Below, one piece after another: positions 1 through 64,000 of a DNA stretch of 64,000 nucleotides. The DNA is from an uncultured Gemmatimonadales bacterium (GTDB taxonomy: Bacteria; Gemmatimonadota; Gemmatimonadetes; Gemmatimonadales; GWC2-71-9). Below the pieces are notes generated by a model. That model did not search any database. It saw nothing but the letters and a program-made list of their open reading frames with translations, and was not told the origin of the DNA. Position 1 is the first letter of the stretch. Each line of letters begins with the position of its first letter. Both the position numbers and the translations under genes were made by a program. The stretch lies in NCBI GenBank assembly GCA_963726955.1, contig CAVSEC010000020.1, positions 6,377-70,376 on the forward strand, read 5' to 3'.

Positions 1-653
1 TCCGAGCGCGCCGTGATCTCCCGCTCCCCCATCGCCTGTTCGGGACTCATGTAGGTCGGCGTACCGAGCGACATCCCGGTCTCGGTCATGCGGCTGCCGC
101 CCGCCTTGCTGGCGGCGAGCGCGATGCCGAAATCGGCGACCAGGGCGCGGCCATCGTGCAGCAGGATGTTCTCCGGCTTGATGTCGCGGTGGATTACGCC
201 GTGGCGGTGGGCGTAGTCGAGCGCACCGGCGACCTCGGTGGCAATCCGCACCGCGTCGGCGATCGGCAGCTGCTGCTCCCGATTCAACCGCTCCCGCAGC
301 GATTCGCCATCGATGACGGGCATGACGTAATACAGGTATTCGGCGATTGGACGGTTAGGCGGTCGGGCGGTTGGGTGGTCGGGCGGTTCGGCTACCGTAC
401 TCGCCACACCCGAATCGAACAGTGGCAGAATGTGGGGGTGCTGCAGGTTCGCCGTGGTCCTGATCTCGGAGAGGAATCGCTCGGCGCCGATCACCGCGGC
501 CAGCTCCGGGCGCAGCACCTTGATCGCGACCTTGCGATCATGCTTCAGGTCCTGGGCGAGGTAGACCGTGGCCATGCCGCCGGCACCTAACTCGCGTTCG
601 ATGCGGTAGCGGCCCTCCAGGGCGGACGTGAGTCGGTGAACGGCGTCCGCCAC
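1..653 (-). CDS. Ser/Thr protein kinase K1 (N-terminal part; runs off the left edge of the window)
   Basis: Hand translation from GTG at 653: [45 protein letters not shown]...HRDIKPEN...DFGIAL...GTPTYMSPEQ. Missing from the ORF track because its stop is outside the window. Confidence 0.95.
   Translation of the reverse strand, partial: MADAVHRLTSALEGRYRIERELGAGGMATVYLAQDLKHDRKVAIKVLRPELAAVIGAERFLSEIRTTANLQHPHILPLFDSGVASTVAEPPDHPTARPPNRPIAEYLYYVMPVIDGESLRERLNREQQLPIADAVRIATEVAGALDYAHRHGVIHRDIKPENILLHDGRALVADFGIALAASKAGGSRMTETGMSLGTPTYMSPEQAMGEREITARS
339..394. repeat. Degenerate 8-bp tandem repeat (7 units) inside the K1 kinase domain
   Basis: + strand units ttcggcga ttggacgg ttaggcgg tcgggcgg ttgggtgg tcgggcgg ttcggcta; encodes the insert AEPPDHPTARPPNRPIAE. 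Confidence 0.85.
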
Positions 654-788
654 GCAGGGGCCTTTGTCCGGATGGTTAAGTGAAGGGGCCTGTCGCCGGA
701 AAGTATGCCCCGACGCCCGGATCGGCTAGCAGGAGCCCGGCGATGACCCTGATGGTCGCGCGCGGGGTGGCCGCGCGCCTCGTTTCAG

Positions 789-2665
789 TCAGTGCGCCTG
801 CAGCACCTGCTCCCAGGCAGGCTTGGCGGGATCGCCGACCACCAGCCGATACGTCCCCGGCGACGGGACGAATTCGACGTCGCGGGTCTCCCCGACGTCG
901 ATCAATTCCACCGATGGCTCCGTGAGCGACTGAGCAGGTGGGAGTTCGGCGCCGTCGCGGGCCAGCCGGCGCCACTCGACCAGCGTGCTGTCGCGGTAGA
1001 TCGCGAACGAAGACTCGTCGGCGACGCCGATATTCACGAAGCGGAACCGATGGGCCACCCCGGCGGCCAGCTCGAGTGGCACGCGGCAGGGAGTCGCCGT
1101 TGACCAGCAGGTGGACCGGGTCCAGCGCGCTGTCCCAGCCGGCCACGAAGATGTGGTCGCGCCGAGGATCGAACCGCCGGCCCGGCTCGAGCACCACGAT
1201 CCCGCCATAGAGGCCCGAGCGTGAGCTGCTCGAGGTCGTTCATGTGGGTGTGGTAGATGAACGTGCCGGCACGGGGCAGCGTCAGGTGCGCCACGAACGA
1301 GTCGCCCGGCTCGATCGAGGGCGCCAGGTGATCGCCCGCTCCGCTCCACCCGGCCACCCCATCGGAGTAGCTCTCCAGTTCGATTCCGTGCCAGTGGATC
1401 GCCGCCGTCTCGGCCAGCCGATTCACCACTACAATATCGGTCGGCTCACCCCGGGTGAGCACCAGCAACGAGCTGCCGGTCTCGACCGAATCCGGGGCCG
1501 GAGGTGTCGCGCCCCGTTGCAGCACGTAACCGAGCGCCCGGGCCGCGCGGCCGCGCCGCCTGCCTTCCTGCACGTAGAGGTGCAACCGACGCGCCCCGCC
1601 GCGGGCCGGCGCCGCGGCGCCGCGCGCCGGGTGCACCACGATGCCCACGACCAGCCCGGCCATGTGCACTCGCGGATCGTGGGCCATCCGGTCGTGACTC
1701 TCTGCCGGCGGCGCGTTGAACCGTGCGGACTCGGGGATCGACGTGGAACCCGATGTGACAGTGGAAAAGCCAGTTCCCCGGGCGCTCGGGCACCCAGGTC
1801 ATGGCCATCGTCTCGATCGGCATCAGGGTCTGGGTGACGGCCATCGGGCGCTTGTCCGGCGGAGGTGTCCTGTCTCGGAGCCCGTCGCTGTAGCCGTCGA
1901 TCCGGTAGTAGAATCCGTGCAGGTGCATCGGATGCGGGCGGGCGGATCCGTTGAGCACTCGCCAGCGGACGCTGTCGCCGACCGTGGCCTCGATCCGCTC
2001 GGTGTAGGGCCACGAGCGGCCGTTGATCGCGAGTGCATTCCGGTAGGTGGTCGAGTCGATGGTGGATCCCCAGATGTTGATCATGAGGATCCGGTCCGGG
2101 GGCGAGCCGCCCGCCGGATCCACAATGAAGGCTCCGGAGGTCGTCTCCCGTTCGTCGTTCATACCCATCACAAGGGAATGCTTGCCGGGCACCGCGTAAT
2201 ACAGGTAGGTCCCCGGCTCACCAGCAGCTGAAGGTGACGGTGGTCGACTCCCCCGGCCGTAGCATCAGGCTGTCGTCCCGAACCGCCGGGTGGGTCACGC
2301 AGGCCATGCACCGCGATCGTGGAATCGGTGAGAAGGTTTCGTACCGAGGCGACGATGATCGTCCCCGTGGGGACCCGGATCAGCGGGGCGGGGATCTCCG
2401 GCGCGTGCCCCACCTCGGCGAACGCTGCGACTTCGATTGCCGGGCCGCTGTCCGCCTCCGGACGCCAGGTGGCCATCCGGACCTCGAGCTTGAGCTCGAG
2501 GGTGTCGCGATGGACCCGGCCGGCCGGCGTCCGGTTGTCGTTCGGGTGCACCAGCGGCAGGCTGTCCCTCGCCGCGCGCTCCGTCGACGGATGGGCGGTC
2601 GGGGGTCGGGAGACGGGAGTGATCAGGAGAGCAGCGGCCGCCATGAATCTCAGTGCATCGGTCAT
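789..2665 (-). CDS. Multicopper oxidase with four cupredoxin domains and a signal peptide (about five single-base insertions, probably sequencing errors)
   Basis: ORF pieces 2168..2665, 1446..2192, 1034..1687, 676..1197 and the end of 789..1349 join into one protein. Motifs HPMHLHG, WLFHCHIGFH, IHWHG and GTFIYHTH; hydrophobic N-terminus. Confidence 0.88.
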
Positions 2666-2680
2666 CCAACGATCCCCTGG

Positions 2681-5364
2681 TTACTGCGCGGTTCGTGCCC
2701 GGAGATCGGTGAACCAGTTCTCCACCTGCACGATCGAAGGCGAGGTCGCCGCCTGGGAGGTGAGCTTGAATCGCATGAACAGGAACCCCCGGCCGCCCGG
2801 GAGCACATCGTAACTCTGGTGGAAGCCAGGATTCATGTACCCGGAAGCGTCGAAGAGGGATCGAAGCCCGGCAACTTCGAACGTTGCCGTCGTGCGCACC
2901 TCGGCAGCAACGAGCTGGGAGGTGCCGTCGATGAAGAACAGCTCCCGTCCGTCGGGCGACCAGCGCGGCTGATTCCCGCCCCCTATAGATACCTGCCACC
3001 GTGCACCCGTCGTACCGGGAAATGGGCGGACGTAGATCTCATTGGTCCCCGACTCATCGGAGGCATACGCCAGCCAGCGACTGTCGGGAGAGATCGCGGG
3101 CTCCAGCTCGGTGAAGCTGCTGGCCACGAGAGAGACCGGCGTCGTATCCCCGCTGGTGCGGACCCCCACGAGGTCGCCGGCGCCGGCGACACCGTTGTCG
3201 GTCCGCAGCACCAGCCAGCGGCCGTCCGGGCTCCAGGTCACCTCCTGCACCTGGCGGTCGAGCCGGGCGAGCAGCCGCTCTGGGGTGCTGCCGTCGGTCT
3301 CCCGGGCGAAGACGCTGCTGGTATTCAGAGAATCCCGGATGAACGCCACGACCTTTCCGTCGGGAGACCACGCCGGCCGCCTGTCCTGACCGCCGAAGCT
3401 GAGGCGGGTGAATGGCCCGCGCTCCAGTTGCTTGACCCAGATGCCGAGTGCGCCGCTCGCGAGCCCTACGCCCACGGCCAGGCGGTGTCCGTCGGGGGAG
3501 AGCGCAGCGGAGTTGAATCCGCCATGCCACATTGAATCGATTGACGTTGCCGTGCCTTCCCGAGTGAGCCGTACCACCTCGACCTCCTGAGCCGCCGACT
3601 CCCCCTGCATGTAGACGAGGGTTCCCGAAGGGGACCAGGTGAGCAGCGGATACCCGATGAAGAGCCGGACCCGCTCGAGCACCGGTACCGCCGCCCCGGT
3701 GACCCGAAGCCCCTTGAGGTCGAAGGGAGCCACCAGCGCCGTACCGTCTCGTCGCACGAAGAACAGCTGCCCGGTCGGGAGATACCACGCGGTGGCCACA
3801 TCGTTGAGCAGGAGGCGCTCCTGCCCGGTGTGCAGATCGAGCAGGTGCACGCTCATCGTCACGCACCCGGAAGCGCACACGGTGAACAGCACGCCCCTGG
3901 CACCGGGGAGCGGGGTCGGCATCGCGAGCCCCAGGCCGGCGAGTGCCGGAGTCTTCAGCAGGCTGGAGACGGTGCCGCCCGCCCCATTTACGCGCGACAG
4001 CTCACTCTGTGTCGGTCCGGTGAAGACGAGGGTACCGTCGTCCAGCCACGTCGCCCCGCCAAAGGGAGCGGCGGCCGAATCGGAGAGGGTGATCGCCGCG
4101 CCCTCGCCGGGCCGGGCCTTCTTGAGGTGCCCGTCGGCGATGAACGAGATCCACTGACCGTCCGGGGAAAATGCCGGGTAGAACCCCCGTTCGGTGCCGG
4201 GGATGGGGACGGCATTCAACTCACCCCGCCGCTTGATCCAGAGCCGCCCATTCTGGATGTCCTCCTTGATCAGCAGGCTCGCGCCGTCAGGCGACAGCGC
4301 CAGGGAGGGCACGTTGATCGCGGGCCGCAGGGCATCACCGAGGGTGATGTACTGCCAGCTCGTGGTCGGGCGGTGCGTCCTGCCTGACCAGGCCCAGAGC
4401 GCGCCCGCCACCGCGACAATCGCAATGGCCCACGGCAGCAGTGTGACCACCCGATCGCGCCGAGTGGCGGGTCCTCGCGCGGCCTCCCGCAGCGGCATGG
4501 TCGTGCCAGCGAGGGTTGAGGCGGTGGCGTGCTGCAGCGCCTCCCCGAACGCCGCGGCGGTGACGAACCGGTCGGCGGGGAGTTTTTCCAGCGCGGTCAG
4601 CACCGCCGACCTCGACATGGGCGGGGATGGTGTGCCGCTGGAGAGTGAGCGAGCGCGGCGGTTCGGTCATCACCCGGCGACGATGGCCTGCGCCGTCGGG
4701 CCGGTGAAGGGCGGCTCGCCGAGCGAGCATCTCGTAGAGCACGCAGCCCAGGGCGTAGACGTCGGAGCGCGCGGTGATCTCGCGCTCGCCCATCGCCTGC
4801 TCGGGCGACATGTAGTGCGGGGTGCCGAGGCGACATCCCCGTCTCGGTCATCCGGCGCGCCGCCGGCCTTGCTGGCCGCGAGCGCGATGCCGAAGTCGGC
4901 GACCAGCGCCCGACCGTCGTGCAGCAGGATGTTCTCGGGCTTGATGTCGCGGTGGATCACGCCGTGGCGATGGGCATAGTCGAGCGGCGCTGGCGACTTC
5001 GGTGGCGATGCGCACCGCATCGGCGATCGGGAGCTGCTTTTCGCGGTTGAGCCGGTCGCGCAGCGATTCGCCCTCGACGAAGGGCATCACGTAGAAGGCG
5101 GAGCCGCTGCGCCTCTCCCGAATCGAGCAGGCCAGGATGTGCGGGTGCTGCAGGTGGCGGTGGTCTTGATCTCGCGCAGGAAGCGCTCGGCGCCGATCAC
5201 CGCCGCCAGTTCCGGCCGGAGCACCTTGATCGCCACCAGCCGATCGTGCTTGAGGTCCTCGGCCAGGTAGACCGTGGCCATGCCGCCCTGCGCCGAGCTC
5301 CCGCTCGATGCGGTAGCGGTCGGCGAGGGCGGCGGCGAGGCGGCGTAGGGCGATCAGCCGCTAT
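2681..5364 (-). CDS. Ser/Thr kinase K2 with TM helix and TolB/PD40 beta-propeller (kinase half frameshifted; start approximate)
   Basis: Kinase fragments [30 protein letters not shown] and [17 protein letters not shown] lie in several frames. ORF 2681..4618 has [20 protein letters not shown] and many SPDG repeats. Confidence 0.88.
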
Positions 5365-5380
5365 GAGCTCCGATGCGTGT

Positions 5381-8363
<2,983 letters not shown>

Positions 8364-8367
8364 GTAC

Positions 8368-11019
8368 TCACCGCTTCCCGCCCCGGTCGTACACCAGACG
8401 GTCGAATACCCCCTCCAGCCCGATCATCGTGGTCAGAGCCGCGCCGCCGCGGATCATGACGAAGTGCTGTCCATCCGGCGAGACATCATACTCGCGGAAG
8501 GTGCCGCTGTTCAGGTAGCGGCCGGTGAAGAGGAGGCGCCGGCCGGTGACCCCGAACGTCGGGGCGGTCACGACCGTCGCCGCCATCAGGCTGTCGCCCG
8601 AGCGATAGAACAGCTCCCGTCCGTTCCGCGACCAGACTGCCTCGCTCCCCCCCTGCAGGGACACCGATACCCTGGCTCCAGGGCCGGGGTAGGGCCGGAC
8701 GTAGACCTCGAAGCGGCCGGCTTCGTCCGACTGGTAGGCCAGCCAGTGTCCGTCCGGGGAGAGGGCGGGGGCGGTTTCACCGAACGGCGCGGGCAGGATG
8801 GTCCGTGCGGACTGCGACGAGTCGAACACCAGGCTCCGGATCCCGTCCCCACCGCTGCCGGACTGCTGGAAGATCACGGTGCGTCCGTCGGGAGTGATAC
8901 TCCCGGCAAAGTGGGATCCGGGACCGACGAGGAGGCTGTCGGAGTGGCCGCTGCCGTCGGCCGCGATCCACCAGAGGTCGTCGTTGCTGGAGTAGATCAG
9001 GCGCCGGCCATTCGGGGTCCAGATGGGCCGATCGCTGATGCCGTTCGTCGTCAGGCGCGACCAGCTTCTCTGCAGCATGTCGAGCACCCAGACGTCGCGG
9101 CTGGAGCCGGACTGCTCGGTGATGTCGAACGCGATGCGGCGCCCATCGGGGGAGAAGCGCGGATTGGCGAACACCTTCGGCTCGGCCACGAGTGGCGTTG
9201 CCAGTCCCGCGCGCGACACCAGCACCAGCTGGCGCGGCGAGGCCCCGCCGGACTGCATGTAGACGATGGACCCGCTGCGGGAGACCACCGCCCGGGCGGA
9301 GTAGCCGTCCGGCTGGGCGACGTCGCGGGCGATGGTCACCGGGGGGCCGGTCGGCCGGACCCGGTCCGCGTCGAAGGGCAGGGCGATCAGCGTGCCGTCC
9401 GCATTGCCGACGACGACGAACCCGGCATCCACCCACTGCGGGGAGAAGCCCGGCTGATCGAAGCGGGTGATCCGACCGCTCCGGAGGTCGAGCGCCGCCA
9501 GGCGGGAGGTTCGGTCATTGAAATCCGCGAAGAGCACGGTGCGGGTGCCCGGAATCAGGATCGGCTCCCGGAATGCCTCTCCCGAACCGGTGTCGGGCCG
9601 CGCGATGACGTAGGGGCGGCCACCTCGGGCCGAGACCGCCATCAGGACTCGCGAGTTCGGATCCCCCGATTCCGAGGAATGGAAGCGAACGGTGTCGTCG
9701 CTGCCCCAATCGTGGGAATAGCCGCCGCAGGAGTCGCAGATGACGACCGGTGCGCCGCCGGCCAGCGGCAGCTTGAGCAGGTGGACCCCCTCGAGATAGC
9801 CGAGCCAGTGGCCGTCGGGGGAGAAGAAGGGCCCGAGGCCCCGTCGCCCACTGGGAACCGGGACCATCTCGATCCGGTCGGCGTAGCGCAGCATCACCCC
9901 GACCCGCGAGTCGTATGCGACCACCGAGCCATCGCGGGTGTAAGCCAGGTCCCAGCGGCTGACGTCGAGCACCGACGCGCTGTCGGGGACGAGCATCTGG
10001 TAGCGCCGCACCACCGGCGGCGTCGACGGCGGCCTCGGGCGCCACAGCACCCATCCTCCCAGTAGACCGAGCCCGAGGAGCAGCAGCCCCAGACCGCCGG
10101 CGACCACCGCGGTGGATCGCGGGCGGAACCCCGGGTCGACGGGTCGCCCGAACCGGTTGGTTCCGACGCCGACGGTGGTGGCATAGCCCACGTTCCCCAG
10201 CGCGGCGGCGAACTCCGCCGCCGTGGCGAAGCGATCGGCGGGGAGCTTCTCCAGCGCCTTGGCCACGGCGGCCGCCACATTAGGCGGCACGTTCTTTCGG
10301 AGTCGGGTGACCGGCTGGGCCTCCTCGGCCACGATCTTCATGATGATCTGCTGGGCCGAGGCGCCCACGTGCGGCGGATTGCCGGTGAGCATCTCGTAGC
10401 AGACACTCGCCAGCGAGTAGATGTCACTGCGCGCCGAGATCTCCTTGTCCGCGGTGGCCTGCTCCGGGCTCATGTAGTGCGGTGTCCCCAGCGACATCCC
10501 GGTCTCGGTCATCCGGCCCCCCGCTGCCGCGCTCAGCGCGAGTGCGATGCCGAAGTCGGCCACCATGGGCCGGCCGTCGTGCAGCAGGATGTTTTCCGGC
10601 TTGATGTCGCGATGGATGACGCCGTGGCGGTGGGCGTAGTCCAGCGCGTCGGCCACCGCGATCGTGATCCGAACCGCTTCCTCGATGCCCAGCTGAGTCT
10701 CCCGGTCGAGCTTGGACCGGAGGGTCTCGCCGTCGATGAACGGCATCACGTAGTAGAGGAAGCTGTCCGCGACACCGGAATCGAAGAGCGGCAGGATGTG
10801 CGGGTGCTGCAGGGCGGCGGTGGTGGTGATCTCCTGCACGAACCGCTCGGCGCCGAGCACCGCTGCGAGCTCGGGCTTGAGCACCTTGATCGCCACCTGG
10901 CGCTTGTGCTTGAGGTCCTCGGCCAGGTAGACCGTGGCCATGCCCCCCCGGCCCAGCTCCCGCTCGAGGCGGTAGCGGTCGGAGAGGGCGGCGGACAGGC
11001 GCTCCGCGGAATTACTCAT
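8368..11019 (-). CDS. Ser/Thr kinase K4 with TM helix and TolB/PD40 beta-propeller
   Basis: Intact 883-aa ORF with all Hanks motifs, TM AVVAGGLGLLLLGLGLLGGWVLW and repeated (F/L)SPDG motifs. Confidence 0.96.
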   Translation of the reverse strand: MSNSAERLSAALSDRYRLERELGRGGMATVYLAEDLKHKRQVAIKVLKPELAAVLGAERFVQEITTTAALQHPHILPLFDSGVADSFLYYVMPFIDGETLRSKLDRETQLGIEEAVRITIAVADALDYAHRHGVIHRDIKPENILLHDGRPMVADFGIALALSAAAGGRMTETGMSLGTPHYMSPEQATADKEISARSDIYSLASVCYEMLTGNPPHVGASAQQIIMKIVAEEAQPVTRLRKNVPPNVAAAVAKALEKLPADRFATAAEFAAALGNVGYATTVGVGTNRFGRPVDPGFRPRSTAVVAGGLGLLLLGLGLLGGWVLWRPRPPSTPPVVRRYQMLVPDSASVLDVSRWDLAYTRDGSVVAYDSRVGVMLRYADRIEMVPVPSGRRGLGPFFSPDGHWLGYLEGVHLLKLPLAGGAPVVICDSCGGYSHDWGSDDTVRFHSSESGDPNSRVLMAVSARGGRPYVIARPDTGSGEAFREPILIPGTRTVLFADFNDRTSRLAALDLRSGRITRFDQPGFSPQWVDAGFVVVGNADGTLIALPFDADRVRPTGPPVTIARDVAQPDGYSARAVVSRSGSIVYMQSGGASPRQLVLVSRAGLATPLVAEPKVFANPRFSPDGRRIAFDITEQSGSSRDVWVLDMLQRSWSRLTTNGISDRPIWTPNGRRLIYSSNDDLWWIAADGSGHSDSLLVGPGSHFAGSITPDGRTVIFQQSGSGGDGIRSLVFDSSQSARTILPAPFGETAPALSPDGHWLAYQSDEAGRFEVYVRPYPGPGARVSVSLQGGSEAVWSRNGRELFYRSGDSLMAATVVTAPTFGVTGRRLLFTGRYLNSGTFREYDVSPDGQHFVMIRGGAALTTMIGLEGVFDRLVYDRGGKR

Positions 11020-11028
11020 GGGCGGCGT

Positions 11029-13635
11029 TCATCGCGGGAGCAGATCCGTCCAGCGCTCGAGCATCACCAGTTCGGTCGGCGGCCGGAGCTTCGGACGCCA
11101 GCGCAGCATGAGAAACCGTCCGTCCGGCGCCACATCGAACACCGGCTTGAGCCCGGTGACGGCGAAGAGGACCCCCGGCGTTCCTGCCTGGAAGGACGGC
11201 GCGGTCCTCACCGGCGCGGCCATCATGTTGCCGCCCGCGACGTAGTAGAGCGCGTTGCCGGCGCGCGACCAATGGACCGACGACCCAGGGTCGACCGACG
11301 CCGCTACCCGCCAGTCTTCGGTGCGGGCCGGATCCGTCGAGCGCACGTGCACCTCGAACGAACCGGCCGACGCGGACAGGTACGCCATCCAGTGCCCGTC
11401 TGGAGACACTTGCGGACGCACGGCCATGACGCCGGGCGGTGTGACGGCCGAGTCTGGTGACCCGCGGGACAGCGAATGGCGGAAGATTCGCGACGGGCCG
11501 GCAACCGCCTTCGCGAACAACAGGTTACCGGCGCCATCCATGGCGAGATCCCCGACCACGACGAACTCAGTGGGGTCAATCAGCTCGGGCGGAGCCGCTC
11601 CACCGGCGTCAACCCGGTGAAGGCCATGGCTGGCCCCGAGTCCAGCGAAGTACAGCTCGTGGCCCCCGGGGCCAAATACGGGGTCCTGCAGCCACGTCCC
11701 GTTGACCGACACCCGAGCGACCGACCCGCTAACCAGGTCGCGGACCAGCAGAACCATGCCGCGGTCGATACCCACGCAAATGGCGGCCCGCCGGCCGTCC
11801 GGTGACAGGGCGACGCCGTCGAACGCGCCGATCCAGCCCTCGTCGATCGCCGTGACGCGACCACCCGAGACCCAGACGACGTCGCTCGGGTCGTCCCCCC
11901 GACCCCACCCCCCGGCCACGTAGATCAGCCGTCCGTTGCGCGCGACGGTGACCCGGCCCGTGCTCGTGAAGTTTCCCGTGCTGAGGCCCGTGGCGATCGT
12001 CACCGGCGCCCCGGTCGTCCGGAGCCCCCGGATGTCGAACGGCACGGCCACGATCGAGCCGTTGGAGAGTGTGACGATCAGGTACCCGGGGGGCGCAAAC
12101 ACGGCGCGAACACCGGTCATGAGCTTCCAGACGCGGCCGCCCTCGGACCCGACCACCGCAATGGCCGTGCTGTCGGAGCTCCTGCCAGCGGTCGTGAAGA
12201 CCGTCCCGCCACCGGGCAGTCCGGCGGCCTCGACGTGCAGAACGTCGTGTGAGGCGGTATCGGGTATCGTCAGGCGCTGCGTCTCCCCGCCCGCGACGGA
12301 TACGCGCCGCAGTCCGTCCAGGCCGGAATACACGATGTGCCCGTCGTCCGTCCAGACCAGCGGAGAGCCGACCGCGCCGGTCGCGACGGTTCGCGGCGAC
12401 CCGCCATCGAGCCCCTGGACGACGACGGAAGCATTGCGGAGGAACGTCACGCGCTTGCCATCGGGCGAGAGCGCGGCATTATCCCCGCCTTCGCTGCCCG
12501 GAATCGGCACGGGGCCGGTGGCATCGGCGGTGCGCATCCAGAGGTGGCCGCCGCCGTCGTAAACCAGCACGGAGCCATCCTCGGACAGCGAGAGCACTTC
12601 GCCCACCGGCGCGCTGTCGGGCAGAACGATCCGCACCCGCCAGGGGTGGTCCGCCTCGGCCGGCGCTGGCCGCAGCCAGCCGCGGATGGCGGGGACGAGG
12701 AGCAGGAGCGCGGCGGCGCTCGCGACGAGCGTTCGCCGCTTCCACGGCCCCTCGCTGGCGCCGCCCCGGCTTCCCCGCTGCGTGCTCGAGGAGGCGACAA
12801 ACGCCGGATTGCCCAGAGCCTCGGCGAATGCCCTGGCGGTTCCGAATCGGTCGGCGGGCAGCTTCTCCAGCGACTTGCTCACCGCGGCGGCGACATTGGG
12901 CGGCACCGATCTGCGCAGTTTCGTGACAGGCGCCGCCTCGTCGGTCACGATCTTCATGATGATCTGCTGCGCCGAGGCGCCGGTGTGCGGCGGGTTCCCG
13001 GTCAGCATCTCGTAGAGCACACTGCCCAGCGAGTACACATCCGAGCGCGCGGTGATCTCCTTCTCGGCGGTGGCCTGCTCCGGGCTCATGTAGTGCGGGG
13101 TCCCGAGGCTCAACCCCGTCTCGGTCATCCGGCCACCGGCTGCCGCGCTCACCGCCAGCGCGATTCCGAAATCCGCCACCATCGGCCGGCCATCGTGCAG
13201 CAGAATGTTCTCCGGCTTGATGTCCCGGTGGATCACCCCGTGGCGGTGCGCATAGTCGAGGGCATCGGCCACTGCCACCGTGATCTTCACCGCTTCCTCA
13301 ATGTCGAACTGGGTCTCGCGGCTGAGCTTGCTGCGCAAGGTCTCGCCGTCGATGAACGGCATGACGTAATAAAGGAAGCCGTCGGCGCTGCCCGAGTCGA
13401 AGAGCGGCAGGATGTGGGGGTGCTGAAGGGCCGCGGTGGTGGTGATCTCCTGCACGAAGCGCTCGGCGCCTAACACGGCGGCCAGCTCCGGCTTGAGAAC
13501 CTTGAGCGCCACCTTCCGCTTGTGCTTCAGGTCCTCGGCGAGATACACCGTGGCCATGCCGCCCTGACCGAGCTGGCGCTCGATGCGGTAACGGTCGGCG
13601 AGGGCGGTGGCGAGTCGCGTCAAGGCGTCCGTCAC
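11029..13635 (-). CDS. Ser/Thr kinase K5 with TM helix and TolB/PD40 beta-propeller
   Basis: Intact 868-aa ORF with Hanks motifs and TM TLVASAAALLLLVPAIRGWL. Its GTG start overlaps the K6 stop (GTGA). Confidence 0.96.
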   Translation of the reverse strand: MTDALTRLATALADRYRIERQLGQGGMATVYLAEDLKHKRKVALKVLKPELAAVLGAERFVQEITTTAALQHPHILPLFDSGSADGFLYYVMPFIDGETLRSKLSRETQFDIEEAVKITVAVADALDYAHRHGVIHRDIKPENILLHDGRPMVADFGIALAVSAAAGGRMTETGLSLGTPHYMSPEQATAEKEITARSDVYSLGSVLYEMLTGNPPHTGASAQQIIMKIVTDEAAPVTKLRRSVPPNVAAAVSKSLEKLPADRFGTARAFAEALGNPAFVASSSTQRGSRGGASEGPWKRRTLVASAAALLLLVPAIRGWLRPAPAEADHPWRVRIVLPDSAPVGEVLSLSEDGSVLVYDGGGHLWMRTADATGPVPIPGSEGGDNAALSPDGKRVTFLRNASVVVQGLDGGSPRTVATGAVGSPLVWTDDGHIVYSGLDGLRRVSVAGGETQRLTIPDTASHDVLHVEAAGLPGGGTVFTTAGRSSDSTAIAVVGSEGGRVWKLMTGVRAVFAPPGYLIVTLSNGSIVAVPFDIRGLRTTGAPVTIATGLSTGNFTSTGRVTVARNGRLIYVAGGWGRGDDPSDVVWVSGGRVTAIDEGWIGAFDGVALSPDGRRAAICVGIDRGMVLLVRDLVSGSVARVSVNGTWLQDPVFGPGGHELYFAGLGASHGLHRVDAGGAAPPELIDPTEFVVVGDLAMDGAGNLLFAKAVAGPSRIFRHSLSRGSPDSAVTPPGVMAVRPQVSPDGHWMAYLSASAGSFEVHVRSTDPARTEDWRVAASVDPGSSVHWSRAGNALYYVAGGNMMAAPVRTAPSFQAGTPGVLFAVTGLKPVFDVAPDGRFLMLRWRPKLRPPTELVMLERWTDLLPR

Positions 13636-16274
13636 GGTTTCTCCAGGTCGGCCGCGAAGATGTCGCTCTCGGGCGCGCCAAGCGTCATGTAGAAGACCTT
13701 CCCGTCGGTGGCGAACCCGTACTTGGTGTGCTGGCGGGTCCGGTCATCGAAATCCACCAGGACGGTACTAGCGCCGCCCGCGGCGGGCACCGACCGGATC
13801 GACCATCCCTTCGGAGACCGGGCCATGTAGTAGAGCGTTGCTCCATCCGGCGACCACGCTGCGTAGAACGCCTCAGCGCCGATGTCAGCGTTGGAGACGA
13901 TCAGCGTCTCCGCGCCGCTGTCGACTCGCCGCAGGCGAAGCCCGTCGGGGTGGTGATAGACGATGGACCGACCGTCCGGCGACCAGTCGGCATAGTCTCC
14001 CGTCTTGACCGGGATCAACACCTGGCGGGCACTGTCGGCCAGCGGGAGTATCAGGAGTCCATGTCGGCCGGGCTCAGGACCAATCATCTCGAACAGGATG
14101 GTCTTCCCATCCGGAGCCCAGTCGGCATCGAGTCGCTCGCCCGGTCCCGAGGTCCATTGGTGCAGGTTGGTCCCGTCCGCATCCACCGTGTAGATGTTGC
14201 GGTTTCCGCTCCGGAGCGAGTGGAAGGCGATCCGTCGGCCATCCGGCGACCAGTCGCCGCTGAAATCGGCGGCCGGATCGGTGGTAATCTGCCTGGCCTC
14301 GCCGCCGGCGGCGGGCATGACGTAGAGATCCGGATTGCCCCCGCGATCGGAATCGAAGACCAGCCAGCGGCCATCGGGCGACACGTCCATGTCTTCAATG
14401 ACCTCGTTGCCGGTAGTGACGCGCGTCGCGCCACGAATCGAGACTGGCCCGCGGCTGGGTACCGGGATGGACCAGATGCCGGACCAGGCGTTGAGCCGGG
14501 AGTAGGCCAGGCGACCGTCCTGGCGGCTCAGGCTGAGCCCCTGCGCATCCGTACCGGTCGTGAGGCGCTGCGCCGTTCCCTCCGGCGCTCCTGTGCCACT
14601 GATGCGCTGGCGATAGATATCTCGGCTGCCGTCGCGGTCCGAGATCCAGTAGAGCTCGTGGCCGTCGGCAGACCACTGGGCGGCCGTGTTGAGTGAACTG
14701 TCGGTGGTAACTCTGGCCGGCTTCGTTCCATCGAGGTGCACCAGCCAGATCCCGGAGGAACTAGAGTTGGCGAAGTAGGTGGTCCCGAAGACGAAGCTGG
14801 CGGTGCCGGCCGAGACTGCGATGCTGCGCCCATCGGGTGACCACGCCGGAGAGAAGGCCCCGTGCGGGGCCGCGAGCTTCAGGGAGTCACCGCTGGACAG
14901 CGTCAGCACGGTGACTTCCTCGCGATCGTATCCGAGGGTCCAGGCGATCCGTGACCCATCGGGCGACCAGTCGAATCCCGTGATCGGCGTTCCCCATGTG
15001 ATGCTGAGGCGAAGTGCGGCGGGATCCAGGCGAGTCACCCGGCGCGGGCTGCCGCCGAGCGCGGGCACGACATAGATACCATCGTTGGACTGATAGGCGA
15101 TCTTCGAGCCATCGGGTGACCAGCGGGGCCAGCGGAAGTTGTCGGTCGTGTCATTCGTCAGGGCGACCGGGCGGCCTCCGCTGACCTGGCGGACGTAGAT
15201 CTGCATCGCGTCGGTGGGGCCTGCGGCGTACGCGAGAGTGGCGCCATCGGGCGACAGCGCCGGGTCGACCTCGAGTCCCGGGTCCCTCGTCACCTGTATC
15301 GTGCGTCCGATTGTGACCGCCGGAGCCTCTGCCGAACGATGGCTCACCAATACGACGGCTGCGACCGCCAATAGGAGCCCTGCCAGACCAATTCCGATTA
15401 TCGCACGTGACGGCCCGGTTCGGGCCGGCGTCGCGAGGCTTGTCGGGACGGTGAGGGCGGCGGCGAACTGGGCCGCCGGGCTGAACCGGTCGGCCGGATT
15501 CTTGGCGAGTGAGCGGACGAGCGCGCCGGCCACCGCGGGCGGCACCGTCGGGCGCAGATTGGTGATCGGCGGCGCGTCGGTCATGATGTGCTGCCGGGTG
15601 ATACTCTGGGCCGTGGGCCCGGTGAACGGTGCCTGGCCGCCGAGCATTTCGTAGAGCACGCAGCCGAGGGCGTAGAGATCGCTGCGGCCATCGAGGTTGG
15701 CGTCGCCCGCAGCCTGCTCCGGGCTCATGTAGCGCGGCGTGCCAACCGAGAGACCGGTAGCGGTCAGCTTCTCGGCGCCCGCGCTGCTGATCGCGCGTGC
15801 AATGCCGAAGTCGGCCACGACCGCATGACCCCCTTCGAGGAGAATATTCTCCGGCTTGATGTCGCGATGGATGATGCCGCGCTGGTGGGCGTAGCCGAGG
15901 GCGCCGGCGACCTCCCGCGCGATGCTCAGCGCTTCGTCGATCGGGAGCTGCTTCTGGCGATCGAGCCGCGCGCGCAGTGATTCCCCATCAACCAGCGGCA
16001 TCACGTAGTAGAGGAAGCCGTCGGCCGTACCGGAATCGTAGAGCGGCAGGATGTGCGGGTGACGGAGGTTGGCGGTGGTTTCGATCTCCCGCAGGAACCG
16101 CTCGGCGCCAAGCGCGAGGGCGAGTTCCGGACGCAGCACTTTGATCGCGACCTTGCGGCGATGCTTGAGATCCTCGGCGAGATAGACCGTGGCCATGCCG
16201 CCGCTGCCTAACTCCCGCTCGAGGCGGTAGCTCGCGCGGAGGGCCGAGACCAGGGAGTGGGGCGGATCCGCCAA
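13632..16274 (-). CDS. Ser/Thr kinase K6 with TM helix and TolB/PD40 beta-propeller
   Basis: ORF 13632..16343; the likely start is TTG at 16274 (MADPPHSLVSALRASYRLERELG) by alignment to paralogs. TM AIIGIGLAGLLLAVAAVVLV; WSPDG repeats. Confidence 0.95.
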   Translation of the reverse strand: MADPPHSLVSALRASYRLERELGSGGMATVYLAEDLKHRRKVAIKVLRPELALALGAERFLREIETTANLRHPHILPLYDSGTADGFLYYVMPLVDGESLRARLDRQKQLPIDEALSIAREVAGALGYAHQRGIIHRDIKPENILLEGGHAVVADFGIARAISSAGAEKLTATGLSVGTPRYMSPEQAAGDANLDGRSDLYALGCVLYEMLGGQAPFTGPTAQSITRQHIMTDAPPITNLRPTVPPAVAGALVRSLAKNPADRFSPAAQFAAALTVPTSLATPARTGPSRAIIGIGLAGLLLAVAAVVLVSHRSAEAPAVTIGRTIQVTRDPGLEVDPALSPDGATLAYAAGPTDAMQIYVRQVSGGRPVALTNDTTDNFRWPRWSPDGSKIAYQSNDGIYVVPALGGSPRRVTRLDPAALRLSITWGTPITGFDWSPDGSRIAWTLGYDREEVTVLTLSSGDSLKLAAPHGAFSPAWSPDGRSIAVSAGTASFVFGTTYFANSSSSGIWLVHLDGTKPARVTTDSSLNTAAQWSADGHELYWISDRDGSRDIYRQRISGTGAPEGTAQRLTTGTDAQGLSLSRQDGRLAYSRLNAWSGIWSIPVPSRGPVSIRGATRVTTGNEVIEDMDVSPDGRWLVFDSDRGGNPDLYVMPAAGGEARQITTDPAADFSGDWSPDGRRIAFHSLRSGNRNIYTVDADGTNLHQWTSGPGERLDADWAPDGKTILFEMIGPEPGRHGLLILPLADSARQVLIPVKTGDYADWSPDGRSIVYHHPDGLRLRRVDSGAETLIVSNADIGAEAFYAAWSPDGATLYYMARSPKGWSIRSVPAAGGASTVLVDFDDRTRQHTKYGFATDGKVFYMTLGAPESDIFAADLEKP

Positions 16275-16301
16275 TGGTTTCCAAGGTGGGAGAGGTGGCG
16301 T

Positions 16302-16330
16302 AGTATAGGAATCCCCGGCCATGACGGCCA
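16302..16330 (-). promoter_or_regulatory. Candidate sigma70-type promoter for the K6-K2 block
   Basis: Minus strand TGGCCG-17 nt-TATACT, about 30 nt upstream of the K6 TTG start. Confidence 0.45.
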
Positions 16331-16357
16331 GTGCGGTGCGCATCCTCGTGACAGCGG

Positions 16358-17635
16358 ATGAACGGCGACATGGCCCGACTGCTCGTCCTCTTCGTGACCG
16401 CGTTCGTGGACATGGTTGGCCTCACCATGATCATCCCCCTGCTGCCCTACTACGCCTCGGCATTCGGGGCCAACGCCCTGATGGTCGGCGTCCTCATCTC
16501 AGCGTTCTCAGTTGCGCAGCTCGCGGTGGCGCCGGGGTGGGGGAAGTTCTCCGACCGCTACGGCCGGCGTCCCGTCATCCTCGCCGGACTGCTGCTGACC
16601 GGCGCGTCGTACGCGCTGTTCGCCTTTGCCGGTTCGATGACGGCGCTGCTGATCACCCGGCTGATCCAGGGCGCGGGCGGCGGCACCATCGGGGTGGTGC
16701 AGGCCTACGTCGCCGACTCGTCGACCGCCGAGGAGCGGACCAAGAGCCTGGGCTGGCTCTCGGTGGTCACCAGCCTTGGCGCCGTAGCCGGGCCCGCGTT
16801 CGGCTCCGCGATGATCAGCCTCGGCGGCCACCGCGCGCCCGGGCTCGCCTCCGCGACCCTCTCGCTCATGGTCGCCACCTTCGCATGGCGCTTCCTGCGC
16901 GAGTCCCACGGATTGCGGCCGTCGGCAGGTCATCGGGTCCCTTCGGCAACGACCAGCCGGGTGGCGATCCTGCGGGTGGTGACCCACTGGCGCGAGCCAG
17001 CCTCGCGCCTCATCTGGATCTACACAGTCGCGATCGGCGCCTTCTACGGCACGATCCAGACGGCGCCGCTGCTACTCTCGGGCCGCTTCGGCGTCACCGA
17101 GCAGAACATCGGCTACTTCGTGATGTATCTCGGTGGCATGGGGGTCGTAGTCCGGTCGCTCATTCTCGGTCGCATGGTCAGCCGCCTCGGGGAGGCGCGG
17201 CTCTCGCGTCTCGGCATGGTCCTGCTCGCCCTCGGGCTCGCCGGCACTGGCCTGGCGAACGGCTATCTCGCGCTCGCCGCGGGATTCACCCTCATGCCTA
17301 TCGGAACTGCCTTCATCTTCCCCTGCGTGACCGGGCTGCTCTCGCAGGTGGTGGCCTCAAACGAGCGCGGCCTCTACATGGGAGTGCAGCACACCTTCGG
17401 CGGGGTGTCGCGGGTCGCGTTCCCGATCGCGGCAGGCTTCCTGATGGATCATGCGGGCCTTGGCGTGCCCTTCCTGCTTTCCGGGGTCCTCGTGCTGGCG
17501 ACGCTGCCACTCACCGCTGCGCTTCTGACCCTCGCACCAGCCGACGCCTCGACCTCTGTGCCGGAGATCTCGGTCGCGGAGCTGACGGGAGAGTTCCCGG
17601 TGATGGAAGCGGGCGAGCAGGGAGGTAGTACCTGA
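16358..17635 (+). CDS. MFS transporter, TetA/MdtG-like drug:H+ antiporter family
   Basis: 425 aa, about 12 hydrophobic segments, motif A GKFSDRYGRRPV, N-terminal TAFVDMVGLTMIIPLLPYY. Confidence 0.93.
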   Translation: MNGDMARLLVLFVTAFVDMVGLTMIIPLLPYYASAFGANALMVGVLISAFSVAQLAVAPGWGKFSDRYGRRPVILAGLLLTGASYALFAFAGSMTALLITRLIQGAGGGTIGVVQAYVADSSTAEERTKSLGWLSVVTSLGAVAGPAFGSAMISLGGHRAPGLASATLSLMVATFAWRFLRESHGLRPSAGHRVPSATTSRVAILRVVTHWREPASRLIWIYTVAIGAFYGTIQTAPLLLSGRFGVTEQNIGYFVMYLGGMGVVVRSLILGRMVSRLGEARLSRLGMVLLALGLAGTGLANGYLALAAGFTLMPIGTAFIFPCVTGLLSQVVASNERGLYMGVQHTFGGVSRVAFPIAAGFLMDHAGLGVPFLLSGVLVLATLPLTAALLTLAPADASTSVPEISVAELTGEFPVMEAGEQGGST

Positions 17636-17814
17636 CACGCCCGCTCGGCGCGGAGCGGTCGATCCTTGAAGAGTGACTTCGACGGCTTGACGCGGCCCGG
17701 GCTGCCCGACTTTCCCGGCAGTCGCTGCCGGTGTCCTCGACGGAGCCTCGGCGTCGACCACGTCACCCGACACCTCCTGCCACGATCAGTGCCCGTGCAC
17801 CGCCGGGTCGAGCC

Positions 17815-20448
17815 TCACCGCGGCAGCTTCTGCTCCAGCAATCTCCTCCAGTTCAGGATGACGTGCGTGGCCAGCGCTTCCGGCCTGACGATCGGCGTAA
17901 CCAGCAGGAAGCGATCCCCATCCGGCGTGACATCATACCCCACCGAACGATTGTCGAGCTGTCCGGCATCCGGCTTCCGGAAGAGCATGGTCGCGGTCCC
18001 GACCTCGCCGGTAGCCGGCTGGAAGGCGACGGCCAGCATCGCGTCACCCTTCCGGTAGACGATCTCACGGCCTCCCCTGGTCCAGCGCGGCTGGCGCCCG
18101 CCATCGGCCGAGACCTGGATCCGGCCGCCACGACCCTCCAGCGGGCGCACGAAGACCTGCGGCTGCTCGTTCTGATTGTACTCCTCATAGGCGATCCACC
18201 TGCCATCCGGCGCGAAGGAGCCGCTGCGCTGGGTGGCGCCCCGATCGTCCACCGGCGTCGAGGCTCCTCCCGCGACCGGCCGAAGCAGCAGGCGGTCGTG
18301 GTTCAGCGTCTCGGTGTAAGCCAGCGTTCGGCCATCGGGACTGATCGACGCCGCGCGCTTGTCGTAGGGGGTCGCGAGCACTTCCGCATCCGGGGCGCTG
18401 GCGTCGATCGGGATGCGGTGCAGGTCGTAGACGGGGTCTTCGAAGGTGTACACAAGGGAGCGACTGTCGGGCAGCCAGTGCGCGTCGAAGGCCGCACCCT
18501 GCGCCCGGGTCAGTTGGGTGAGCACCTTCCGGCTCCGTTCGAAGAGCCAGAGGTCCCGCTTCGGCTCCGTCTGGGTCAGCGCGATCCACTTGCCGTCCGG
18601 CGACAGGCGCGGTTCCGCCCACGAGCCACCCGCGGGTAGTGCCGGCTCCTCGTGGCCGGAGCGGTCGGACCAGACCACCTGGCGGTCGACATTCCAATCC
18701 GACGCCTTGAGGTAGACCATGGTACCGTTGTCGGCGACGGAGAAGCCGGCCGAGCCGTTGTATGGTTGCCAGGCCACACCGTCGATGACCGGCACCGCGG
18801 TCCCGGTGATCCTGAGTTTCGCCGGGTCGAACCGCGTGGCAAAGACGGCGCCATCGCGCGCATACAGCAGGTAGCCGTCGGCGACATACCGGCCGAAGAT
18901 TGCTCCCTCCACGAGGACCGTTCGCCGGCCGGTCGCCAATTCCACCGCCTCAATCCGTGCCCGACTGAACGGCGTGGCATAGCTGGTAAAGATCGCCGTG
19001 CGCCCCCCGGGAAGGACCTGTGGAAACCAGTGCGCAAATTCCCGCCGGGTCGTGTCGAGGGTGGTCAGCTGCGTCGCCATGCCCCCCGACGCCGGGACGG
19101 ACCAGAGCCCGGCGTTGGACTTGGTATAGATGATGGTCGCGTCTTCGAGCGCCCACCCCGATCCCGAGTTGTTGGAGTCGGCCAGTACGGTCGGCGGTCC
19201 GCCGGCCGCCGGGATCTTGTACAGCTTTCCATTCCGCTGATAGGCAATCCAGCGACCATCGTGCGAGAACTCGGGCCATTGGGCGCCTTCCGACCCCGCG
19301 ATGGGGCAGATCACGGTGGAGCCGAGCTCGCGCACGAGGAGGCCATCGACGCCGGCCGAATCCTGGACCGCCTGCACGATGCGCTGCCCATCCAGCGAGA
19401 TGATCACGCCGGCCTGGTCGACGCCCCCATCGCCCAGCCGGAAGGCGAACTCCACCGGCGCCGAGGGCACGCCCTGTGATGTGGCTCCGCGGATCAGCCA
19501 TCCGGCGGCGAGCGCCAGTGCGACGGCGGTGAGTCCCACCGCAATGCGGGCCGGGCGGGGCGCTATGACCGGCGCTCCACGCATGGCCCGGGTGCGGACC
19601 GCGCCACGCGGCGACTCGAACTTGCCATCCAGCGCGGCCGCAAACTCCGCGGCGCTGCCAAAACGGTCGGCCGGGAGCTTCTCCAGCGCGGTGAGCACCG
19701 CCGCCTCGACATGGGCGGGGATGGTGTGCCGCTGGCTGGTCAGCGACCGGGGATGTTCGGTGACGACTCGCGCGACGATAGCCTGCGCCGTCGATCCGGT
19801 AAAAGGCGGATCACCGGTGAGCATCTCGTAGAGCACGCAGCCCAGCGCATAGACATCGCTCCGGGCGGTGATCTCCCGTTCCCCCATCGCCTGTTCGGGG
19901 GACATGTACTGCGGCGTGCCGAGCGACATCCCGGTCTCGGTCATTCGGGAGCCCGCCTTGCTGGCGGCGAGTGCGATGCCGAAATCGGCGACGAGGGCGC
20001 TGCCGTCGTGCAGCAGGATATTCTCGGGCTTGATGTCCCGATGAATCACCCCATGGCGGTGGGCATAGTCGAGCGCGCTGGCAATCTCAGTCGCGATGCG
20101 ACACGCCTCGCCGATCGGCAGCTGCTTCTCCCGTGCCATCCGGTCGCGGAGCGAAATGCCTTCGACGTAGGGCATCACGTAGAAGAGGAAGGAGTCCGCT
20201 TCCCCTGAATCGAAGAGCGGCAGGATGTGCGGGTGCTGCAGATTCGCGGTGGTCTTGATTTCGGCGAGGAATCGCTCGGCACCGATCACGGCGGCGAGCT
20301 CCGGCCGCAGCACCTTGATCGCGACCTGGCGGTCGTGCTTGAGGTCCTGTGCGAGATAGACGGTCGCCATGCCGCCCTGGCCCAGCTCCCGCTCGAGTAG
20401 ATAGCGGTCGGCGAGGGCGGTGGTCAGGCGGTCGATCGCGTCCGTCAC
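17815..20448 (-). CDS. Ser/Thr kinase K7 with TM helix and TolB/PD40 beta-propeller
   Basis: Intact 877-aa ORF with Hanks motifs and TM IAVGLTAVALALAAGWLI. GTGA overlap with the K8 stop. Confidence 0.96.
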   Translation of the reverse strand: MTDAIDRLTTALADRYLLERELGQGGMATVYLAQDLKHDRQVAIKVLRPELAAVIGAERFLAEIKTTANLQHPHILPLFDSGEADSFLFYVMPYVEGISLRDRMAREKQLPIGEACRIATEIASALDYAHRHGVIHRDIKPENILLHDGSALVADFGIALAASKAGSRMTETGMSLGTPQYMSPEQAMGEREITARSDVYALGCVLYEMLTGDPPFTGSTAQAIVARVVTEHPRSLTSQRHTIPAHVEAAVLTALEKLPADRFGSAAEFAAALDGKFESPRGAVRTRAMRGAPVIAPRPARIAVGLTAVALALAAGWLIRGATSQGVPSAPVEFAFRLGDGGVDQAGVIISLDGQRIVQAVQDSAGVDGLLVRELGSTVICPIAGSEGAQWPEFSHDGRWIAYQRNGKLYKIPAAGGPPTVLADSNNSGSGWALEDATIIYTKSNAGLWSVPASGGMATQLTTLDTTRREFAHWFPQVLPGGRTAIFTSYATPFSRARIEAVELATGRRTVLVEGAIFGRYVADGYLLYARDGAVFATRFDPAKLRITGTAVPVIDGVAWQPYNGSAGFSVADNGTMVYLKASDWNVDRQVVWSDRSGHEEPALPAGGSWAEPRLSPDGKWIALTQTEPKRDLWLFERSRKVLTQLTRAQGAAFDAHWLPDSRSLVYTFEDPVYDLHRIPIDASAPDAEVLATPYDKRAASISPDGRTLAYTETLNHDRLLLRPVAGGASTPVDDRGATQRSGSFAPDGRWIAYEEYNQNEQPQVFVRPLEGRGGRIQVSADGGRQPRWTRGGREIVYRKGDAMLAVAFQPATGEVGTATMLFRKPDAGQLDNRSVGYDVTPDGDRFLLVTPIVRPEALATHVILNWRRLLEQKLPR

Positions 20449-23162
20449 TTGCCACGCCCGGTACGTTGCCGCAGCTCCTGGATCCAGTTCACCACCATCA
20501 CCAGGTTTCGGTTCTCTTCGACCGGCCGGATCATGACGAAGCTTCCGTCCGGCGCCGCGTCATAGTTCGGATGGTACAGGTCGGTCGCGAAGGGACCTTC
20601 GAACAGCGTCGCGCGTCCGGTCACGGCCAGCGCCGGCAACGTGGCGATCGTCGCCGCCATCACCTTGCTGCCCGCACGATAAAAGAGTCGTTTACCGTTC
20701 CGCTCCCAGAGCGGCTCCCCGCCGCCGCCGGTGGACACCGGGGTTCGTCCGCCAGCTCCCGACAGCGCACGCACATAGACCTCTTCCCGCCCTGATTCGT
20801 TCGACACGTAGGCCACCCATTTCCCATCCGGTGAAACCCTCGGCTCCTTGTCGTCATTGATATTCACCAGGAAGGGCACCGGCTTCTGATCCCCGGTGAG
20901 CGGCAGCAGGTAGATATCACGATTGTTGTCAGGCGTATCGACCCGATACATGACCGCCTGGCCATCCGGAGTAAACACGCCTTCGCGAATCGGGTTCGGG
21001 TCCTCCCGCAACATCCTCGCGTTGGCACTGCCATCGGCCGGCTGCCACCAGAGCGCATTGGCCGGCGCGCGAGATGAGGTGTACATCACCCGGCGACCGT
21101 CGGGTGACCACTCGGGCCGGTTGTTGTACCCCTCGCGAGTCAGCCGCTCTGTCGTGTGATCGCCGAGGTCGGTGATCCAGATGTCCGCCCCGGAGGCTCC
21201 CTGAACCTCGAGCGCGATGCGGCGACCATCGGGTGACAAGCGGGGATGCAGGTATGCCTGGACCGAATCGAGGAGCACCCGGGACCCGCCGTGCGGGTCC
21301 ACACTTACCAGCTGGCTGGCGGTGCCGCCTCGCTGGTACACCAGCGAACCGCTCGCCGAGAGCGCGATGGGAGCATTCCACGCGGACGAGGGCACCGCAA
21401 CACTGTCGGATATCTGGAGCGGGGCCCCAACCCGCAAGCTATTCCGGTCAAACGGCACCGCCATGAGCGCGCCGTCGCCGCGTACGTAAAGCAGGAGGTC
21501 ATCCACGAGACCGATGGCGCGGGCGCCCCGAAGTTCCGGGAACACGGTGGACTTGCCGTTCCCGGCCTGAACCACGCCCATCCTCAGGTCCGCGTTGCCG
21601 GCGACGGTGCTGCTGTAGAAGACCAGCCGGCCGTTGTCCGCCGATCGGGGCGCCAGTTGCAGGCGCTCGCCGCTGGCGCTGTCCAACCGGGAAAACTGGA
21701 CCGGCTCTCCGCCATCGGAGGATACCCGCCAGAGGCCGCGCCCCTCAGAGTAGGTTCCCCTGGCGAAGACGATCTCCCGGTCGGAGGTCCAGGTAAGCCC
21801 GCCACCGACGCTGGCGCTATTGTCCAGCGGGCAGATTGTAGTGAGGGCGCTTCCGTCGACGGCGATCTTCTTGAGCTTGCCGTCGGCAGAACGAAATGCG
21901 ACCCACCGGCCGTCGGGCGAGAACTCCGGATTGAACCCGCCCTCGGTCCCCGGCAAGGCCCGGGACGCAAGTTGATCGAAGCTTCTGAGGTACAGCATCC
22001 AGCTGCCGCTCACCGGGGATCCCGCGAACACCGCCAGCCGGCCGTCGGGTGACAGGGCAACCTGAGACCCGACACCCGCCACTGGAAACGCGATCCTGGT
22101 GCCGGGTGCCGGTTGCAACTCGAAGCGGACGACGGCGGCCGGAACCACGGGCGAACCGGCGTGCAGCCAGCCCCAGGCCGCCACAATCGCCGCGAGGCCA
22201 AACGCCACTGCCCAAGGGAGCGGTGATCTCACGCTCCACTTGCTCACCGGCGCCATCGCCGCAGCGGTCGTGCGGGGCCGGGTCGCTCCGCCCTGCCCTT
22301 CGAGCGCCGCGACGAAGGCGGCGGCGGTCGGCCACCGGTCTGCCGGGAGCTTGGCGAGGGCAACCAGCACGGCATCTTCGATCGCCTCCGGCACAGTGTC
22401 GCGGAACTTCGACATCGGCACCGGCTTTTCGGTCATCACCTTGGCCACGATCGCCTGTGCCGTCGGGCCGGTGAAGGGCGGCTCTCCCAGCAGCATCTCA
22501 TACGTCACGCAGCCGAGGGCGTACACATCCGAGCGCGCGGTGATCTCGCGCTCGCCCATCGCCTGCTCGGGGCTCATGTAGGTCGGGGTACCGAGCGACA
22601 TGCCGGTCTCCGTCATCCGCGCACCGCCCGCCTTGCTGGCCGCCAGCGCGATACCGAAGTCGGCCACGAGCGCTCGGCCGTCGTGCAGCAGGATGTTCTC
22701 CGGCTTGATGTCGCGATGAATCACGTTGTGCCGGTGGGCGTAGTCGAGCGCGCCGGCCACTTCGGTGGCGATGCGCACCGCGTCCGCAATGGGCAGCTGC
22801 TTTTCCCGCTTCAGGCGGTCGCGCAGTGATTCGCCGTCGATGAAGGGCATCACGTAATACAGATATTGGGCGATTGGGCGATTGGGCGATTCGGCTGACG
22901 TACTCGCCACCCCCGAATCGAAGAGCGGCAGGATTTGCGGGTGCTGCAGATTGGCCGTGGTCTTGATCTCGCTGAGGAACCGCTCGGCGCCGATCACCGC
23001 CGCGAGTTCGGGGCGCAGCACCTTGATCGCGACCTGACGATCGTGCTTCAGGTCGTGGGCCAGGTACACCGTGGCCATGCCGCCCTGGCCCAGCTCCCGC
23101 TCGAGGCGGTAGCGGTCACCCAGCGCAGTGGCCAGCGCAGCCATTGTCGATCCAGCGGTCAT
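20445..23162 (-). CDS. Ser/Thr kinase K8 with TM helix and TolB/PD40 beta-propeller
   Basis: Intact 905-aa ORF with Hanks motifs and TM LPWAVAFGLAAIVAAWGWL. ATGA overlap with the phosphatase stop. Confidence 0.96.
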   Translation of the reverse strand: MTAGSTMAALATALGDRYRLERELGQGGMATVYLAHDLKHDRQVAIKVLRPELAAVIGAERFLSEIKTTANLQHPQILPLFDSGVASTSAESPNRPIAQYLYYVMPFIDGESLRDRLKREKQLPIADAVRIATEVAGALDYAHRHNVIHRDIKPENILLHDGRALVADFGIALAASKAGGARMTETGMSLGTPTYMSPEQAMGEREITARSDVYALGCVTYEMLLGEPPFTGPTAQAIVAKVMTEKPVPMSKFRDTVPEAIEDAVLVALAKLPADRWPTAAAFVAALEGQGGATRPRTTAAAMAPVSKWSVRSPLPWAVAFGLAAIVAAWGWLHAGSPVVPAAVVRFELQPAPGTRIAFPVAGVGSQVALSPDGRLAVFAGSPVSGSWMLYLRSFDQLASRALPGTEGGFNPEFSPDGRWVAFRSADGKLKKIAVDGSALTTICPLDNSASVGGGLTWTSDREIVFARGTYSEGRGLWRVSSDGGEPVQFSRLDSASGERLQLAPRSADNGRLVFYSSTVAGNADLRMGVVQAGNGKSTVFPELRGARAIGLVDDLLLYVRGDGALMAVPFDRNSLRVGAPLQISDSVAVPSSAWNAPIALSASGSLVYQRGGTASQLVSVDPHGGSRVLLDSVQAYLHPRLSPDGRRIALEVQGASGADIWITDLGDHTTERLTREGYNNRPEWSPDGRRVMYTSSRAPANALWWQPADGSANARMLREDPNPIREGVFTPDGQAVMYRVDTPDNNRDIYLLPLTGDQKPVPFLVNINDDKEPRVSPDGKWVAYVSNESGREEVYVRALSGAGGRTPVSTGGGGEPLWERNGKRLFYRAGSKVMAATIATLPALAVTGRATLFEGPFATDLYHPNYDAAPDGSFVMIRPVEENRNLVMVVNWIQELRQRTGRGK
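22866..22897. repeat. 8-bp tandem repeat (4 units) inside the K8 kinase domain
   Basis: ttgggcga ttgggcga ttgggcga ttcggctg; encodes AESPNRPIAQ. Confidence 0.88.
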
Positions 23163-24085
23163 GCCGCTCCGCCGTGACGGCGGGCCCGCGCCACGAGGAC
23201 GGTGATGTTGTCACTGCCACCGTCTGCCAACGCCAGGTCCAGCAGGCTATGACAGAGCTGCTCTGACGAGGTCATGGCCCTGATCTCGTCGGCGATCCGC
23301 GCATCGGAGACATGCTTGGTCAGGCCGTCGCTGCAGAGCAGCAGCACCAGTCCGGGAAGATCGAGCCCGATACGGGTGATCTCCGGCTTGGCCTCTTCCC
23401 CGCCGATCGCACTGACGAGCACATGGGTGAACGGGGAACTCGCCATCCGCTCCGGTGGCAGCGCGCCACGGTCCACCAGGTCCTGCGCCATGGTCTGGTC
23501 GCGGGTGACCTGGCGGAGTCCGTCATCGGTGTAGACATAGCATCGGCTGTCGCCCACCTGCACCGCGTAGGCCCACGGCCACACCGCGGTCACCAGGGTG
23601 AGCGTCGTCGCCATCTTGCGGAATTCGGGGTGAGCCGTCGCCGCGGTGCGTACCGCACCGTGCGCCTCAAGCACCGCCGCCTTCAGCGCGTCGAGATAGA
23701 TCTGTTCCTGTCGGCCGCCTGCCGCATGGTAGCAGCGCATCGTGGAGGTGAGATAGCTGGTGATCGTCTCGGCCGTCAGCCGGCTCGCGCCGCCACCTCC
23801 GCCCCCGCTCGCCACACCGTCGGCGACCAGCATGATCGTCGCGAGGCGCTCGCCGCGGAGTGGCAGCTGCTCGGGCTCGGGCAGACTGGTGCCGTGCACG
23901 ACGACTTGCGGGTGCACGGTACAGAGGAGAAAGTGATCCTCGTTCTGCTTCCGTACTTTCCCCGGATGCGTGAGGCCGAAGAGATCCAGCTCGTCATCGA
24001 GCGGCTTCTTCCCCGGCTCGATCGGGATGGTGGCCGTATGAAGTTCGGTGGAGCCCGGGGTGGTGGGATGCCAGAGGGGGGTCAT
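23159..24085 (-). CDS. PP2C/PPM-family Ser/Thr protein phosphatase
   Basis: Motifs GKVRKQNED, LVADG, ATTLT, VGDSRCY, LCSDGL and GGSDNIT. Confidence 0.95.
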   Translation of the reverse strand: MTPLWHPTTPGSTELHTATIPIEPGKKPLDDELDLFGLTHPGKVRKQNEDHFLLCTVHPQVVVHGTSLPEPEQLPLRGERLATIMLVADGVASGGGGGGASRLTAETITSYLTSTMRCYHAAGGRQEQIYLDALKAAVLEAHGAVRTAATAHPEFRKMATTLTLVTAVWPWAYAVQVGDSRCYVYTDDGLRQVTRDQTMAQDLVDRGALPPERMASSPFTHVLVSAIGGEEAKPEITRIGLDLPGLVLLLCSDGLTKHVSDARIADEIRAMTSSEQLCHSLLDLALADGGSDNITVLVARARRHGGAA

Positions 24086-24146
24086 GTTTGGAATCCTCCC
24101 GTTGTCGAGCGGTCTGGTCCACTGTGGGACCTGTCACGGCGCGCGG

Positions 24147-26813
24147 TCACAGTCCGTCAGTCTCCATCACCCACACATCGCTCTGCCGATCATCAATCGT
24201 GAAATAGATCCGCCGGGAGCCGAGCGACCAGGTCGGCCGGTACGACGGCCCGAGTGGATCGTCCAGCCTGACGAGCTGGCGTGCTGTCCCTCCCGCGGCG
24301 GGGATCGACCAGAAGGAAGCGATCCCGCGAGCGTCCAGGCCCTTGAAGTAGATGGTGCGGCCATCCAGACCCCAGAATCCGCTCGAGGTGCTCGGCTGCC
24401 CCGTTCGCGCCGGATCCACGAGGATGCGCACCGGCCCCGAGTCCACGGGGACCACGCCGAGGGAGCCATGGCCGTCGAGACTGCTGGAGAACGCCAGGAA
24501 TCGTCCATCGACAGACCAGGCCGCGAGGAGTCCGTATGTCAGGCGCCGAACCGGTGCCGACCAGCCGCCATCCGGGCGGCGTCGCACGACCCAGATGCCG
24601 CCCCTTGCCGTGAAATCCGTGAAGGCCAGGGCCGACCCATCCGGCGACCAGTCCGGCGCGGCCTCCTGCATCGGCGAGCTGGTGACCTGCTGTCGTGGTC
24701 CACCGTCGAGCGGCATCACGTAGACATCCCGCGATCCGAGGCGCCAGGAGTGAAATGCCACCTCGCGGCCGTCCGGGGAGGGCGCCGGCGCGAAGTCGTC
24801 GCTCGAGTCCGCGGTGAGACGTTCCGGTTCCCCTCTCGGCAAGCGAAGGCGGTAGAGGTCGGAGTGTCCGCCGAGATTCGAGTCGTAGTAGAGCCACTGC
24901 TCGTCGGCCGAGAGCCGCATCTCTTCCACCACCTGGCTTCCGCGCGTGACCTGGACCGCCTGGGACTCGGAGAGCGGTCCGCCGGTCGGGAGCGGGAGCG
25001 ACCAGATGTTTCCCGTCGCACTGAACAGGTTGTAGGCGAGGTGTCGCCCGTCGTGCGACAGCGAGATGGATTGCGCGCCGAGCCCGACGGTCAATCGGGT
25101 CGGCCGCTCTTCGGGGCGTCCATCGCGACCGATGCGCATGGCAAAGATGTCCCGCGGCCCCTCCCGGTCCGAGATGAAGTAGAGCCGGCGCCCATCGGGC
25201 GACCAGGTCGGCGCCTGATTGAGGGAGGTACTGTCGGTGGCCGTCACCAGCGTCCGATCTGCCACTCGGCAGATCACGATGCGGCTCGGAGAGAGGTTTC
25301 CGAAGGTGGTCCCCACCGCCAGGTACCGTGCATTCCCCGAGGCGCAGGCGAGCAGCGTGCCGTCGGGTGACCAGGTGCATTCCGCCGGCTCGAGCAGGCC
25401 GGCGAGCAGCCGGACGGTGCCGTCGCCGGCCCGCAGGAAGAGCGAGTCGCCCGCGACGTACGCGATGGTCGATCCGTCCGGCGACCACTCGGCGGAGCTC
25501 ACCGGATTTCCGCGTCCCGCCGGAATCTCCGGATGCGCGGGGCCGCCCGAGGCCGGTGCACTGAAGACGCCGCCATGACTCAGGAAGAGGATGCGGGTCC
25601 CATCCGGAGACCAGGTGGGAAGGCTCTGCACCTCGGTGCTGTCGTCGGTGATCGGGATCTGCCGCCCCCCGGCCACCGGCCGCACGTAGATCCGCGTCAC
25701 GACCGAGGTGCCGGCGGCGTAGGCCACGCTCCGGCCATCGGGCGAGATGGCGGGCTGGATCTCGAGCCCCGGGTCGGAGGTGACCTTGTGCGCCGCCCCG
25801 AAGCTCCCTGCCGGCGTGGCCGTGCTCCCGCGGAGCCAGCCCCAGGCCGCGAGGGTACTGACGATGCCGAGCAGCGCGCCGAGGACGATCACCGGCCCGC
25901 GCAGGGAAGCGCTGGCACCGGACGCCGCGGCCCGTTGCGTGGCGGATGCCGTGCCCACCATCGCCTCCGCGAATTCCGCGGCGCTGCCCCATCGGTCGGC
26001 CGGCAACTTCTCCAGCGCGGTCATCACCGCATGGTCGACCGCCGGCGGCACGCTCCGCCGGATCTGTCCCGGCGGCGCCGCCTCGGCGGTCATCACCTTG
26101 GCCACGATCGCCTGCGCGGTCGGCCCGGTGAATGGCGGCTCGCCCAACAGCATCTCGTACGTCACACAGCCGAGGGCGTAGATATCCGAACGGGCGGTGA
26201 TCTCCCGCTCCCCCATCGCCTGCTCCGGGCTCATGTAGTGCGGGGTGCCGAGTGACATCCCGGTCTCGGTCATCCGGACGCCACCGGCCTTGCTCGCCGC
26301 CAGTGCGATGCCGAAGTCGGCGACCAGCGCCTGGCCGTCGTGCAGCAGGATGTTCTCCGGCTTGATGTCGCGGTGGATCACACCATGGCGGTGCGCGTAG
26401 TCGAGGGCACTCGCGACTTCGCTGGCGATACGCACCGCATCGGCGATGGGAAGCTGCTTCTCCCGCGTCAGGCGATCGCGGAGTGATTCTCCCTCGATGA
26501 AGGGCATGACGTAGTACAGATATTGGGCGATTGCGCGATTGGGCGATTCGGCTGCCGTACTCGCCACCCCCGAATCGAAGAGCGGCAGGATATGCGGGTG
26601 CTGCAGGTTGGCGGTGGTCCTGATCTCGGAGAGGAACCGCTCGGCGCCGATCACCGCCGCGAGCTCCGGCCGGAGCACCTTGATCGCGACCTGGCGATCG
26701 TGCTTCAGGTCATGGGCGAGGTAGACCGTGGCCATGCCGCCCTGACCGAGCTCCCGCTCGATGCGGTAGCGGTCGGCGAGGGCGACGGCGAGAGGTGTGG
26801 TGAGCGGATTCAC
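24147..26813 (-). CDS. Ser/Thr kinase K9 with TM helix and TolB/PD40 beta-propeller
   Basis: ORF 24147..27236; the likely start is GTG at 26813 ([23 protein letters not shown]). TM VIVLGALLGIVSTLAAWGWL; WSPDG repeats. Confidence 0.95.
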   Translation of the reverse strand: MNPLTTPLAVALADRYRIERELGQGGMATVYLAHDLKHDRQVAIKVLRPELAAVIGAERFLSEIRTTANLQHPHILPLFDSGVASTAAESPNRAIAQYLYYVMPFIEGESLRDRLTREKQLPIADAVRIASEVASALDYAHRHGVIHRDIKPENILLHDGQALVADFGIALAASKAGGVRMTETGMSLGTPHYMSPEQAMGEREITARSDIYALGCVTYEMLLGEPPFTGPTAQAIVAKVMTAEAAPPGQIRRSVPPAVDHAVMTALEKLPADRWGSAAEFAEAMVGTASATQRAAASGASASLRGPVIVLGALLGIVSTLAAWGWLRGSTATPAGSFGAAHKVTSDPGLEIQPAISPDGRSVAYAAGTSVVTRIYVRPVAGGRQIPITDDSTEVQSLPTWSPDGTRILFLSHGGVFSAPASGGPAHPEIPAGRGNPVSSAEWSPDGSTIAYVAGDSLFLRAGDGTVRLLAGLLEPAECTWSPDGTLLACASGNARYLAVGTTFGNLSPSRIVICRVADRTLVTATDSTSLNQAPTWSPDGRRLYFISDREGPRDIFAMRIGRDGRPEERPTRLTVGLGAQSISLSHDGRHLAYNLFSATGNIWSLPLPTGGPLSESQAVQVTRGSQVVEEMRLSADEQWLYYDSNLGGHSDLYRLRLPRGEPERLTADSSDDFAPAPSPDGREVAFHSWRLGSRDVYVMPLDGGPRQQVTSSPMQEAAPDWSPDGSALAFTDFTARGGIWVVRRRPDGGWSAPVRRLTYGLLAAWSVDGRFLAFSSSLDGHGSLGVVPVDSGPVRILVDPARTGQPSTSSGFWGLDGRTIYFKGLDARGIASFWSIPAAGGTARQLVRLDDPLGPSYRPTWSLGSRRIYFTIDDRQSDVWVMETDGL
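26523..26554. repeat. 8-bp tandem repeat (4 units) inside the K9 kinase domain
   Basis: ttgggcga ttgcgcga ttgggcga ttcggctg; encodes AESPNRAIAQ. Confidence 0.85.
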
Positions 26814-26922
26814 GGAGTTTCCCCAAGATGCCACGCCGGCAGAGTTCGCGCGAGGCCGTGCCGAGTGAGCCGACAGGCACGGTGAAAATCGGCCACGCGC
26901 AGCACTCGACGGGAGAACACCT

Positions 26923-26957
26923 GAGCCGGGCGCCCGCACACGACGGACGCCCGGCTC
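26923..26957 (-). terminator. Stem-loop downstream of the LVIVD gene (possible terminator)
   Basis: gagccgggcgcccg-cacacga-cggacgcccggctc, a 14-bp stem whose one mismatch becomes a G-U pair on the minus-strand RNA. The U-tract is weak. Confidence 0.5.
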
Positions 26958-26986
26958 CTGCTGCGAATCTCGGCCGCCTGCCGGGC

Positions 26987-29002
<2,016 letters not shown>

Positions 29003-29051
29003 AGGTAACTCCGTGAGAGGGATCGGAGGAGCGGAACGGAAAGCTGCTGCG

Positions 29052-29681
29052 TCACGGGCTCTTCTCACCGGAAGGGAGCGCGGCGAGCATGCGGTTCATA
29101 CGGTCGATCTCGGTCGACTGATCGGCGTAGATGTCGGAGGCGAGCCGGAAGGTGGTCTCCTCCTCCCCAGCGCCCCGGGTGGCGAAGAGCTGGTCGACCA
29201 TCGTAAGCGCGCCACGGTGATGCTGGATCATGAATGTCAGGAAGAGCCGGTCGAACTCGCCGCCTCTGGCCTGATCCAGTTGCGCCAGCTGTTCCGGGGT
29301 CAGCATGCCGGGCATCATCGGGCCATGACTCATATCCATCCCCGGCATCATGTCGTGTGACGCATGATCGTCCGGGATGGTTTCATGCCGGTCGCCGAGC
29401 CAGCGCGACATCAGGCGAATCTCGTCGGTCTGGCCGACGACGATGCGCTCGCACAGCGCCCGCATGCTCGGGCTCGCTCCGTGGGTCGGCGCCCACCCGG
29501 CGATCAGCACCGCCTGGGCATGGTGTCCGATCATGCCGGTCATGAACTGCACGTCGCCGGCGGTGTAGGCGGCCCGGGCAGGCACGGCCGAGGCCGCCGG
29601 CTGCTGCGCCTGTACCGTACCGGAAGCGGCGAGCAGCACCACGAGAGCGGCGGAGCAGAGAACGGAGGGCGATCGAATCAT
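29052..29681 (-). CDS. DUF305 (ferritin-like) secreted protein
   Basis: DVQFMTGMIGHHAQA and FLTFMIQHHRGA double-HH motifs; signal peptide; commonly paired with LVIVD proteins. Confidence 0.92.
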   Translation of the reverse strand: MIRSPSVLCSAALVVLLAASGTVQAQQPAASAVPARAAYTAGDVQFMTGMIGHHAQAVLIAGWAPTHGASPSMRALCERIVVGQTDEIRLMSRWLGDRHETIPDDHASHDMMPGMDMSHGPMMPGMLTPEQLAQLDQARGGEFDRLFLTFMIQHHRGALTMVDQLFATRGAGEEETTFRLASDIYADQSTEIDRMNRMLAALPSGEKSP

Positions 29682-29876
29682 CGGCTGGTCTCTCAGGGGG
29701 ATTATGGGACTCACGATACTACCGCGCGGAGAGGGCGGGGGGAAGTTGCCGGAAGCCGGGCAGGGCGCGGCCCCGGAGGCCGAGACCGATGCTCGGATCG
29801 GGACCACCTGCGTGAGCCGACGAACGGAACGACGGTGGTGCCGTGGGCAGGAATTCCGGTGGGCGGGGATCGACGG

Positions 29877-30128
29877 CTACCGTGGGGGGTCGAGGCGATC
29901 GGAGCGGTGTTGGGCCAGCAGGCGCTCGGTGAAGTCGAGCCGTTCATGAGTCTCGGAGAGTTCCTGGCGCAACGAGCCGACCTCCTGCTCCAGCGCCTCG
30001 AGTCGCTCGGCGATGCGCGGGTCGGTGCCCAGCGTCGCGGCTTCCGCCTTGGTCTTGCTGATCTTGACCGCGGCCCAAGCGATCATCGCCGTGATCGGAA
30101 CCAGTACTCCGAGTGAGCCGGCGTCCAT
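29877..30128 (-). CDS. Small membrane-anchored coiled-coil protein (PspB-like)
   Basis: MDAGSLGVLVPITAMIAWAAV TM segment followed by RLEALEQEVGSLRQELSETHERLDFTERLL. Confidence 0.75.
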   Translation of the reverse strand: MDAGSLGVLVPITAMIAWAAVKISKTKAEAATLGTDPRIAERLEALEQEVGSLRQELSETHERLDFTERLLAQHRSDRLDPPR

Positions 30129-30254
30129 GAGGCCTCGGGCGGCGAGTGCGTTGATCGAGCGTCTGTGTGAAAGCTGCCAGTCCTTTCCGGCCGAGGCAAG
30201 TACGGACGGGACGGCTGGCACTCCGCTCGCGTCACGCGTCATCCGCCACCGCGG

Positions 30255-32969
30255 TCACTGCACCCGCTTCAACGCTGCCTTTCCCCACGCCGTGATGAGC
30301 GGTTCGGCGAGTCCCCACCCGTCCATCTGGGGACAGCCTAACTCAAGCTGCGCCCGGGCCTCCGCCGCACGGCCGCCCCGCGCGAGCGCCGCACCCAGCA
30401 GGCAGGCCATCTGGCCTATCCATGGCCCCTGCTTGACGCCACCGCCACTGTACCCCTCGAGGGCGGCGCCGGCCCGGGTGATCGCGCTGTCATAGCGTCC
30501 CTGGGCAAAGGCGACCATCGCGGCCCAGCGATCGGCGGCATTGCGCTCGGAGACGCCCGGGGGATAGTTCGCCAGCATCGTGCTGTCGGCCAGCGCCGAG
30601 GCGGCGGCGGCCTCCGCGAGCCGACCCAGGCGGAGCAGGATCGGCACCCGCTGGCCCGTCATATAGGCCACGCTCACCGCCTGACGAGCGCTCCCGGTGC
30701 CCGCCTGCCGCATGGCGGAGTCGAGCAGCGCCAGACCCTCCCTGTCTCTTCCGCGGGCCGCTTCGATAAGCGCCAGGTTGCGGATGGCACTGCCGATCAG
30801 GGGGTTGTCCGGGGCCAACCCCTTCCAGTAGTAATCGACGGCGGCGCGCTCCAGCGAATCGGCCTCCTCCAGTTTCCCGAGGTTGGCAAGGGTGAGCGCG
30901 AGCCGCTCCCGCGCCCCCGCCTGATCGTCGTTGCCGCTGCGCACCCGCTCGACGGTGGCCAGCTGCGCGCGCTGCAGCGGCTCCGCCTGCGTCCACGCCC
31001 CGGTCCCGGCCAGCGCGATGGCCAGGTTGTTGGCGACGGTGCGACGGATGTCGTTCTCCGGCGGCAGTGTGGCGCTCACGATCTCCAGCGTCTGCTGGAA
31101 CAGCGCGACCGCCTCCGCCGCCCGATCCTGCCCCATGAGCGTCGTCGCCTGCGCGTGCAACCGGCCGGCGATCGCCATCGAATCCACGCCCGGGTCCTGG
31201 CGCTCCAGCGCCACCGCCTCGTCGAAGAGTTGCTGCTGCTCTCGCCGGTCTGGCGTCACTTGGGCGAGGTCGGTGAGCGCGGCGCGCAAATCGGCACTGC
31301 CTGGCGCCAGGCGCCGCAATCGCGCCAGCGATGAATCAAACATCGGCCGGGAGACCTGCGACCCGCGGTACAGGTGGACCACCGTCGTCAGTTCGTGATA
31401 GGTGCGCGCTGCTTCGATATCTTCCGGGCCGCGGAGCGTCCACTGCAGCTCCGCCGAGCGGCGGAGCAACCGTTCCGCCTTCGGATAGTTCCCCCGCGCC
31501 TGGTGCATCTCCCCCACGGTGCGCAGCAGGGCAGCCTGTCGTTCGGAGTCCTCGACCATCCGGTCGATCCGCTGCTCCGCCTCCTCGATCAGCGCCGAAA
31601 CGCGCACGGTGTCGCCACCCGGCACCTTGTTGGGATTGGCACGCTCGAACAGGCCGGTCAGGATCTGCAGCACGTCCGTGGCGACGGCCCGTTCCCGTTC
31701 GGCCCGGTCCCGCTCCCGCGCGAGACGACGGGCCTGCACCGTCGCCGCAATGCCGAAGCCGAGGAGCAGCAGTGCGACCCCCGCCCCGCCGAGCACCAGG
31801 GCGCGGTTCCGGCCGAAGAACTTCCGGGCGCGGTAGCCGATCCGGTCCGGCTGGGCGCGCACCGGCAGGCCGCCCAGGTACCGCTCGATGTCCTCGGCGA
31901 GTGCGGCCGCGGAGGAGTAGCGCCGGTCCGGCTCCTTGCGGAGGGCCGCCTGGGTGATGACGTCGAGGTCGCCCTGCAGCGCCCGCCGCCGGGGAGTATC
32001 CGGCGCGACGGCACTCGGCAGCGGAGTCGGTGATTCCAGGATGGCGCGTTCCAGCTCCTGCAGCGTGCGCCGCGCCTGCGGGAACGGGGTACGGTCGGTC
32101 AGCAGCTCGAAGAGCAGCACCCCGAGTCCATAGACATCGGTGCGGGTGTCGCACGGCTCGCCGCGGAGCTGTTCCGGTGCGGCGTGCTCCGGGGTGAGCA
32201 GGCGGCTGTCGGGACGGGTGGGCAGGACCAGTGAGTCATCCAGGCCGGGGTCCGTCATCCGGGCGATGCCGAAGTCGAGGAGCCGCGGCGTGCCGTCGGC
32301 CTCGACGAAGATGTTCGACGGCTTGAGGTCGCGATGGATGACGAGCTGGCTGTGCGCGAACTCCACCACGCGCGCCACGCGAACGAAGAGTCTCAGCCGC
32401 TCCTCGAGGCCGAGGTGCCGCTCGGTGCAGTACTTCGTGATGGGCACGCCGTCCACGTACTGCAGCACGAGGTAGGGACGGCCATCCTCCAGTGCGCCGC
32501 CATCGACGATCGCGGCGATGCCGGGGTGCACCAGCCGGGCGAGCGCCTGTCGCTCCACCCGGAAGCGGCGCACCGTCTCCGCCGTACGGTAACCCGGCCG
32601 CAGCACCTTGATCGCCACCGTCTGGCTGTAGGCGCCATCGACCCGCTCCGCCCGATACACCTCGCCCATGCCGCCCTGGGCCAGCAGCCGGTCGACCCGC
32701 CACGGACCGAGGCGTGTCCCGGGAGCGAGATCGCTGGCGCGGAGGGCCGGATCGGAGGGACGCGCGCGCTGTTCCTCCTCGAGCAGCAGGGGCATCCCGG
32801 CCTCGTGCGCCTCCAGCATCGCCAGCACCTCCCGCCGCACCACGCCGTCGCCCTGGCAGGCGTCGAGCACGTAGACATGGCGGGCGGCCACCGGCACCTC
32901 GAGCGCCGAGGTGAAGATCTCGGTGATCAGATCCCACCGCTGCTGGGGAGAAGAGGGTCGGTCGGTCAT
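30255..32969 (-). CDS. Ser/Thr kinase K10 with TM helix and TPR domain (ECF-sigma-associated type)
   Basis: N-terminal RWDLITEIFTSALE...REVLAMLEAH extension, QGGMGEVY, VAIK, HRDLKPSN, LLDFGIA, TPEHAAPE, TM segment and TPRs. Start at ATG 32969 (alternative 32981). Confidence 0.94.
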   Translation of the reverse strand: MTDRPSSPQQRWDLITEIFTSALEVPVAARHVYVLDACQGDGVVRREVLAMLEAHEAGMPLLLEEEQRARPSDPALRASDLAPGTRLGPWRVDRLLAQGGMGEVYRAERVDGAYSQTVAIKVLRPGYRTAETVRRFRVERQALARLVHPGIAAIVDGGALEDGRPYLVLQYVDGVPITKYCTERHLGLEERLRLFVRVARVVEFAHSQLVIHRDLKPSNIFVEADGTPRLLDFGIARMTDPGLDDSLVLPTRPDSRLLTPEHAAPEQLRGEPCDTRTDVYGLGVLLFELLTDRTPFPQARRTLQELERAILESPTPLPSAVAPDTPRRRALQGDLDVITQAALRKEPDRRYSSAAALAEDIERYLGGLPVRAQPDRIGYRARKFFGRNRALVLGGAGVALLLLGFGIAATVQARRLARERDRAERERAVATDVLQILTGLFERANPNKVPGGDTVRVSALIEEAEQRIDRMVEDSERQAALLRTVGEMHQARGNYPKAERLLRRSAELQWTLRGPEDIEAARTYHELTTVVHLYRGSQVSRPMFDSSLARLRRLAPGSADLRAALTDLAQVTPDRREQQQLFDEAVALERQDPGVDSMAIAGRLHAQATTLMGQDRAAEAVALFQQTLEIVSATLPPENDIRRTVANNLAIALAGTGAWTQAEPLQRAQLATVERVRSGNDDQAGARERLALTLANLGKLEEADSLERAAVDYYWKGLAPDNPLIGSAIRNLALIEAARGRDREGLALLDSAMRQAGTGSARQAVSVAYMTGQRVPILLRLGRLAEAAAASALADSTMLANYPPGVSERNAADRWAAMVAFAQGRYDSAITRAGAALEGYSGGGVKQGPWIGQMACLLGAALARGGRAAEARAQLELGCPQMDGWGLAEPLITAWGKAALKRVQ

Positions 32970-32980
32970 CTCGTTACCCA

Positions 32981-33010
32981 TGGCGCCGACGACGGACGGG
33001 AGTGGACATC
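32981..33010 (-). promoter_or_regulatory. Candidate ECF-sigma promoter upstream of kinase K10
   Basis: GATGTCCACTC-N11-CGGCGCCA; boxes and spacing identical to the copy at 33620..33649. Confidence 0.65.
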
Positions 33011-33545
33011 AGTCCGCCAGGTCGAGGCCCCGGGCCACTTCCTTGCGGAGCCAGGCCCGTGCGGCGAGCCAGTCGCGCTGAATGGTCTTGGTGGAGACGT
33101 CGAGGAGGGCGGCCGTCTCCTCCAGCGAGAGCCCTCCGAAGAAGCGGTACCGCACCACCTCCGCGGCGCGGGGGCTCGCCTGCTCGAGCCGCTCGAGGGC
33201 TTCATCCAGGACGACGAGGTGATCGGCCTCCTCCGTCGTCAGCAGCGCCGCCGTCTCGGCATCATCGAGCGAGATCGGCTCGGCGCCGGCGCCCCGCTTG
33301 ATGCGCAGCCGCGCGCGGGCATGATCGACGAGAATCCGCCGCATGGTGGTGACCGCGATGGCGAAGAACCGGGCCCGTTCCGGCGCGGCCAGCCCCGATT
33401 GTGCTGCGAGCCGGAGCCACGCCTCGTTGACGAGGCCGGCGGTATCCAGCGTGTGGCCCACCCGTTCCCGCCGCAGCAGTCCGCGGGCGAGGCTCCGGAG
33501 TTCGGCGTAATGCTCGGCGATCAACTCCATGACGGCGTCGGACAT
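33009..33545 (-). CDS. ECF sigma factor, kinase-associated ECF43/TIGR02999 type
   Basis: YAELRSLARGLLRRERVGHTLDTAGLVNEAWLRL, FFAIAVTTMRRILVDHAR, RYRFFGGLSLEETA, RDWLAARAWL; adjacent to a Ser/Thr kinase. Confidence 0.94.
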   Translation of the reverse strand: MSDAVMELIAEHYAELRSLARGLLRRERVGHTLDTAGLVNEAWLRLAAQSGLAAPERARFFAIAVTTMRRILVDHARARLRIKRGAGAEPISLDDAETAALLTTEEADHLVVLDEALERLEQASPRAAEVVRYRFFGGLSLEETAALLDVSTKTIQRDWLAARAWLRKEVARGLDLAD

Positions 33546-33619
33546 GGCGCTAAGATGCGCGCCGAACCCGCTCGCCTCAAGGCGCCAATGCCCGGGCGAC
33601 CCGCCCAGCCTCTCCCCCC

Positions 33620-33649
33620 GATGTCCACTCTCCGCACCGAACGGCGCCA
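33620..33649 (+). promoter_or_regulatory. Candidate ECF-sigma promoter upstream of the SBP56-family gene
   Basis: GATGTCCACTC-N11-CGGCGCCA ending 42 nt upstream of ATG 33692 (SD GGAGG present). Confidence 0.65.
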
Positions 33650-33691
33650 CACCGGGTAGGAGCTCCCCCCACTCCCCCCTCGGAGGCGACC

Positions 33692-35026
33692 ATGCAGACG
33701 CAGCGGCAGACTCGATTCCTGTATCTCCTCGGCGCCATCGGCATCGCGGCCGGCGCCGTCAGCTGCAGCCGGACGGACGACCCCGCTGCGCCGAACACCG
33801 CCGTCCGCGATGCGCGGGAGATGACGGCGATGGCCCACGACGACCACGGTGAAGAGGCGAAGACCCTGTACGTCTGGGCCAGCGACCAGGCCCGCAAGGC
33901 CCCCGACTTCCTCGCGGTGATCGACTTCGACCGACGTTCCCCCGACTACGGCAAGGTCCTCGGCACCGTTCCCGTGCCGCCCCCGGGCAACATCGGCAAC
34001 GAGGCGCACCACTGCCACATGTCGCTGGATCACCGGATCCTCGGTTGCGGCGGGCTGCTGAGCCTGCTCAAGGGTCAGAACGGGATCTTCTTCTTCGATA
34101 TTACCGACGCGCGGCACCCGAAGTTCATGTTCTCCACCCACGCACCGAATTCCAGCATCACCGACGACTTCCTGGCGCTCCCCGGCGGCGGATTCCTGGT
34201 GACCAATATGGGTTCGGCGACGGGCGGCGCCGGCGGACGAGTGGTGGAGTTCGACAAGAATCTCAACCTCGTCGGAGAGTATCCCGCCATCAGCCCCGCC
34301 GATGGCAAGTTCAATCCGCACGGCATCGACGCCGACTTCTCGAAGAACCTGCTCGTCACCAGCGACTTCATCAATCCGGTGACGACGCTGAACGTCTGGC
34401 CGGGCCCCGTCGAGCTGCGCAGCTCGCTCCGCTTCTGGAACCTGCGCGACCGGAGGATCACCCGCACCGTCGTCCTCCCCGACAGCGCCGGCACGATGGA
34501 TGTGAAGCTCATCCCCGGCGATCCGCACGGCCGCGCCGTGACCGCCAACATGTTCACCGGGCTGGTGTATACGGTGGATCCGACGGACGGCAGCTACGTG
34601 ATGGCGTTCGACTGCGACTCGATCGTGCCCCACGTCGAGGTGCCGGTGCCCGGCGGCATGACCCAGCTCCTCGCCATGCCGCGGAGCGGACGCCGGCTCA
34701 TCTTCGGCTCGTTCCAGGCCGGTCAGGTCGGCATGCTCGACATCACCGACCGCAGGCACTTCCGGCAGGTGTCGATCGTGAACTTCGGCATCGACGCCGG
34801 GCCGCACTCGATCCATCTGACCCACGACGACAAGCGGCTGATCGTGACCGACTATTTCCTCGACGAGGACGACTTCGGCAAGATCCACTTCGAGGGAGAT
34901 CACAAGGTGCATGTCCTCAATGTCAGCGATGACGGTCTGGTCGAGGCCCCCAACTTCCCCGCCATCGATTTCAATACCGCCTTTGCGACCGGTCCCGCCC
35001 GGCCGCACGGAGTCGGCATGCGATAG
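33692..35026 (+). CDS. Selenium-binding protein (SBP56)/methanethiol-oxidase-like beta-propeller lipoprotein
   Basis: DFLAVIDFDRRSPDYGKVLGTVPV..GNEAHH, NPHGID, AGPHSI, PARPHG; lipobox-like AVSC. Confidence 0.82.
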   Translation: MQTQRQTRFLYLLGAIGIAAGAVSCSRTDDPAAPNTAVRDAREMTAMAHDDHGEEAKTLYVWASDQARKAPDFLAVIDFDRRSPDYGKVLGTVPVPPPGNIGNEAHHCHMSLDHRILGCGGLLSLLKGQNGIFFFDITDARHPKFMFSTHAPNSSITDDFLALPGGGFLVTNMGSATGGAGGRVVEFDKNLNLVGEYPAISPADGKFNPHGIDADFSKNLLVTSDFINPVTTLNVWPGPVELRSSLRFWNLRDRRITRTVVLPDSAGTMDVKLIPGDPHGRAVTANMFTGLVYTVDPTDGSYVMAFDCDSIVPHVEVPVPGGMTQLLAMPRSGRRLIFGSFQAGQVGMLDITDRRHFRQVSIVNFGIDAGPHSIHLTHDDKRLIVTDYFLDEDDFGKIHFEGDHKVHVLNVSDDGLVEAPNFPAIDFNTAFATGPARPHGVGMR

Positions 35027-35040
35027 CCTGCCAGGCGGCG

Positions 35041-35079
35041 CGCCTCCGCTCCACCCCCGACCGGGGTGAAGCGGAAGCG
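35041..35079. terminator. 17-bp stem-loop between the convergent SBP56 and cyclase genes
   Basis: cgcctccgctccacccc-cgacc-ggggtgaagcggaagcg; both mismatches become G-U pairs on the minus-strand RNA. No U-tract. Confidence 0.5.
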
Positions 35080-35207
35080 GCGTCGGCCGATGGCCTGCGG
35101 CACTCCGGGCCGACGGAGTACTCCGCCCGCGTCTCCCGTCCCGCCGCAATCACAGCAGTGGCGGCTCGATCAACGGCCTGACCATCGCGGTCGCGCACCC
35201 GCCTGAC

Positions 35208-35867
35208 TCACGATGCGATCCCGAAGGCCCGCACCGGAAAAGTGCCGAAGCGCCTCACCTTGACGGGCACCGCGAAGAACCGGCTGCCGCTGTCAGGCAG
35301 TGCGGAGAGGCCGCGCAGGTGTTCGACGATGGGAATCTCGTGGCCGAGCAGGATCGAATGCACCGGCCGTTCCCCGGTGTCGATGCTGTCGATGTTGAAG
35401 GAATCGATCCCCACCAGCACCGCCCCCGCTGCGACGAGCCATTCCGCCAGTTCACCGGTGAGGTGGGGGTGTCCTTCGAAGTACCGATCGGTGCGCCAGT
35501 GCCGATCCCATCCGGTATGAATGAGCACCGCCCGCCCCCGTACCTGATCCGCCCGGAAGGGCAGCCGGTCGATGGCGCGCTCCCGGCCGCCGGCACATCG
35601 TGCCACCAGGCACTCGAGGTTGGCCAGCGACTCCAACGGCAACTCCGCCAGGTCCTTCCCGTCGGCGTAGCGGTGAAAGGGGCTGTCCACATAGGTACCG
35701 GTATTCGCTACCATCTCGATCTTGCCAATCTGGAACTCCGTGCCGGGTGCGTACCGCTGCCGGGATTCCTCGCGACTGAGAAAGTCGCAGATCAGCGGAG
35801 CGGGAAGGCCCTTGTAGGTGACCATCCCCTGTTCCACCTCGTGGCTCACATCGATCAGCGCCGGCAT
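35208..35867 (-). CDS. Cyclase-family (kynurenine formamidase-like) protein
   Basis: LIDVSH, NTGTYVDSPFH, VLIHTGW, VGIDS, RPVHSILL, IVEHL; SD GGAGG before ATG 35867. Confidence 0.9.
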   Translation of the reverse strand: MPALIDVSHEVEQGMVTYKGLPAPLICDFLSREESRQRYAPGTEFQIGKIEMVANTGTYVDSPFHRYADGKDLAELPLESLANLECLVARCAGGRERAIDRLPFRADQVRGRAVLIHTGWDRHWRTDRYFEGHPHLTGELAEWLVAAGAVLVGIDSFNIDSIDTGERPVHSILLGHEIPIVEHLRGLSALPDSGSRFFAVPVKVRRFGTFPVRAFGIAS

Positions 35868-35945
35868 CGCCACCTCCTGCGGTCTCAGGCCGCGACTACT
35901 GCTTCGTCAGCGTAAAGGAGCCCCACGGGGCGTCCGACTCCCGGG

Positions 35946-37091
35946 TCATGGCTTCGTCACGGCATCGAGGAACGCCATCGCGAAGGGCGAGGTCTCGATG
36001 GTCGCGCCGTCGAGCGGTGTCGGAAACTGCAGCCCATCGCTGTTTGCCAGCAGAATCAGCGACGCGCCACGCTCGGGTACCTTGAGATAGAGCGCAGAGT
36101 ACGCCCCCTCCCAGAGACCGGAGTGCCAGACGAGCCTCTCACCACGCACTGTCCGCACGAACCACCCCAGGCCGTACGGAAACGCCACGCCATCCGCTCC
36201 CTGGCTCGGTGTCCACATCGCCGTTCGTGAGGCGGCGCTGATCAGCCGGCCCGCGTCGAGGGCGATATCGAATCGTGCCAGGTCGAGGACCGTCGAGATG
36301 ACGCCTCCAGCGGCCCCGTCGCCCTGCGGCGGTGGCGGCGGCGAGACCGCGACGCGCCCGAGAGAGTCGAGGTGATAGGGGACGGCGAGGGTGGCTGACA
36401 GCTCCGGCGCGAGTGGCAGCAGCCGGTGGATCCGGGCCGAGTGATCCATGCCGGCGGGCACAAAGACGTACCGCGAGACCAGCGCGGAGAATGGGGTGTC
36501 CGCCACCTCGGCCATCGGCCTCGAGGCCCAGGAATAGGCCGGGGGATTGTAGAAGAAATGGTGCCCCGGCACGCCATTGCCCGTCATGGACATCACGCGG
36601 CGCAGCGTCAGCCCGGGCGCCATGCAGTTGAAATCCCGAAAGAAGATTCCCCCCTCGGTGTGCGCGGCCTCGCAGAAGTCGGCGAACCCGGTGAAGCTCG
36701 TCATCCGGCGATCGAGATCGAGCCGGCCCAGCTCCACCAGGCGCATCGCCACCACCGCGGAGAGCGGCTTGCTCACCGAGGCGATGTTGTACGGCGTCGT
36801 CTCGTTCGCGGCCCGGCCCTCCGCGACGCTGGCCAGCCCGAACCCGCCCGCGAGCACGACTTGACCGTCCTGGACGATGGCGAGACTCAGCCCCGGAATA
36901 CGGGCTGCCTGTCGCAGCGTATCGAGGCGCGCCGCCAGGCTTGCGAGCTCCGCGACCGACCAGGCGCGATGCGTCACGGTCGGCCGTGACATGGCGACCG
37001 GTGGCGCTGGCGCGCACCCCACCGCGGTGATCACCAGCAGCGCCGCACCGGAGCGGATGGCCGAAGTCGTGACAGGGGGGACTCGATGCAT
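35946..37091 (-). CDS. Serine hydrolase, beta-lactamase class C/AmpC-like family
   Basis: IPGLSLAIV, SxxK motif (ASVSK), AAGGVIST, YGLGW, WHSG. Start uncertain. Confidence 0.88.
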   Translation of the reverse strand: MHRVPPVTTSAIRSGAALLVITAVGCAPAPPVAMSRPTVTHRAWSVAELASLAARLDTLRQAARIPGLSLAIVQDGQVVLAGGFGLASVAEGRAANETTPYNIASVSKPLSAVVAMRLVELGRLDLDRRMTSFTGFADFCEAAHTEGGIFFRDFNCMAPGLTLRRVMSMTGNGVPGHHFFYNPPAYSWASRPMAEVADTPFSALVSRYVFVPAGMDHSARIHRLLPLAPELSATLAVPYHLDSLGRVAVSPPPPPQGDGAAGGVISTVLDLARFDIALDAGRLISAASRTAMWTPSQGADGVAFPYGLGWFVRTVRGERLVWHSGLWEGAYSALYLKVPERGASLILLANSDGLQFPTPLDGATIETSPFAMAFLDAVTKP

Positions 37092-37448
37092 GGCAGCGGC
37101 TGAGGCACAGGTTCAGGGCGGGTGGGCTGCGTGAGCGGGAACGGTTGGAGTATACCCATGGGCCCGGGCCCGTTCAGCAGCCCCGGGGCGCAAAGTCGCC
37201 TCCCTCCATCGATGTAGGACTTGCGTGCGTGCCCCGGTCGGCGAATCATTCGAGCGGATCAGCGAGTGACTCCGCAGCAGTCGCGTGGAGTTGCCTCCGG
37301 CCGAGGCGGAATGGCCTCGAGAGGGCGGGCGCAACGGCGTGAGCCGAGTGCGCCCTTTTGTGTTTCCCGGGGCACCGCGCCGGTCGTCAGGTGCCGCCGG
37401 CGCGTGCGCCGCGTGGTTCGGTCGGCCCACGTCAGAGAGGACGTCGAC

Positions 37449-40400
37449 ATCACCGTATCCCTGCTGCAGCGCCTGTGGTACTCGCGCCGGCCCCGCCCGA
37501 TCGATCCCCCGCTCCGCGCCGAGCTGCTCAGCAACGAGCGGCTGGAGGAGCGGGCCAAGGTCCTGGCCGCAAGCTTCACGCTGGCCCGCGATACCCCGGG
37601 GCCGGACCGCGCCTTCTTCCGCCGCCTCGACGAGAACACCCGCATCCTCCGCAGGGCCTACCGGCTGCTCGCCGACGACGTGCACCGCGGCGAGTTCGTG
37701 CCCCCCGCCGCGGAATGGCTGCTCGACAACTTTCACCAGCTCGAGTCCGAGAGTCACGCCATCCGGCACGATCTGCCCCCCGCCTTTCACCAGGCGCTGC
37801 CGGCACTCGCCTCGCGCCAACTGGCCGGAGCCGCACGGACCTATGCGATGGCCATGGAGCTGGTAGGTCACACCGATGGGCGCCTCGATGGCCCGTTGCT
37901 GACCCGGTTCATGGCCGCCTACCAGTCCGTTGCCCCGCTGACCATCGGTGAGCTATGGGCCTGGCCGATCATGCTGAAGGTGGCGCTGCTCGAAAACCTC
38001 CGGCGCCTGACCGAGGAGACCCTTGCCGGGCGCGACGCGCGGTCGGAGGCCAACCGCTTCCTGGACCGGTTGAGTGCGACGAATGTGGGGAGGCCCGCGA
38101 GACTGCCGGTGGTACTGGAAACCGCCTGGGTGGTGCAGGTGCTGCAGCGCCTCCGGGAATTCGGACCAGCCGCCGCGCCGGTGCGTGCGGCGGTCGAAGC
38201 ACGGTTGACCGCGCAGGGCCGCACAGTCGAGGACGTGATCCGCGCTGAACATCAGGTGCTCGCGGCCGGACAGGTGTCGGTGGCGAATGCGGTCACCAGT
38301 CTGCGATTCTGCGCGAGCCTCGACTGGTCGCAGTATGTCGAGAGCGTGAGCCTGGTGGAGCAGGTGCTCCGCCGCGACCCGGCCGCCGTGTATGGACGCA
38401 TGGATTTCCTGAGCCGGGATCGCTACCGGCAGGCCGTGGAGGAGTTGTCGGACCCGAGCGGCGAGGCGCAGATCCGGGTCGCGCTCCGGGCGGTCGAGAG
38501 CGCCCGGGAAGCCGCGGAGCGAACCTCCGGCCAGGATCGCAGCGCCCACGTGGGGTATCACCTCATCGGCCGCGGGCGTCGGGCGCTGGAAACCGATGTC
38601 GCCTACCGTCCCGGGATCCTGGCGCGAGTGCGCCGCTTCATGTTCCGGCACGCCACCGGCGTCTACCTCGGTGCGATCGGGCTGGGCACGGGCCTGGGGG
38701 TCGGCGCCGGTCTCGCCTACGCGGCGTCCCAGTCCTCGATGACGCTCGGCGCGATCGCGATCGTCCTGCTGCTGCTCCTGCCGGCAACCGAGCTCGCGAC
38801 GGCCTTCGTGCAGCGGATGGCCGCGGCGCTCATACCTCCGCGGCGACTCCCGCGCCTCGATGCTCGGGATGGGGTGCCACCCGAATCTCGCACCATGGTG
38901 GTCGTCCCGACGCTGCTGACGTCGGTCGAGGGGACGATGGGTCTGCTCGAGCATCTCGAGGTCCTGGCGCTCGGCAATACCGACCCGAACATCCACTTCG
39001 CCCTCCTGACCGACTTCGGGGATGCGCTGGAGCAGGAGCGGCCGGAGGACGCGGCGCTCCTTGAGCTGGCGCGCACCGGGATCGTCGCGCTCAATGCGAC
39101 CGTCGGACGCGGGCGCCCGGACACCTTTCACCTGTTTCACCGGCGGCGTCAGTGGAACGCCGCCGAAGGCTGCTGGATGGGGTGGGAGCGGAAGCGCGGC
39201 AAGCTCGAGGAGTTCAACCGGCTGCTGCGCGGAGCCGGGGACACCACCTTCGTGGTCCACGAGGGCGACCCGAACGTGCTCGATGGGCGGGTACGGTACT
39301 GCCTCACACTCGACAGCGACACCCGGCTGCCGAGAGATGCGGCGCGCGAGCTGATCGCCATCCTGGCGCATCCCCTCAACCGCCCCTCGTTCGACCCCCA
39401 ACTGCGCCGAGTGACGGAGGGCTACGGCATCCTGCAGCCGCGGGTCAGCGTCACCATGGCGAGTGCGGCGGGGTCGCTGTTCGCACGGGTGTACGCCGGC
39501 CACACCGGGGTCGATCCCTACAGTTCGGCGGTCTCCGACACCTACCAGGACCTGTTCAGCGAAGGGATCTACACCGGCAAGGGCCTCTACGATGTCGACG
39601 CCTTCATGTCGGCACTGGACGCGCGGGTGCCTGACAACGCGCTCCTGTCCCACGACCTCTTCGAAGGGCTGCACGCCCGGCCGGCCCTGGTCACCGACGT
39701 CGAGGTCGTGGACGACTATCCGGCCAGCGTGCTCACCCACGCCCGCCGCCAGCACCGCTGGGCACGCGGTGACTGGCAGATTCTCTTCTGGCTCTTTCCG
39801 CTGGTCCCCGCCCGCCAGGGCCTCGAGCGGAACACCCTCCCGCTGATCGCGCGCTGGAAGATTCTCGACAACCTGCGCCGCACCCTGGTGGCGCCCGCCA
39901 CTGTCGTGGCGCTGGTGGCCGCGTGGCTCGTCCTCCCAGGCAGTCCGGTCGTGTGGACGCTCGGCATCCTCGCCACCCTCGCCTTTCCGCTTTCTCCGAT
40001 CCTCCTTGAACTGTTCGACGGCCCGGAGCCGCAACAGCCCTTCCGCGTCTTCCTCCGTCTCCTGGACCAGGATCTCCGGGCCGCCGGCGCCCAGGTCCTG
40101 CTGCGCATCACCTTTCTGGCGTACCACGCCTACGAGATGCTGCACGCCATCGCGCTCACCCTGGTGCGCCTCATCGTCACCCAGCGACGCCTGCTGGAGT
40201 GGGAAACCGCCGCAGCGACGGCCGCGCGTGCCACCGGGCTGACCGGGCGCGGCAGCGCGCTGCTCTTCATCGGCGCGATGTCGGCCAGCCCGGTGCTCGC
40301 GATTGTCGTCGCGACCTCGCTCGCGGCAGGCCGCCCCGGCGCGCTTCCGGCCGCGCTGCCGATGCTGCTCCTCTGGGTCATCGCCCCGGGTGTGGCGTGG

Positions 40401-43400
40401 GCGCTGAGCCAGCCGGTCGTCGCCCGGCGACACCAGCTCAGTGAGGACGAACGGACGCGGCTCCGCACCATCGCCCGGAAGACCTGGCGCTACTTCGAGA
40501 CCTTCATGGGGCCGGACGACCACGGCCTCCCGCCCGACAATTATCAGGAGCTGCCGGCCCCGATGGTGGCCCACCGCACCTCGCCCACCAACATCGCCAT
40601 GGGGATGCTCTCCACCCTGGCGGCCCACGACCTCGGCTACCTCCGCACCGGCGCGCTGGTCGACAAACTCGAGACCCTGCTCGGGACCACCGAGGGCCTC
40701 GAGCACCACGAAGGGCACCTGCTCAACTGGTACGATACGCTGACCCTGGCACCGCTCCTGCCCAGATATGTCTCGACCGTGGACAGCGGCAATCTGGGTG
40801 GCGCGCTCCTGACCCTGGCGGCGGGGCTGACGGAACTGACCGTGGAGCCGCAGTCCGCGGCCCAGCGCTGCGCCGGACTCGCGGATACCGTCCGGGTCGC
40901 CCGGCAATCGCTCGCGGCGGTCGCGCCGACACCGGGCCCCCAGACTGCGGCGATCTCCCGGCTCGGGGCGCTGATGACTGGCGTCGCGCGTGTGCTGGAG
41001 CACGAGGCCGGCGCGGAAGAGGTGCTCATCGAGGCCATGGCCTCCGGCCCGGCGCTGGACGCGGCGCTGGCACAGTGTGAGGCGGCTCGCGGGGATGCTC
41101 CGGAGTGGCGGGAGGCCCTCGCGTGGGCGCAGACGGTGGCCGAGGGACTTGCCCCCGGCACCGCCCCGGGGACCCACGCCGGCAGGCTCACCGATCTGGC
41201 ACGGCGCGCCGTCACGCTGGCGGACGGCATGAACTTCGGATTCCTCTACGACCGGCAGCGCCAGATCTTCGCGATCGGCTACCGCCTGGCCGATGCCGAC
41301 GGACCGGGGCGGCTGGACAACTCCTTCTATGATCTCCTGGCCTCCGAGGCCCGGCTGGCGAGCTTCACCGCCATCGCCAAGGGCGACGTTCCCCAGAGCC
41401 ACTGGTTCCATCTCGGACGACTGCTGACCAGCGTGCAGGGCGTGCCGACGCTGCTCTCATGGAGCGCCACGATGTTCGAGTACCTGATGCCGCTCCTTGT
41501 CCTCCGCAGCTACCCCGAAACCCTGCTGGACCTGTCCTGCCGCATGGCGGTGCGCCGGCAGATGGAGTACGGGCGCCAGCTGGGTGTCCCCTGGGGCATC
41601 TCCGAGTCGGGCTTCAACGTCGTCGACCGGCACGGCAACTATCAGTACAAGGCCTTCGGCGTCCCCGGCCTGGGGCTCAAGCGCGGCCTCGGCGACGAGC
41701 TGGTGGTGGCCCCGTACGCCACCGCGCTGGCTGCGATGGTCGACCCGGCCCAGGCGGTGATCAACTTCCGCCGCCTGACAACGCGACGGCGCCGAGGGAC
41801 CGTACGGCTTCTACGAGGCGATCGACTACAGCCACCGCAAGCCGGAAGAGGAGCCCCCTGTGCCGGGCGCCATTGGACGCGGGACGGTCGTCCGCGCCTT
41901 TCTGGCGCACCATCAGGGCATGAGCCTGGTCGCGATCGCGAATGCCCTGCTCGGCGACCCGATGGTGCGGCGCTTCCATGCCGATCCCCGGGTCGAAGCG
42001 ACGGTGCTGCTGCTGCAGGAGCGGGCCCCGCGTCATGTCCCGATCACCGAGCCGCGGCCGGCGGAGAGCACGCGGATCGCCGCGGCACTGCCCGCCACGA
42101 CCCTGCGACGCTTCCGCACGCCGCACACCCTCCACCCGCACGCCCAGTTCCTGACCAATGGGGCCTACTGCGCCATCGTCACCAATGCCGGCGGAGGTGC
42201 CAGTCTCTGTCGCGGACGAGCGGTGACGCGCTACCGCGAGGACGCGACGCGGGACACCGGCAGTCAGTTCATCTACCTGCGCGACGTGCGGACCGGTCTG
42301 GTCTGGTCCGCCACGCATCACCCGATGGCGGTGGAGCCGGACGACTATCTCGTCACGCTGCAGGCGGAGAAGGTCGTCTTCCGTCGACGCGACGACGAGA
42401 TCACCACCCAGCTCGAGATCGCGGTCTCCACCGAGGACGACGTCGAGGTGCGCCGCCTGTCCGTGACGAATACCAGCGACCGGGCCCGGGAGCTCGAGAT
42501 CACCAGCTATGCGGAGATCGCGCTGGCGATGCCGGCGGAGGATCTGGCGCATCCCGCCTTCGGCAAGCTGTTCATCGAGACGGAGTACCTGCCGGAGAGC
42601 ACCGCACTCGCCTGCCATCGGCGGCCCCGGTCACACGATGATGCCGGCCAGTGGGCCGTGCATGTGCTCAGTGTCGATGGCCGGATGCGCGGCGCCGTGG
42701 AATGGGAGACCGACCGGCTCCGCTTCCTGGGCCGCGGACGGGGACCGGAGAACCCCGTAGCGCTCGACGGCCGGGCCCTCTCCGGTTCGACCGGGGCGGT
42801 CCTCGATCCGATCGTGAGTCTCCGCCAGCGGATCCGGCTCGCCCCCGGCGGCTTCGTCCGGCTCTCCTTCGCCACCGGTGTCGCCACCGACCGTGACACC
42901 GCCCTCGCGCTGGCGCAGAAGTACCACGATCCGAGCGCCGCCGCGCGCACCTTTGCCCTGGCCTTTGCCCAGGCGCAAAGCATGCTCAGGCACGTCGGCG
43001 TTTCGATCGAGCAGGCGCAGCTCTTCGAACGCCTCGCCTCCCGCGTGCTCTACCTCGACGCCTCGCTCCGCGCGGACCGGGAGGTCCTCGCCCGGAACGT
43101 CCTGGGGCAGTCGGGCCTCTGGGCGCACGGCATCTCCGGCGACCTCCCGATCCTGCTGGTCCGGGTGACCAGCGAGGAGGACCTCCCCATGGTCCGCCAG
43201 ATTCTGCAGGCGCAGGAGTATTGGCGGATCAAGGGGCTCACGGCGGACGTGGTGATCATCAACGACCACCCGCTCAACTACCTCGACGAAATCCATGTGC
43301 AGCTCGCTGCCCTCCTCGACACCGGCCCCTGGGCGGCATGGAAGCATCAGCCCGGAGGGGTGTTCCTGCTGCGTCGCGATCGGATGAACGAGATGGAGCG

Positions 43401-46029
43401 GGTCCTGCTGGCCAGCGTCGCCCGGGTCGTGCTCAGCGGGGATCGCGGCGACCTGGCCGCGCAGCTCGACCACCCCTACGAAGAGCCGCTCGCTCCGCGG
43501 GAGCTCCCCCTCCCCCCTGCCGGCGAGGCACCGACTCTGGTGGAACGGATCGACATCGAGGTCCCGCCCCTCAGCTTCGCCAACGGGGTCGGCGGGTTCA
43601 GCACTGACGGGAGCGAATATGTGGTGGTGCTCGAAGGCGATCAGGAGACCCCGCTTCCCTGGGTAAACGTGATGGCCAATCCCACCTTCGGGACCGTCGT
43701 CTCCGCCTCGGGCTCGGCCTACACCTGGAGCGAGAACAGCCGGGAAAACCGCCTGACACCTTTCACCAACGACCCGGTGATCGATGCGTCGGGAGAGGCG
43801 CTGCTGCTGCGGGACGAGGAGACTGGGGAGGTGTGGTCGCCGTCGCCGGGAACGCTGCCCCGGCGCCCGGATGGCGGACGGTACCTGATCCGGCACCGGG
43901 CCGGGGCGACGACCTTCCAGCATGTGAGCCATGGCCTCGCGCAGGAGGTGACCGTCGGGGTCGATAGCCTCGATCCGGTGAAGGTGTCCCTGGTGACCCT
44001 GACCAACATCAGCAGTCGGCCGCGGCAGATCACCCTCTACTCCTACGTCGAGTGGCGTCTCGGCCCGCCCCGCCCAAGCGATCATCTCCATGTGCAGACC
44101 GAATTCGATCCGGCCGCCGCGGCCGTGTTCGCCGTCAATCCGTACAACCAGGAATTCGCCGGGCGTGTCGGCTTTGTCAGCGCGAGCGAGCCGCTCCGTT
44201 CCGCGACCGGCAGCCGCCTGGCATTCCTGGGACGCAATCGCTCACTGTCCACTGCGACGGCCCTGAGCCGGCACCTCCTCCCCGGCGAGTTCGGGGCGGG
44301 CCTCGATCCCTGCGGGGCGCTGCAGCTCACCGTCACACTGGCTCCCGGCGAGCGCCGCCGCGTCGCATTTGCCCTCGGACAGGGCACCGATGCGGCGCAC
44401 GCCCGGTCACTCATCGCCCGGCACGGCACCGTGGCGGGAGCCGAGGCGCTGCTGGAGCGGTCCGGGCAGAGTTGGGAGGCGCTGCTGAGCACGGTGCGGG
44501 TCGCCACGCCGGACGATTCTTTCGATGTGCTGGTGAATCACTGGCTCCTCTATCAGAACGTCAGCTGCCGGCTCTGGGCCCGCTCGGCGCTCTACCAGCC
44601 CGGCGGCGCTTTTGGCTACCGCGACCAGCTGCAGGACGTCATGGCGCTGAGTCTTTCGCGCCCGGACCTCGCACGGGAGCACATCCTGCGGGCGGCAGGC
44701 CGGCAGTTCGTCGAGGGGGACGTGCTGCACTGGTGGCATGAGCCCTCTGGGCGCGGCACCCGGACTCGCTGCTCCGACGACCTGCTCTGGCTGCCCTACG
44801 TCGTGGCCCATTACGTCTCCACGACCGGCGACCGCAGTCTTCTCGATGCCCAGGTGCCATACCTCGACGGCCCCCTCCTCGAGCCCCACCAGATGGAGGT
44901 CTATCTCGCCCCCCGCGTGTCAGGGGAATCGGGGTCCATCCTCCAGCACTGTCTCCGCGCGATCGATCGCGGGCTGACCTCGGGTCCCCACGGGTTGCCA
45001 CTGATCGGCAATGGCGACTGGAACGACGGCATGAATCGGGTGGGCCACGCCGGTCGCGGCGAGAGCGTCTGGCTGGGCTGGTTCCTCCGCACCGTTCTGG
45101 ACCGCTTCGTCCCGCTGTGCGATGCGCCGGGGGACCGGCCCCGCGCCGTCCGGTATGCGGCCGAGGCGGCGCGCCTGGGGGCGATGCTGGAGCTGAGCTG
45201 GGATGGCGAGTGGTACCGCCGGGCCTACTACGACGACGGCACACCGCTGGGCTCCGGGCAGGGTGACGAGTGCCAGATCGATTCGATCGCCCAGTCCTGG
45301 GCCGTGCTCTCGGGGGCCGCTCCGGCGACGCGCGCCGAGCGGGCGATGGACACCGTGCGCACCCACCTGGTGCGGCGGGCCTCGGGCACCGTGCTGCTGC
45401 TTACTCCGCCCTTCGATCGTGGAACACGGGATCCCGGGTACATCAGGGGCTATCCGCCGGGCGTGCGCGAGAATGGCGGACAGTACACCCATGCGGCGAT
45501 CTGGATGGTCATGGCCGTCGCGCGGCTGGGCAATGGCGACGAGGCGATGGAACTCTTTCACATGCTGAATCCGATCAACCACACGCGCACGCCGGCCGAC
45601 GTCGAACGCTACAAGACCGAACCGTACGTGACCGCGGGCGACGTCTACGCGCATCACCAGCACGCGGGCCGCGGCGGATGGACCTGGTACTCCGGCTCCG
45701 CCGGCTGGATGTATCAGGCAGCGATAGAGAGCATTCTCGGGCTTCGCCGTCACGGCGACCGGTTCACCGTGAATCCCTGCATCCCCTCGATGTGGCCAGG
45801 CTTCACGATCGACTGGCGCTTCGGTACGGCCGCGTATCACATCCAGGTATCCAACCCGGAATTCTGCTCACGCGGCGTCGCATCGGCCGCGCTCGACGGC
45901 GTCTCCTGTGACGCCGACGCCATCCCGCTCGTGGACGATGGCCGGCCGCACCAGGTGCGCATCCTGATGGGGCGGAATGCCGGGAGGCCGGGCTCGGCGG
46001 CCGGTCACCGGATCACGGCACGGCGCTGA
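37449..46029 (+). CDS. ndvB: Cyclic beta-1,2-glucan synthase (Cgs/NdvB/ChvB family), about 2860 aa, with one extra base at 41780-41781
   Basis: [91 protein letters not shown]. ORFs 37221..42641 and 41860..46029 join when one A is removed. Start uncertain. Confidence 0.93.
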
Positions 46030-46270
46030 GGCGCTCGCTGGCTCCGCCTTTCAATCGGCGGCGCAACCCACTCGTACGATGTATTGCCTCCCCCCCCGTC
46101 GCGGCCCTACCTATGTCTGGCGGGGATCGCACGACGACAGCGACCGGCTGGCGTCGAGAGTCTCGCGATACGACAACTGCGGTGGGCGCGCACCACGCCC
46201 GCGGAGAATGGGCACGATGATTTTTGCATACGGGGACCGGGTGGAACCTGCGATCTTGCCGGAGGGTGAG

Positions 46271-46495
46271 ATGAAGGCAGAGGGGCCGGTCGAGCACCTC
46301 CGAAACGCCCTGCAGATCGTGAACGGACTGTCGTAAATGATTGAGATGCTCTACGCGCGTGCCGGGGACTGCGACGCCGATATGCCACAACAGATGCGGG
46401 ATGGCGCGCATGCACTGGAGCAGCGCCTTGCCATGGCGCTGGACCAGCTGATCATGCCATCCTGCCTCGCTGACCGCGGTCGGCCCGCGGCATGA
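46271..46495 (+). pseudogene. Small helical ORF (HisKA-like) interrupted by an in-frame TAA
   Basis: SD GGAGG, then MKAEGPVEHLRNALQIVNGLS*MIEMLYAR...ALEQRLAMALDQL...; the frame continues after the TAA at 46334-46336. Confidence 0.4.
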
Positions 46496-46694
46496 TCTCA
46501 CTCCTTTTTCGCTCGTTCGGTGGATTGTCAGGTGGAGGGTTTGCGATAGACTTTGAAGTCCACGCTTGACCGATCCGCACCGTATCTCCTTGGGGCAAAT
46601 GCAGCTATTTGCCCCTTCCCTCCGCCGGGGAAGCGATGCCGCCGCGTTCGGGGCGCCGGCCGCCGGGACTCCAAGCGATCGAGAAGGCCACCGC

Positions 46695-47054
46695 ATGAAG
46701 CGATGGAACGCCGCCATCCGACAGACTGGACCGAACAACAGATCGCGACAAACCGCAGACTCCGAGTGTGCCTTACACTGGCAGCCGCTGCCCCTCATCC
46801 CGACAGCGCTCGACCCGGTGCGCCTGACGGGATTCACCCTCCCCGAGTTGTCCCTGGCCTTTGAGCGGGTCCGGAATCCCTTCGACTGGCAGGGACCCAT
46901 CTTCGCGGAGATCCCGGCGAGCGAACGGCGGGTGGTGGACCGGGCCCTCTACTGGTTCACGGCCACCCTCCCGGTCTTTGCGGCCGTGCCCGGCGATCCG
47001 ACCCGCCTCATCGTCACCGCGGTCGGCTTTCGACTCGGGCCGGCTGGTCGGTAG
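46695..47054 (+). CDS. Hypothetical protein
   Basis: Globular-looking C-terminal domain FTLPELSLAFERVRNPFDWQGPI...YWFTAT...VGFRLGPAG; purine-rich sequence precedes ATG 46695. Confidence 0.6.
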   Translation: MKRWNAAIRQTGPNNRSRQTADSECALHWQPLPLIPTALDPVRLTGFTLPELSLAFERVRNPFDWQGPIFAEIPASERRVVDRALYWFTATLPVFAAVPGDPTRLIVTAVGFRLGPAGR

Positions 47055-47112
47055 CGGCCTCGCCGGCGGCGGCGGCCGAAGCCCCGCATTACCCTGTCTC
47101 CTGGAGGATGTG

Positions 47113-47367
47113 ATGGATCTGGTAACCTGGCTTGTTGTTGGTCTCGTCGCCGGCCTGCTCGCGAGCTTCGCCGTTGGCGGCGTCGGCCACGGCCTTGTCG
47201 GTGACATCGTGGTCGGCATGGTGGGCGCCGTTGTCGGCGGCTGGCTCTTCGCCCGGCTCTCCCTCTCGGCGCCGTTCAGCGGCCTGCCAGGCACGATCTT
47301 CGTCGCGTTCATTGGCGCCGTCGTGCTGCTGCTGATGCTGCGCGCCCTGCGGGGACGGCCCGCATGA
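47113..47367 (+). CDS. GlsB/YeaQ/YmgE-family (transglycosylase-associated) stress membrane protein
   Basis: MDLVTWLVVGLVAGLLAS...GLVGDIVVGMVGAVVGGWLF...AFIGAVVLL; SD GGAGG. Confidence 0.92.
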   Translation: MDLVTWLVVGLVAGLLASFAVGGVGHGLVGDIVVGMVGAVVGGWLFARLSLSAPFSGLPGTIFVAFIGAVVLLLMLRALRGRPA

Positions 47368-47615
47368 CGAGAGTGTTGCTCGACCCCGTCCGACCGGCCA
47401 TGCGCCCGCTGAAGTTTGCCGGCCTCGTTCTCATCGGGCTAGCCACCATCGTACTGCTGCACGGCGGAAGCTTCGTGTCGCCGCAGCACCTGCTCATGAT
47501 GGGCAACCTCACTCCGCCAGCCGGTCAGCTACAACGCATCCCCGGCTGGTTCTGTGGGCTCGGTATCCTGGCGGGGGGCGTACAGGTCATGGCCGGGGCG
47601 CGTCGCCGCGACTGA
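47364..47615 (+). CDS. Small two-TM membrane protein (DUF3185-like)
   Basis: KFAGLVLIGLATIVLL...IPGWFCGLGILAGG; ATGA overlap with the upstream gene. Confidence 0.6.
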   Translation: MTRVLLDPVRPAMRPLKFAGLVLIGLATIVLLHGGSFVSPQHLLMMGNLTPPAGQLQRIPGWFCGLGILAGGVQVMAGARRRD

Positions 47616-48127
47616 CCCGCTCGGGGATTGCCCCCGCCGGGGCGCTCGATTGAGCGAGTCCTGCCACGTGCTGATTCCCCGCATCACCAGTTCGGCACGG
47701 ATGGCGCACGGATCGGGTGCTGACGGGATGAATCGGCGACGCTCTACAACGCATTGCGGGTTCACCACGCAATCCCAATCCTCGTCCATCGAATGGCGTC
47801 AGATTCCGTCTGATCCGGCCAGCAACCCCTGCAGAAATCTGGTCGGCAGAGCGCGGCGCAACCGGTTCCGCGCACGGGCGTCCTGCCGTGCGCGTGCGAG
47901 ATTTCCCCTCCTCCTTGCGTTAGGTTCTCCAGCAGGATAAGATTCAGCCGCATTTTACGGGACCCGCTGCACAATCGAGACGGCACTCGGGGAGAAGGTG
48001 CCCTCATGGTCAGATATCCCCGCATCTCCGCCGTACCTGCGCCGACAGATCCGACACATCGTGGTCACCAGGGCTGGGATCCGCGCTGTACCATCGCAGC
48101 GGCTCCGCCGGGAGGCATGGTCACGCC

Positions 48128-48853
48128 ATGAAAAAGAAGCCCACGCGCAAACCGGTCGCCAAGGCTCCGGCTGCCCCGAGCGTCCCGGTGCCCCCATCCA
48201 TTTCGCTGGTGCTTATCGAGGACAACCGCCTGCTGCGGGAAGGAATCGCGGCGCTGATTCACAACGAGCCCGGCTTCCGGGTGCTGGCGGCGTCGGCGGA
48301 TGCCGACGAAGCGCTCAAGAAGGTCCGGGAAGCCAAGCCGGACATTGTGCTGCTCGACTTCGGTCTGGAGGATCACGACAGCCTGAGCTTGACCGCCACA
48401 GTGCACGGCGAGGTTCCTGCGGCCCGGGTGATCGTGATGGGGCTGCTGCCGATCCAGGAAGATGTCGCCAATTTTGTGCGGGCCGGAGCCTCCGGCTTCA
48501 TCATGAAGGACGCTTCCTTCGACGAATTCTTCGCCACGATCCGCGCCGTGGCCAGTGGGGCCGAGGTTCTCCCCAAGGCCCTGACGACTTCCCTCTTCGC
48601 CCAGATCGCGAAGAATGTCCCCGGCGGGGACAAGGCCAAGCGCCTGGATGCGGTCCGCCTCACGAGTCGGGAAACCGAGGTCATCGCGCTGCTCGGCGAA
48701 GGACTCAGCAACAAGGAGATCGCCCTCCGGATGCACATCGCGGTCCATACCGTGAAGAGCCACGTCCACAATATTCTGGAGAAGCTGGCGCTGCACACCC
48801 GCCTGGAGGTCGCCGCCTTTTCCCACTCCGGGGGCGCGCCGCGGTTCGCCTAG
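48128..48853 (+). CDS. NarL/LuxR-family response regulator
   Basis: IEDN acidic pocket, VLLDFG phospho-Asp, FIMK, and HTH LTSRETEVIALLGEGLSNKEIA...TVKSHVHNILEKL. Confidence 0.95.
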   Translation: MKKKPTRKPVAKAPAAPSVPVPPSISLVLIEDNRLLREGIAALIHNEPGFRVLAASADADEALKKVREAKPDIVLLDFGLEDHDSLSLTATVHGEVPAARVIVMGLLPIQEDVANFVRAGASGFIMKDASFDEFFATIRAVASGAEVLPKALTTSLFAQIAKNVPGGDKAKRLDAVRLTSRETEVIALLGEGLSNKEIALRMHIAVHTVKSHVHNILEKLALHTRLEVAAFSHSGGAPRFA

Positions 48854-49057
48854 TCGTCCCGACGCATCGCAGGCCCAATCCTTCGAGCGAGCTTCCGCGT
48901 GGTCCGCTTGAGCGATTGGCACTCCGCTTCTTCCCTCTCACATTCCCAGCAGTGCACGTCGCCCAGCGGCGGCATCCGACCGCGGGTGGCCAGGGAGGCT
49001 GGGATCTCGAGGCTCCGGTCAGCCCCGTCTCCCAACCCCGACACCCGATCAGCCAGG

Positions 49058-49723
49058 ATGAACAGGGATATCTCGCTCGTTCTCGTGGGTGATGGTGCGA
49101 CACCGGAAACCGGGGTCGCCTCCCGCATCCGTGCCCAGCCCGGATTCCATGTGGTCGCCTCCCTCACGGATATCGCGGCGGTCCTCGAGCAGGTGTGCCG
49201 TTCCCGGCCCGACATCGTCCTGCTGAACCTGCAGCAGACCGGCGACGATACCCAGACGCTGGCGGGCGCGCTGCACGGCAGTGCCCCGGGATCGCGCGTG
49301 ATCCTGATGGGCCTGGAAGCGCCTCAGAAGGATGTCGCGCGTTTCCTCCGGGCCGGGGTCGCGGGATTCATCATGGCGGGCGCGTCCTTCGACGACTTTC
49401 TCACGACCATTCACTCGGTGGTCGACGGGATCCCGGTCCTCCCGCCCGATCTGACCTGCTCCCTCTTCGGCCAGCTCCGACGGTACGGGGTCCTCGGGCG
49501 ACCGAAGCGGGTGCCGGATGTCATGCGGCTCACCGCACGGGAACGTCAGGTCGCCGGCCTGATCGTCGAGGGAATGACCAACCGGGCGATTGCAACCCGG
49601 CTGCAGATCGCCCTCCACACTGTAAAAACCCACGTCCACCGGGTCCTGGCCAAGCTCGAGGTCAACAGCCGTATCGAGATCGCCGCCTTCTCTACCGCCC
49701 TTCTCCCTGACGCCTCGATGTAG
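49058..49723 (+). CDS. NarL/LuxR-family regulator with degenerate (pseudo-)receiver domain
   Basis: Paralog of the upstream gene. VLLNLQ has Asn at the phospho site and FIMAG lacks the Lys; the HTH LTARERQV...TVKTHVHRVLAKL is intact. Confidence 0.9.
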   Translation: MNRDISLVLVGDGATPETGVASRIRAQPGFHVVASLTDIAAVLEQVCRSRPDIVLLNLQQTGDDTQTLAGALHGSAPGSRVILMGLEAPQKDVARFLRAGVAGFIMAGASFDDFLTTIHSVVDGIPVLPPDLTCSLFGQLRRYGVLGRPKRVPDVMRLTARERQVAGLIVEGMTNRAIATRLQIALHTVKTHVHRVLAKLEVNSRIEIAAFSTALLPDASM

Positions 49724-49861
49724 CCGAGCCGGTCGAAAGGCCGGCATCAGTGGCATGCGAAGCGCCGCGCGGTCGTCAGGCGGCCTCTCGGACCGGCACT
49801 GTCAGACAGGGTCGCCCCCGCGAACGCAAGGCCTCGGCGCGACCCGGGGTGACAATAGTGT

Positions 49862-49890
49862 TCGACTTCGCGCGTACCACTCGTTAGAAT
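49862..49890 (+). promoter_or_regulatory. Candidate sigma70 promoter of the desaturase
   Basis: TCGACT-17 nt-TAGAAT, about 145 nt upstream of ATG 50036. Confidence 0.45.
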
Positions 49891-50035
49891 TCTTCCAGTC
49901 AGTGAGGCGCGTCGGCGGCCTCTGGCCGGCCTTTATTCATGAATCGGGCCGTCGGCGGCACCTGAAACGACATCGAGACCCTGCAGCTCGGCAGCGTCGC
50001 GCAACTACAGTGAGCGCAGGGAGCCTGGGGACATC

Positions 50036-51163
50036 ATGGATGCATCAAAGGTCGCCTTCCCCAGCCGGGAAGCTGCCGAGTTTGTCCGCGAGGTAAAGGC
50101 GGGTGTGGCGGAGTACTTCGAAACCAGCCGACGCTCCTCCAAGGGCGGCTGGTCGATGTGGCTGAAGACCGTGCTGCTCCTCGGTCTGACGATCGTGCCC
50201 TACGCGCTCATCATGACCAACCGCTACTCCCCGTGGGCCATGCTCGGCCTCGCGGGGCTGCTCGGCGTTGGTGTGGCCGGCGTGGGATTCAGCGTCGCCC
50301 ACGACGCGCTGCACGGCGCCTATTCCGACAGCCCCACCGTCAACTACCTCCTCGGACTCAGCTTCGATCTCCTCGGCGCCAACAGCTACATGTGGAAGAT
50401 CACCCACAATGTGATTCACCACACCTACACCAATATCGACGGCGTCGACGAGGACATCGATCTCTCCCCGTTCGTCCGGCTGTCCCCCGGCAGCCCCCCC
50501 GGGCGTCGCTACCGTTACCAGCACCTGTACGCCTTTTTCGCCTACGGGATGGCGATGCTCTTCTGGGTCTTCGTCAAGGACTACCGGTACTTCCTCAAGG
50601 CAAACCTCGGCCCGTATCAGGGTCGGAAGCACCCCCCGCGTGAAGTCGTGATGCTGATCCTCACCAAGCTGCTCCACTACGGCTGGACGATCGTACTGCC
50701 GCTGCTGGTGCTGCACATCGCCTGGTGGCAGTTCCTGATCGGGTACTTCACCATGAATCTGACCGCCGGGGCCATCCTCGGCATCATCTTCCAGTTGGCG
50801 CACGTCGTGGAGGGCACCGTCTACCCCGAGCCAGCGCCTGACGGAAGCATGGCCAACACCTGGCTGGTGCATCAGATGATGACCACGTCCAACTTCGCAC
50901 CGCGGAATCATCTGCTGTCCTGGTACGTGGGCGGGCTGAACTACCAGATCGAACACCACCTCTTCCCCAAGGTCTGCAGCGTGCACTATCCGGCGATCAG
51001 CGGCATCGTCCGCCGGGTGGCCAAGGCGCACGGGGTGCCCTATCACGAGCAGCCTACGCTGCTGCGTGCGATCCGCTCCCACTACCGGATGCTCAAGCAG
51101 CTGGGACGGGACGGAATGACCTTGGGAGGTCCGGAACGGATGTCGGGCGCGGTCGCGAGGTGA
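50036..51163 (+). CDS. Membrane fatty-acid desaturase (linoleoyl-CoA/delta-6-like family)
   Basis: His boxes HDALH, HNVIHH and QIEHH; TM segments. Confidence 0.95.
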   Translation: MDASKVAFPSREAAEFVREVKAGVAEYFETSRRSSKGGWSMWLKTVLLLGLTIVPYALIMTNRYSPWAMLGLAGLLGVGVAGVGFSVAHDALHGAYSDSPTVNYLLGLSFDLLGANSYMWKITHNVIHHTYTNIDGVDEDIDLSPFVRLSPGSPPGRRYRYQHLYAFFAYGMAMLFWVFVKDYRYFLKANLGPYQGRKHPPREVVMLILTKLLHYGWTIVLPLLVLHIAWWQFLIGYFTMNLTAGAILGIIFQLAHVVEGTVYPEPAPDGSMANTWLVHQMMTTSNFAPRNHLLSWYVGGLNYQIEHHLFPKVCSVHYPAISGIVRRVAKAHGVPYHEQPTLLRAIRSHYRMLKQLGRDGMTLGGPERMSGAVAR

Positions 51164-51522
51164 CGTAGTGACTGGGTGAGACCCCAGGACGGCGCGGGAG
51201 GATACTCGACCCGCCGTCGCAGAGCATCGGGTATCAAGTGCTCGATCCGATCGACACGCTCCAAGGGTCACCACCGAGGACCCACGGCCTGGACGGCCTC
51301 ACTCAGCCACCTGCATTCCCGCCGCCCATTCCTGCGACATCGTGAGCGTCGGTATCGAATGGGGCGTGAGGCGATTCCGCCTCCACCCCCCGGCGGACTG
51401 ATCGCGCCGGAGCAGACCTGACCCACGCGTCAGCACGCCCGTATCACCCGCCCCGCCTCCGCCTCACACAGCCCAACGACCACGTCCGTGATTAGCCCCT
51501 GAACGCCGGGTGCGCTGAAGCC

Positions 51523-53028
51523 TCACGGCATCAATCGAGGATGGCGGAGGGGCTTTCCCTCGCGCGCCAGCACCCGCGCGAGCTGATCCACACCCCGCCT
51601 CAGCTCCTGCGTGTCCACCGCGGCGAATCCGAGCTGCAGGCCTTCTCGCGGCAGCGGTCGGCGCGCGTAGCTGCTCAGCAGCGTCACCGCCACGTGCCGC
51701 TCCGCGGCAGCGGCTGCCACTGCGGCGCCATTCACCCCCTCCGATAGCCAACCCACAGTCTGGAGGCCGGCCTCGACCGGGGAAATCTCAAGCAGACCGC
51801 CGAGCCGCTGGGCCGCGGACTCGAGCAGGACTGCGAGGCGCTCGGCGTAGATCTCCCGCATCCGCCGGAGGTGCCGTCCAAAGTGCCCCTCGGCGATGAA
51901 GTCGGCGAGCACCGCCTGCGCCAGAAGCGGCGCGTGGCGACTGGTGATCGAGAGCGTCGCCCGCACCATCGCGACGAGATCCTCCGGCACCACGAGGTAA
52001 CCGATCCGCAGCGAAGGAAACAGCACCTTGCTGAAGCTTCCCGCGAAGAGCACCACGCCGCCACGATCGAGCCCCTGCATCGCGGGCAGCGGCCGACCCG
52101 CGTAGCGATATTCGCTGTCGTAGTCGTCCTCGAGGATCATCGCCCGGGATGCCCGGGCCCATTCGAGCAGCGCCAGCCGCCGCCGGAGACTCATCCCGAT
52201 CCCGACCGGGAACTGGTGTCCTGGCGTGACGTAGACCAGCTTCGCGTTCCGCGCACGGGTGCCGGGAAGCGTCATCCCTTCGGCGTCGAGCGGCAGCGAT
52301 TCGATCCGTGCACCGTGGGCCTCGAACACCAATGCCGCACCGGTATAACCTGGATGCTCCATGCAGACCTGGTCGCCGGGATCGAGGACCAGGCGCGCCG
52401 CGATATCCAGAGCTTCCTGCACTCCCGAGACGATCACGACCTGCGCCGGCACGCACTGCACGCCGCGTGAGGTCCGGAGGTACTCCGCCACCGCTTCCTG
52501 CAACGGCCGATAGCCCGTCGGATCGGTGCCCAGTAACTGGGCGGTGGTGGCGCGCCGGAGACGGCGGGTGGTGACCTGGGCCCACAACGTGGTGGGAAAG
52601 AGATCGAGGGCGGGGAGATTGGCCCGAAAGGCACGCACGGGACTCATGGAGTAGCCGGGAAAGAGCTGCACTCGGCGCGCGTAGACGGAGACCCGCCGCT
52701 CCACGGCGGGTCTTGGCGCAGACGGCGCACCTGTCGTCCGCCGCACCTGCAGCAGGTCGTCCGGCAGGACTTCGCGCACAAAGGTCCCGGACCCCACACT
52801 CCCCTGGATGTAGCCCTCCCCTTCCAGCTGTTGATAGGCACTCACGATGGTCCCTCGCGAGAGCCCATACTGCCGAGCGAGGTCACGCGTGGCCGGAAGC
52901 CGGGCGCCGGGAGCGAGCCGTCGCTCGAGGATCTCGGCGCGGAGCGCACCGACGAGCCATCGGCCCGCGGCGAGACGCGGCTCCCGAGGGGCCAGGACCA
53001 GTTCGAGCGTCGTGATGCGCTTGGGCAT
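51523..53028 (-). CDS. MocR/GabR-family regulator (GntR HTH plus PLP aminotransferase domain)
   Basis: LAPGARLPATRDLARQYGLSRGTI HTH; YVTPGHQFP, EDDYDSE, GSFSKVLFPSLRIG. Confidence 0.95.
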   Translation of the reverse strand: MPKRITTLELVLAPREPRLAAGRWLVGALRAEILERRLAPGARLPATRDLARQYGLSRGTIVSAYQQLEGEGYIQGSVGSGTFVREVLPDDLLQVRRTTGAPSAPRPAVERRVSVYARRVQLFPGYSMSPVRAFRANLPALDLFPTTLWAQVTTRRLRRATTAQLLGTDPTGYRPLQEAVAEYLRTSRGVQCVPAQVVIVSGVQEALDIAARLVLDPGDQVCMEHPGYTGAALVFEAHGARIESLPLDAEGMTLPGTRARNAKLVYVTPGHQFPVGIGMSLRRRLALLEWARASRAMILEDDYDSEYRYAGRPLPAMQGLDRGGVVLFAGSFSKVLFPSLRIGYLVVPEDLVAMVRATLSITSRHAPLLAQAVLADFIAEGHFGRHLRRMREIYAERLAVLLESAAQRLGGLLEISPVEAGLQTVGWLSEGVNGAAVAAAAAERHVAVTLLSSYARRPLPREGLQLGFAAVDTQELRRGVDQLARVLAREGKPLRHPRLMP

Positions 53029-53031
53029 GAG

Positions 53032-53089
53032 TGGTACATGGAAAATATGGAAAATGGATCTATCTGCTAGACCATCTTGCTCCTATCAT
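53032..53089 (+). promoter_or_regulatory. Probable MocR operator and divergent promoter
   Basis: AT-rich spacer with TGGTAC (53032) and TGGATC (53055) 23 bp apart, inverted GACCA (53070), ATGGAAAAT x2, and -10-like TATCAT at 53084. Confidence 0.55.
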
Positions 53090-53110
53090 GGGGGCCAGGA
53101 GGTGGCCACC

Positions 53111-53581
53111 ATGCCCCAGGTATTGACCCGTGCACAACTCCTCGCCTTCGCCACACTGCCGCTCATCGGATGTGGTGCCCCAGCGCTCCGGGCGGCGAAG
53201 CAGGAGCCGACAATCACCGCCGGCCCGGCGCGCATCGCCTTCAGCCACCCGTTGCCGCCCCTCGACGGCGAGCACCTGGTAGTGACTGTCGTCGAGGTGC
53301 GCTACGCGCCCGGCGCCGCTTCCACACCGCACCAGCACCCCTGTCCCGTCGTGGGCTACATCCTCGAGGGGGCATTCCGGAGTCGAGTGCTGGGCGAGCG
53401 TGAGACCACCTACACGGCTGGGCAGAGTTTCTACGAGTCACCCAACGCCGTGCACCAGGTGTCCGCCAACGCGAGCGCTACCGCACCGGTGCGCTTCCTC
53501 GCCTCCTTCACCTGCGACCACGAGACACCGCTCTCGGTCGCCGCTCCAGAGGTCGGGGCCGGTCTCGGGAGGCAGCCATGA
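53111..53581 (+). CDS. Cupin-domain protein (probable lipoprotein)
   Basis: YAPGAASTPHQHP..GYILEG...FYESPNAVHQVSAN; LIGC lipobox-like; SD GGAGG. Confidence 0.88.
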   Translation: MPQVLTRAQLLAFATLPLIGCGAPALRAAKQEPTITAGPARIAFSHPLPPLDGEHLVVTVVEVRYAPGAASTPHQHPCPVVGYILEGAFRSRVLGERETTYTAGQSFYESPNAVHQVSANASATAPVRFLASFTCDHETPLSVAAPEVGAGLGRQP

Positions 53582-53686
53582 GATGGGTCATGCGTTACAC
53601 CCGTCTCACGCGTGCTGCCGCGTTTCTCTCCGGCGATGCCTCGCGTGACGTTGGCCTTGTTCTTCATCCCATCGGGAGTACGCACC

Positions 53687-54151
53687 ATGACGCCACGTAT
53701 CAACTACGCCAAGGTCGCCCCTGGCATCTACGAGGCGATGGACAGCCTCGACACCTACCTGAGCGGCGCGGGCATCGAGGAGTCGCTGCTCCAGCTGGTG
53801 CGGCTCCGCGCCTCGCAGATCAACGGCTGCGCCTACTGTCTCGATATGCACTGGAAGGATCTGCGGGCCCTCGGCGAGAGTGAACAGCGGCTCTACTCGC
53901 TTGATGCCTGGCGTGAAAGCCCCTGCTACACCGAGCGGGAGCGGGCTGCGCTGGCCTGGACCGAGGCAGTCACCAGCATCACCGACGGCCACGTACCCGA
54001 CCCTGTGGTGGAAGCAACCCGGCGGCAACTCACCGAGAGGGAGCTGGCGGATCTCACCCTGGCCGTCGCCGCGATCAATGCATGGAATCGGCTTTCGATC
54101 GCGGCTCGCCTGACCCCGGGCGCCTACCAGCCCGCCGTCCCCACGACGTGA
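53687..54151 (+). CDS. Carboxymuconolactone decarboxylase/AhpD-family protein
   Basis: LVRLRASQINGCAYCLDMH, ERERAALAWTEAVT, INAWNRL. Confidence 0.93.
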   Translation: MTPRINYAKVAPGIYEAMDSLDTYLSGAGIEESLLQLVRLRASQINGCAYCLDMHWKDLRALGESEQRLYSLDAWRESPCYTERERAALAWTEAVTSITDGHVPDPVVEATRRQLTERELADLTLAVAAINAWNRLSIAARLTPGAYQPAVPTT

Positions 54152-54239
54152 GGTCCTGTCGAGGAACGCGCCTCGGCCGTCGGCCCCATCCCGGACGCCG
54201 GGGGCGCTGGATCAGGCGGGACGGCGCGTGGCGCTGCGG

Positions 54240-55778
54240 TCAGCGGCGGTCGACATCCGTCCTCCGCTGGTACAACAATCCCTGCGGAGAGCTGAATACC
54301 GGGCGATAGTGCTCCATCAGCAGCCGGTGCAGCAGGACGAAGTGGGCGATCGGATACTTCGGGGGATAGTACGCCGCCTCGGTATCGAAGATGTACCTGG
54401 GCGGATGTCGAGCGATGTCTTCCTCGAAGCGGGCCCATGCACCCGGGAGCACGCGCGCCTGGGTGTCCTCCCGAGCGGGGTCATGATTCCATGGACTGCC
54501 GAAGATGTAGCCCGTCAGCGGAAAGAAGGCGATGTATCGCGAGGCTGGCCGGAGGTCGGCGTGCAGGTAGAACTTCGGATACTGCCCCCACACAAAGAGC
54601 CGGTCCCCGGCGGCCGAGGTACGGCGGATGTACTGGTCGACCGTGCCCTGGCCGAGGGGCTCCGGGGCCTCGATGAAATTGACCACCAGGAAGATGGCCG
54701 CACAGAGGACGGTGCCCCGCAGGGTCCAGATTGCCTGGGGCGACCGCTGATCCCCGTACCACGCCGCGGCAAACCAGGGCGCCGCCAGCAGGACGAGTGG
54801 TGGCAGCAGTTGGATGTAGTAGTAATCGAAGAAACGTCCGCTCGCCGCCGTTCCCACCGCCGAGACCGCCAGGAAGACGATCAGCGCCATGCGCTCGGCC
54901 TCGCGGCCCGTCCAGAGGGTGGCGGCGCGCAGGCTCTGAACCACCCCGAACAGCAGCGGCGCACAACAGAGCGAGAAGATGAGCGTCATCCGTCCACCTC
55001 GCGCCCAGAAGACGGCGCTCCGTATGCCATACGTGACGCCGTGGTCGAGCACCGACCAGTACAGCGCCTCGCGGAAGTTGCCCTGGCGCTGAAGCATCAG
55101 CGCCGCCACGGCGAAGGTGCCCGCGAAGCCGAGGCAGAGCCACGCCGCGTGGACGAGGCTGTGCACCCACTCGAGCCCGCGTGACCGACGATATCCGGGC
55201 AGCAGCACGTAGATGCCGAGTGCGAGGCCGGCGATCCCCGCTGGCTGCTTGAGGAGAAAGCCCAGGGCGGGCATCGCGCCGGCGAGCAGCAGCTCCGGCC
55301 GCCAGCGGGATCGACCGCGAAAGGCGATGGCGATGCCCAGCACCACCGGCAGGTTCATCAGCACCTCGCCGTTGAAGGCGAGGTTGACCATATCCCAGAA
55401 TGTCTGAAAAACAGGGTAGAGGAGGGCGGCAACTACTCCTGCTCGTGCTCCCGCAACGGTGCATCCGACGAGATACAGCGCACCCATCGTGGCCAGCACC
55501 CAGATCACCCCCACGACATGCAGCGCCAGCCAGTTGTGAGTGCCGAAGTTGCGCAGGATCTCCTGGTAGACCCAGAACAGGAGGGGAGGCTTTCGGTCGA
55601 TGACGTCGACGTAGAGCCGCCCCCCTGCCAGCATCTCTCGCGCGGCCACGACATAGACCGCCTCATCCTGGATGGTCGACTCGCTGAGCAGGGCGGGGAG
55701 GTGGGTGACGAGCAGCACGGCCACCAGGCCGGAGAGGACCCGCGCCTGTCGCGGTGCATGCCACATCGCGTCAGCCAT
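54240..55778 (-). CDS. GT-C fold membrane glycosyltransferase (GT39/ArnT/PMT-like)
   Basis: DEAVY, LYVDVIDRKPPLLFW, NGEVLMNLP, LLKQPAG; multiple TM segments. Start uncertain. Confidence 0.85.
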   Translation of the reverse strand: MADAMWHAPRQARVLSGLVAVLLVTHLPALLSESTIQDEAVYVVAAREMLAGGRLYVDVIDRKPPLLFWVYQEILRNFGTHNWLALHVVGVIWVLATMGALYLVGCTVAGARAGVVAALLYPVFQTFWDMVNLAFNGEVLMNLPVVLGIAIAFRGRSRWRPELLLAGAMPALGFLLKQPAGIAGLALGIYVLLPGYRRSRGLEWVHSLVHAAWLCLGFAGTFAVAALMLQRQGNFREALYWSVLDHGVTYGIRSAVFWARGGRMTLIFSLCCAPLLFGVVQSLRAATLWTGREAERMALIVFLAVSAVGTAASGRFFDYYYIQLLPPLVLLAAPWFAAAWYGDQRSPQAIWTLRGTVLCAAIFLVVNFIEAPEPLGQGTVDQYIRRTSAAGDRLFVWGQYPKFYLHADLRPASRYIAFFPLTGYIFGSPWNHDPAREDTQARVLPGAWARFEEDIARHPPRYIFDTEAAYYPPKYPIAHFVLLHRLLMEHYRPVFSSPQGLLYQRRTDVDRR

Positions 55779-55958
55779 TCTGTCGGCGCAACCCATCGAC
55801 CGGGAGCGGCCGGTTTACCATCGCTGCCCCGCCGTGATACCGTCCGCCCGATCGTCGTTGGGGAGGCGCGCAGCATCGCCGGCGGAGCCACGCGCCGGCG
55901 GAGGTGGGGCGGTCAGCAGCGATCGATGGCTGGGGGGTACTCACATGATTGCTCCCGC

Positions 55959-56351
55959 TTATCCCTCGGTCCGGTTGGGGTCGGCGCAGCCGGGGCAGAC
56001 GCCGTAGTCCAGGTCGTCCGCGGCCTGCTCCTGAAAGAAATCGGTGATTGAGGTCCACTCCCCCCGCCGGTGAATGCGCTGACAGGATGGGCAGAACTTG
56101 AGAAACGATTCGGCGTGGGCCAGTCGCCGCAGCAGCGTGTTTGTCACAACGATACTCGTCGCGGCGACCAGCGACAGGAGCAGAAATTCGAACCCCGCCT
56201 CCTCCGGCCGGAATGGACTGGGGTGTGCGTGGAAGAGGAGTCGGGGCAGATCGATCGCTTCGTCCAGCCAGATGACCAGTCCCACCAGGATGAAGCCGAG
56301 CGCCTGGAGACCGATGGCCCAGCGGCGAAGGACGTCAAGGCGGGTGTGCAT
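55959..56351 (-). CDS. Small two-TM protein with C-terminal CxxC...GxCPxC motif
   Basis: FLKFCPSCQRIH..GEW...DYGVCPGC. Confidence 0.75.
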   Translation of the reverse strand: MHTRLDVLRRWAIGLQALGFILVGLVIWLDEAIDLPRLLFHAHPSPFRPEEAGFEFLLLSLVAATSIVVTNTLLRRLAHAESFLKFCPSCQRIHRRGEWTSITDFFQEQAADDLDYGVCPGCADPNRTEG

Positions 56352-56566
56352 GGGGCGGGACCTCGGGCGGAACGGGAGCTGAGCTGCGGGTGTGCAGGAG
56401 GTGTCCGCTCCTCCAGTCACGGCGACGAGTCAGGGCGAATCAGGCAGCACAGGCCACACGAACCGATCCGTCATGGTTCCGAGGGAGCGGTGATCGCAGT
56501 GGTCGCGATCCGCCGCCGCCCCATGGCAGAGGCCGACGCAAGATTGATCTCCCGCCACGCCACGCC

Positions 56567-57046
56567 TCAGGAAGATTCCCCCGCGGCGTACGGTGACGCA
56601 TCCGGGGCTGGGTGCCGCTGTCGAAACGTGAATGCGGCCGCCGTCGGACCATGCCGGCGGAGCTGCTCCAGGCGGTCGACCGCCTCCGCAATGGTGGGTC
56701 GATGACCGCCAGGCACCCACCAGAGCACCGTGAACGGCAGCTCCATTCGTTCGAACCACTCGCGGCGGTGTCGCATCACCTCAGCGTGGAGCGTGCCAAA
56801 GACGAACTCGTGCAGCACCTCGGCGTCCTCCCAGACCGAGAAGTTGACCAGGATCCGATCGTCGTCGTAGTGCCGGACCGCCGTTGCGTCGCCCTCTGGA
56901 GTCTGAAACCGCCACACGAATCCCGGCGCGGCATCGGCCAGCGCATTCACCGCCGCGAGACGCGCGACGAATCCGGCCAGCTGGGGGGAGTCGAGGGGTG
57001 CCAGCAGGCGGGCGATGTTGAGCTGGGCGAGGTGGTAACGGGACAC
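56567..57046 (-). CDS. DUF3291-domain protein
   Basis: HLAQLNIARLLAPLDSP...VNALADAAPGFVWR...VNFSVWE...HRREWF...VLWWVPGGHRPT. Confidence 0.9.
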   Translation of the reverse strand: MSRYHLAQLNIARLLAPLDSPQLAGFVARLAAVNALADAAPGFVWRFQTPEGDATAVRHYDDDRILVNFSVWEDAEVLHEFVFGTLHAEVMRHRREWFERMELPFTVLWWVPGGHRPTIAEAVDRLEQLRRHGPTAAAFTFRQRHPAPDASPYAAGESS

Positions 57047-57175
57047 ACAGAGGAGGGTAATGCGGCGCCCGCGGGGAGGGGAGCCCGGAGCACCAGCCAG
57101 CAGCGTGACAGCGCCACCAGACCGGATGCTCAGCCGTCAAACGTAGGGCAGCGTACTCGGACAGCTCGTCCTGTA

Positions 57176-57451
57176 CTAGGAGGACAACATTCCCCTGGGA
57201 GCATGCCGATCGAGACGGCGAGTACGCATGCCCATCCAGCTGCCATGGCGGGGGAGACCGCCCCGGAAGGCGAAGGAGACTGCGGGCAGAATTCGGGTGG
57301 TGAACTCGACGTCACGGCCCTCACGGACAATCCGGGTCCCTTTGACGAGGCCCGCGACCGCGGCGGCGGTGTACCAGCGCCCGGGAACCAGGGCAGGGTA
57401 GGCGTCTGCAAAGGCCTGCTTCAATCGGACCTCGCGAACCATGGGCTGCAT
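57176..57451 (-). CDS. Small hypothetical protein
   Basis: REVRLKQAFADAYPALVPGRWYTA...RILPAVSFAFRGG; protein-like composition, fills an intergenic gap. Confidence 0.6.
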   Translation of the reverse strand: MQPMVREVRLKQAFADAYPALVPGRWYTAAAVAGLVKGTRIVREGRDVEFTTRILPAVSFAFRGGLPRHGSWMGMRTRRLDRHAPRGMLSS

Positions 57452-57532
57452 TGGGGCTCCGGATGCCTGGGTGCACGGAGGGTACCCAGACGAGGGTCAA
57501 GCCATCATGAGAGATGGATGAAGAGCTGCTGG

Positions 57533-57985
57533 CTAACGGAACAGATGCGCGAAGCGCCTCTTGAACTCCACCTTGCGCTCCTCCTCCGTCGCCCCGCTGA
57601 GACCGGCGCACCGATGCGCGGCGTGGGCATCCCATCCCTCCGGCCAGGAGACGAAGATCTTGTCATCGCATCCGGGGCACCGCACCCGCCGCTCGGCCAC
57701 GGCGGCCGCCGTCAGCACATTCGCGTTGACAATTGCATCGGCGACGATCTCCGGAATCGGCGGAATGATCATCAACTCTGGCTGCGCCAGCCGGGAGTTG
57801 AAGCACCGCTCGTGGCAGTAGTGCTCGAACATGGCCCGCTCCCGCCCCTCGCCGGGGCGCTCCAGCCAGATGCGACAGGGCTCGGTCGCGCTGTTGCGAA
57901 TCTCCCGTCCGCAGAAACAGCACGGCTCCCAGTGATATTCGGCCCGGTGCGGTTTGAGTGCGGCGAGCAGTTCCTGGACACCCAT
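57533..57985 (-). CDS. Cys/His-rich hypothetical protein (two putative Zn sites)
   Basis: SD GGAGG before ATG 57985; CCFC...HYCHERC and CPGC...HAAHRC. Confidence 0.7.
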   Translation of the reverse strand: MGVQELLAALKPHRAEYHWEPCCFCGREIRNSATEPCRIWLERPGEGRERAMFEHYCHERCFNSRLAQPELMIIPPIPEIVADAIVNANVLTAAAVAERRVRCPGCDDKIFVSWPEGWDAHAAHRCAGLSGATEEERKVEFKRRFAHLFR

Positions 57986-58146
57986 CGGAACCTCCAGACA
58001 GCGGATGGCCTGCGACTGACCGCCTAGACGCCGCAGTGAGCGCCTCGACACGACACAAGGCACGCGCACAAGTATACCGGGAATGTTGCGGGAGGCCCTC
58101 GCCCGAAATACGCCGGCGGACGACTCGCCCTGCGGCACCTGGGACG

Positions 58147-58605
58147 CTACGCTCCTGGCGGCACCGTCCCCATCCGGCGAAGCCGCCACCCACCATGCCC
58201 ATCGCGTAGCCAGAGGATCCGGAAGCCACCCTGGGCGACAACGGTATCGCCGACGGGGAGCTGCACCTGCTGCCAATATCGCCCGGTCTGTAGCGCCGAG
58301 TCGCCGTGCACATCGAGGGTGGCGGCGGTCATGGTATCCGCGAGGACGTGATAGGCACTGAACGATCCGAGAAAGGCCCGGATCGCGCCTGGCCCGACGA
58401 TCGGCGGGCGACGGGCATCGACCAGCTCGCCGTCATCGGTGAACAACCCGGCGATGCTGTCGCTTGCCTGTCGTCGCAACAGGCCGGCGTACCGCTCCAG
58501 CGCGGCCGCGACGCTTCCGGAATCCGCAGCTGTCTGCGCCGCCACGGCCGGTGTGCCTGCCGCGACGACCAGCATGAGCAGGGCGAGGACCCGGAAGCGT
58601 CCCAC
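58147..58605 (-). CDS. Secreted NTF2-like (SnoaL/DUF4440) protein
   Basis: Signal peptide; IAGLFTDDGELV...IVGPGAIRAF...GDSALQTGRY...DGHGGWRL. Confidence 0.82.
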   Translation of the reverse strand: MGRFRVLALLMLVVAAGTPAVAAQTAADSGSVAAALERYAGLLRRQASDSIAGLFTDDGELVDARRPPIVGPGAIRAFLGSFSAYHVLADTMTAATLDVHGDSALQTGRYWQQVQLPVGDTVVAQGGFRILWLRDGHGGWRLRRMGTVPPGA

Positions 58606-58608
58606 CAG

Positions 58609-59073
58609 CTAGTTCCCCGCTGGCTTGGCGGACTGGGGGTCGTCCTGCGGGTTCACGTACGTCATTCCGAACGGGCCCATCGCCGTCACTGCAACGATCG
58701 TCGCGCCCTTCGCGACGGCGAAGTGGTGCATCATCGCAGGCACCGTTCCCGTATCACCCACCACCATCGGCTGGATACCCTTGATATCGAGCTGGTCTCC
58801 CATCCCCACCAGGAGTGCACCCTGCTTGATCTGAACCACCTCATCGGTCGGGTGAAAGTGCGGCGGGATGCGGTAGCCATCGGGCATCGAGAGTTGAATG
58901 GTGAAGGTCTCGGCCTTGCCAGGGTCACCACTCACGACGGCCATCTGCGCACCTTTGGGAAAGACGGCGGGCGCCGGCCCCCACTGGAGCGTTGCCGTCG
59001 CGGGGGCGCTCTGCGCGGAGAGGGCTGACGCGAAGACGGTCAAACCGAGGAGGGGGGCGAGGAATCGACGCAT
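58609..59073 (-). CDS. Secreted cupin-domain protein (DUF4437-like)
   Basis: WGPAPAVFPKGAQMAVVSGDP...PDGYRIPPHFHPTDE...MHHFA...GPFGMTYVNP. Confidence 0.88.
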   Translation of the reverse strand: MRRFLAPLLGLTVFASALSAQSAPATATLQWGPAPAVFPKGAQMAVVSGDPGKAETFTIQLSMPDGYRIPPHFHPTDEVVQIKQGALLVGMGDQLDIKGIQPMVVGDTGTVPAMMHHFAVAKGATIVAVTAMGPFGMTYVNPQDDPQSAKPAGN

Positions 59074-59261
59074 CGGGGCTTCCTGAAAGAGGGGACAATC
59101 AACATGGAGTGCGGAACCGATGAAAGGTAGGCCCAAGACCCCATCCGCTACAGGCGACCAGAACCCTGTGCCCGATCCGCCAGCGCGCCGCAACACCGTC
59201 CCACGACATCCGGGGAAACCCAACTGGCGCCCCAATCCGCCCCGCCGTATCGTCCCACGCC

Positions 59262-60401
59262 ATGCTATGCCATCTCCCTGGCCGGATCCCGGCCACCACC
59301 GCGCTCCGCATCCTGCTCCGGCACGCCGGGGTCGAGTACTCCGAGCCGCTGCTTTTCCTGCTCGCCGGAGGCATCGGCGCCGGGGTCTTCTCGTTTGTCT
59401 ATGAAAAGGAGGATCACGCCTCGCTCTTCCTCGCCGGCCGCCACCTCTGGGCTGACGACCAGGCTTATCTCACAGCCGCCGCCAAGCGACTCGGCTTCCG
59501 GGCCGTGGTGAAAGAGACCACCTCGCCCAAGGTGGGAGAGGAACAGCTCCGGGCCGCCCTTGACGAGGGTCACCCGGTGATCGCCTGGGTCGATCTCGCC
59601 CACCTGCCGCACCGCGCCGCCCCGGCGAGGTTTTCTGGCGGCGGCTATCACGTCGTCACCGTCCATGCGGTTACCGGCGCCGACGCCCTGATCGGCGATC
59701 TGGCCCCGGAGCCGATCTCGATTCCGCTCCGCGACCTGGGCATCTCCCGGCAGCGCATCGCCAAGCAGCGGAATCGCCTGTTCTGGCTCGAACGCGCCAA
59801 GAGCACCGGCAAGCCCGCGACGCAGCAGGCGCTCATCGCCGACGCCCTCACGGCGTGTGTCACCACGCTCGCCAGAGCGAAGATGACCAATTTCCGGCTC
59901 GACGCCTTTCGTGAGCTTGCCGACCGGATGGCCGGCACAAACAAGGAGAGCTGGGCCCAGATGTTCCCTCCCGGCCCACGGATGTGGACCGCACTCACCT
60001 CCGTTCACGACTGCGTCGCCAACTATTTCACCGGCGGGGGTCTCTGTCGCAGCATCTTTGCCGATGGCCTGCGCGAGGCGGGCCGCGACGTTTCCGCTGA
60101 TCGCTACGCCGCGCTTGGCGCACACTGGAGCAGCGTCGCGGAGCTGGCGCTCCCACGGGGACACGCGGCGTGCAAGGAGGCGAGTGAACTTCTCGACCGG
60201 AAGGCGGAGCTGACACGGAGCAATGGGCCGGTGAACGAGATCCGCGCCTGCTGGGAGCGCCTCGACCGGCTTGCCACCGAAGCCCGAAAGCGCTTCCCGC
60301 TGCCCGCGGCCGAAGCGGCGGCGCTCCGCGGTGAACTCGCGCACCGGATTGGAACCCTCCACGCGGAGGAAACCGCGGCGCTCGCCACACTCAGCTCCTG
60401 A
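59262..60401 (+). CDS. BtrH N-terminal/DUF4872-like protein
   Basis: YSEPLLFLLAGGIG, GHPVIAWVDLAHLP, GYHVVTV, LIGD, GGGLCRSIFADGLREA. Confidence 0.75.
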   Translation: MLCHLPGRIPATTALRILLRHAGVEYSEPLLFLLAGGIGAGVFSFVYEKEDHASLFLAGRHLWADDQAYLTAAAKRLGFRAVVKETTSPKVGEEQLRAALDEGHPVIAWVDLAHLPHRAAPARFSGGGYHVVTVHAVTGADALIGDLAPEPISIPLRDLGISRQRIAKQRNRLFWLERAKSTGKPATQQALIADALTACVTTLARAKMTNFRLDAFRELADRMAGTNKESWAQMFPPGPRMWTALTSVHDCVANYFTGGGLCRSIFADGLREAGRDVSADRYAALGAHWSSVAELALPRGHAACKEASELLDRKAELTRSNGPVNEIRACWERLDRLATEARKRFPLPAAEAAALRGELAHRIGTLHAEETAALATLSS

Positions 60402-60414
60402 ACTAGATTACGGC

Positions 60415-61500
60415 ATGCGATTCTCTCCCGTTGCGGCCGTCGCCGCCCTGCTCGCCGCCTGTGCACCGTACAGTCCTCCCAAGCTGACTGAGCCGCCGCC
60501 AGCCGAACTGCCACCGCCACGCAGCAGTCCCTCGGGGGCGGTCCTGCAGGACCAGATCTCCGGCACAACCGCGCGACTGCAGGCGGTGAGCGTGGTGAAT
60601 GAGAACGTCGTCTGGGCAAGCGGCACCGGCGGCACCTACGCCATCACCGTCAACGGCGGGAAGAGCTGGCGTACCGGCGTCGTGGCCGGCGCCGACAGCC
60701 TTGAATTCCGCGACGTGCAGGGCCTCGATGCGAAGTCCGCCTTCCTGCTCAGCTCAGGCACTGGCACCGCCTCCCGGATCTACCGGACGAGCGATGGCGG
60801 ACAGAACTGGCAGCTCCAGTTCATCAACCGGGATACGCTCGCCTTTTACGACTGCTTTGCCTTCTGGGACCGGAAGAGCGGCATCGCCTGGAGCGACAAC
60901 GTGGGTGGGCGCTTCCCCTATCTCGTCACGGCGGACAGCGGGCAGATCTGGCGGCAGCACTATCTCGACAGCGCCACCACCGGCGAAGGTGCCTTTGCCG
61001 CGAGCGGCACCTGCGTGGCGACCAGCGGCAGTCGGAAAGCGTGGGTCGCAACCGGCGCCGGCACCGCGTCGCACGTGTTCATCACTCTCGATCGCGGCGC
61101 GACCTGGGAACGGTTCAGCACACCCATTGTCCAGGGCACGCCGACCACCGGGCATACGAGCATCACCGTCCGTGGTGACCTCGAGGCGCTCGCCGCAGGC
61201 GGTGACATCGGTGATGCGAAGAGCACCAGCAATCAGGTCACGCTGACCAGGGACGGTGGGAAGAGCTGGACGACGGGCGGATCGCCGACCTTCACGGGCG
61301 CGGTGTTCGGCGTGACCTTCGTTCCCGCCACGGCAGGCAGCGTCGTCGCCGTCGGCCCGGGCGGGGCCAGCCTGTCCAGCGACGACGGGAAGCAGTGGGT
61401 CCAGCTCGACACGCTGAACTACTGGAGTGTCGCCTTTGCGACTCGTCAGGCGGGCTGGCTCGTCGGCCCGAAAGGCCGGATCACCAAAGTCAGCTTCTGA
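60415..61500 (+). CDS. Ycf48/BNR (Asp-box) beta-propeller lipoprotein
   Basis: LLAAC lipobox; repeats TVNGGKSW, TSDGGQNW, TLDRGATW, TRDGGKSW, SSDDGKQW. Confidence 0.9.
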   Translation: MRFSPVAAVAALLAACAPYSPPKLTEPPPAELPPPRSSPSGAVLQDQISGTTARLQAVSVVNENVVWASGTGGTYAITVNGGKSWRTGVVAGADSLEFRDVQGLDAKSAFLLSSGTGTASRIYRTSDGGQNWQLQFINRDTLAFYDCFAFWDRKSGIAWSDNVGGRFPYLVTADSGQIWRQHYLDSATTGEGAFAASGTCVATSGSRKAWVATGAGTASHVFITLDRGATWERFSTPIVQGTPTTGHTSITVRGDLEALAAGGDIGDAKSTSNQVTLTRDGGKSWTTGGSPTFTGAVFGVTFVPATAGSVVAVGPGGASLSSDDGKQWVQLDTLNYWSVAFATRQAGWLVGPKGRITKVSF

Positions 61501-61527
61501 GGCACGCGGTATGCACGGTGCCCGGGC

Positions 61528-61905
61528 ATGCGACCATCGCTGCTTGCCACCACCGCTCTGTTCGGGGCGCTGCTCCTGACTGGGGCCTGCCGCAATGACG
61601 AGAATGATGGCAGTGGCTTCACCAACGGCTGGGTCAGCGCGGGGCGCTCCCGCCACCGCGCCGGAGACGATGGCTCCGATCTTCCGACGCTCCGCGACCA
61701 TCCCGACCCCGCCCTCGAAAATCTGGGTGGCGCCTCAAGCGGCGGCAAACACCGCGCTGCCATGACATTGGACGGTGGCGGCGGGTACGGCGGGAAACCT
61801 GGCTTCACCCTGCCGCCGCCGAGCGCGGCCGCTCGAGCAGCAATCGCACCCCCCCGCTCTGCGCCGAGTACCGCTGCTTCGCGTCACGGCAAGCGCCGAC
61901 CCTGA
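61528..61905 (+). CDS. Putative low-complexity lipoprotein
   Basis: MRPSLLATTALFGALLLTGAC signal peptide/lipobox; the rest is low-complexity. Confidence 0.5.
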   Translation: MRPSLLATTALFGALLLTGACRNDENDGSGFTNGWVSAGRSRHRAGDDGSDLPTLRDHPDPALENLGGASSGGKHRAAMTLDGGGGYGGKPGFTLPPPSAAARAAIAPPRSAPSTAASRHGKRRP

Positions 61906-62094
61906 CGCAGCCGCCGCCGGTCCGCCCCGGTGCCCGGTGGCATGCGCCCTGCCTTCCTCGGTCGCGTCGGCGCGCATGATCCACGCATCCACATGGGTTA
62001 GCGCCGAGAGCGCCCGCCGCCGGGACAATATGTCGGTCATCCTGACCCCGACACGCCACATTGACCCCGCGGCGTACCCGATCTGGAGGAGTGC

Positions 62095-63609
62095 ATGTCC
62101 CTTCCCGCCTGGCCCCGCACCGTCACCGCGATGGTGGCCGCTTCGTTTGCCGCCGGCCTGCTTGTCGCCGGTGTCTTCAACTTGCCCCGTCATTCCGCCG
62201 CTCAGCCCGTCCTCGCCACCGCGCCATCGGCGTCCCCCGGCGGCGCAGCCCTCACCGGCCTCAGCGACGCCTTTGCCGAGATCGCCGATCGGGTGAAGCC
62301 GAGTGTGGTGTATATCGAGAGTACCCACCGCGGGATGCGGGCACCGCACCCGGAGATCCCCCGGGAGTTTCAGCCGTACTTTCACGGTATGCCGGGAGCG
62401 CCTGACAAGCCGGAGGTCTCTCGCGCCTCCGGCTCCGGCTTCATTGTCTCCGACGACGGCGACATCCTCACCAACGCCCACGTCGTGGATGACGCTGATC
62501 GTGTCACGGTGCGTTTGCTCGACCATCGCCAATTCACCGCCGCGGTCATCGGTACCGACCCGACCACCGACGTGGCGCTGATTCATATCGACGCCCGCGG
62601 CCTCACGCCCGCGGCACTCGGCAACAGCGACCAGGCCCGGGTCGGTGAGTGGGTGCTGGCCGTCGGGAACCCGCTGGGGGAGAATCTGTCGTTCACGGTG
62701 ACATCGGGGATCATCAGCGCCAAGGGCCGGACGCTGCAGCTGCCCAATCAGACCGAGCGCAGCATTCAGGATTTCATCCAGACCGACGCCGCCATCAACC
62801 CCGGGAATTCCGGTGGTCCGCTGGTGAACGTGAAGGGTGAGGTCATCGGCATCAACAGCGCCATCGCGAGCGAGACCGGCTTCTACACCGGCTACGGCTT
62901 TGCGATTCCGGTGAATCTGGTTCGCCACGTGATGGAGCAGCTCGCCCATGGCGGCCATGTCCATCGTTCCGCCCTCGGCGTACGCGTCAAGAACGCCAGC
63001 GAGACCGACGCGGAATATGTGGGACTCAGGGAGGTGCGCGGTGTGGTGGTCGAGGACGTCGGCGACGCCGCATCACCGGCCAGGAAGGCCGGCCTGCAGC
63101 AGGGCGACGTGATCGTCGCGATCGACGGCCAGCCGGTGGACTACGTCGGACAGGTGCAGCAATCGATCGTCTTCCGGAAGCCGGGCGAGGAAGTCGCCGT
63201 GGAAGTCGCGCGGAAGGGGGGCGAACACCGCACCCTTCACGTCCGATTGCAGGAATCCACCGAAGCGCCAAACCCGGTGGCGGAGCGGCCGGACACCCCG
63301 GGTGTCGACGATGCCCAGACTGCCAGCAATATCACGCGCCTCGGCCTGACCGTGACGGCGGGGGCCGAGGGGGATCTGCGCGGCGTTGTGGTGACCGAGG
63401 TCGATCCCTCCGGCCCCTGTGCCGACCAGATCGCGAGCCCCGAGCTGGGTGGCCCGGATGTGATTCTCTCCGTGGAGGGCACGCCGGTACGGAAACCGGC
63501 CGACCTGGAGGCAGCCATCCGTTCGGCGGGCCATGGCAGCATCGTGGAGCTTGTCGTGTACAATGCGCCGACGAAGAATCGGCGAATCGAGCGGGTGCGG
63601 GTTCAGTAG
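62095..63609 (+). CDS. htrA: HtrA/DegP-family serine protease with two PDZ domains
   Basis: Catalytic triad LTNAHVV, DVALI and IQTDAAINPGNSGGPL; C-terminal PDZ domains. Confidence 0.95.
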   Translation: MSLPAWPRTVTAMVAASFAAGLLVAGVFNLPRHSAAQPVLATAPSASPGGAALTGLSDAFAEIADRVKPSVVYIESTHRGMRAPHPEIPREFQPYFHGMPGAPDKPEVSRASGSGFIVSDDGDILTNAHVVDDADRVTVRLLDHRQFTAAVIGTDPTTDVALIHIDARGLTPAALGNSDQARVGEWVLAVGNPLGENLSFTVTSGIISAKGRTLQLPNQTERSIQDFIQTDAAINPGNSGGPLVNVKGEVIGINSAIASETGFYTGYGFAIPVNLVRHVMEQLAHGGHVHRSALGVRVKNASETDAEYVGLREVRGVVVEDVGDAASPARKAGLQQGDVIVAIDGQPVDYVGQVQQSIVFRKPGEEVAVEVARKGGEHRTLHVRLQESTEAPNPVAERPDTPGVDDAQTASNITRLGLTVTAGAEGDLRGVVVTEVDPSGPCADQIASPELGGPDVILSVEGTPVRKPADLEAAIRSAGHGSIVELVVYNAPTKNRRIERVRVQ

Positions 63610-63650
63610 CGCCACGCACTCGCGGTGACGCGGGCGAACAAGAAAACAAT

Positions 63651-63690
63651 CGAGGGATCCCTTCAGGCTCTCACCTGGAAGGATCCCTCG
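63651..63690 (-). terminator. Intrinsic terminator between the convergent htrA and FKBP genes
   Basis: cgagggatcccttcagg-ctctca-cctggaaggatccctcg; followed on the minus strand by ATTGTTTTCTTGTT. Confidence 0.75.
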
Positions 63691-63730
63691 TTCATTGCGA
63701 TTCACTCGAATCGGTGGCCCCGGGGGCCCG

Positions 63731-64000
63731 TCACTTGAAGCTGATGAGCTCCACCTCGAAGTGCAGTGTCGCATTCGGTGGAATAGTCGGAGGCGAGCCC
63801 TGGGGCCCGTACGCCAGCTCACCCGGGATCCAGAACTCGTACTTGGCGCCTGCGTTCATCAGGCCAACGCCCTCGGTCCAGCCCGGTATCACCTGGTTGA
63901 GTGGAAAGGAGGCCGGCTGGCCACGCTTGTAGGAGCTGTCGAACTCCTTGCCGTTCAGCAGCATGCCCTTGTAGTGCACCGTGACCGTCGAGGTCTTGCT
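63731..64000 (-). CDS. FKBP-type peptidyl-prolyl isomerase (C-terminal part; start outside the window)
   Basis: [53 protein letters not shown]. Confidence 0.96.

Follow-up and report, generated by a model that had tools for sequence, protein, structure and literature searches.

Why does a bacterial chromosome carry a long row of receptor-like kinases whose kinase domains are much alike and whose sensors are not? The host is a soil-type bacterium represented by a Gemmatimonadales draft genome, and the window analyzed here is a 64,000-nt stretch of its contig C20. The joint explanation offered is a receptor kinase array that signals to common targets and evolves by recombination of kinase and sensor, with the broken genes being errors of assembly. 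This explanation as a whole is given a probability of about 0.62.

Extent and layout of the array

Positions 1 to 26813 contain nine minus-strand loci with a Hanks-type Ser/Thr kinase, identified with Pfam Pkinase and by tblastn with K5 as query (Table 1). The HRD, DFG, and SPE motifs are present in all nine in a DNA alignment. Seven of the genes are intact (K1 and K4-K9), and K2 and K3 are broken. The initial annotation described at least nine co-oriented paralogs in 27 kb, which is correct for the loci, but K2 and K3 are not open frames. The array does exceed nine: the contig carries K1's remainder, K0, and a broken kinase on the left (at least two further kinase loci) and one kinase-TPR gene on the right. 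It does not consist of kinase genes only; a plus-strand MFS gene, a PP2C gene, and a frameshifted oxidase gene also lie inside it. The MFS gene, whose matches to named efflux families are under cut-off throughout, parts two same-strand kinase blocks. Minus-strand coding is unbroken from 33674 to 17805 according to the frame model.

Table 1. Features of the array and its surroundings. Positions are those of the window unless a contig is named; numbers after domain names are E-values.
Feature	Position	Strand	Description
Broken kinase	end of contig C20, left of window
K0	contig C20, left of window		1167-aa kinase-TolB_N-TPR gene
K1 remainder	C20:4324-7029 (locus L001), left of window		full-length K1: Pkinase 8.9e-45, weak PD40 and Gmad1 propeller matches, TM helix at residue 319
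K1	1..653	-	first 217 codons of 901-aa kinase-TM-propeller gene; Pkinase 2.5e-34
Multicopper oxidase	795..2665	-	between K1 and K2; at least 4 frame changes
K2	2681..5380 (upper limit approximate)	-	broken; ectodomain ORF 2681-4666 intact with TM helix; PD40 6.8e-26
K3	5385..8363 (lower limit approximate)	-	broken; ortholog of 989-aa kinase 18E; partial Pkinase match
K4	8368..11019	-	883 aa, intact; kinase, TM helix (residue 304), PD40 double propeller; Pkinase 1.7e-46, PD40 4.2e-23
K5 sensor cassette tract	10930..12830	-	from sliding-window identity
K5	11029..13635	-	868 aa, intact; kinase, TM helix, two TolB-like six-bladed propellers; Pkinase 3.7e-49
K6	13632..16343	-	880-903 aa by start choice (TTG 16274 or ATG 16343), intact; kinase, TM helix, PD40 propellers; Pkinase 3.8e-49, PD40 2.3e-47
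MFS transporter	16358..17635	+	MFS_1 2.4e-54
K7	17815..20448	-	877 aa, intact; kinase, TM helix (residue 302), PD40 propellers; Pkinase 9e-51, PD40 1.5e-13
K8	20445..23162	-	905 aa, intact; kinase, TM helix (residue 315), PD40 propellers; Pkinase 1e-47, PD40 1.4e-23
PP2C-type Ser/Thr phosphatase	23159..24085	-	308 aa; PP2C_2 1.3e-12, above cut-off
K9	24147..26813	-	888 aa, intact; kinase, TM helix (residue 308), PD40 propellers; Pkinase 6.7e-48, PD40 1.6e-37
Putative lipoprotein	26987-29068	-	~690 aa; upstream of K9
DUF305/CopM-like protein	29052-29807	-	upstream of K9
Kinase-TPR	30255-32981	-	upstream of K9

The tight spacing reported earlier is confirmed, with GTGA overlaps at 13632-13635 and 20445-20448 in the ORF list and sequence, ATGA at 23159-23162, and intergenic gaps of 4 nt (K4/K3) and 9 nt (K5/K4). 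The ATGA, however, is the PP2C stop overlapping the K8 start and does not join two kinases. Judged only by their overlapping or abutting ends, the array genes are probably operonic; a scan for consensus promoters and terminators gave nothing above chance.

A receptor-like layout is supported, in which one TM helix separates an internal kinase from a large and variable external domain. Motifs, TM scan, and Pfam agree with the initial annotation on this point. In a typical member, a cytoplasmic RD kinase (about 275 aa) is linked by one TM helix to a periplasmic sensor of roughly 545-580 aa. The single hydrophobic helix lies near residues 290-330 in K1 and K4-K9, and K2 has one in the matching place. 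In the kinases a conserved T-E-T precedes the GTPxYMSPEQ motif. Kinase domains are 59-81% identical (mean 68.6%; 21 pairs from the 7 intact genes), while ectodomains are 17-38% identical (mean 24.6%; 28 pairs, K2 ectodomain included), so that the kinase is constant and the sensor variable, as had been claimed. The sensors are mostly two tandem TolB-like (PD40) six-bladed beta-propellers, and some members have TPR-type sensors instead. K3 is an exception to the PD40 propeller, and its intact ortholog has no PD40 match. A feature search alone scored that ortholog as TPR-like (0.97), which is a lead that K3 has a non-propeller, possibly TPR-like sensor.

Broken genes at the left of the window

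Sequence quality is poor in the leftmost 8.4 kb of the window. The K2 kinase part (about 4530-5380) has around eight 1-nt indels and in-frame stops, as seen in read-through translation and DNA alignment with paralogs. To follow its ortholog 18E from end to end, K3 must change frame about ten times, and tblastn covers residues 1-987 of 18E with 8363-5390 in alternating frames. Fragments of the oxidase, like its ortholog, match Cu-oxidase_3 and Cu-oxidase_2, and tblastn of the ortholog passes through frames -3/-1/-2/-3/-1/-2. The intact ortholog is a secreted protein of 617 aa encoded within the arrays of two relatives.

Local assembly error is the most likely cause of this breakage. It is rather unlikely that K2, K3, and the oxidase are true pseudogenes in a birth-and-death array with a decaying segment, even though frame-breaking 1-nt indels number more than 20 in 653-8363 and none in 8368-33674, the orthologs of K3 and the oxidase are intact in two relatives (G018 and G003), and high member turnover is expected to leave relics. 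Against decay, the frame model applied to 3.1 Mb of coding sequence counts 785 places where the frame switches on the same strand with no stop nearby. They are clustered, and one falls in the window's gene for a 2900-aa cyclic glucan synthase. Elsewhere in the genome, around a dozen further kinase genes are split too. In addition, the 661-codon ectodomain frame of K2 is open, which is unlikely under neutral decay with about eight indels in the 5' third. Since indels occur throughout the draft genome, assembly error is likelier than decay.

Exchange of kinase and sensor modules

Comparison of the sequences demonstrates that kinase and sensor modules have separate histories and have been exchanged between genes by recombination. 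In a 47-row ectodomain tree, K5, P0001, 18H, 03e, P0004, and P0007 form one clade (SH-aLRT 100). When these rows are placed in a tree by their kinases, K5 belongs to a clade of 26 (SH-aLRT 99) with K4 and without 18H, 03e, and P0007, and a constraint that keeps the six as one group is rejected (delta lnL 171, AU p = 4.6e-5); the database rows in both trees were picked by full-length similarity to K5, and this biases the combinations seen.

K5 and its ectodomain ortholog 18H in G018 are 87% identical in the ectodomain and 69% in the kinase. Their dS by NG86, a method whose values near 1 are saturated, is 0.82 in the kinase and 0.24 in the ectodomain, a roughly three-fold difference, and the background dS between the two genomes is about 0.75 (cyclic glucan synthase, 2568 codons). 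Within one relative's array, 18F and 18I show the opposite, with kinases 93% and ectodomains 34% identical (dS 0.19 and 0.84). K5 and database protein P0005 are 91% identical in the kinase and 60% in the ectodomain, and for K4 and K5 the figures are 85% and 33%. By the kinase tree and the ectodomain tree, K4 is a K5-type kinase module joined to an ectodomain from outside the K5 family. The ectodomain ortholog of K7 in G019 (49% identical) also has a K4/K5-type kinase, 81% identical to that of K4 versus 71% to that of K7. Genes 18G and 03d have a common kinase (85-97% nt identity) and unrelated sensors (TPR versus PD40), and 03c consists of the first 60 nt or so of 18E and the remainder of 18D.

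Two parts of the kinase domain are repeatedly the site of breakpoints, its 3' end (about nt 770-840) and its conserved 5' end (about nt 30-150). Across nt 770-810, identity jumps from 72% to 91% in K5/18H and drops from 96% to 45% in 18F/18I and from 83% to 45% in K4/K5. The K5 cassette spans the end of the kinase domain, the ectodomain, the stop, the spacer, and the first 90 nt or so of K4. Over this tract identity to G018 is about 88%, compared with about 73% and 64% in the flanking kinase DNA. The K5 event could be either replacement of the kinase or import of the sensor segment. The best candidate donor of the 18H kinase is 18D (92% protein identity), and its dS of 0.68 implies that the conversion is old or the donor is gone.

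Array content varies even between the closest relatives, and the arrays in G018, G003, and the window differ in gene order. At an ectodomain identity of 50% or more, orthologs turned up in two of 30 relatives for K5, one for K4, four for K6, and one for K7. The initial annotation would be refuted if each kinase had a fixed one-to-one ortholog under uniform selection; instead orthologs are few and dN/dS is uneven. Between orthologs, five of six pairs have a kinase dN/dS of 0.03-0.09 and the sixth has 0.21, and the ectodomain dN/dS is 0.045-0.31. The purifying selection predicted for the kinase is observed, but the diversifying selection predicted for the propeller top face is not seen in these gene-wide ratios, as all pairs are below 1. 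By these ratios the ectodomains are under relaxed purifying selection, without gene-wide positive selection.

Old tandem duplications without recombination, in which constraint kept the kinases alike while the ectodomains drifted apart, would fit the very low kinase dN/dS, the age of ectodomain lineages with such low identities, and the concordance of K6 with its orthologs (kinase 69-70%, ectodomain 55%). This account is already disfavored and is highly improbable. Constraint cannot make an ectodomain more alike than its kinase, as in K5/18H, and it cannot lower synonymous divergence in the kinase only, as in 18F/18I. The incongruent trees and the sharp, recurrent identity steps also count against it.

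An artefact of assembly, with dispersed paralogs or co-occurring strains joined via repeated kinase DNA to give the array or the mosaic pattern, is improbable as well. All compared genomes are metagenome bins, in which chimeric joins in repeated kinase DNA could mimic some rearrangements. The bin studied here is 59% complete in 20 contigs, its indels crowd 653-8363, and no public run contained the stretch (best share of words 0.10). Moreover, C16:80353-86926 is an 87% identical copy of C20:497-7101 (6.6 kb) that halts at a contig end, at window position 725. However, the segment 8368-26813 holds seven intact minus-strand genes (308-905 aa; six kinases and the PP2C) with precise stop/start overlaps, and its sole interruption is the intact MFS gene. 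Independent assemblies contain similar arrays, and neighboring kinase-propeller genes occur even in assemblies of 4-10 contigs (for example G020:C1:327-334 kb and G021:C4:487-505 kb). Paralogous kinase DNA is just 70-85% identical, which is low for graph collapse, and the mosaic partners are graded from 79 to 97% identical and never reach 100%, which argues against cross-assembly.

In such a head-to-tail array, each sensor-coding segment has conserved kinase DNA on both sides, that of the same gene upstream and that of the next gene downstream, and homologous recombination can therefore exchange the modules. Kinase modules are replaced by gene conversion, sensor segments are swapped or replaced, and genes are reordered, added, or deleted.

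Proposed signaling and relation to known systems

The signaling part of the explanation (ligand, dimerization, common substrates, and the role of the PP2C) is the most likely reading by analogy with PknB-class kinases. The sensor would bind a ligand in the periplasm, which by comparison with TolB propellers is probably a protein or peptide, and binding would promote dimerization and autophosphorylation of the activation loop. The closely similar kinase modules would then phosphorylate one common set of cytoplasmic targets, and the PP2C encoded between K9 and K8 would reset the phosphorylation state. None of the genome's ten FHA matches is on contig C20, and the array has no substrate gene. The PP2C scores 157 bits against the Stp1/IreP model, under the cut-off of 230. 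The homologous array contigs of G018 and G003 yielded no PP2C, which is therefore no constant component of these arrays.

The array resembles PknB/Stk1 PASTA kinases with Stp1-type PP2C in having an RD Hanks kinase, one TM helix, an extracytoplasmic sensor, and an adjoining PP2C gene. Unlike PknB/Stk1, which is one essential gene, there are many paralogs here, and a Pfam search found no PASTA domains. The kinase domains match PknB_PASTA_kin over the kinase part with about 300 bits, compared to a whole-protein cut-off of 450.

The sensors resemble TolB of the Tol-Pal system in fold and in PD40 repeats. The K5 ectodomain is modeled as two TolB-like propellers (pLDDT 94, pTM 0.90), and the second (model residues 253-515) superposes on TolB propellers with Z 26-27 (about 247 residues, rmsd 2.7 A). 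Taken whole, the ectodomain matches the double six-bladed propellers of LRP6 with Z of about 22. Unlike TolB, the sensor has two propellers in tandem and a TM helix that ties it to a kinase, and K4-K9 lack the TolB N-terminal domain, which was found in K0 (8.7e-6) and in 18B from the array of a relative (4.2e-7).

These likenesses, the periplasmic or envelope genes among the kinases (multicopper oxidase, CopM/DUF305, and lipoprotein), and the purifying selection on ectodomains would suit sensors of envelope state. The propellers would then bind endogenous periplasmic partners that differ by member, such as Pal-like lipoproteins or peptidoglycan-associated or misfolded proteins, and would not be a repertoire for non-self or neighbors. 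This is a tentative alternative and somewhat unlikely. A common fold does not show a common ligand. K5 is 15-18% identical to TolB, and TolB family scores are under the cut-off of 343 (K6 234.7, K5 26.9). A sensor set that turns over fast between close relatives is also better matched to changing external targets than to fixed housekeeping partners.

Plant receptor-like kinase and NLR clusters are tandem arrays that combine a conserved signaling module with variable ligand-binding modules. Their members undergo unequal recombination or gene conversion and may be present in one plant and absent from a close relative. The initial annotation likened the array to such clusters, and the likeness is backed by array turnover in close relatives and by recombination between members, and both have constant and variable modules in tandem. 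The array differs from the plant clusters in its independent origin, its kinase clade, its propeller or TPR sensors in place of LRR, its probably operonic genes, and its sensor dN/dS below 1 in every ortholog pair.

Counterparts are also found in bacteria. Passages of PMC11032199, which cites Perez et al. 2008 for such kinases, describe membrane-spanning Ser/Thr kinases with periplasmic WD40 or TPR repeats that are expanded in Planctomycetota ('Ca. Uabimicrobium amorphum' and Gemmataceae) and Myxobacteria. As depicted there, they share with the array a cytoplasmic Pkinase, a single TM helix, a periplasmic propeller or TPR domain, and lineage-specific expansion with some duplicates in tandem. 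The array differs from what those passages describe in belonging to Gemmatimonadales, in its paired TolB/PD40-type six-bladed propellers in place of WD40 arrays, and in its long co-oriented gene rows. The same source reads species-specific kinase-domain clades as "duplication and/or recombination". Exchange is suggested there, and what is new here is that it is shown directly by dS, breakpoints, and the AU test.

The array belongs with the expanded bacterial receptor kinases that bear periplasmic repeat domains, and it also has relatives in Acidobacteriota. Recombination, together with strong purifying selection, keeps the kinase constant on old and very divergent sensor lineages, whose set differs between close relatives. 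Many sensors may feed one output, with possible roles in surveillance.

Composition of the array

The nine co-oriented kinase genes counted in the initial annotation are recovered by Pfam matches and by tblastn with K5. Nine Hanks-type Ser/Thr kinase loci (K1-K9) lie at 1-26813, all on the minus strand, and the gene junctions listed in that annotation are exact according to the ORF list and a reading of the sequence. Extending the contig (C20) to count copies gives twelve kinase loci within its first 39 kb. The single hydrophobic helix past the kinase domain is found in K1, K2 and K4-K9, and in these proteins it is followed by 545-580 residues with matches to the PD40 propeller repeat family. 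The window corresponds to C20:6377-70376 of a draft genome that comprises 3.66 Mb in 20 contigs with a GC content of about 68%, a completeness of 59% and a contamination of 0.29%, and the closest named homologs come from Gemmatimonadales and Gemmatimonadaceae bins. Counts over the whole genome are 61 Pkinase matches and, by tblastn, 48 segments that are 120 or more amino acids long, which correspond to roughly 45 kinase genes. Smaller kinase clusters are found on contigs C11 and C16.

Genes of the array and its surroundings (window coordinates)
Feature	Position	Strand	Remarks
Broken kinase	end of contig C20, beyond K0		
K0	left of K1		4-nt overlap with K1; kinase-TolB_N-TPR, 1167 aa, no clear TM helix
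K1	1-653, rest left of window	minus	intact, 901 aa
Multicopper oxidase	795-2665		within array
K2	~2681-5380	minus	broken
K3	~5385-8363	minus	broken
K4	8368-11019	minus	intact
K5	11029-13635	minus	intact
K6	13632-16274/16343	minus	intact
MFS transporter	16358-17635	plus	within array (Pfam)
K7	17815-20448	minus	intact
K8	20445-23162	minus	intact
PP2C phosphatase	23159-24085		within array; stop overlaps K8 start (Pfam)
K9	24147-26813	minus	intact
Putative lipoprotein	26987-29068	minus	directly upstream of K9; ~690 aa, lipobox-like N-terminus
DUF305/CopM-like metallochaperone	29052-29807	minus	right of array
Kinase-TPR	30255-32981	minus	right of array
Selenium-binding-protein-56-like	33692-35026	plus	neighbour
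Beta-lactamase-fold protein	35946-37091	minus	neighbour
Cyclic beta-1,2-glucan synthase-like	37221-46029	plus	~2900 aa; GH94 supersandwich and catalytic domains
HtrA-type protease with PDZ domains	62095-63609	plus	neighbour

The sequences of K1-K9 qualify them as Hanks-type Ser/Thr kinases, and phosphotransfer is predicted. K1 and K4-K9 match Pkinase (PF00069) at 119-173 bits (cut-off 31.7), K3 reaches 74 bits on a partial match, and K2 gives fragments only. DNA alignment recovers the catalytic motifs Gx[26 protein letters not shown] and GTPxYMSPEQ in all nine loci, and the same motifs are present in the consensus of 78 sequences; we take them to be the glycine loop, VAIK lysine, HRD with N, DFG and SPE/APE. 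The array proteins differ from PASTA kinases and from TolB in falling under the whole-protein cut-offs of both families. The PknB/Stk1 PASTA kinase model (NF033483) has a cut-off of 450 bits and reaches 296-300, with the kinase part alone aligned, and there are no PASTA repeats among the Pfam matches of the array proteins. Scores on the TolB family (TIGR02800) are 234.7 for K6 and 26.9 for K5 (cut-off 343.15). No NCBIfam family exceeds its own cut-off for any array protein. Pfam families listed for the homologs include PF26549 and PF26550.

The ectodomain of K5, the periplasmic sensor that follows the TM helix, is predicted to have a six-bladed PD40 beta-propeller fold as in TolB. The model, built from a 78-row alignment, is all-beta with a pLDDT of 94 and a pTM of 0.90. 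Its second propeller superposes on TolB with Z 26-27 and an rmsd of 2.7-2.8 A over 245-247 residues (at least seven TolB entries). The whole ectodomain model matches the tandem six-bladed propellers of LRP6 with Z about 22, and the rmsd is large because the angle between the two propellers differs. Near-invariant ectodomain positions in the 78-row alignment are structural SPDG-type motifs. The K3 ortholog has no PD40 match in Pfam, and a feature search alone gives the lead that its ectodomain is TPR-like; TPR and TolB_N+TPR sensors are also found among the array members of relatives.

An N-terminal Pkinase domain followed by one TM helix and, at the C-terminus, a beta-propeller or TPR domain gives the array proteins the architecture of receptor Ser/Thr kinases with periplasmic repeat sensors. 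Domain order and the need of the kinase for ATP suggest the inside/outside topology. The same arrangement is found in the receptor kinases of Planctomycetota and Myxobacteria. One study describes lineage-specific expansion there of Ser/Thr kinases that sit in the membrane and carry WD40 or TPR domains in the periplasm, and it ascribes species-specific kinase clades to 'duplication and/or recombination' (PMC11032199).

Among the other array genes, the predicted PP2C matches PP2C_2 (PF13672) at 48.2 bits (cut-off 24) and the Stp1/IreP equivalog (NF033484) at 157 bits, under the cut-off of 230, which leaves it a PP2C without demonstrated Stp1 equivalog status. No Pfam family matches the putative lipoprotein, whose 'choice-of-anchor B' score of 60 bits is weak (cut-off 100). 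PADLOC matches to the anti-phage defence kinases PD-T4-6 and mad6 are strong, up to 322 bits, and span residues ~10-290, the kinase domain only; the PADLOC library has no match to the PP2C or the lipoprotein. The matches from this library are generic for the kinase domain.

Broken genes and assembly quality

Three genes at the left of the array have disrupted frames. The kinase part of K2 has about eight single-base insertions or deletions relative to all paralogs, plus in-frame stops, and its ectodomain frame is still open over 661 codons. K3 requires about ten frame changes to match an intact 989-aa ortholog, and the oxidase gene at least four to match its ortholog. A GC3-based frame model finds an unbroken frame in each gene from 8368 to 33674 and chaos at 653-8363. 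Over the whole genome this model gives 2291 same-strand frame switches, of which 785 lack a stop codon within 90 nt; these form clusters in patches of most contigs, such as the start of C17 and 13-50 kb of C5. Near 41774-42641 a split leaves the glucan synthase-like gene in two overlapping frames. Its ortholog in a relative, G018, is in a single frame, so this split is probably another assembly indel. Since frame switches are clustered throughout the genome, with one in the glucan synthase gene, the breaks in K2, K3 and the oxidase gene are read as local assembly error, which has fairly good odds; decay of the three genes is an unlikely explanation. The bin appears to hold many indel-rich segments, and these will inflate pseudogene counts.

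Part of the array has a second copy in the bin. C16:80353-86926 is collinear with C20:497-7101, the segment containing K1, K0 and the array kinase further left (K-1), over 6.6 kb at 87% identity. The copy is itself frameshifted and stops at a contig end, matching window position 725. It could be a segmental duplication, or the bin could include a second strain or species from which it comes. Given this copy, contiguity to the left of about 8.4 kb is less certain than to the right. Window 2600-8400 was contained in no public run, and the share of its sampled words peaked at 0.10. Contigs of four metagenome runs match the window only as fragments of related organisms, with deep cover on conserved kinase words and thin cover elsewhere, and they have one-base differences at several of the K2 and K3 indel sites. 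These contigs were rejected as a test of assembly error versus pseudogene because they come from kinases of other organisms, and they were likewise set aside for contiguity and habitat.

Exchange of kinases and sensors

The kinases are conserved and the sensors divergent, as the initial annotation had described. Identity among kinase domains is 59-81%, with a mean of 68.6% over 21 pairs from the seven intact genes, and among ectodomains 17-38%, with a mean of 24.6% over 28 pairs that include the K2 ectodomain. Of the purifying selection expected on the kinase and the diversifying selection expected on the propeller, the first holds and the second does not appear gene-wide in ortholog pairs. 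Five of six ortholog pairs have a kinase dN/dS of 0.03-0.09, and the value is 0.21 in 18E/03a, an array protein of G018 and one of another relative, G003. Ectodomain dN/dS between orthologs is 0.045-0.31, with the top value in the K5 lineage, which amounts to relaxed purifying selection at the gene level.

Orthologs of the ectodomains are scarce. The ectodomains of K4-K7 were searched against 30 relatives, 18 from the same genus and 12 from the same order, at a threshold of at least 50% identity. K5 has orthologs in two of them (G018, 87%; G003, 79%), with the best other match at most 36%. K4 has one (G009, 58%), K6 has four (55-58%, two of them partial), and K7 has one at about 50% in G019, which belongs to another family. 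Homologous arrays surround the same oxidase gene in G018 (nine kinases) and G003 (six), and membership and order differ among these two and the window. Neighbouring kinase-propeller genes are also found in relatives assembled in 4-10 contigs. Given the scarce orthologs and differing arrays, fixed 1:1 syntenic orthologs under uniform selection, which the initial annotation would have taken as evidence against its reading, are not found for K4-K7 among the 30 relatives.

Kinase and ectodomain identities are decoupled in five pairs of proteins. Synonymous divergence agrees with the trees in pointing to module exchange, and it is independent of selection on the protein.

Divergence of the two modules in protein pairs (18F, 18H and 18I are from the G018 array, 03e from the G003 array; P0005 is a database protein)
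Pair	Kinase identity	Ectodomain identity	Kinase dS	Ectodomain dS
K5 vs 18H (= P0002)	69%	87%	0.82	0.24
K5 vs 03e (= P0003)	71%	79%		
K5 vs P0005	91%	60%		
K4 vs K5	85%	33%		
18F vs 18I	93%	34%	0.19	0.84

Background dS for the cyclic glucan synthase gene between the draft genome and G018 is about 0.75 over the whole gene. A background value from ORF 47998-49092 was discarded, its frame being probably wrong (50% amino-acid identity, pS < pN). Of the 47 rows in the trees, 22 are array proteins and 25 come from the database; 3 of 28 candidate database rows, which have no anchoring motif, were left out. In the ectodomain tree K5, 18H, 03e and the database proteins P0001, P0004 and P0007 form one clade (SH-aLRT 100). 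In the kinase tree K5 falls in a clade of 26 (SH-aLRT 99) that includes K4 and excludes 18H, 03e and P0007. Constraining the six ectodomain-clade members together on the kinase data changes the fit by -171 log-likelihood units (AU p = 4.6e-5). An earlier AU test with 22 rows was uninformative because K4 nests beside K5, and the 47-row test supersedes it.

The junctions of exchange are similar in different genes. In sliding windows, identity steps at one spot, nt 770-810, in K5/18H, 18F/18I and K4/K5. Compared with G018, the K5 kinase DNA has a mean identity of about 73%, window 12830 down to 10930 (sensor, stop, spacer and ~90 nt at the start of K4) about 88%, and DNA deeper in the K4 kinase about 64%. 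At its conserved 5' end the kinase has a second junction, with examples in relatives. The G003 protein 03c consists of the first ~60 nt of 18E and of 18D from about nt 150, and 18G and 03d have a common kinase and unrelated sensors. In G019 a K4/K5-type kinase carries the K7 sensor ortholog (49% identical) at locus L104 (G019:C1:1679000-1685000), adjoining a divergently oriented kinase; since G019 is from another family, exchange reaches across families of the order. The closest kinase to that of 18H in G018 belongs to its array neighbour 18D (protein 92% identical, dS 0.68). In each event either module may be the replaced one.

Proposed function and evolution of the receptor repertoire

That the kinase modules are nearly identical and interchangeable speaks for a shared output. 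If the receptors work as PknB-class kinases do, ligand-induced dimerization of the receptor would most likely be the first step, followed by activation-loop autophosphorylation, and the PP2C would reset the phosphorylated state. PP2C is absent from the array contigs of two relatives, G018 and G003. No FHA or other substrate gene was found on contig C20. Classical clusters of FHA, kinase and PP2C genes are located elsewhere in the genome (C5:186-190 kb and C10:133-135 kb), so FHA partners exist, though not beside the array. The oxidase (617 aa, secreted) is embedded in the arrays of the window, G018 (L016:5889-7742) and G003, and together with the CopM-like gene it raises a possible link of the arrays to copper or envelope stress. 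The copper-related neighbours and the TolB-like fold hint that the receptors may sense envelope state. A consensus scan of 8000-27900 found no promoter or terminator at an informative place (three promoter-like sites with 1.2 expected, six terminator-like sites with 5.6 expected).

We give a probability of about 0.3 to the tentative reading that the mechanism is the head-to-tail layout itself. Conserved kinase DNA brackets every sensor-coding segment, and the array could serve as a natural exchanger of cassettes. Sensors on a common kinase chassis would be inserted, deleted or swapped by homologous recombination, both inside the array and with DNA acquired from related species. Each lineage would obtain a fast-changing periplasmic receptor repertoire feeding one phospho-signalling output, and the selective benefit would be the ability to follow changing external ligands. 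If true, the array would be a bacterial counterpart of the evolution of plant RLK/NLR clusters.

Thousands of periplasmic-propeller receptor Ser/Thr kinases exist in Gemmatimonadota and Acidobacteriota, which are abundant, little-studied soil phyla. Our search gave at least 8000 scored candidates, with relatives across both phyla. To our knowledge, none of these propeller kinases has a known ligand or output. A literature search, with subscription journals and supplements outside its scope, found no paper on this family in the two phyla and none on gene conversion or demonstrated module exchange among bacterial receptor kinases. Exchange of kinase and sensor at fixed junctions would explain the 'species-specific kinase clades' of other kinase-rich bacteria. 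Since the two are exchanged as modules, kinase-domain trees do not report receptor orthology, and the natural junctions, of which the one between kinase and sensor falls at about residue 260-275, may be used to build chimeric receptors for de-orphanizing sensors. The arrays offer a bacterial test case for the turnover of receptor repertoires.
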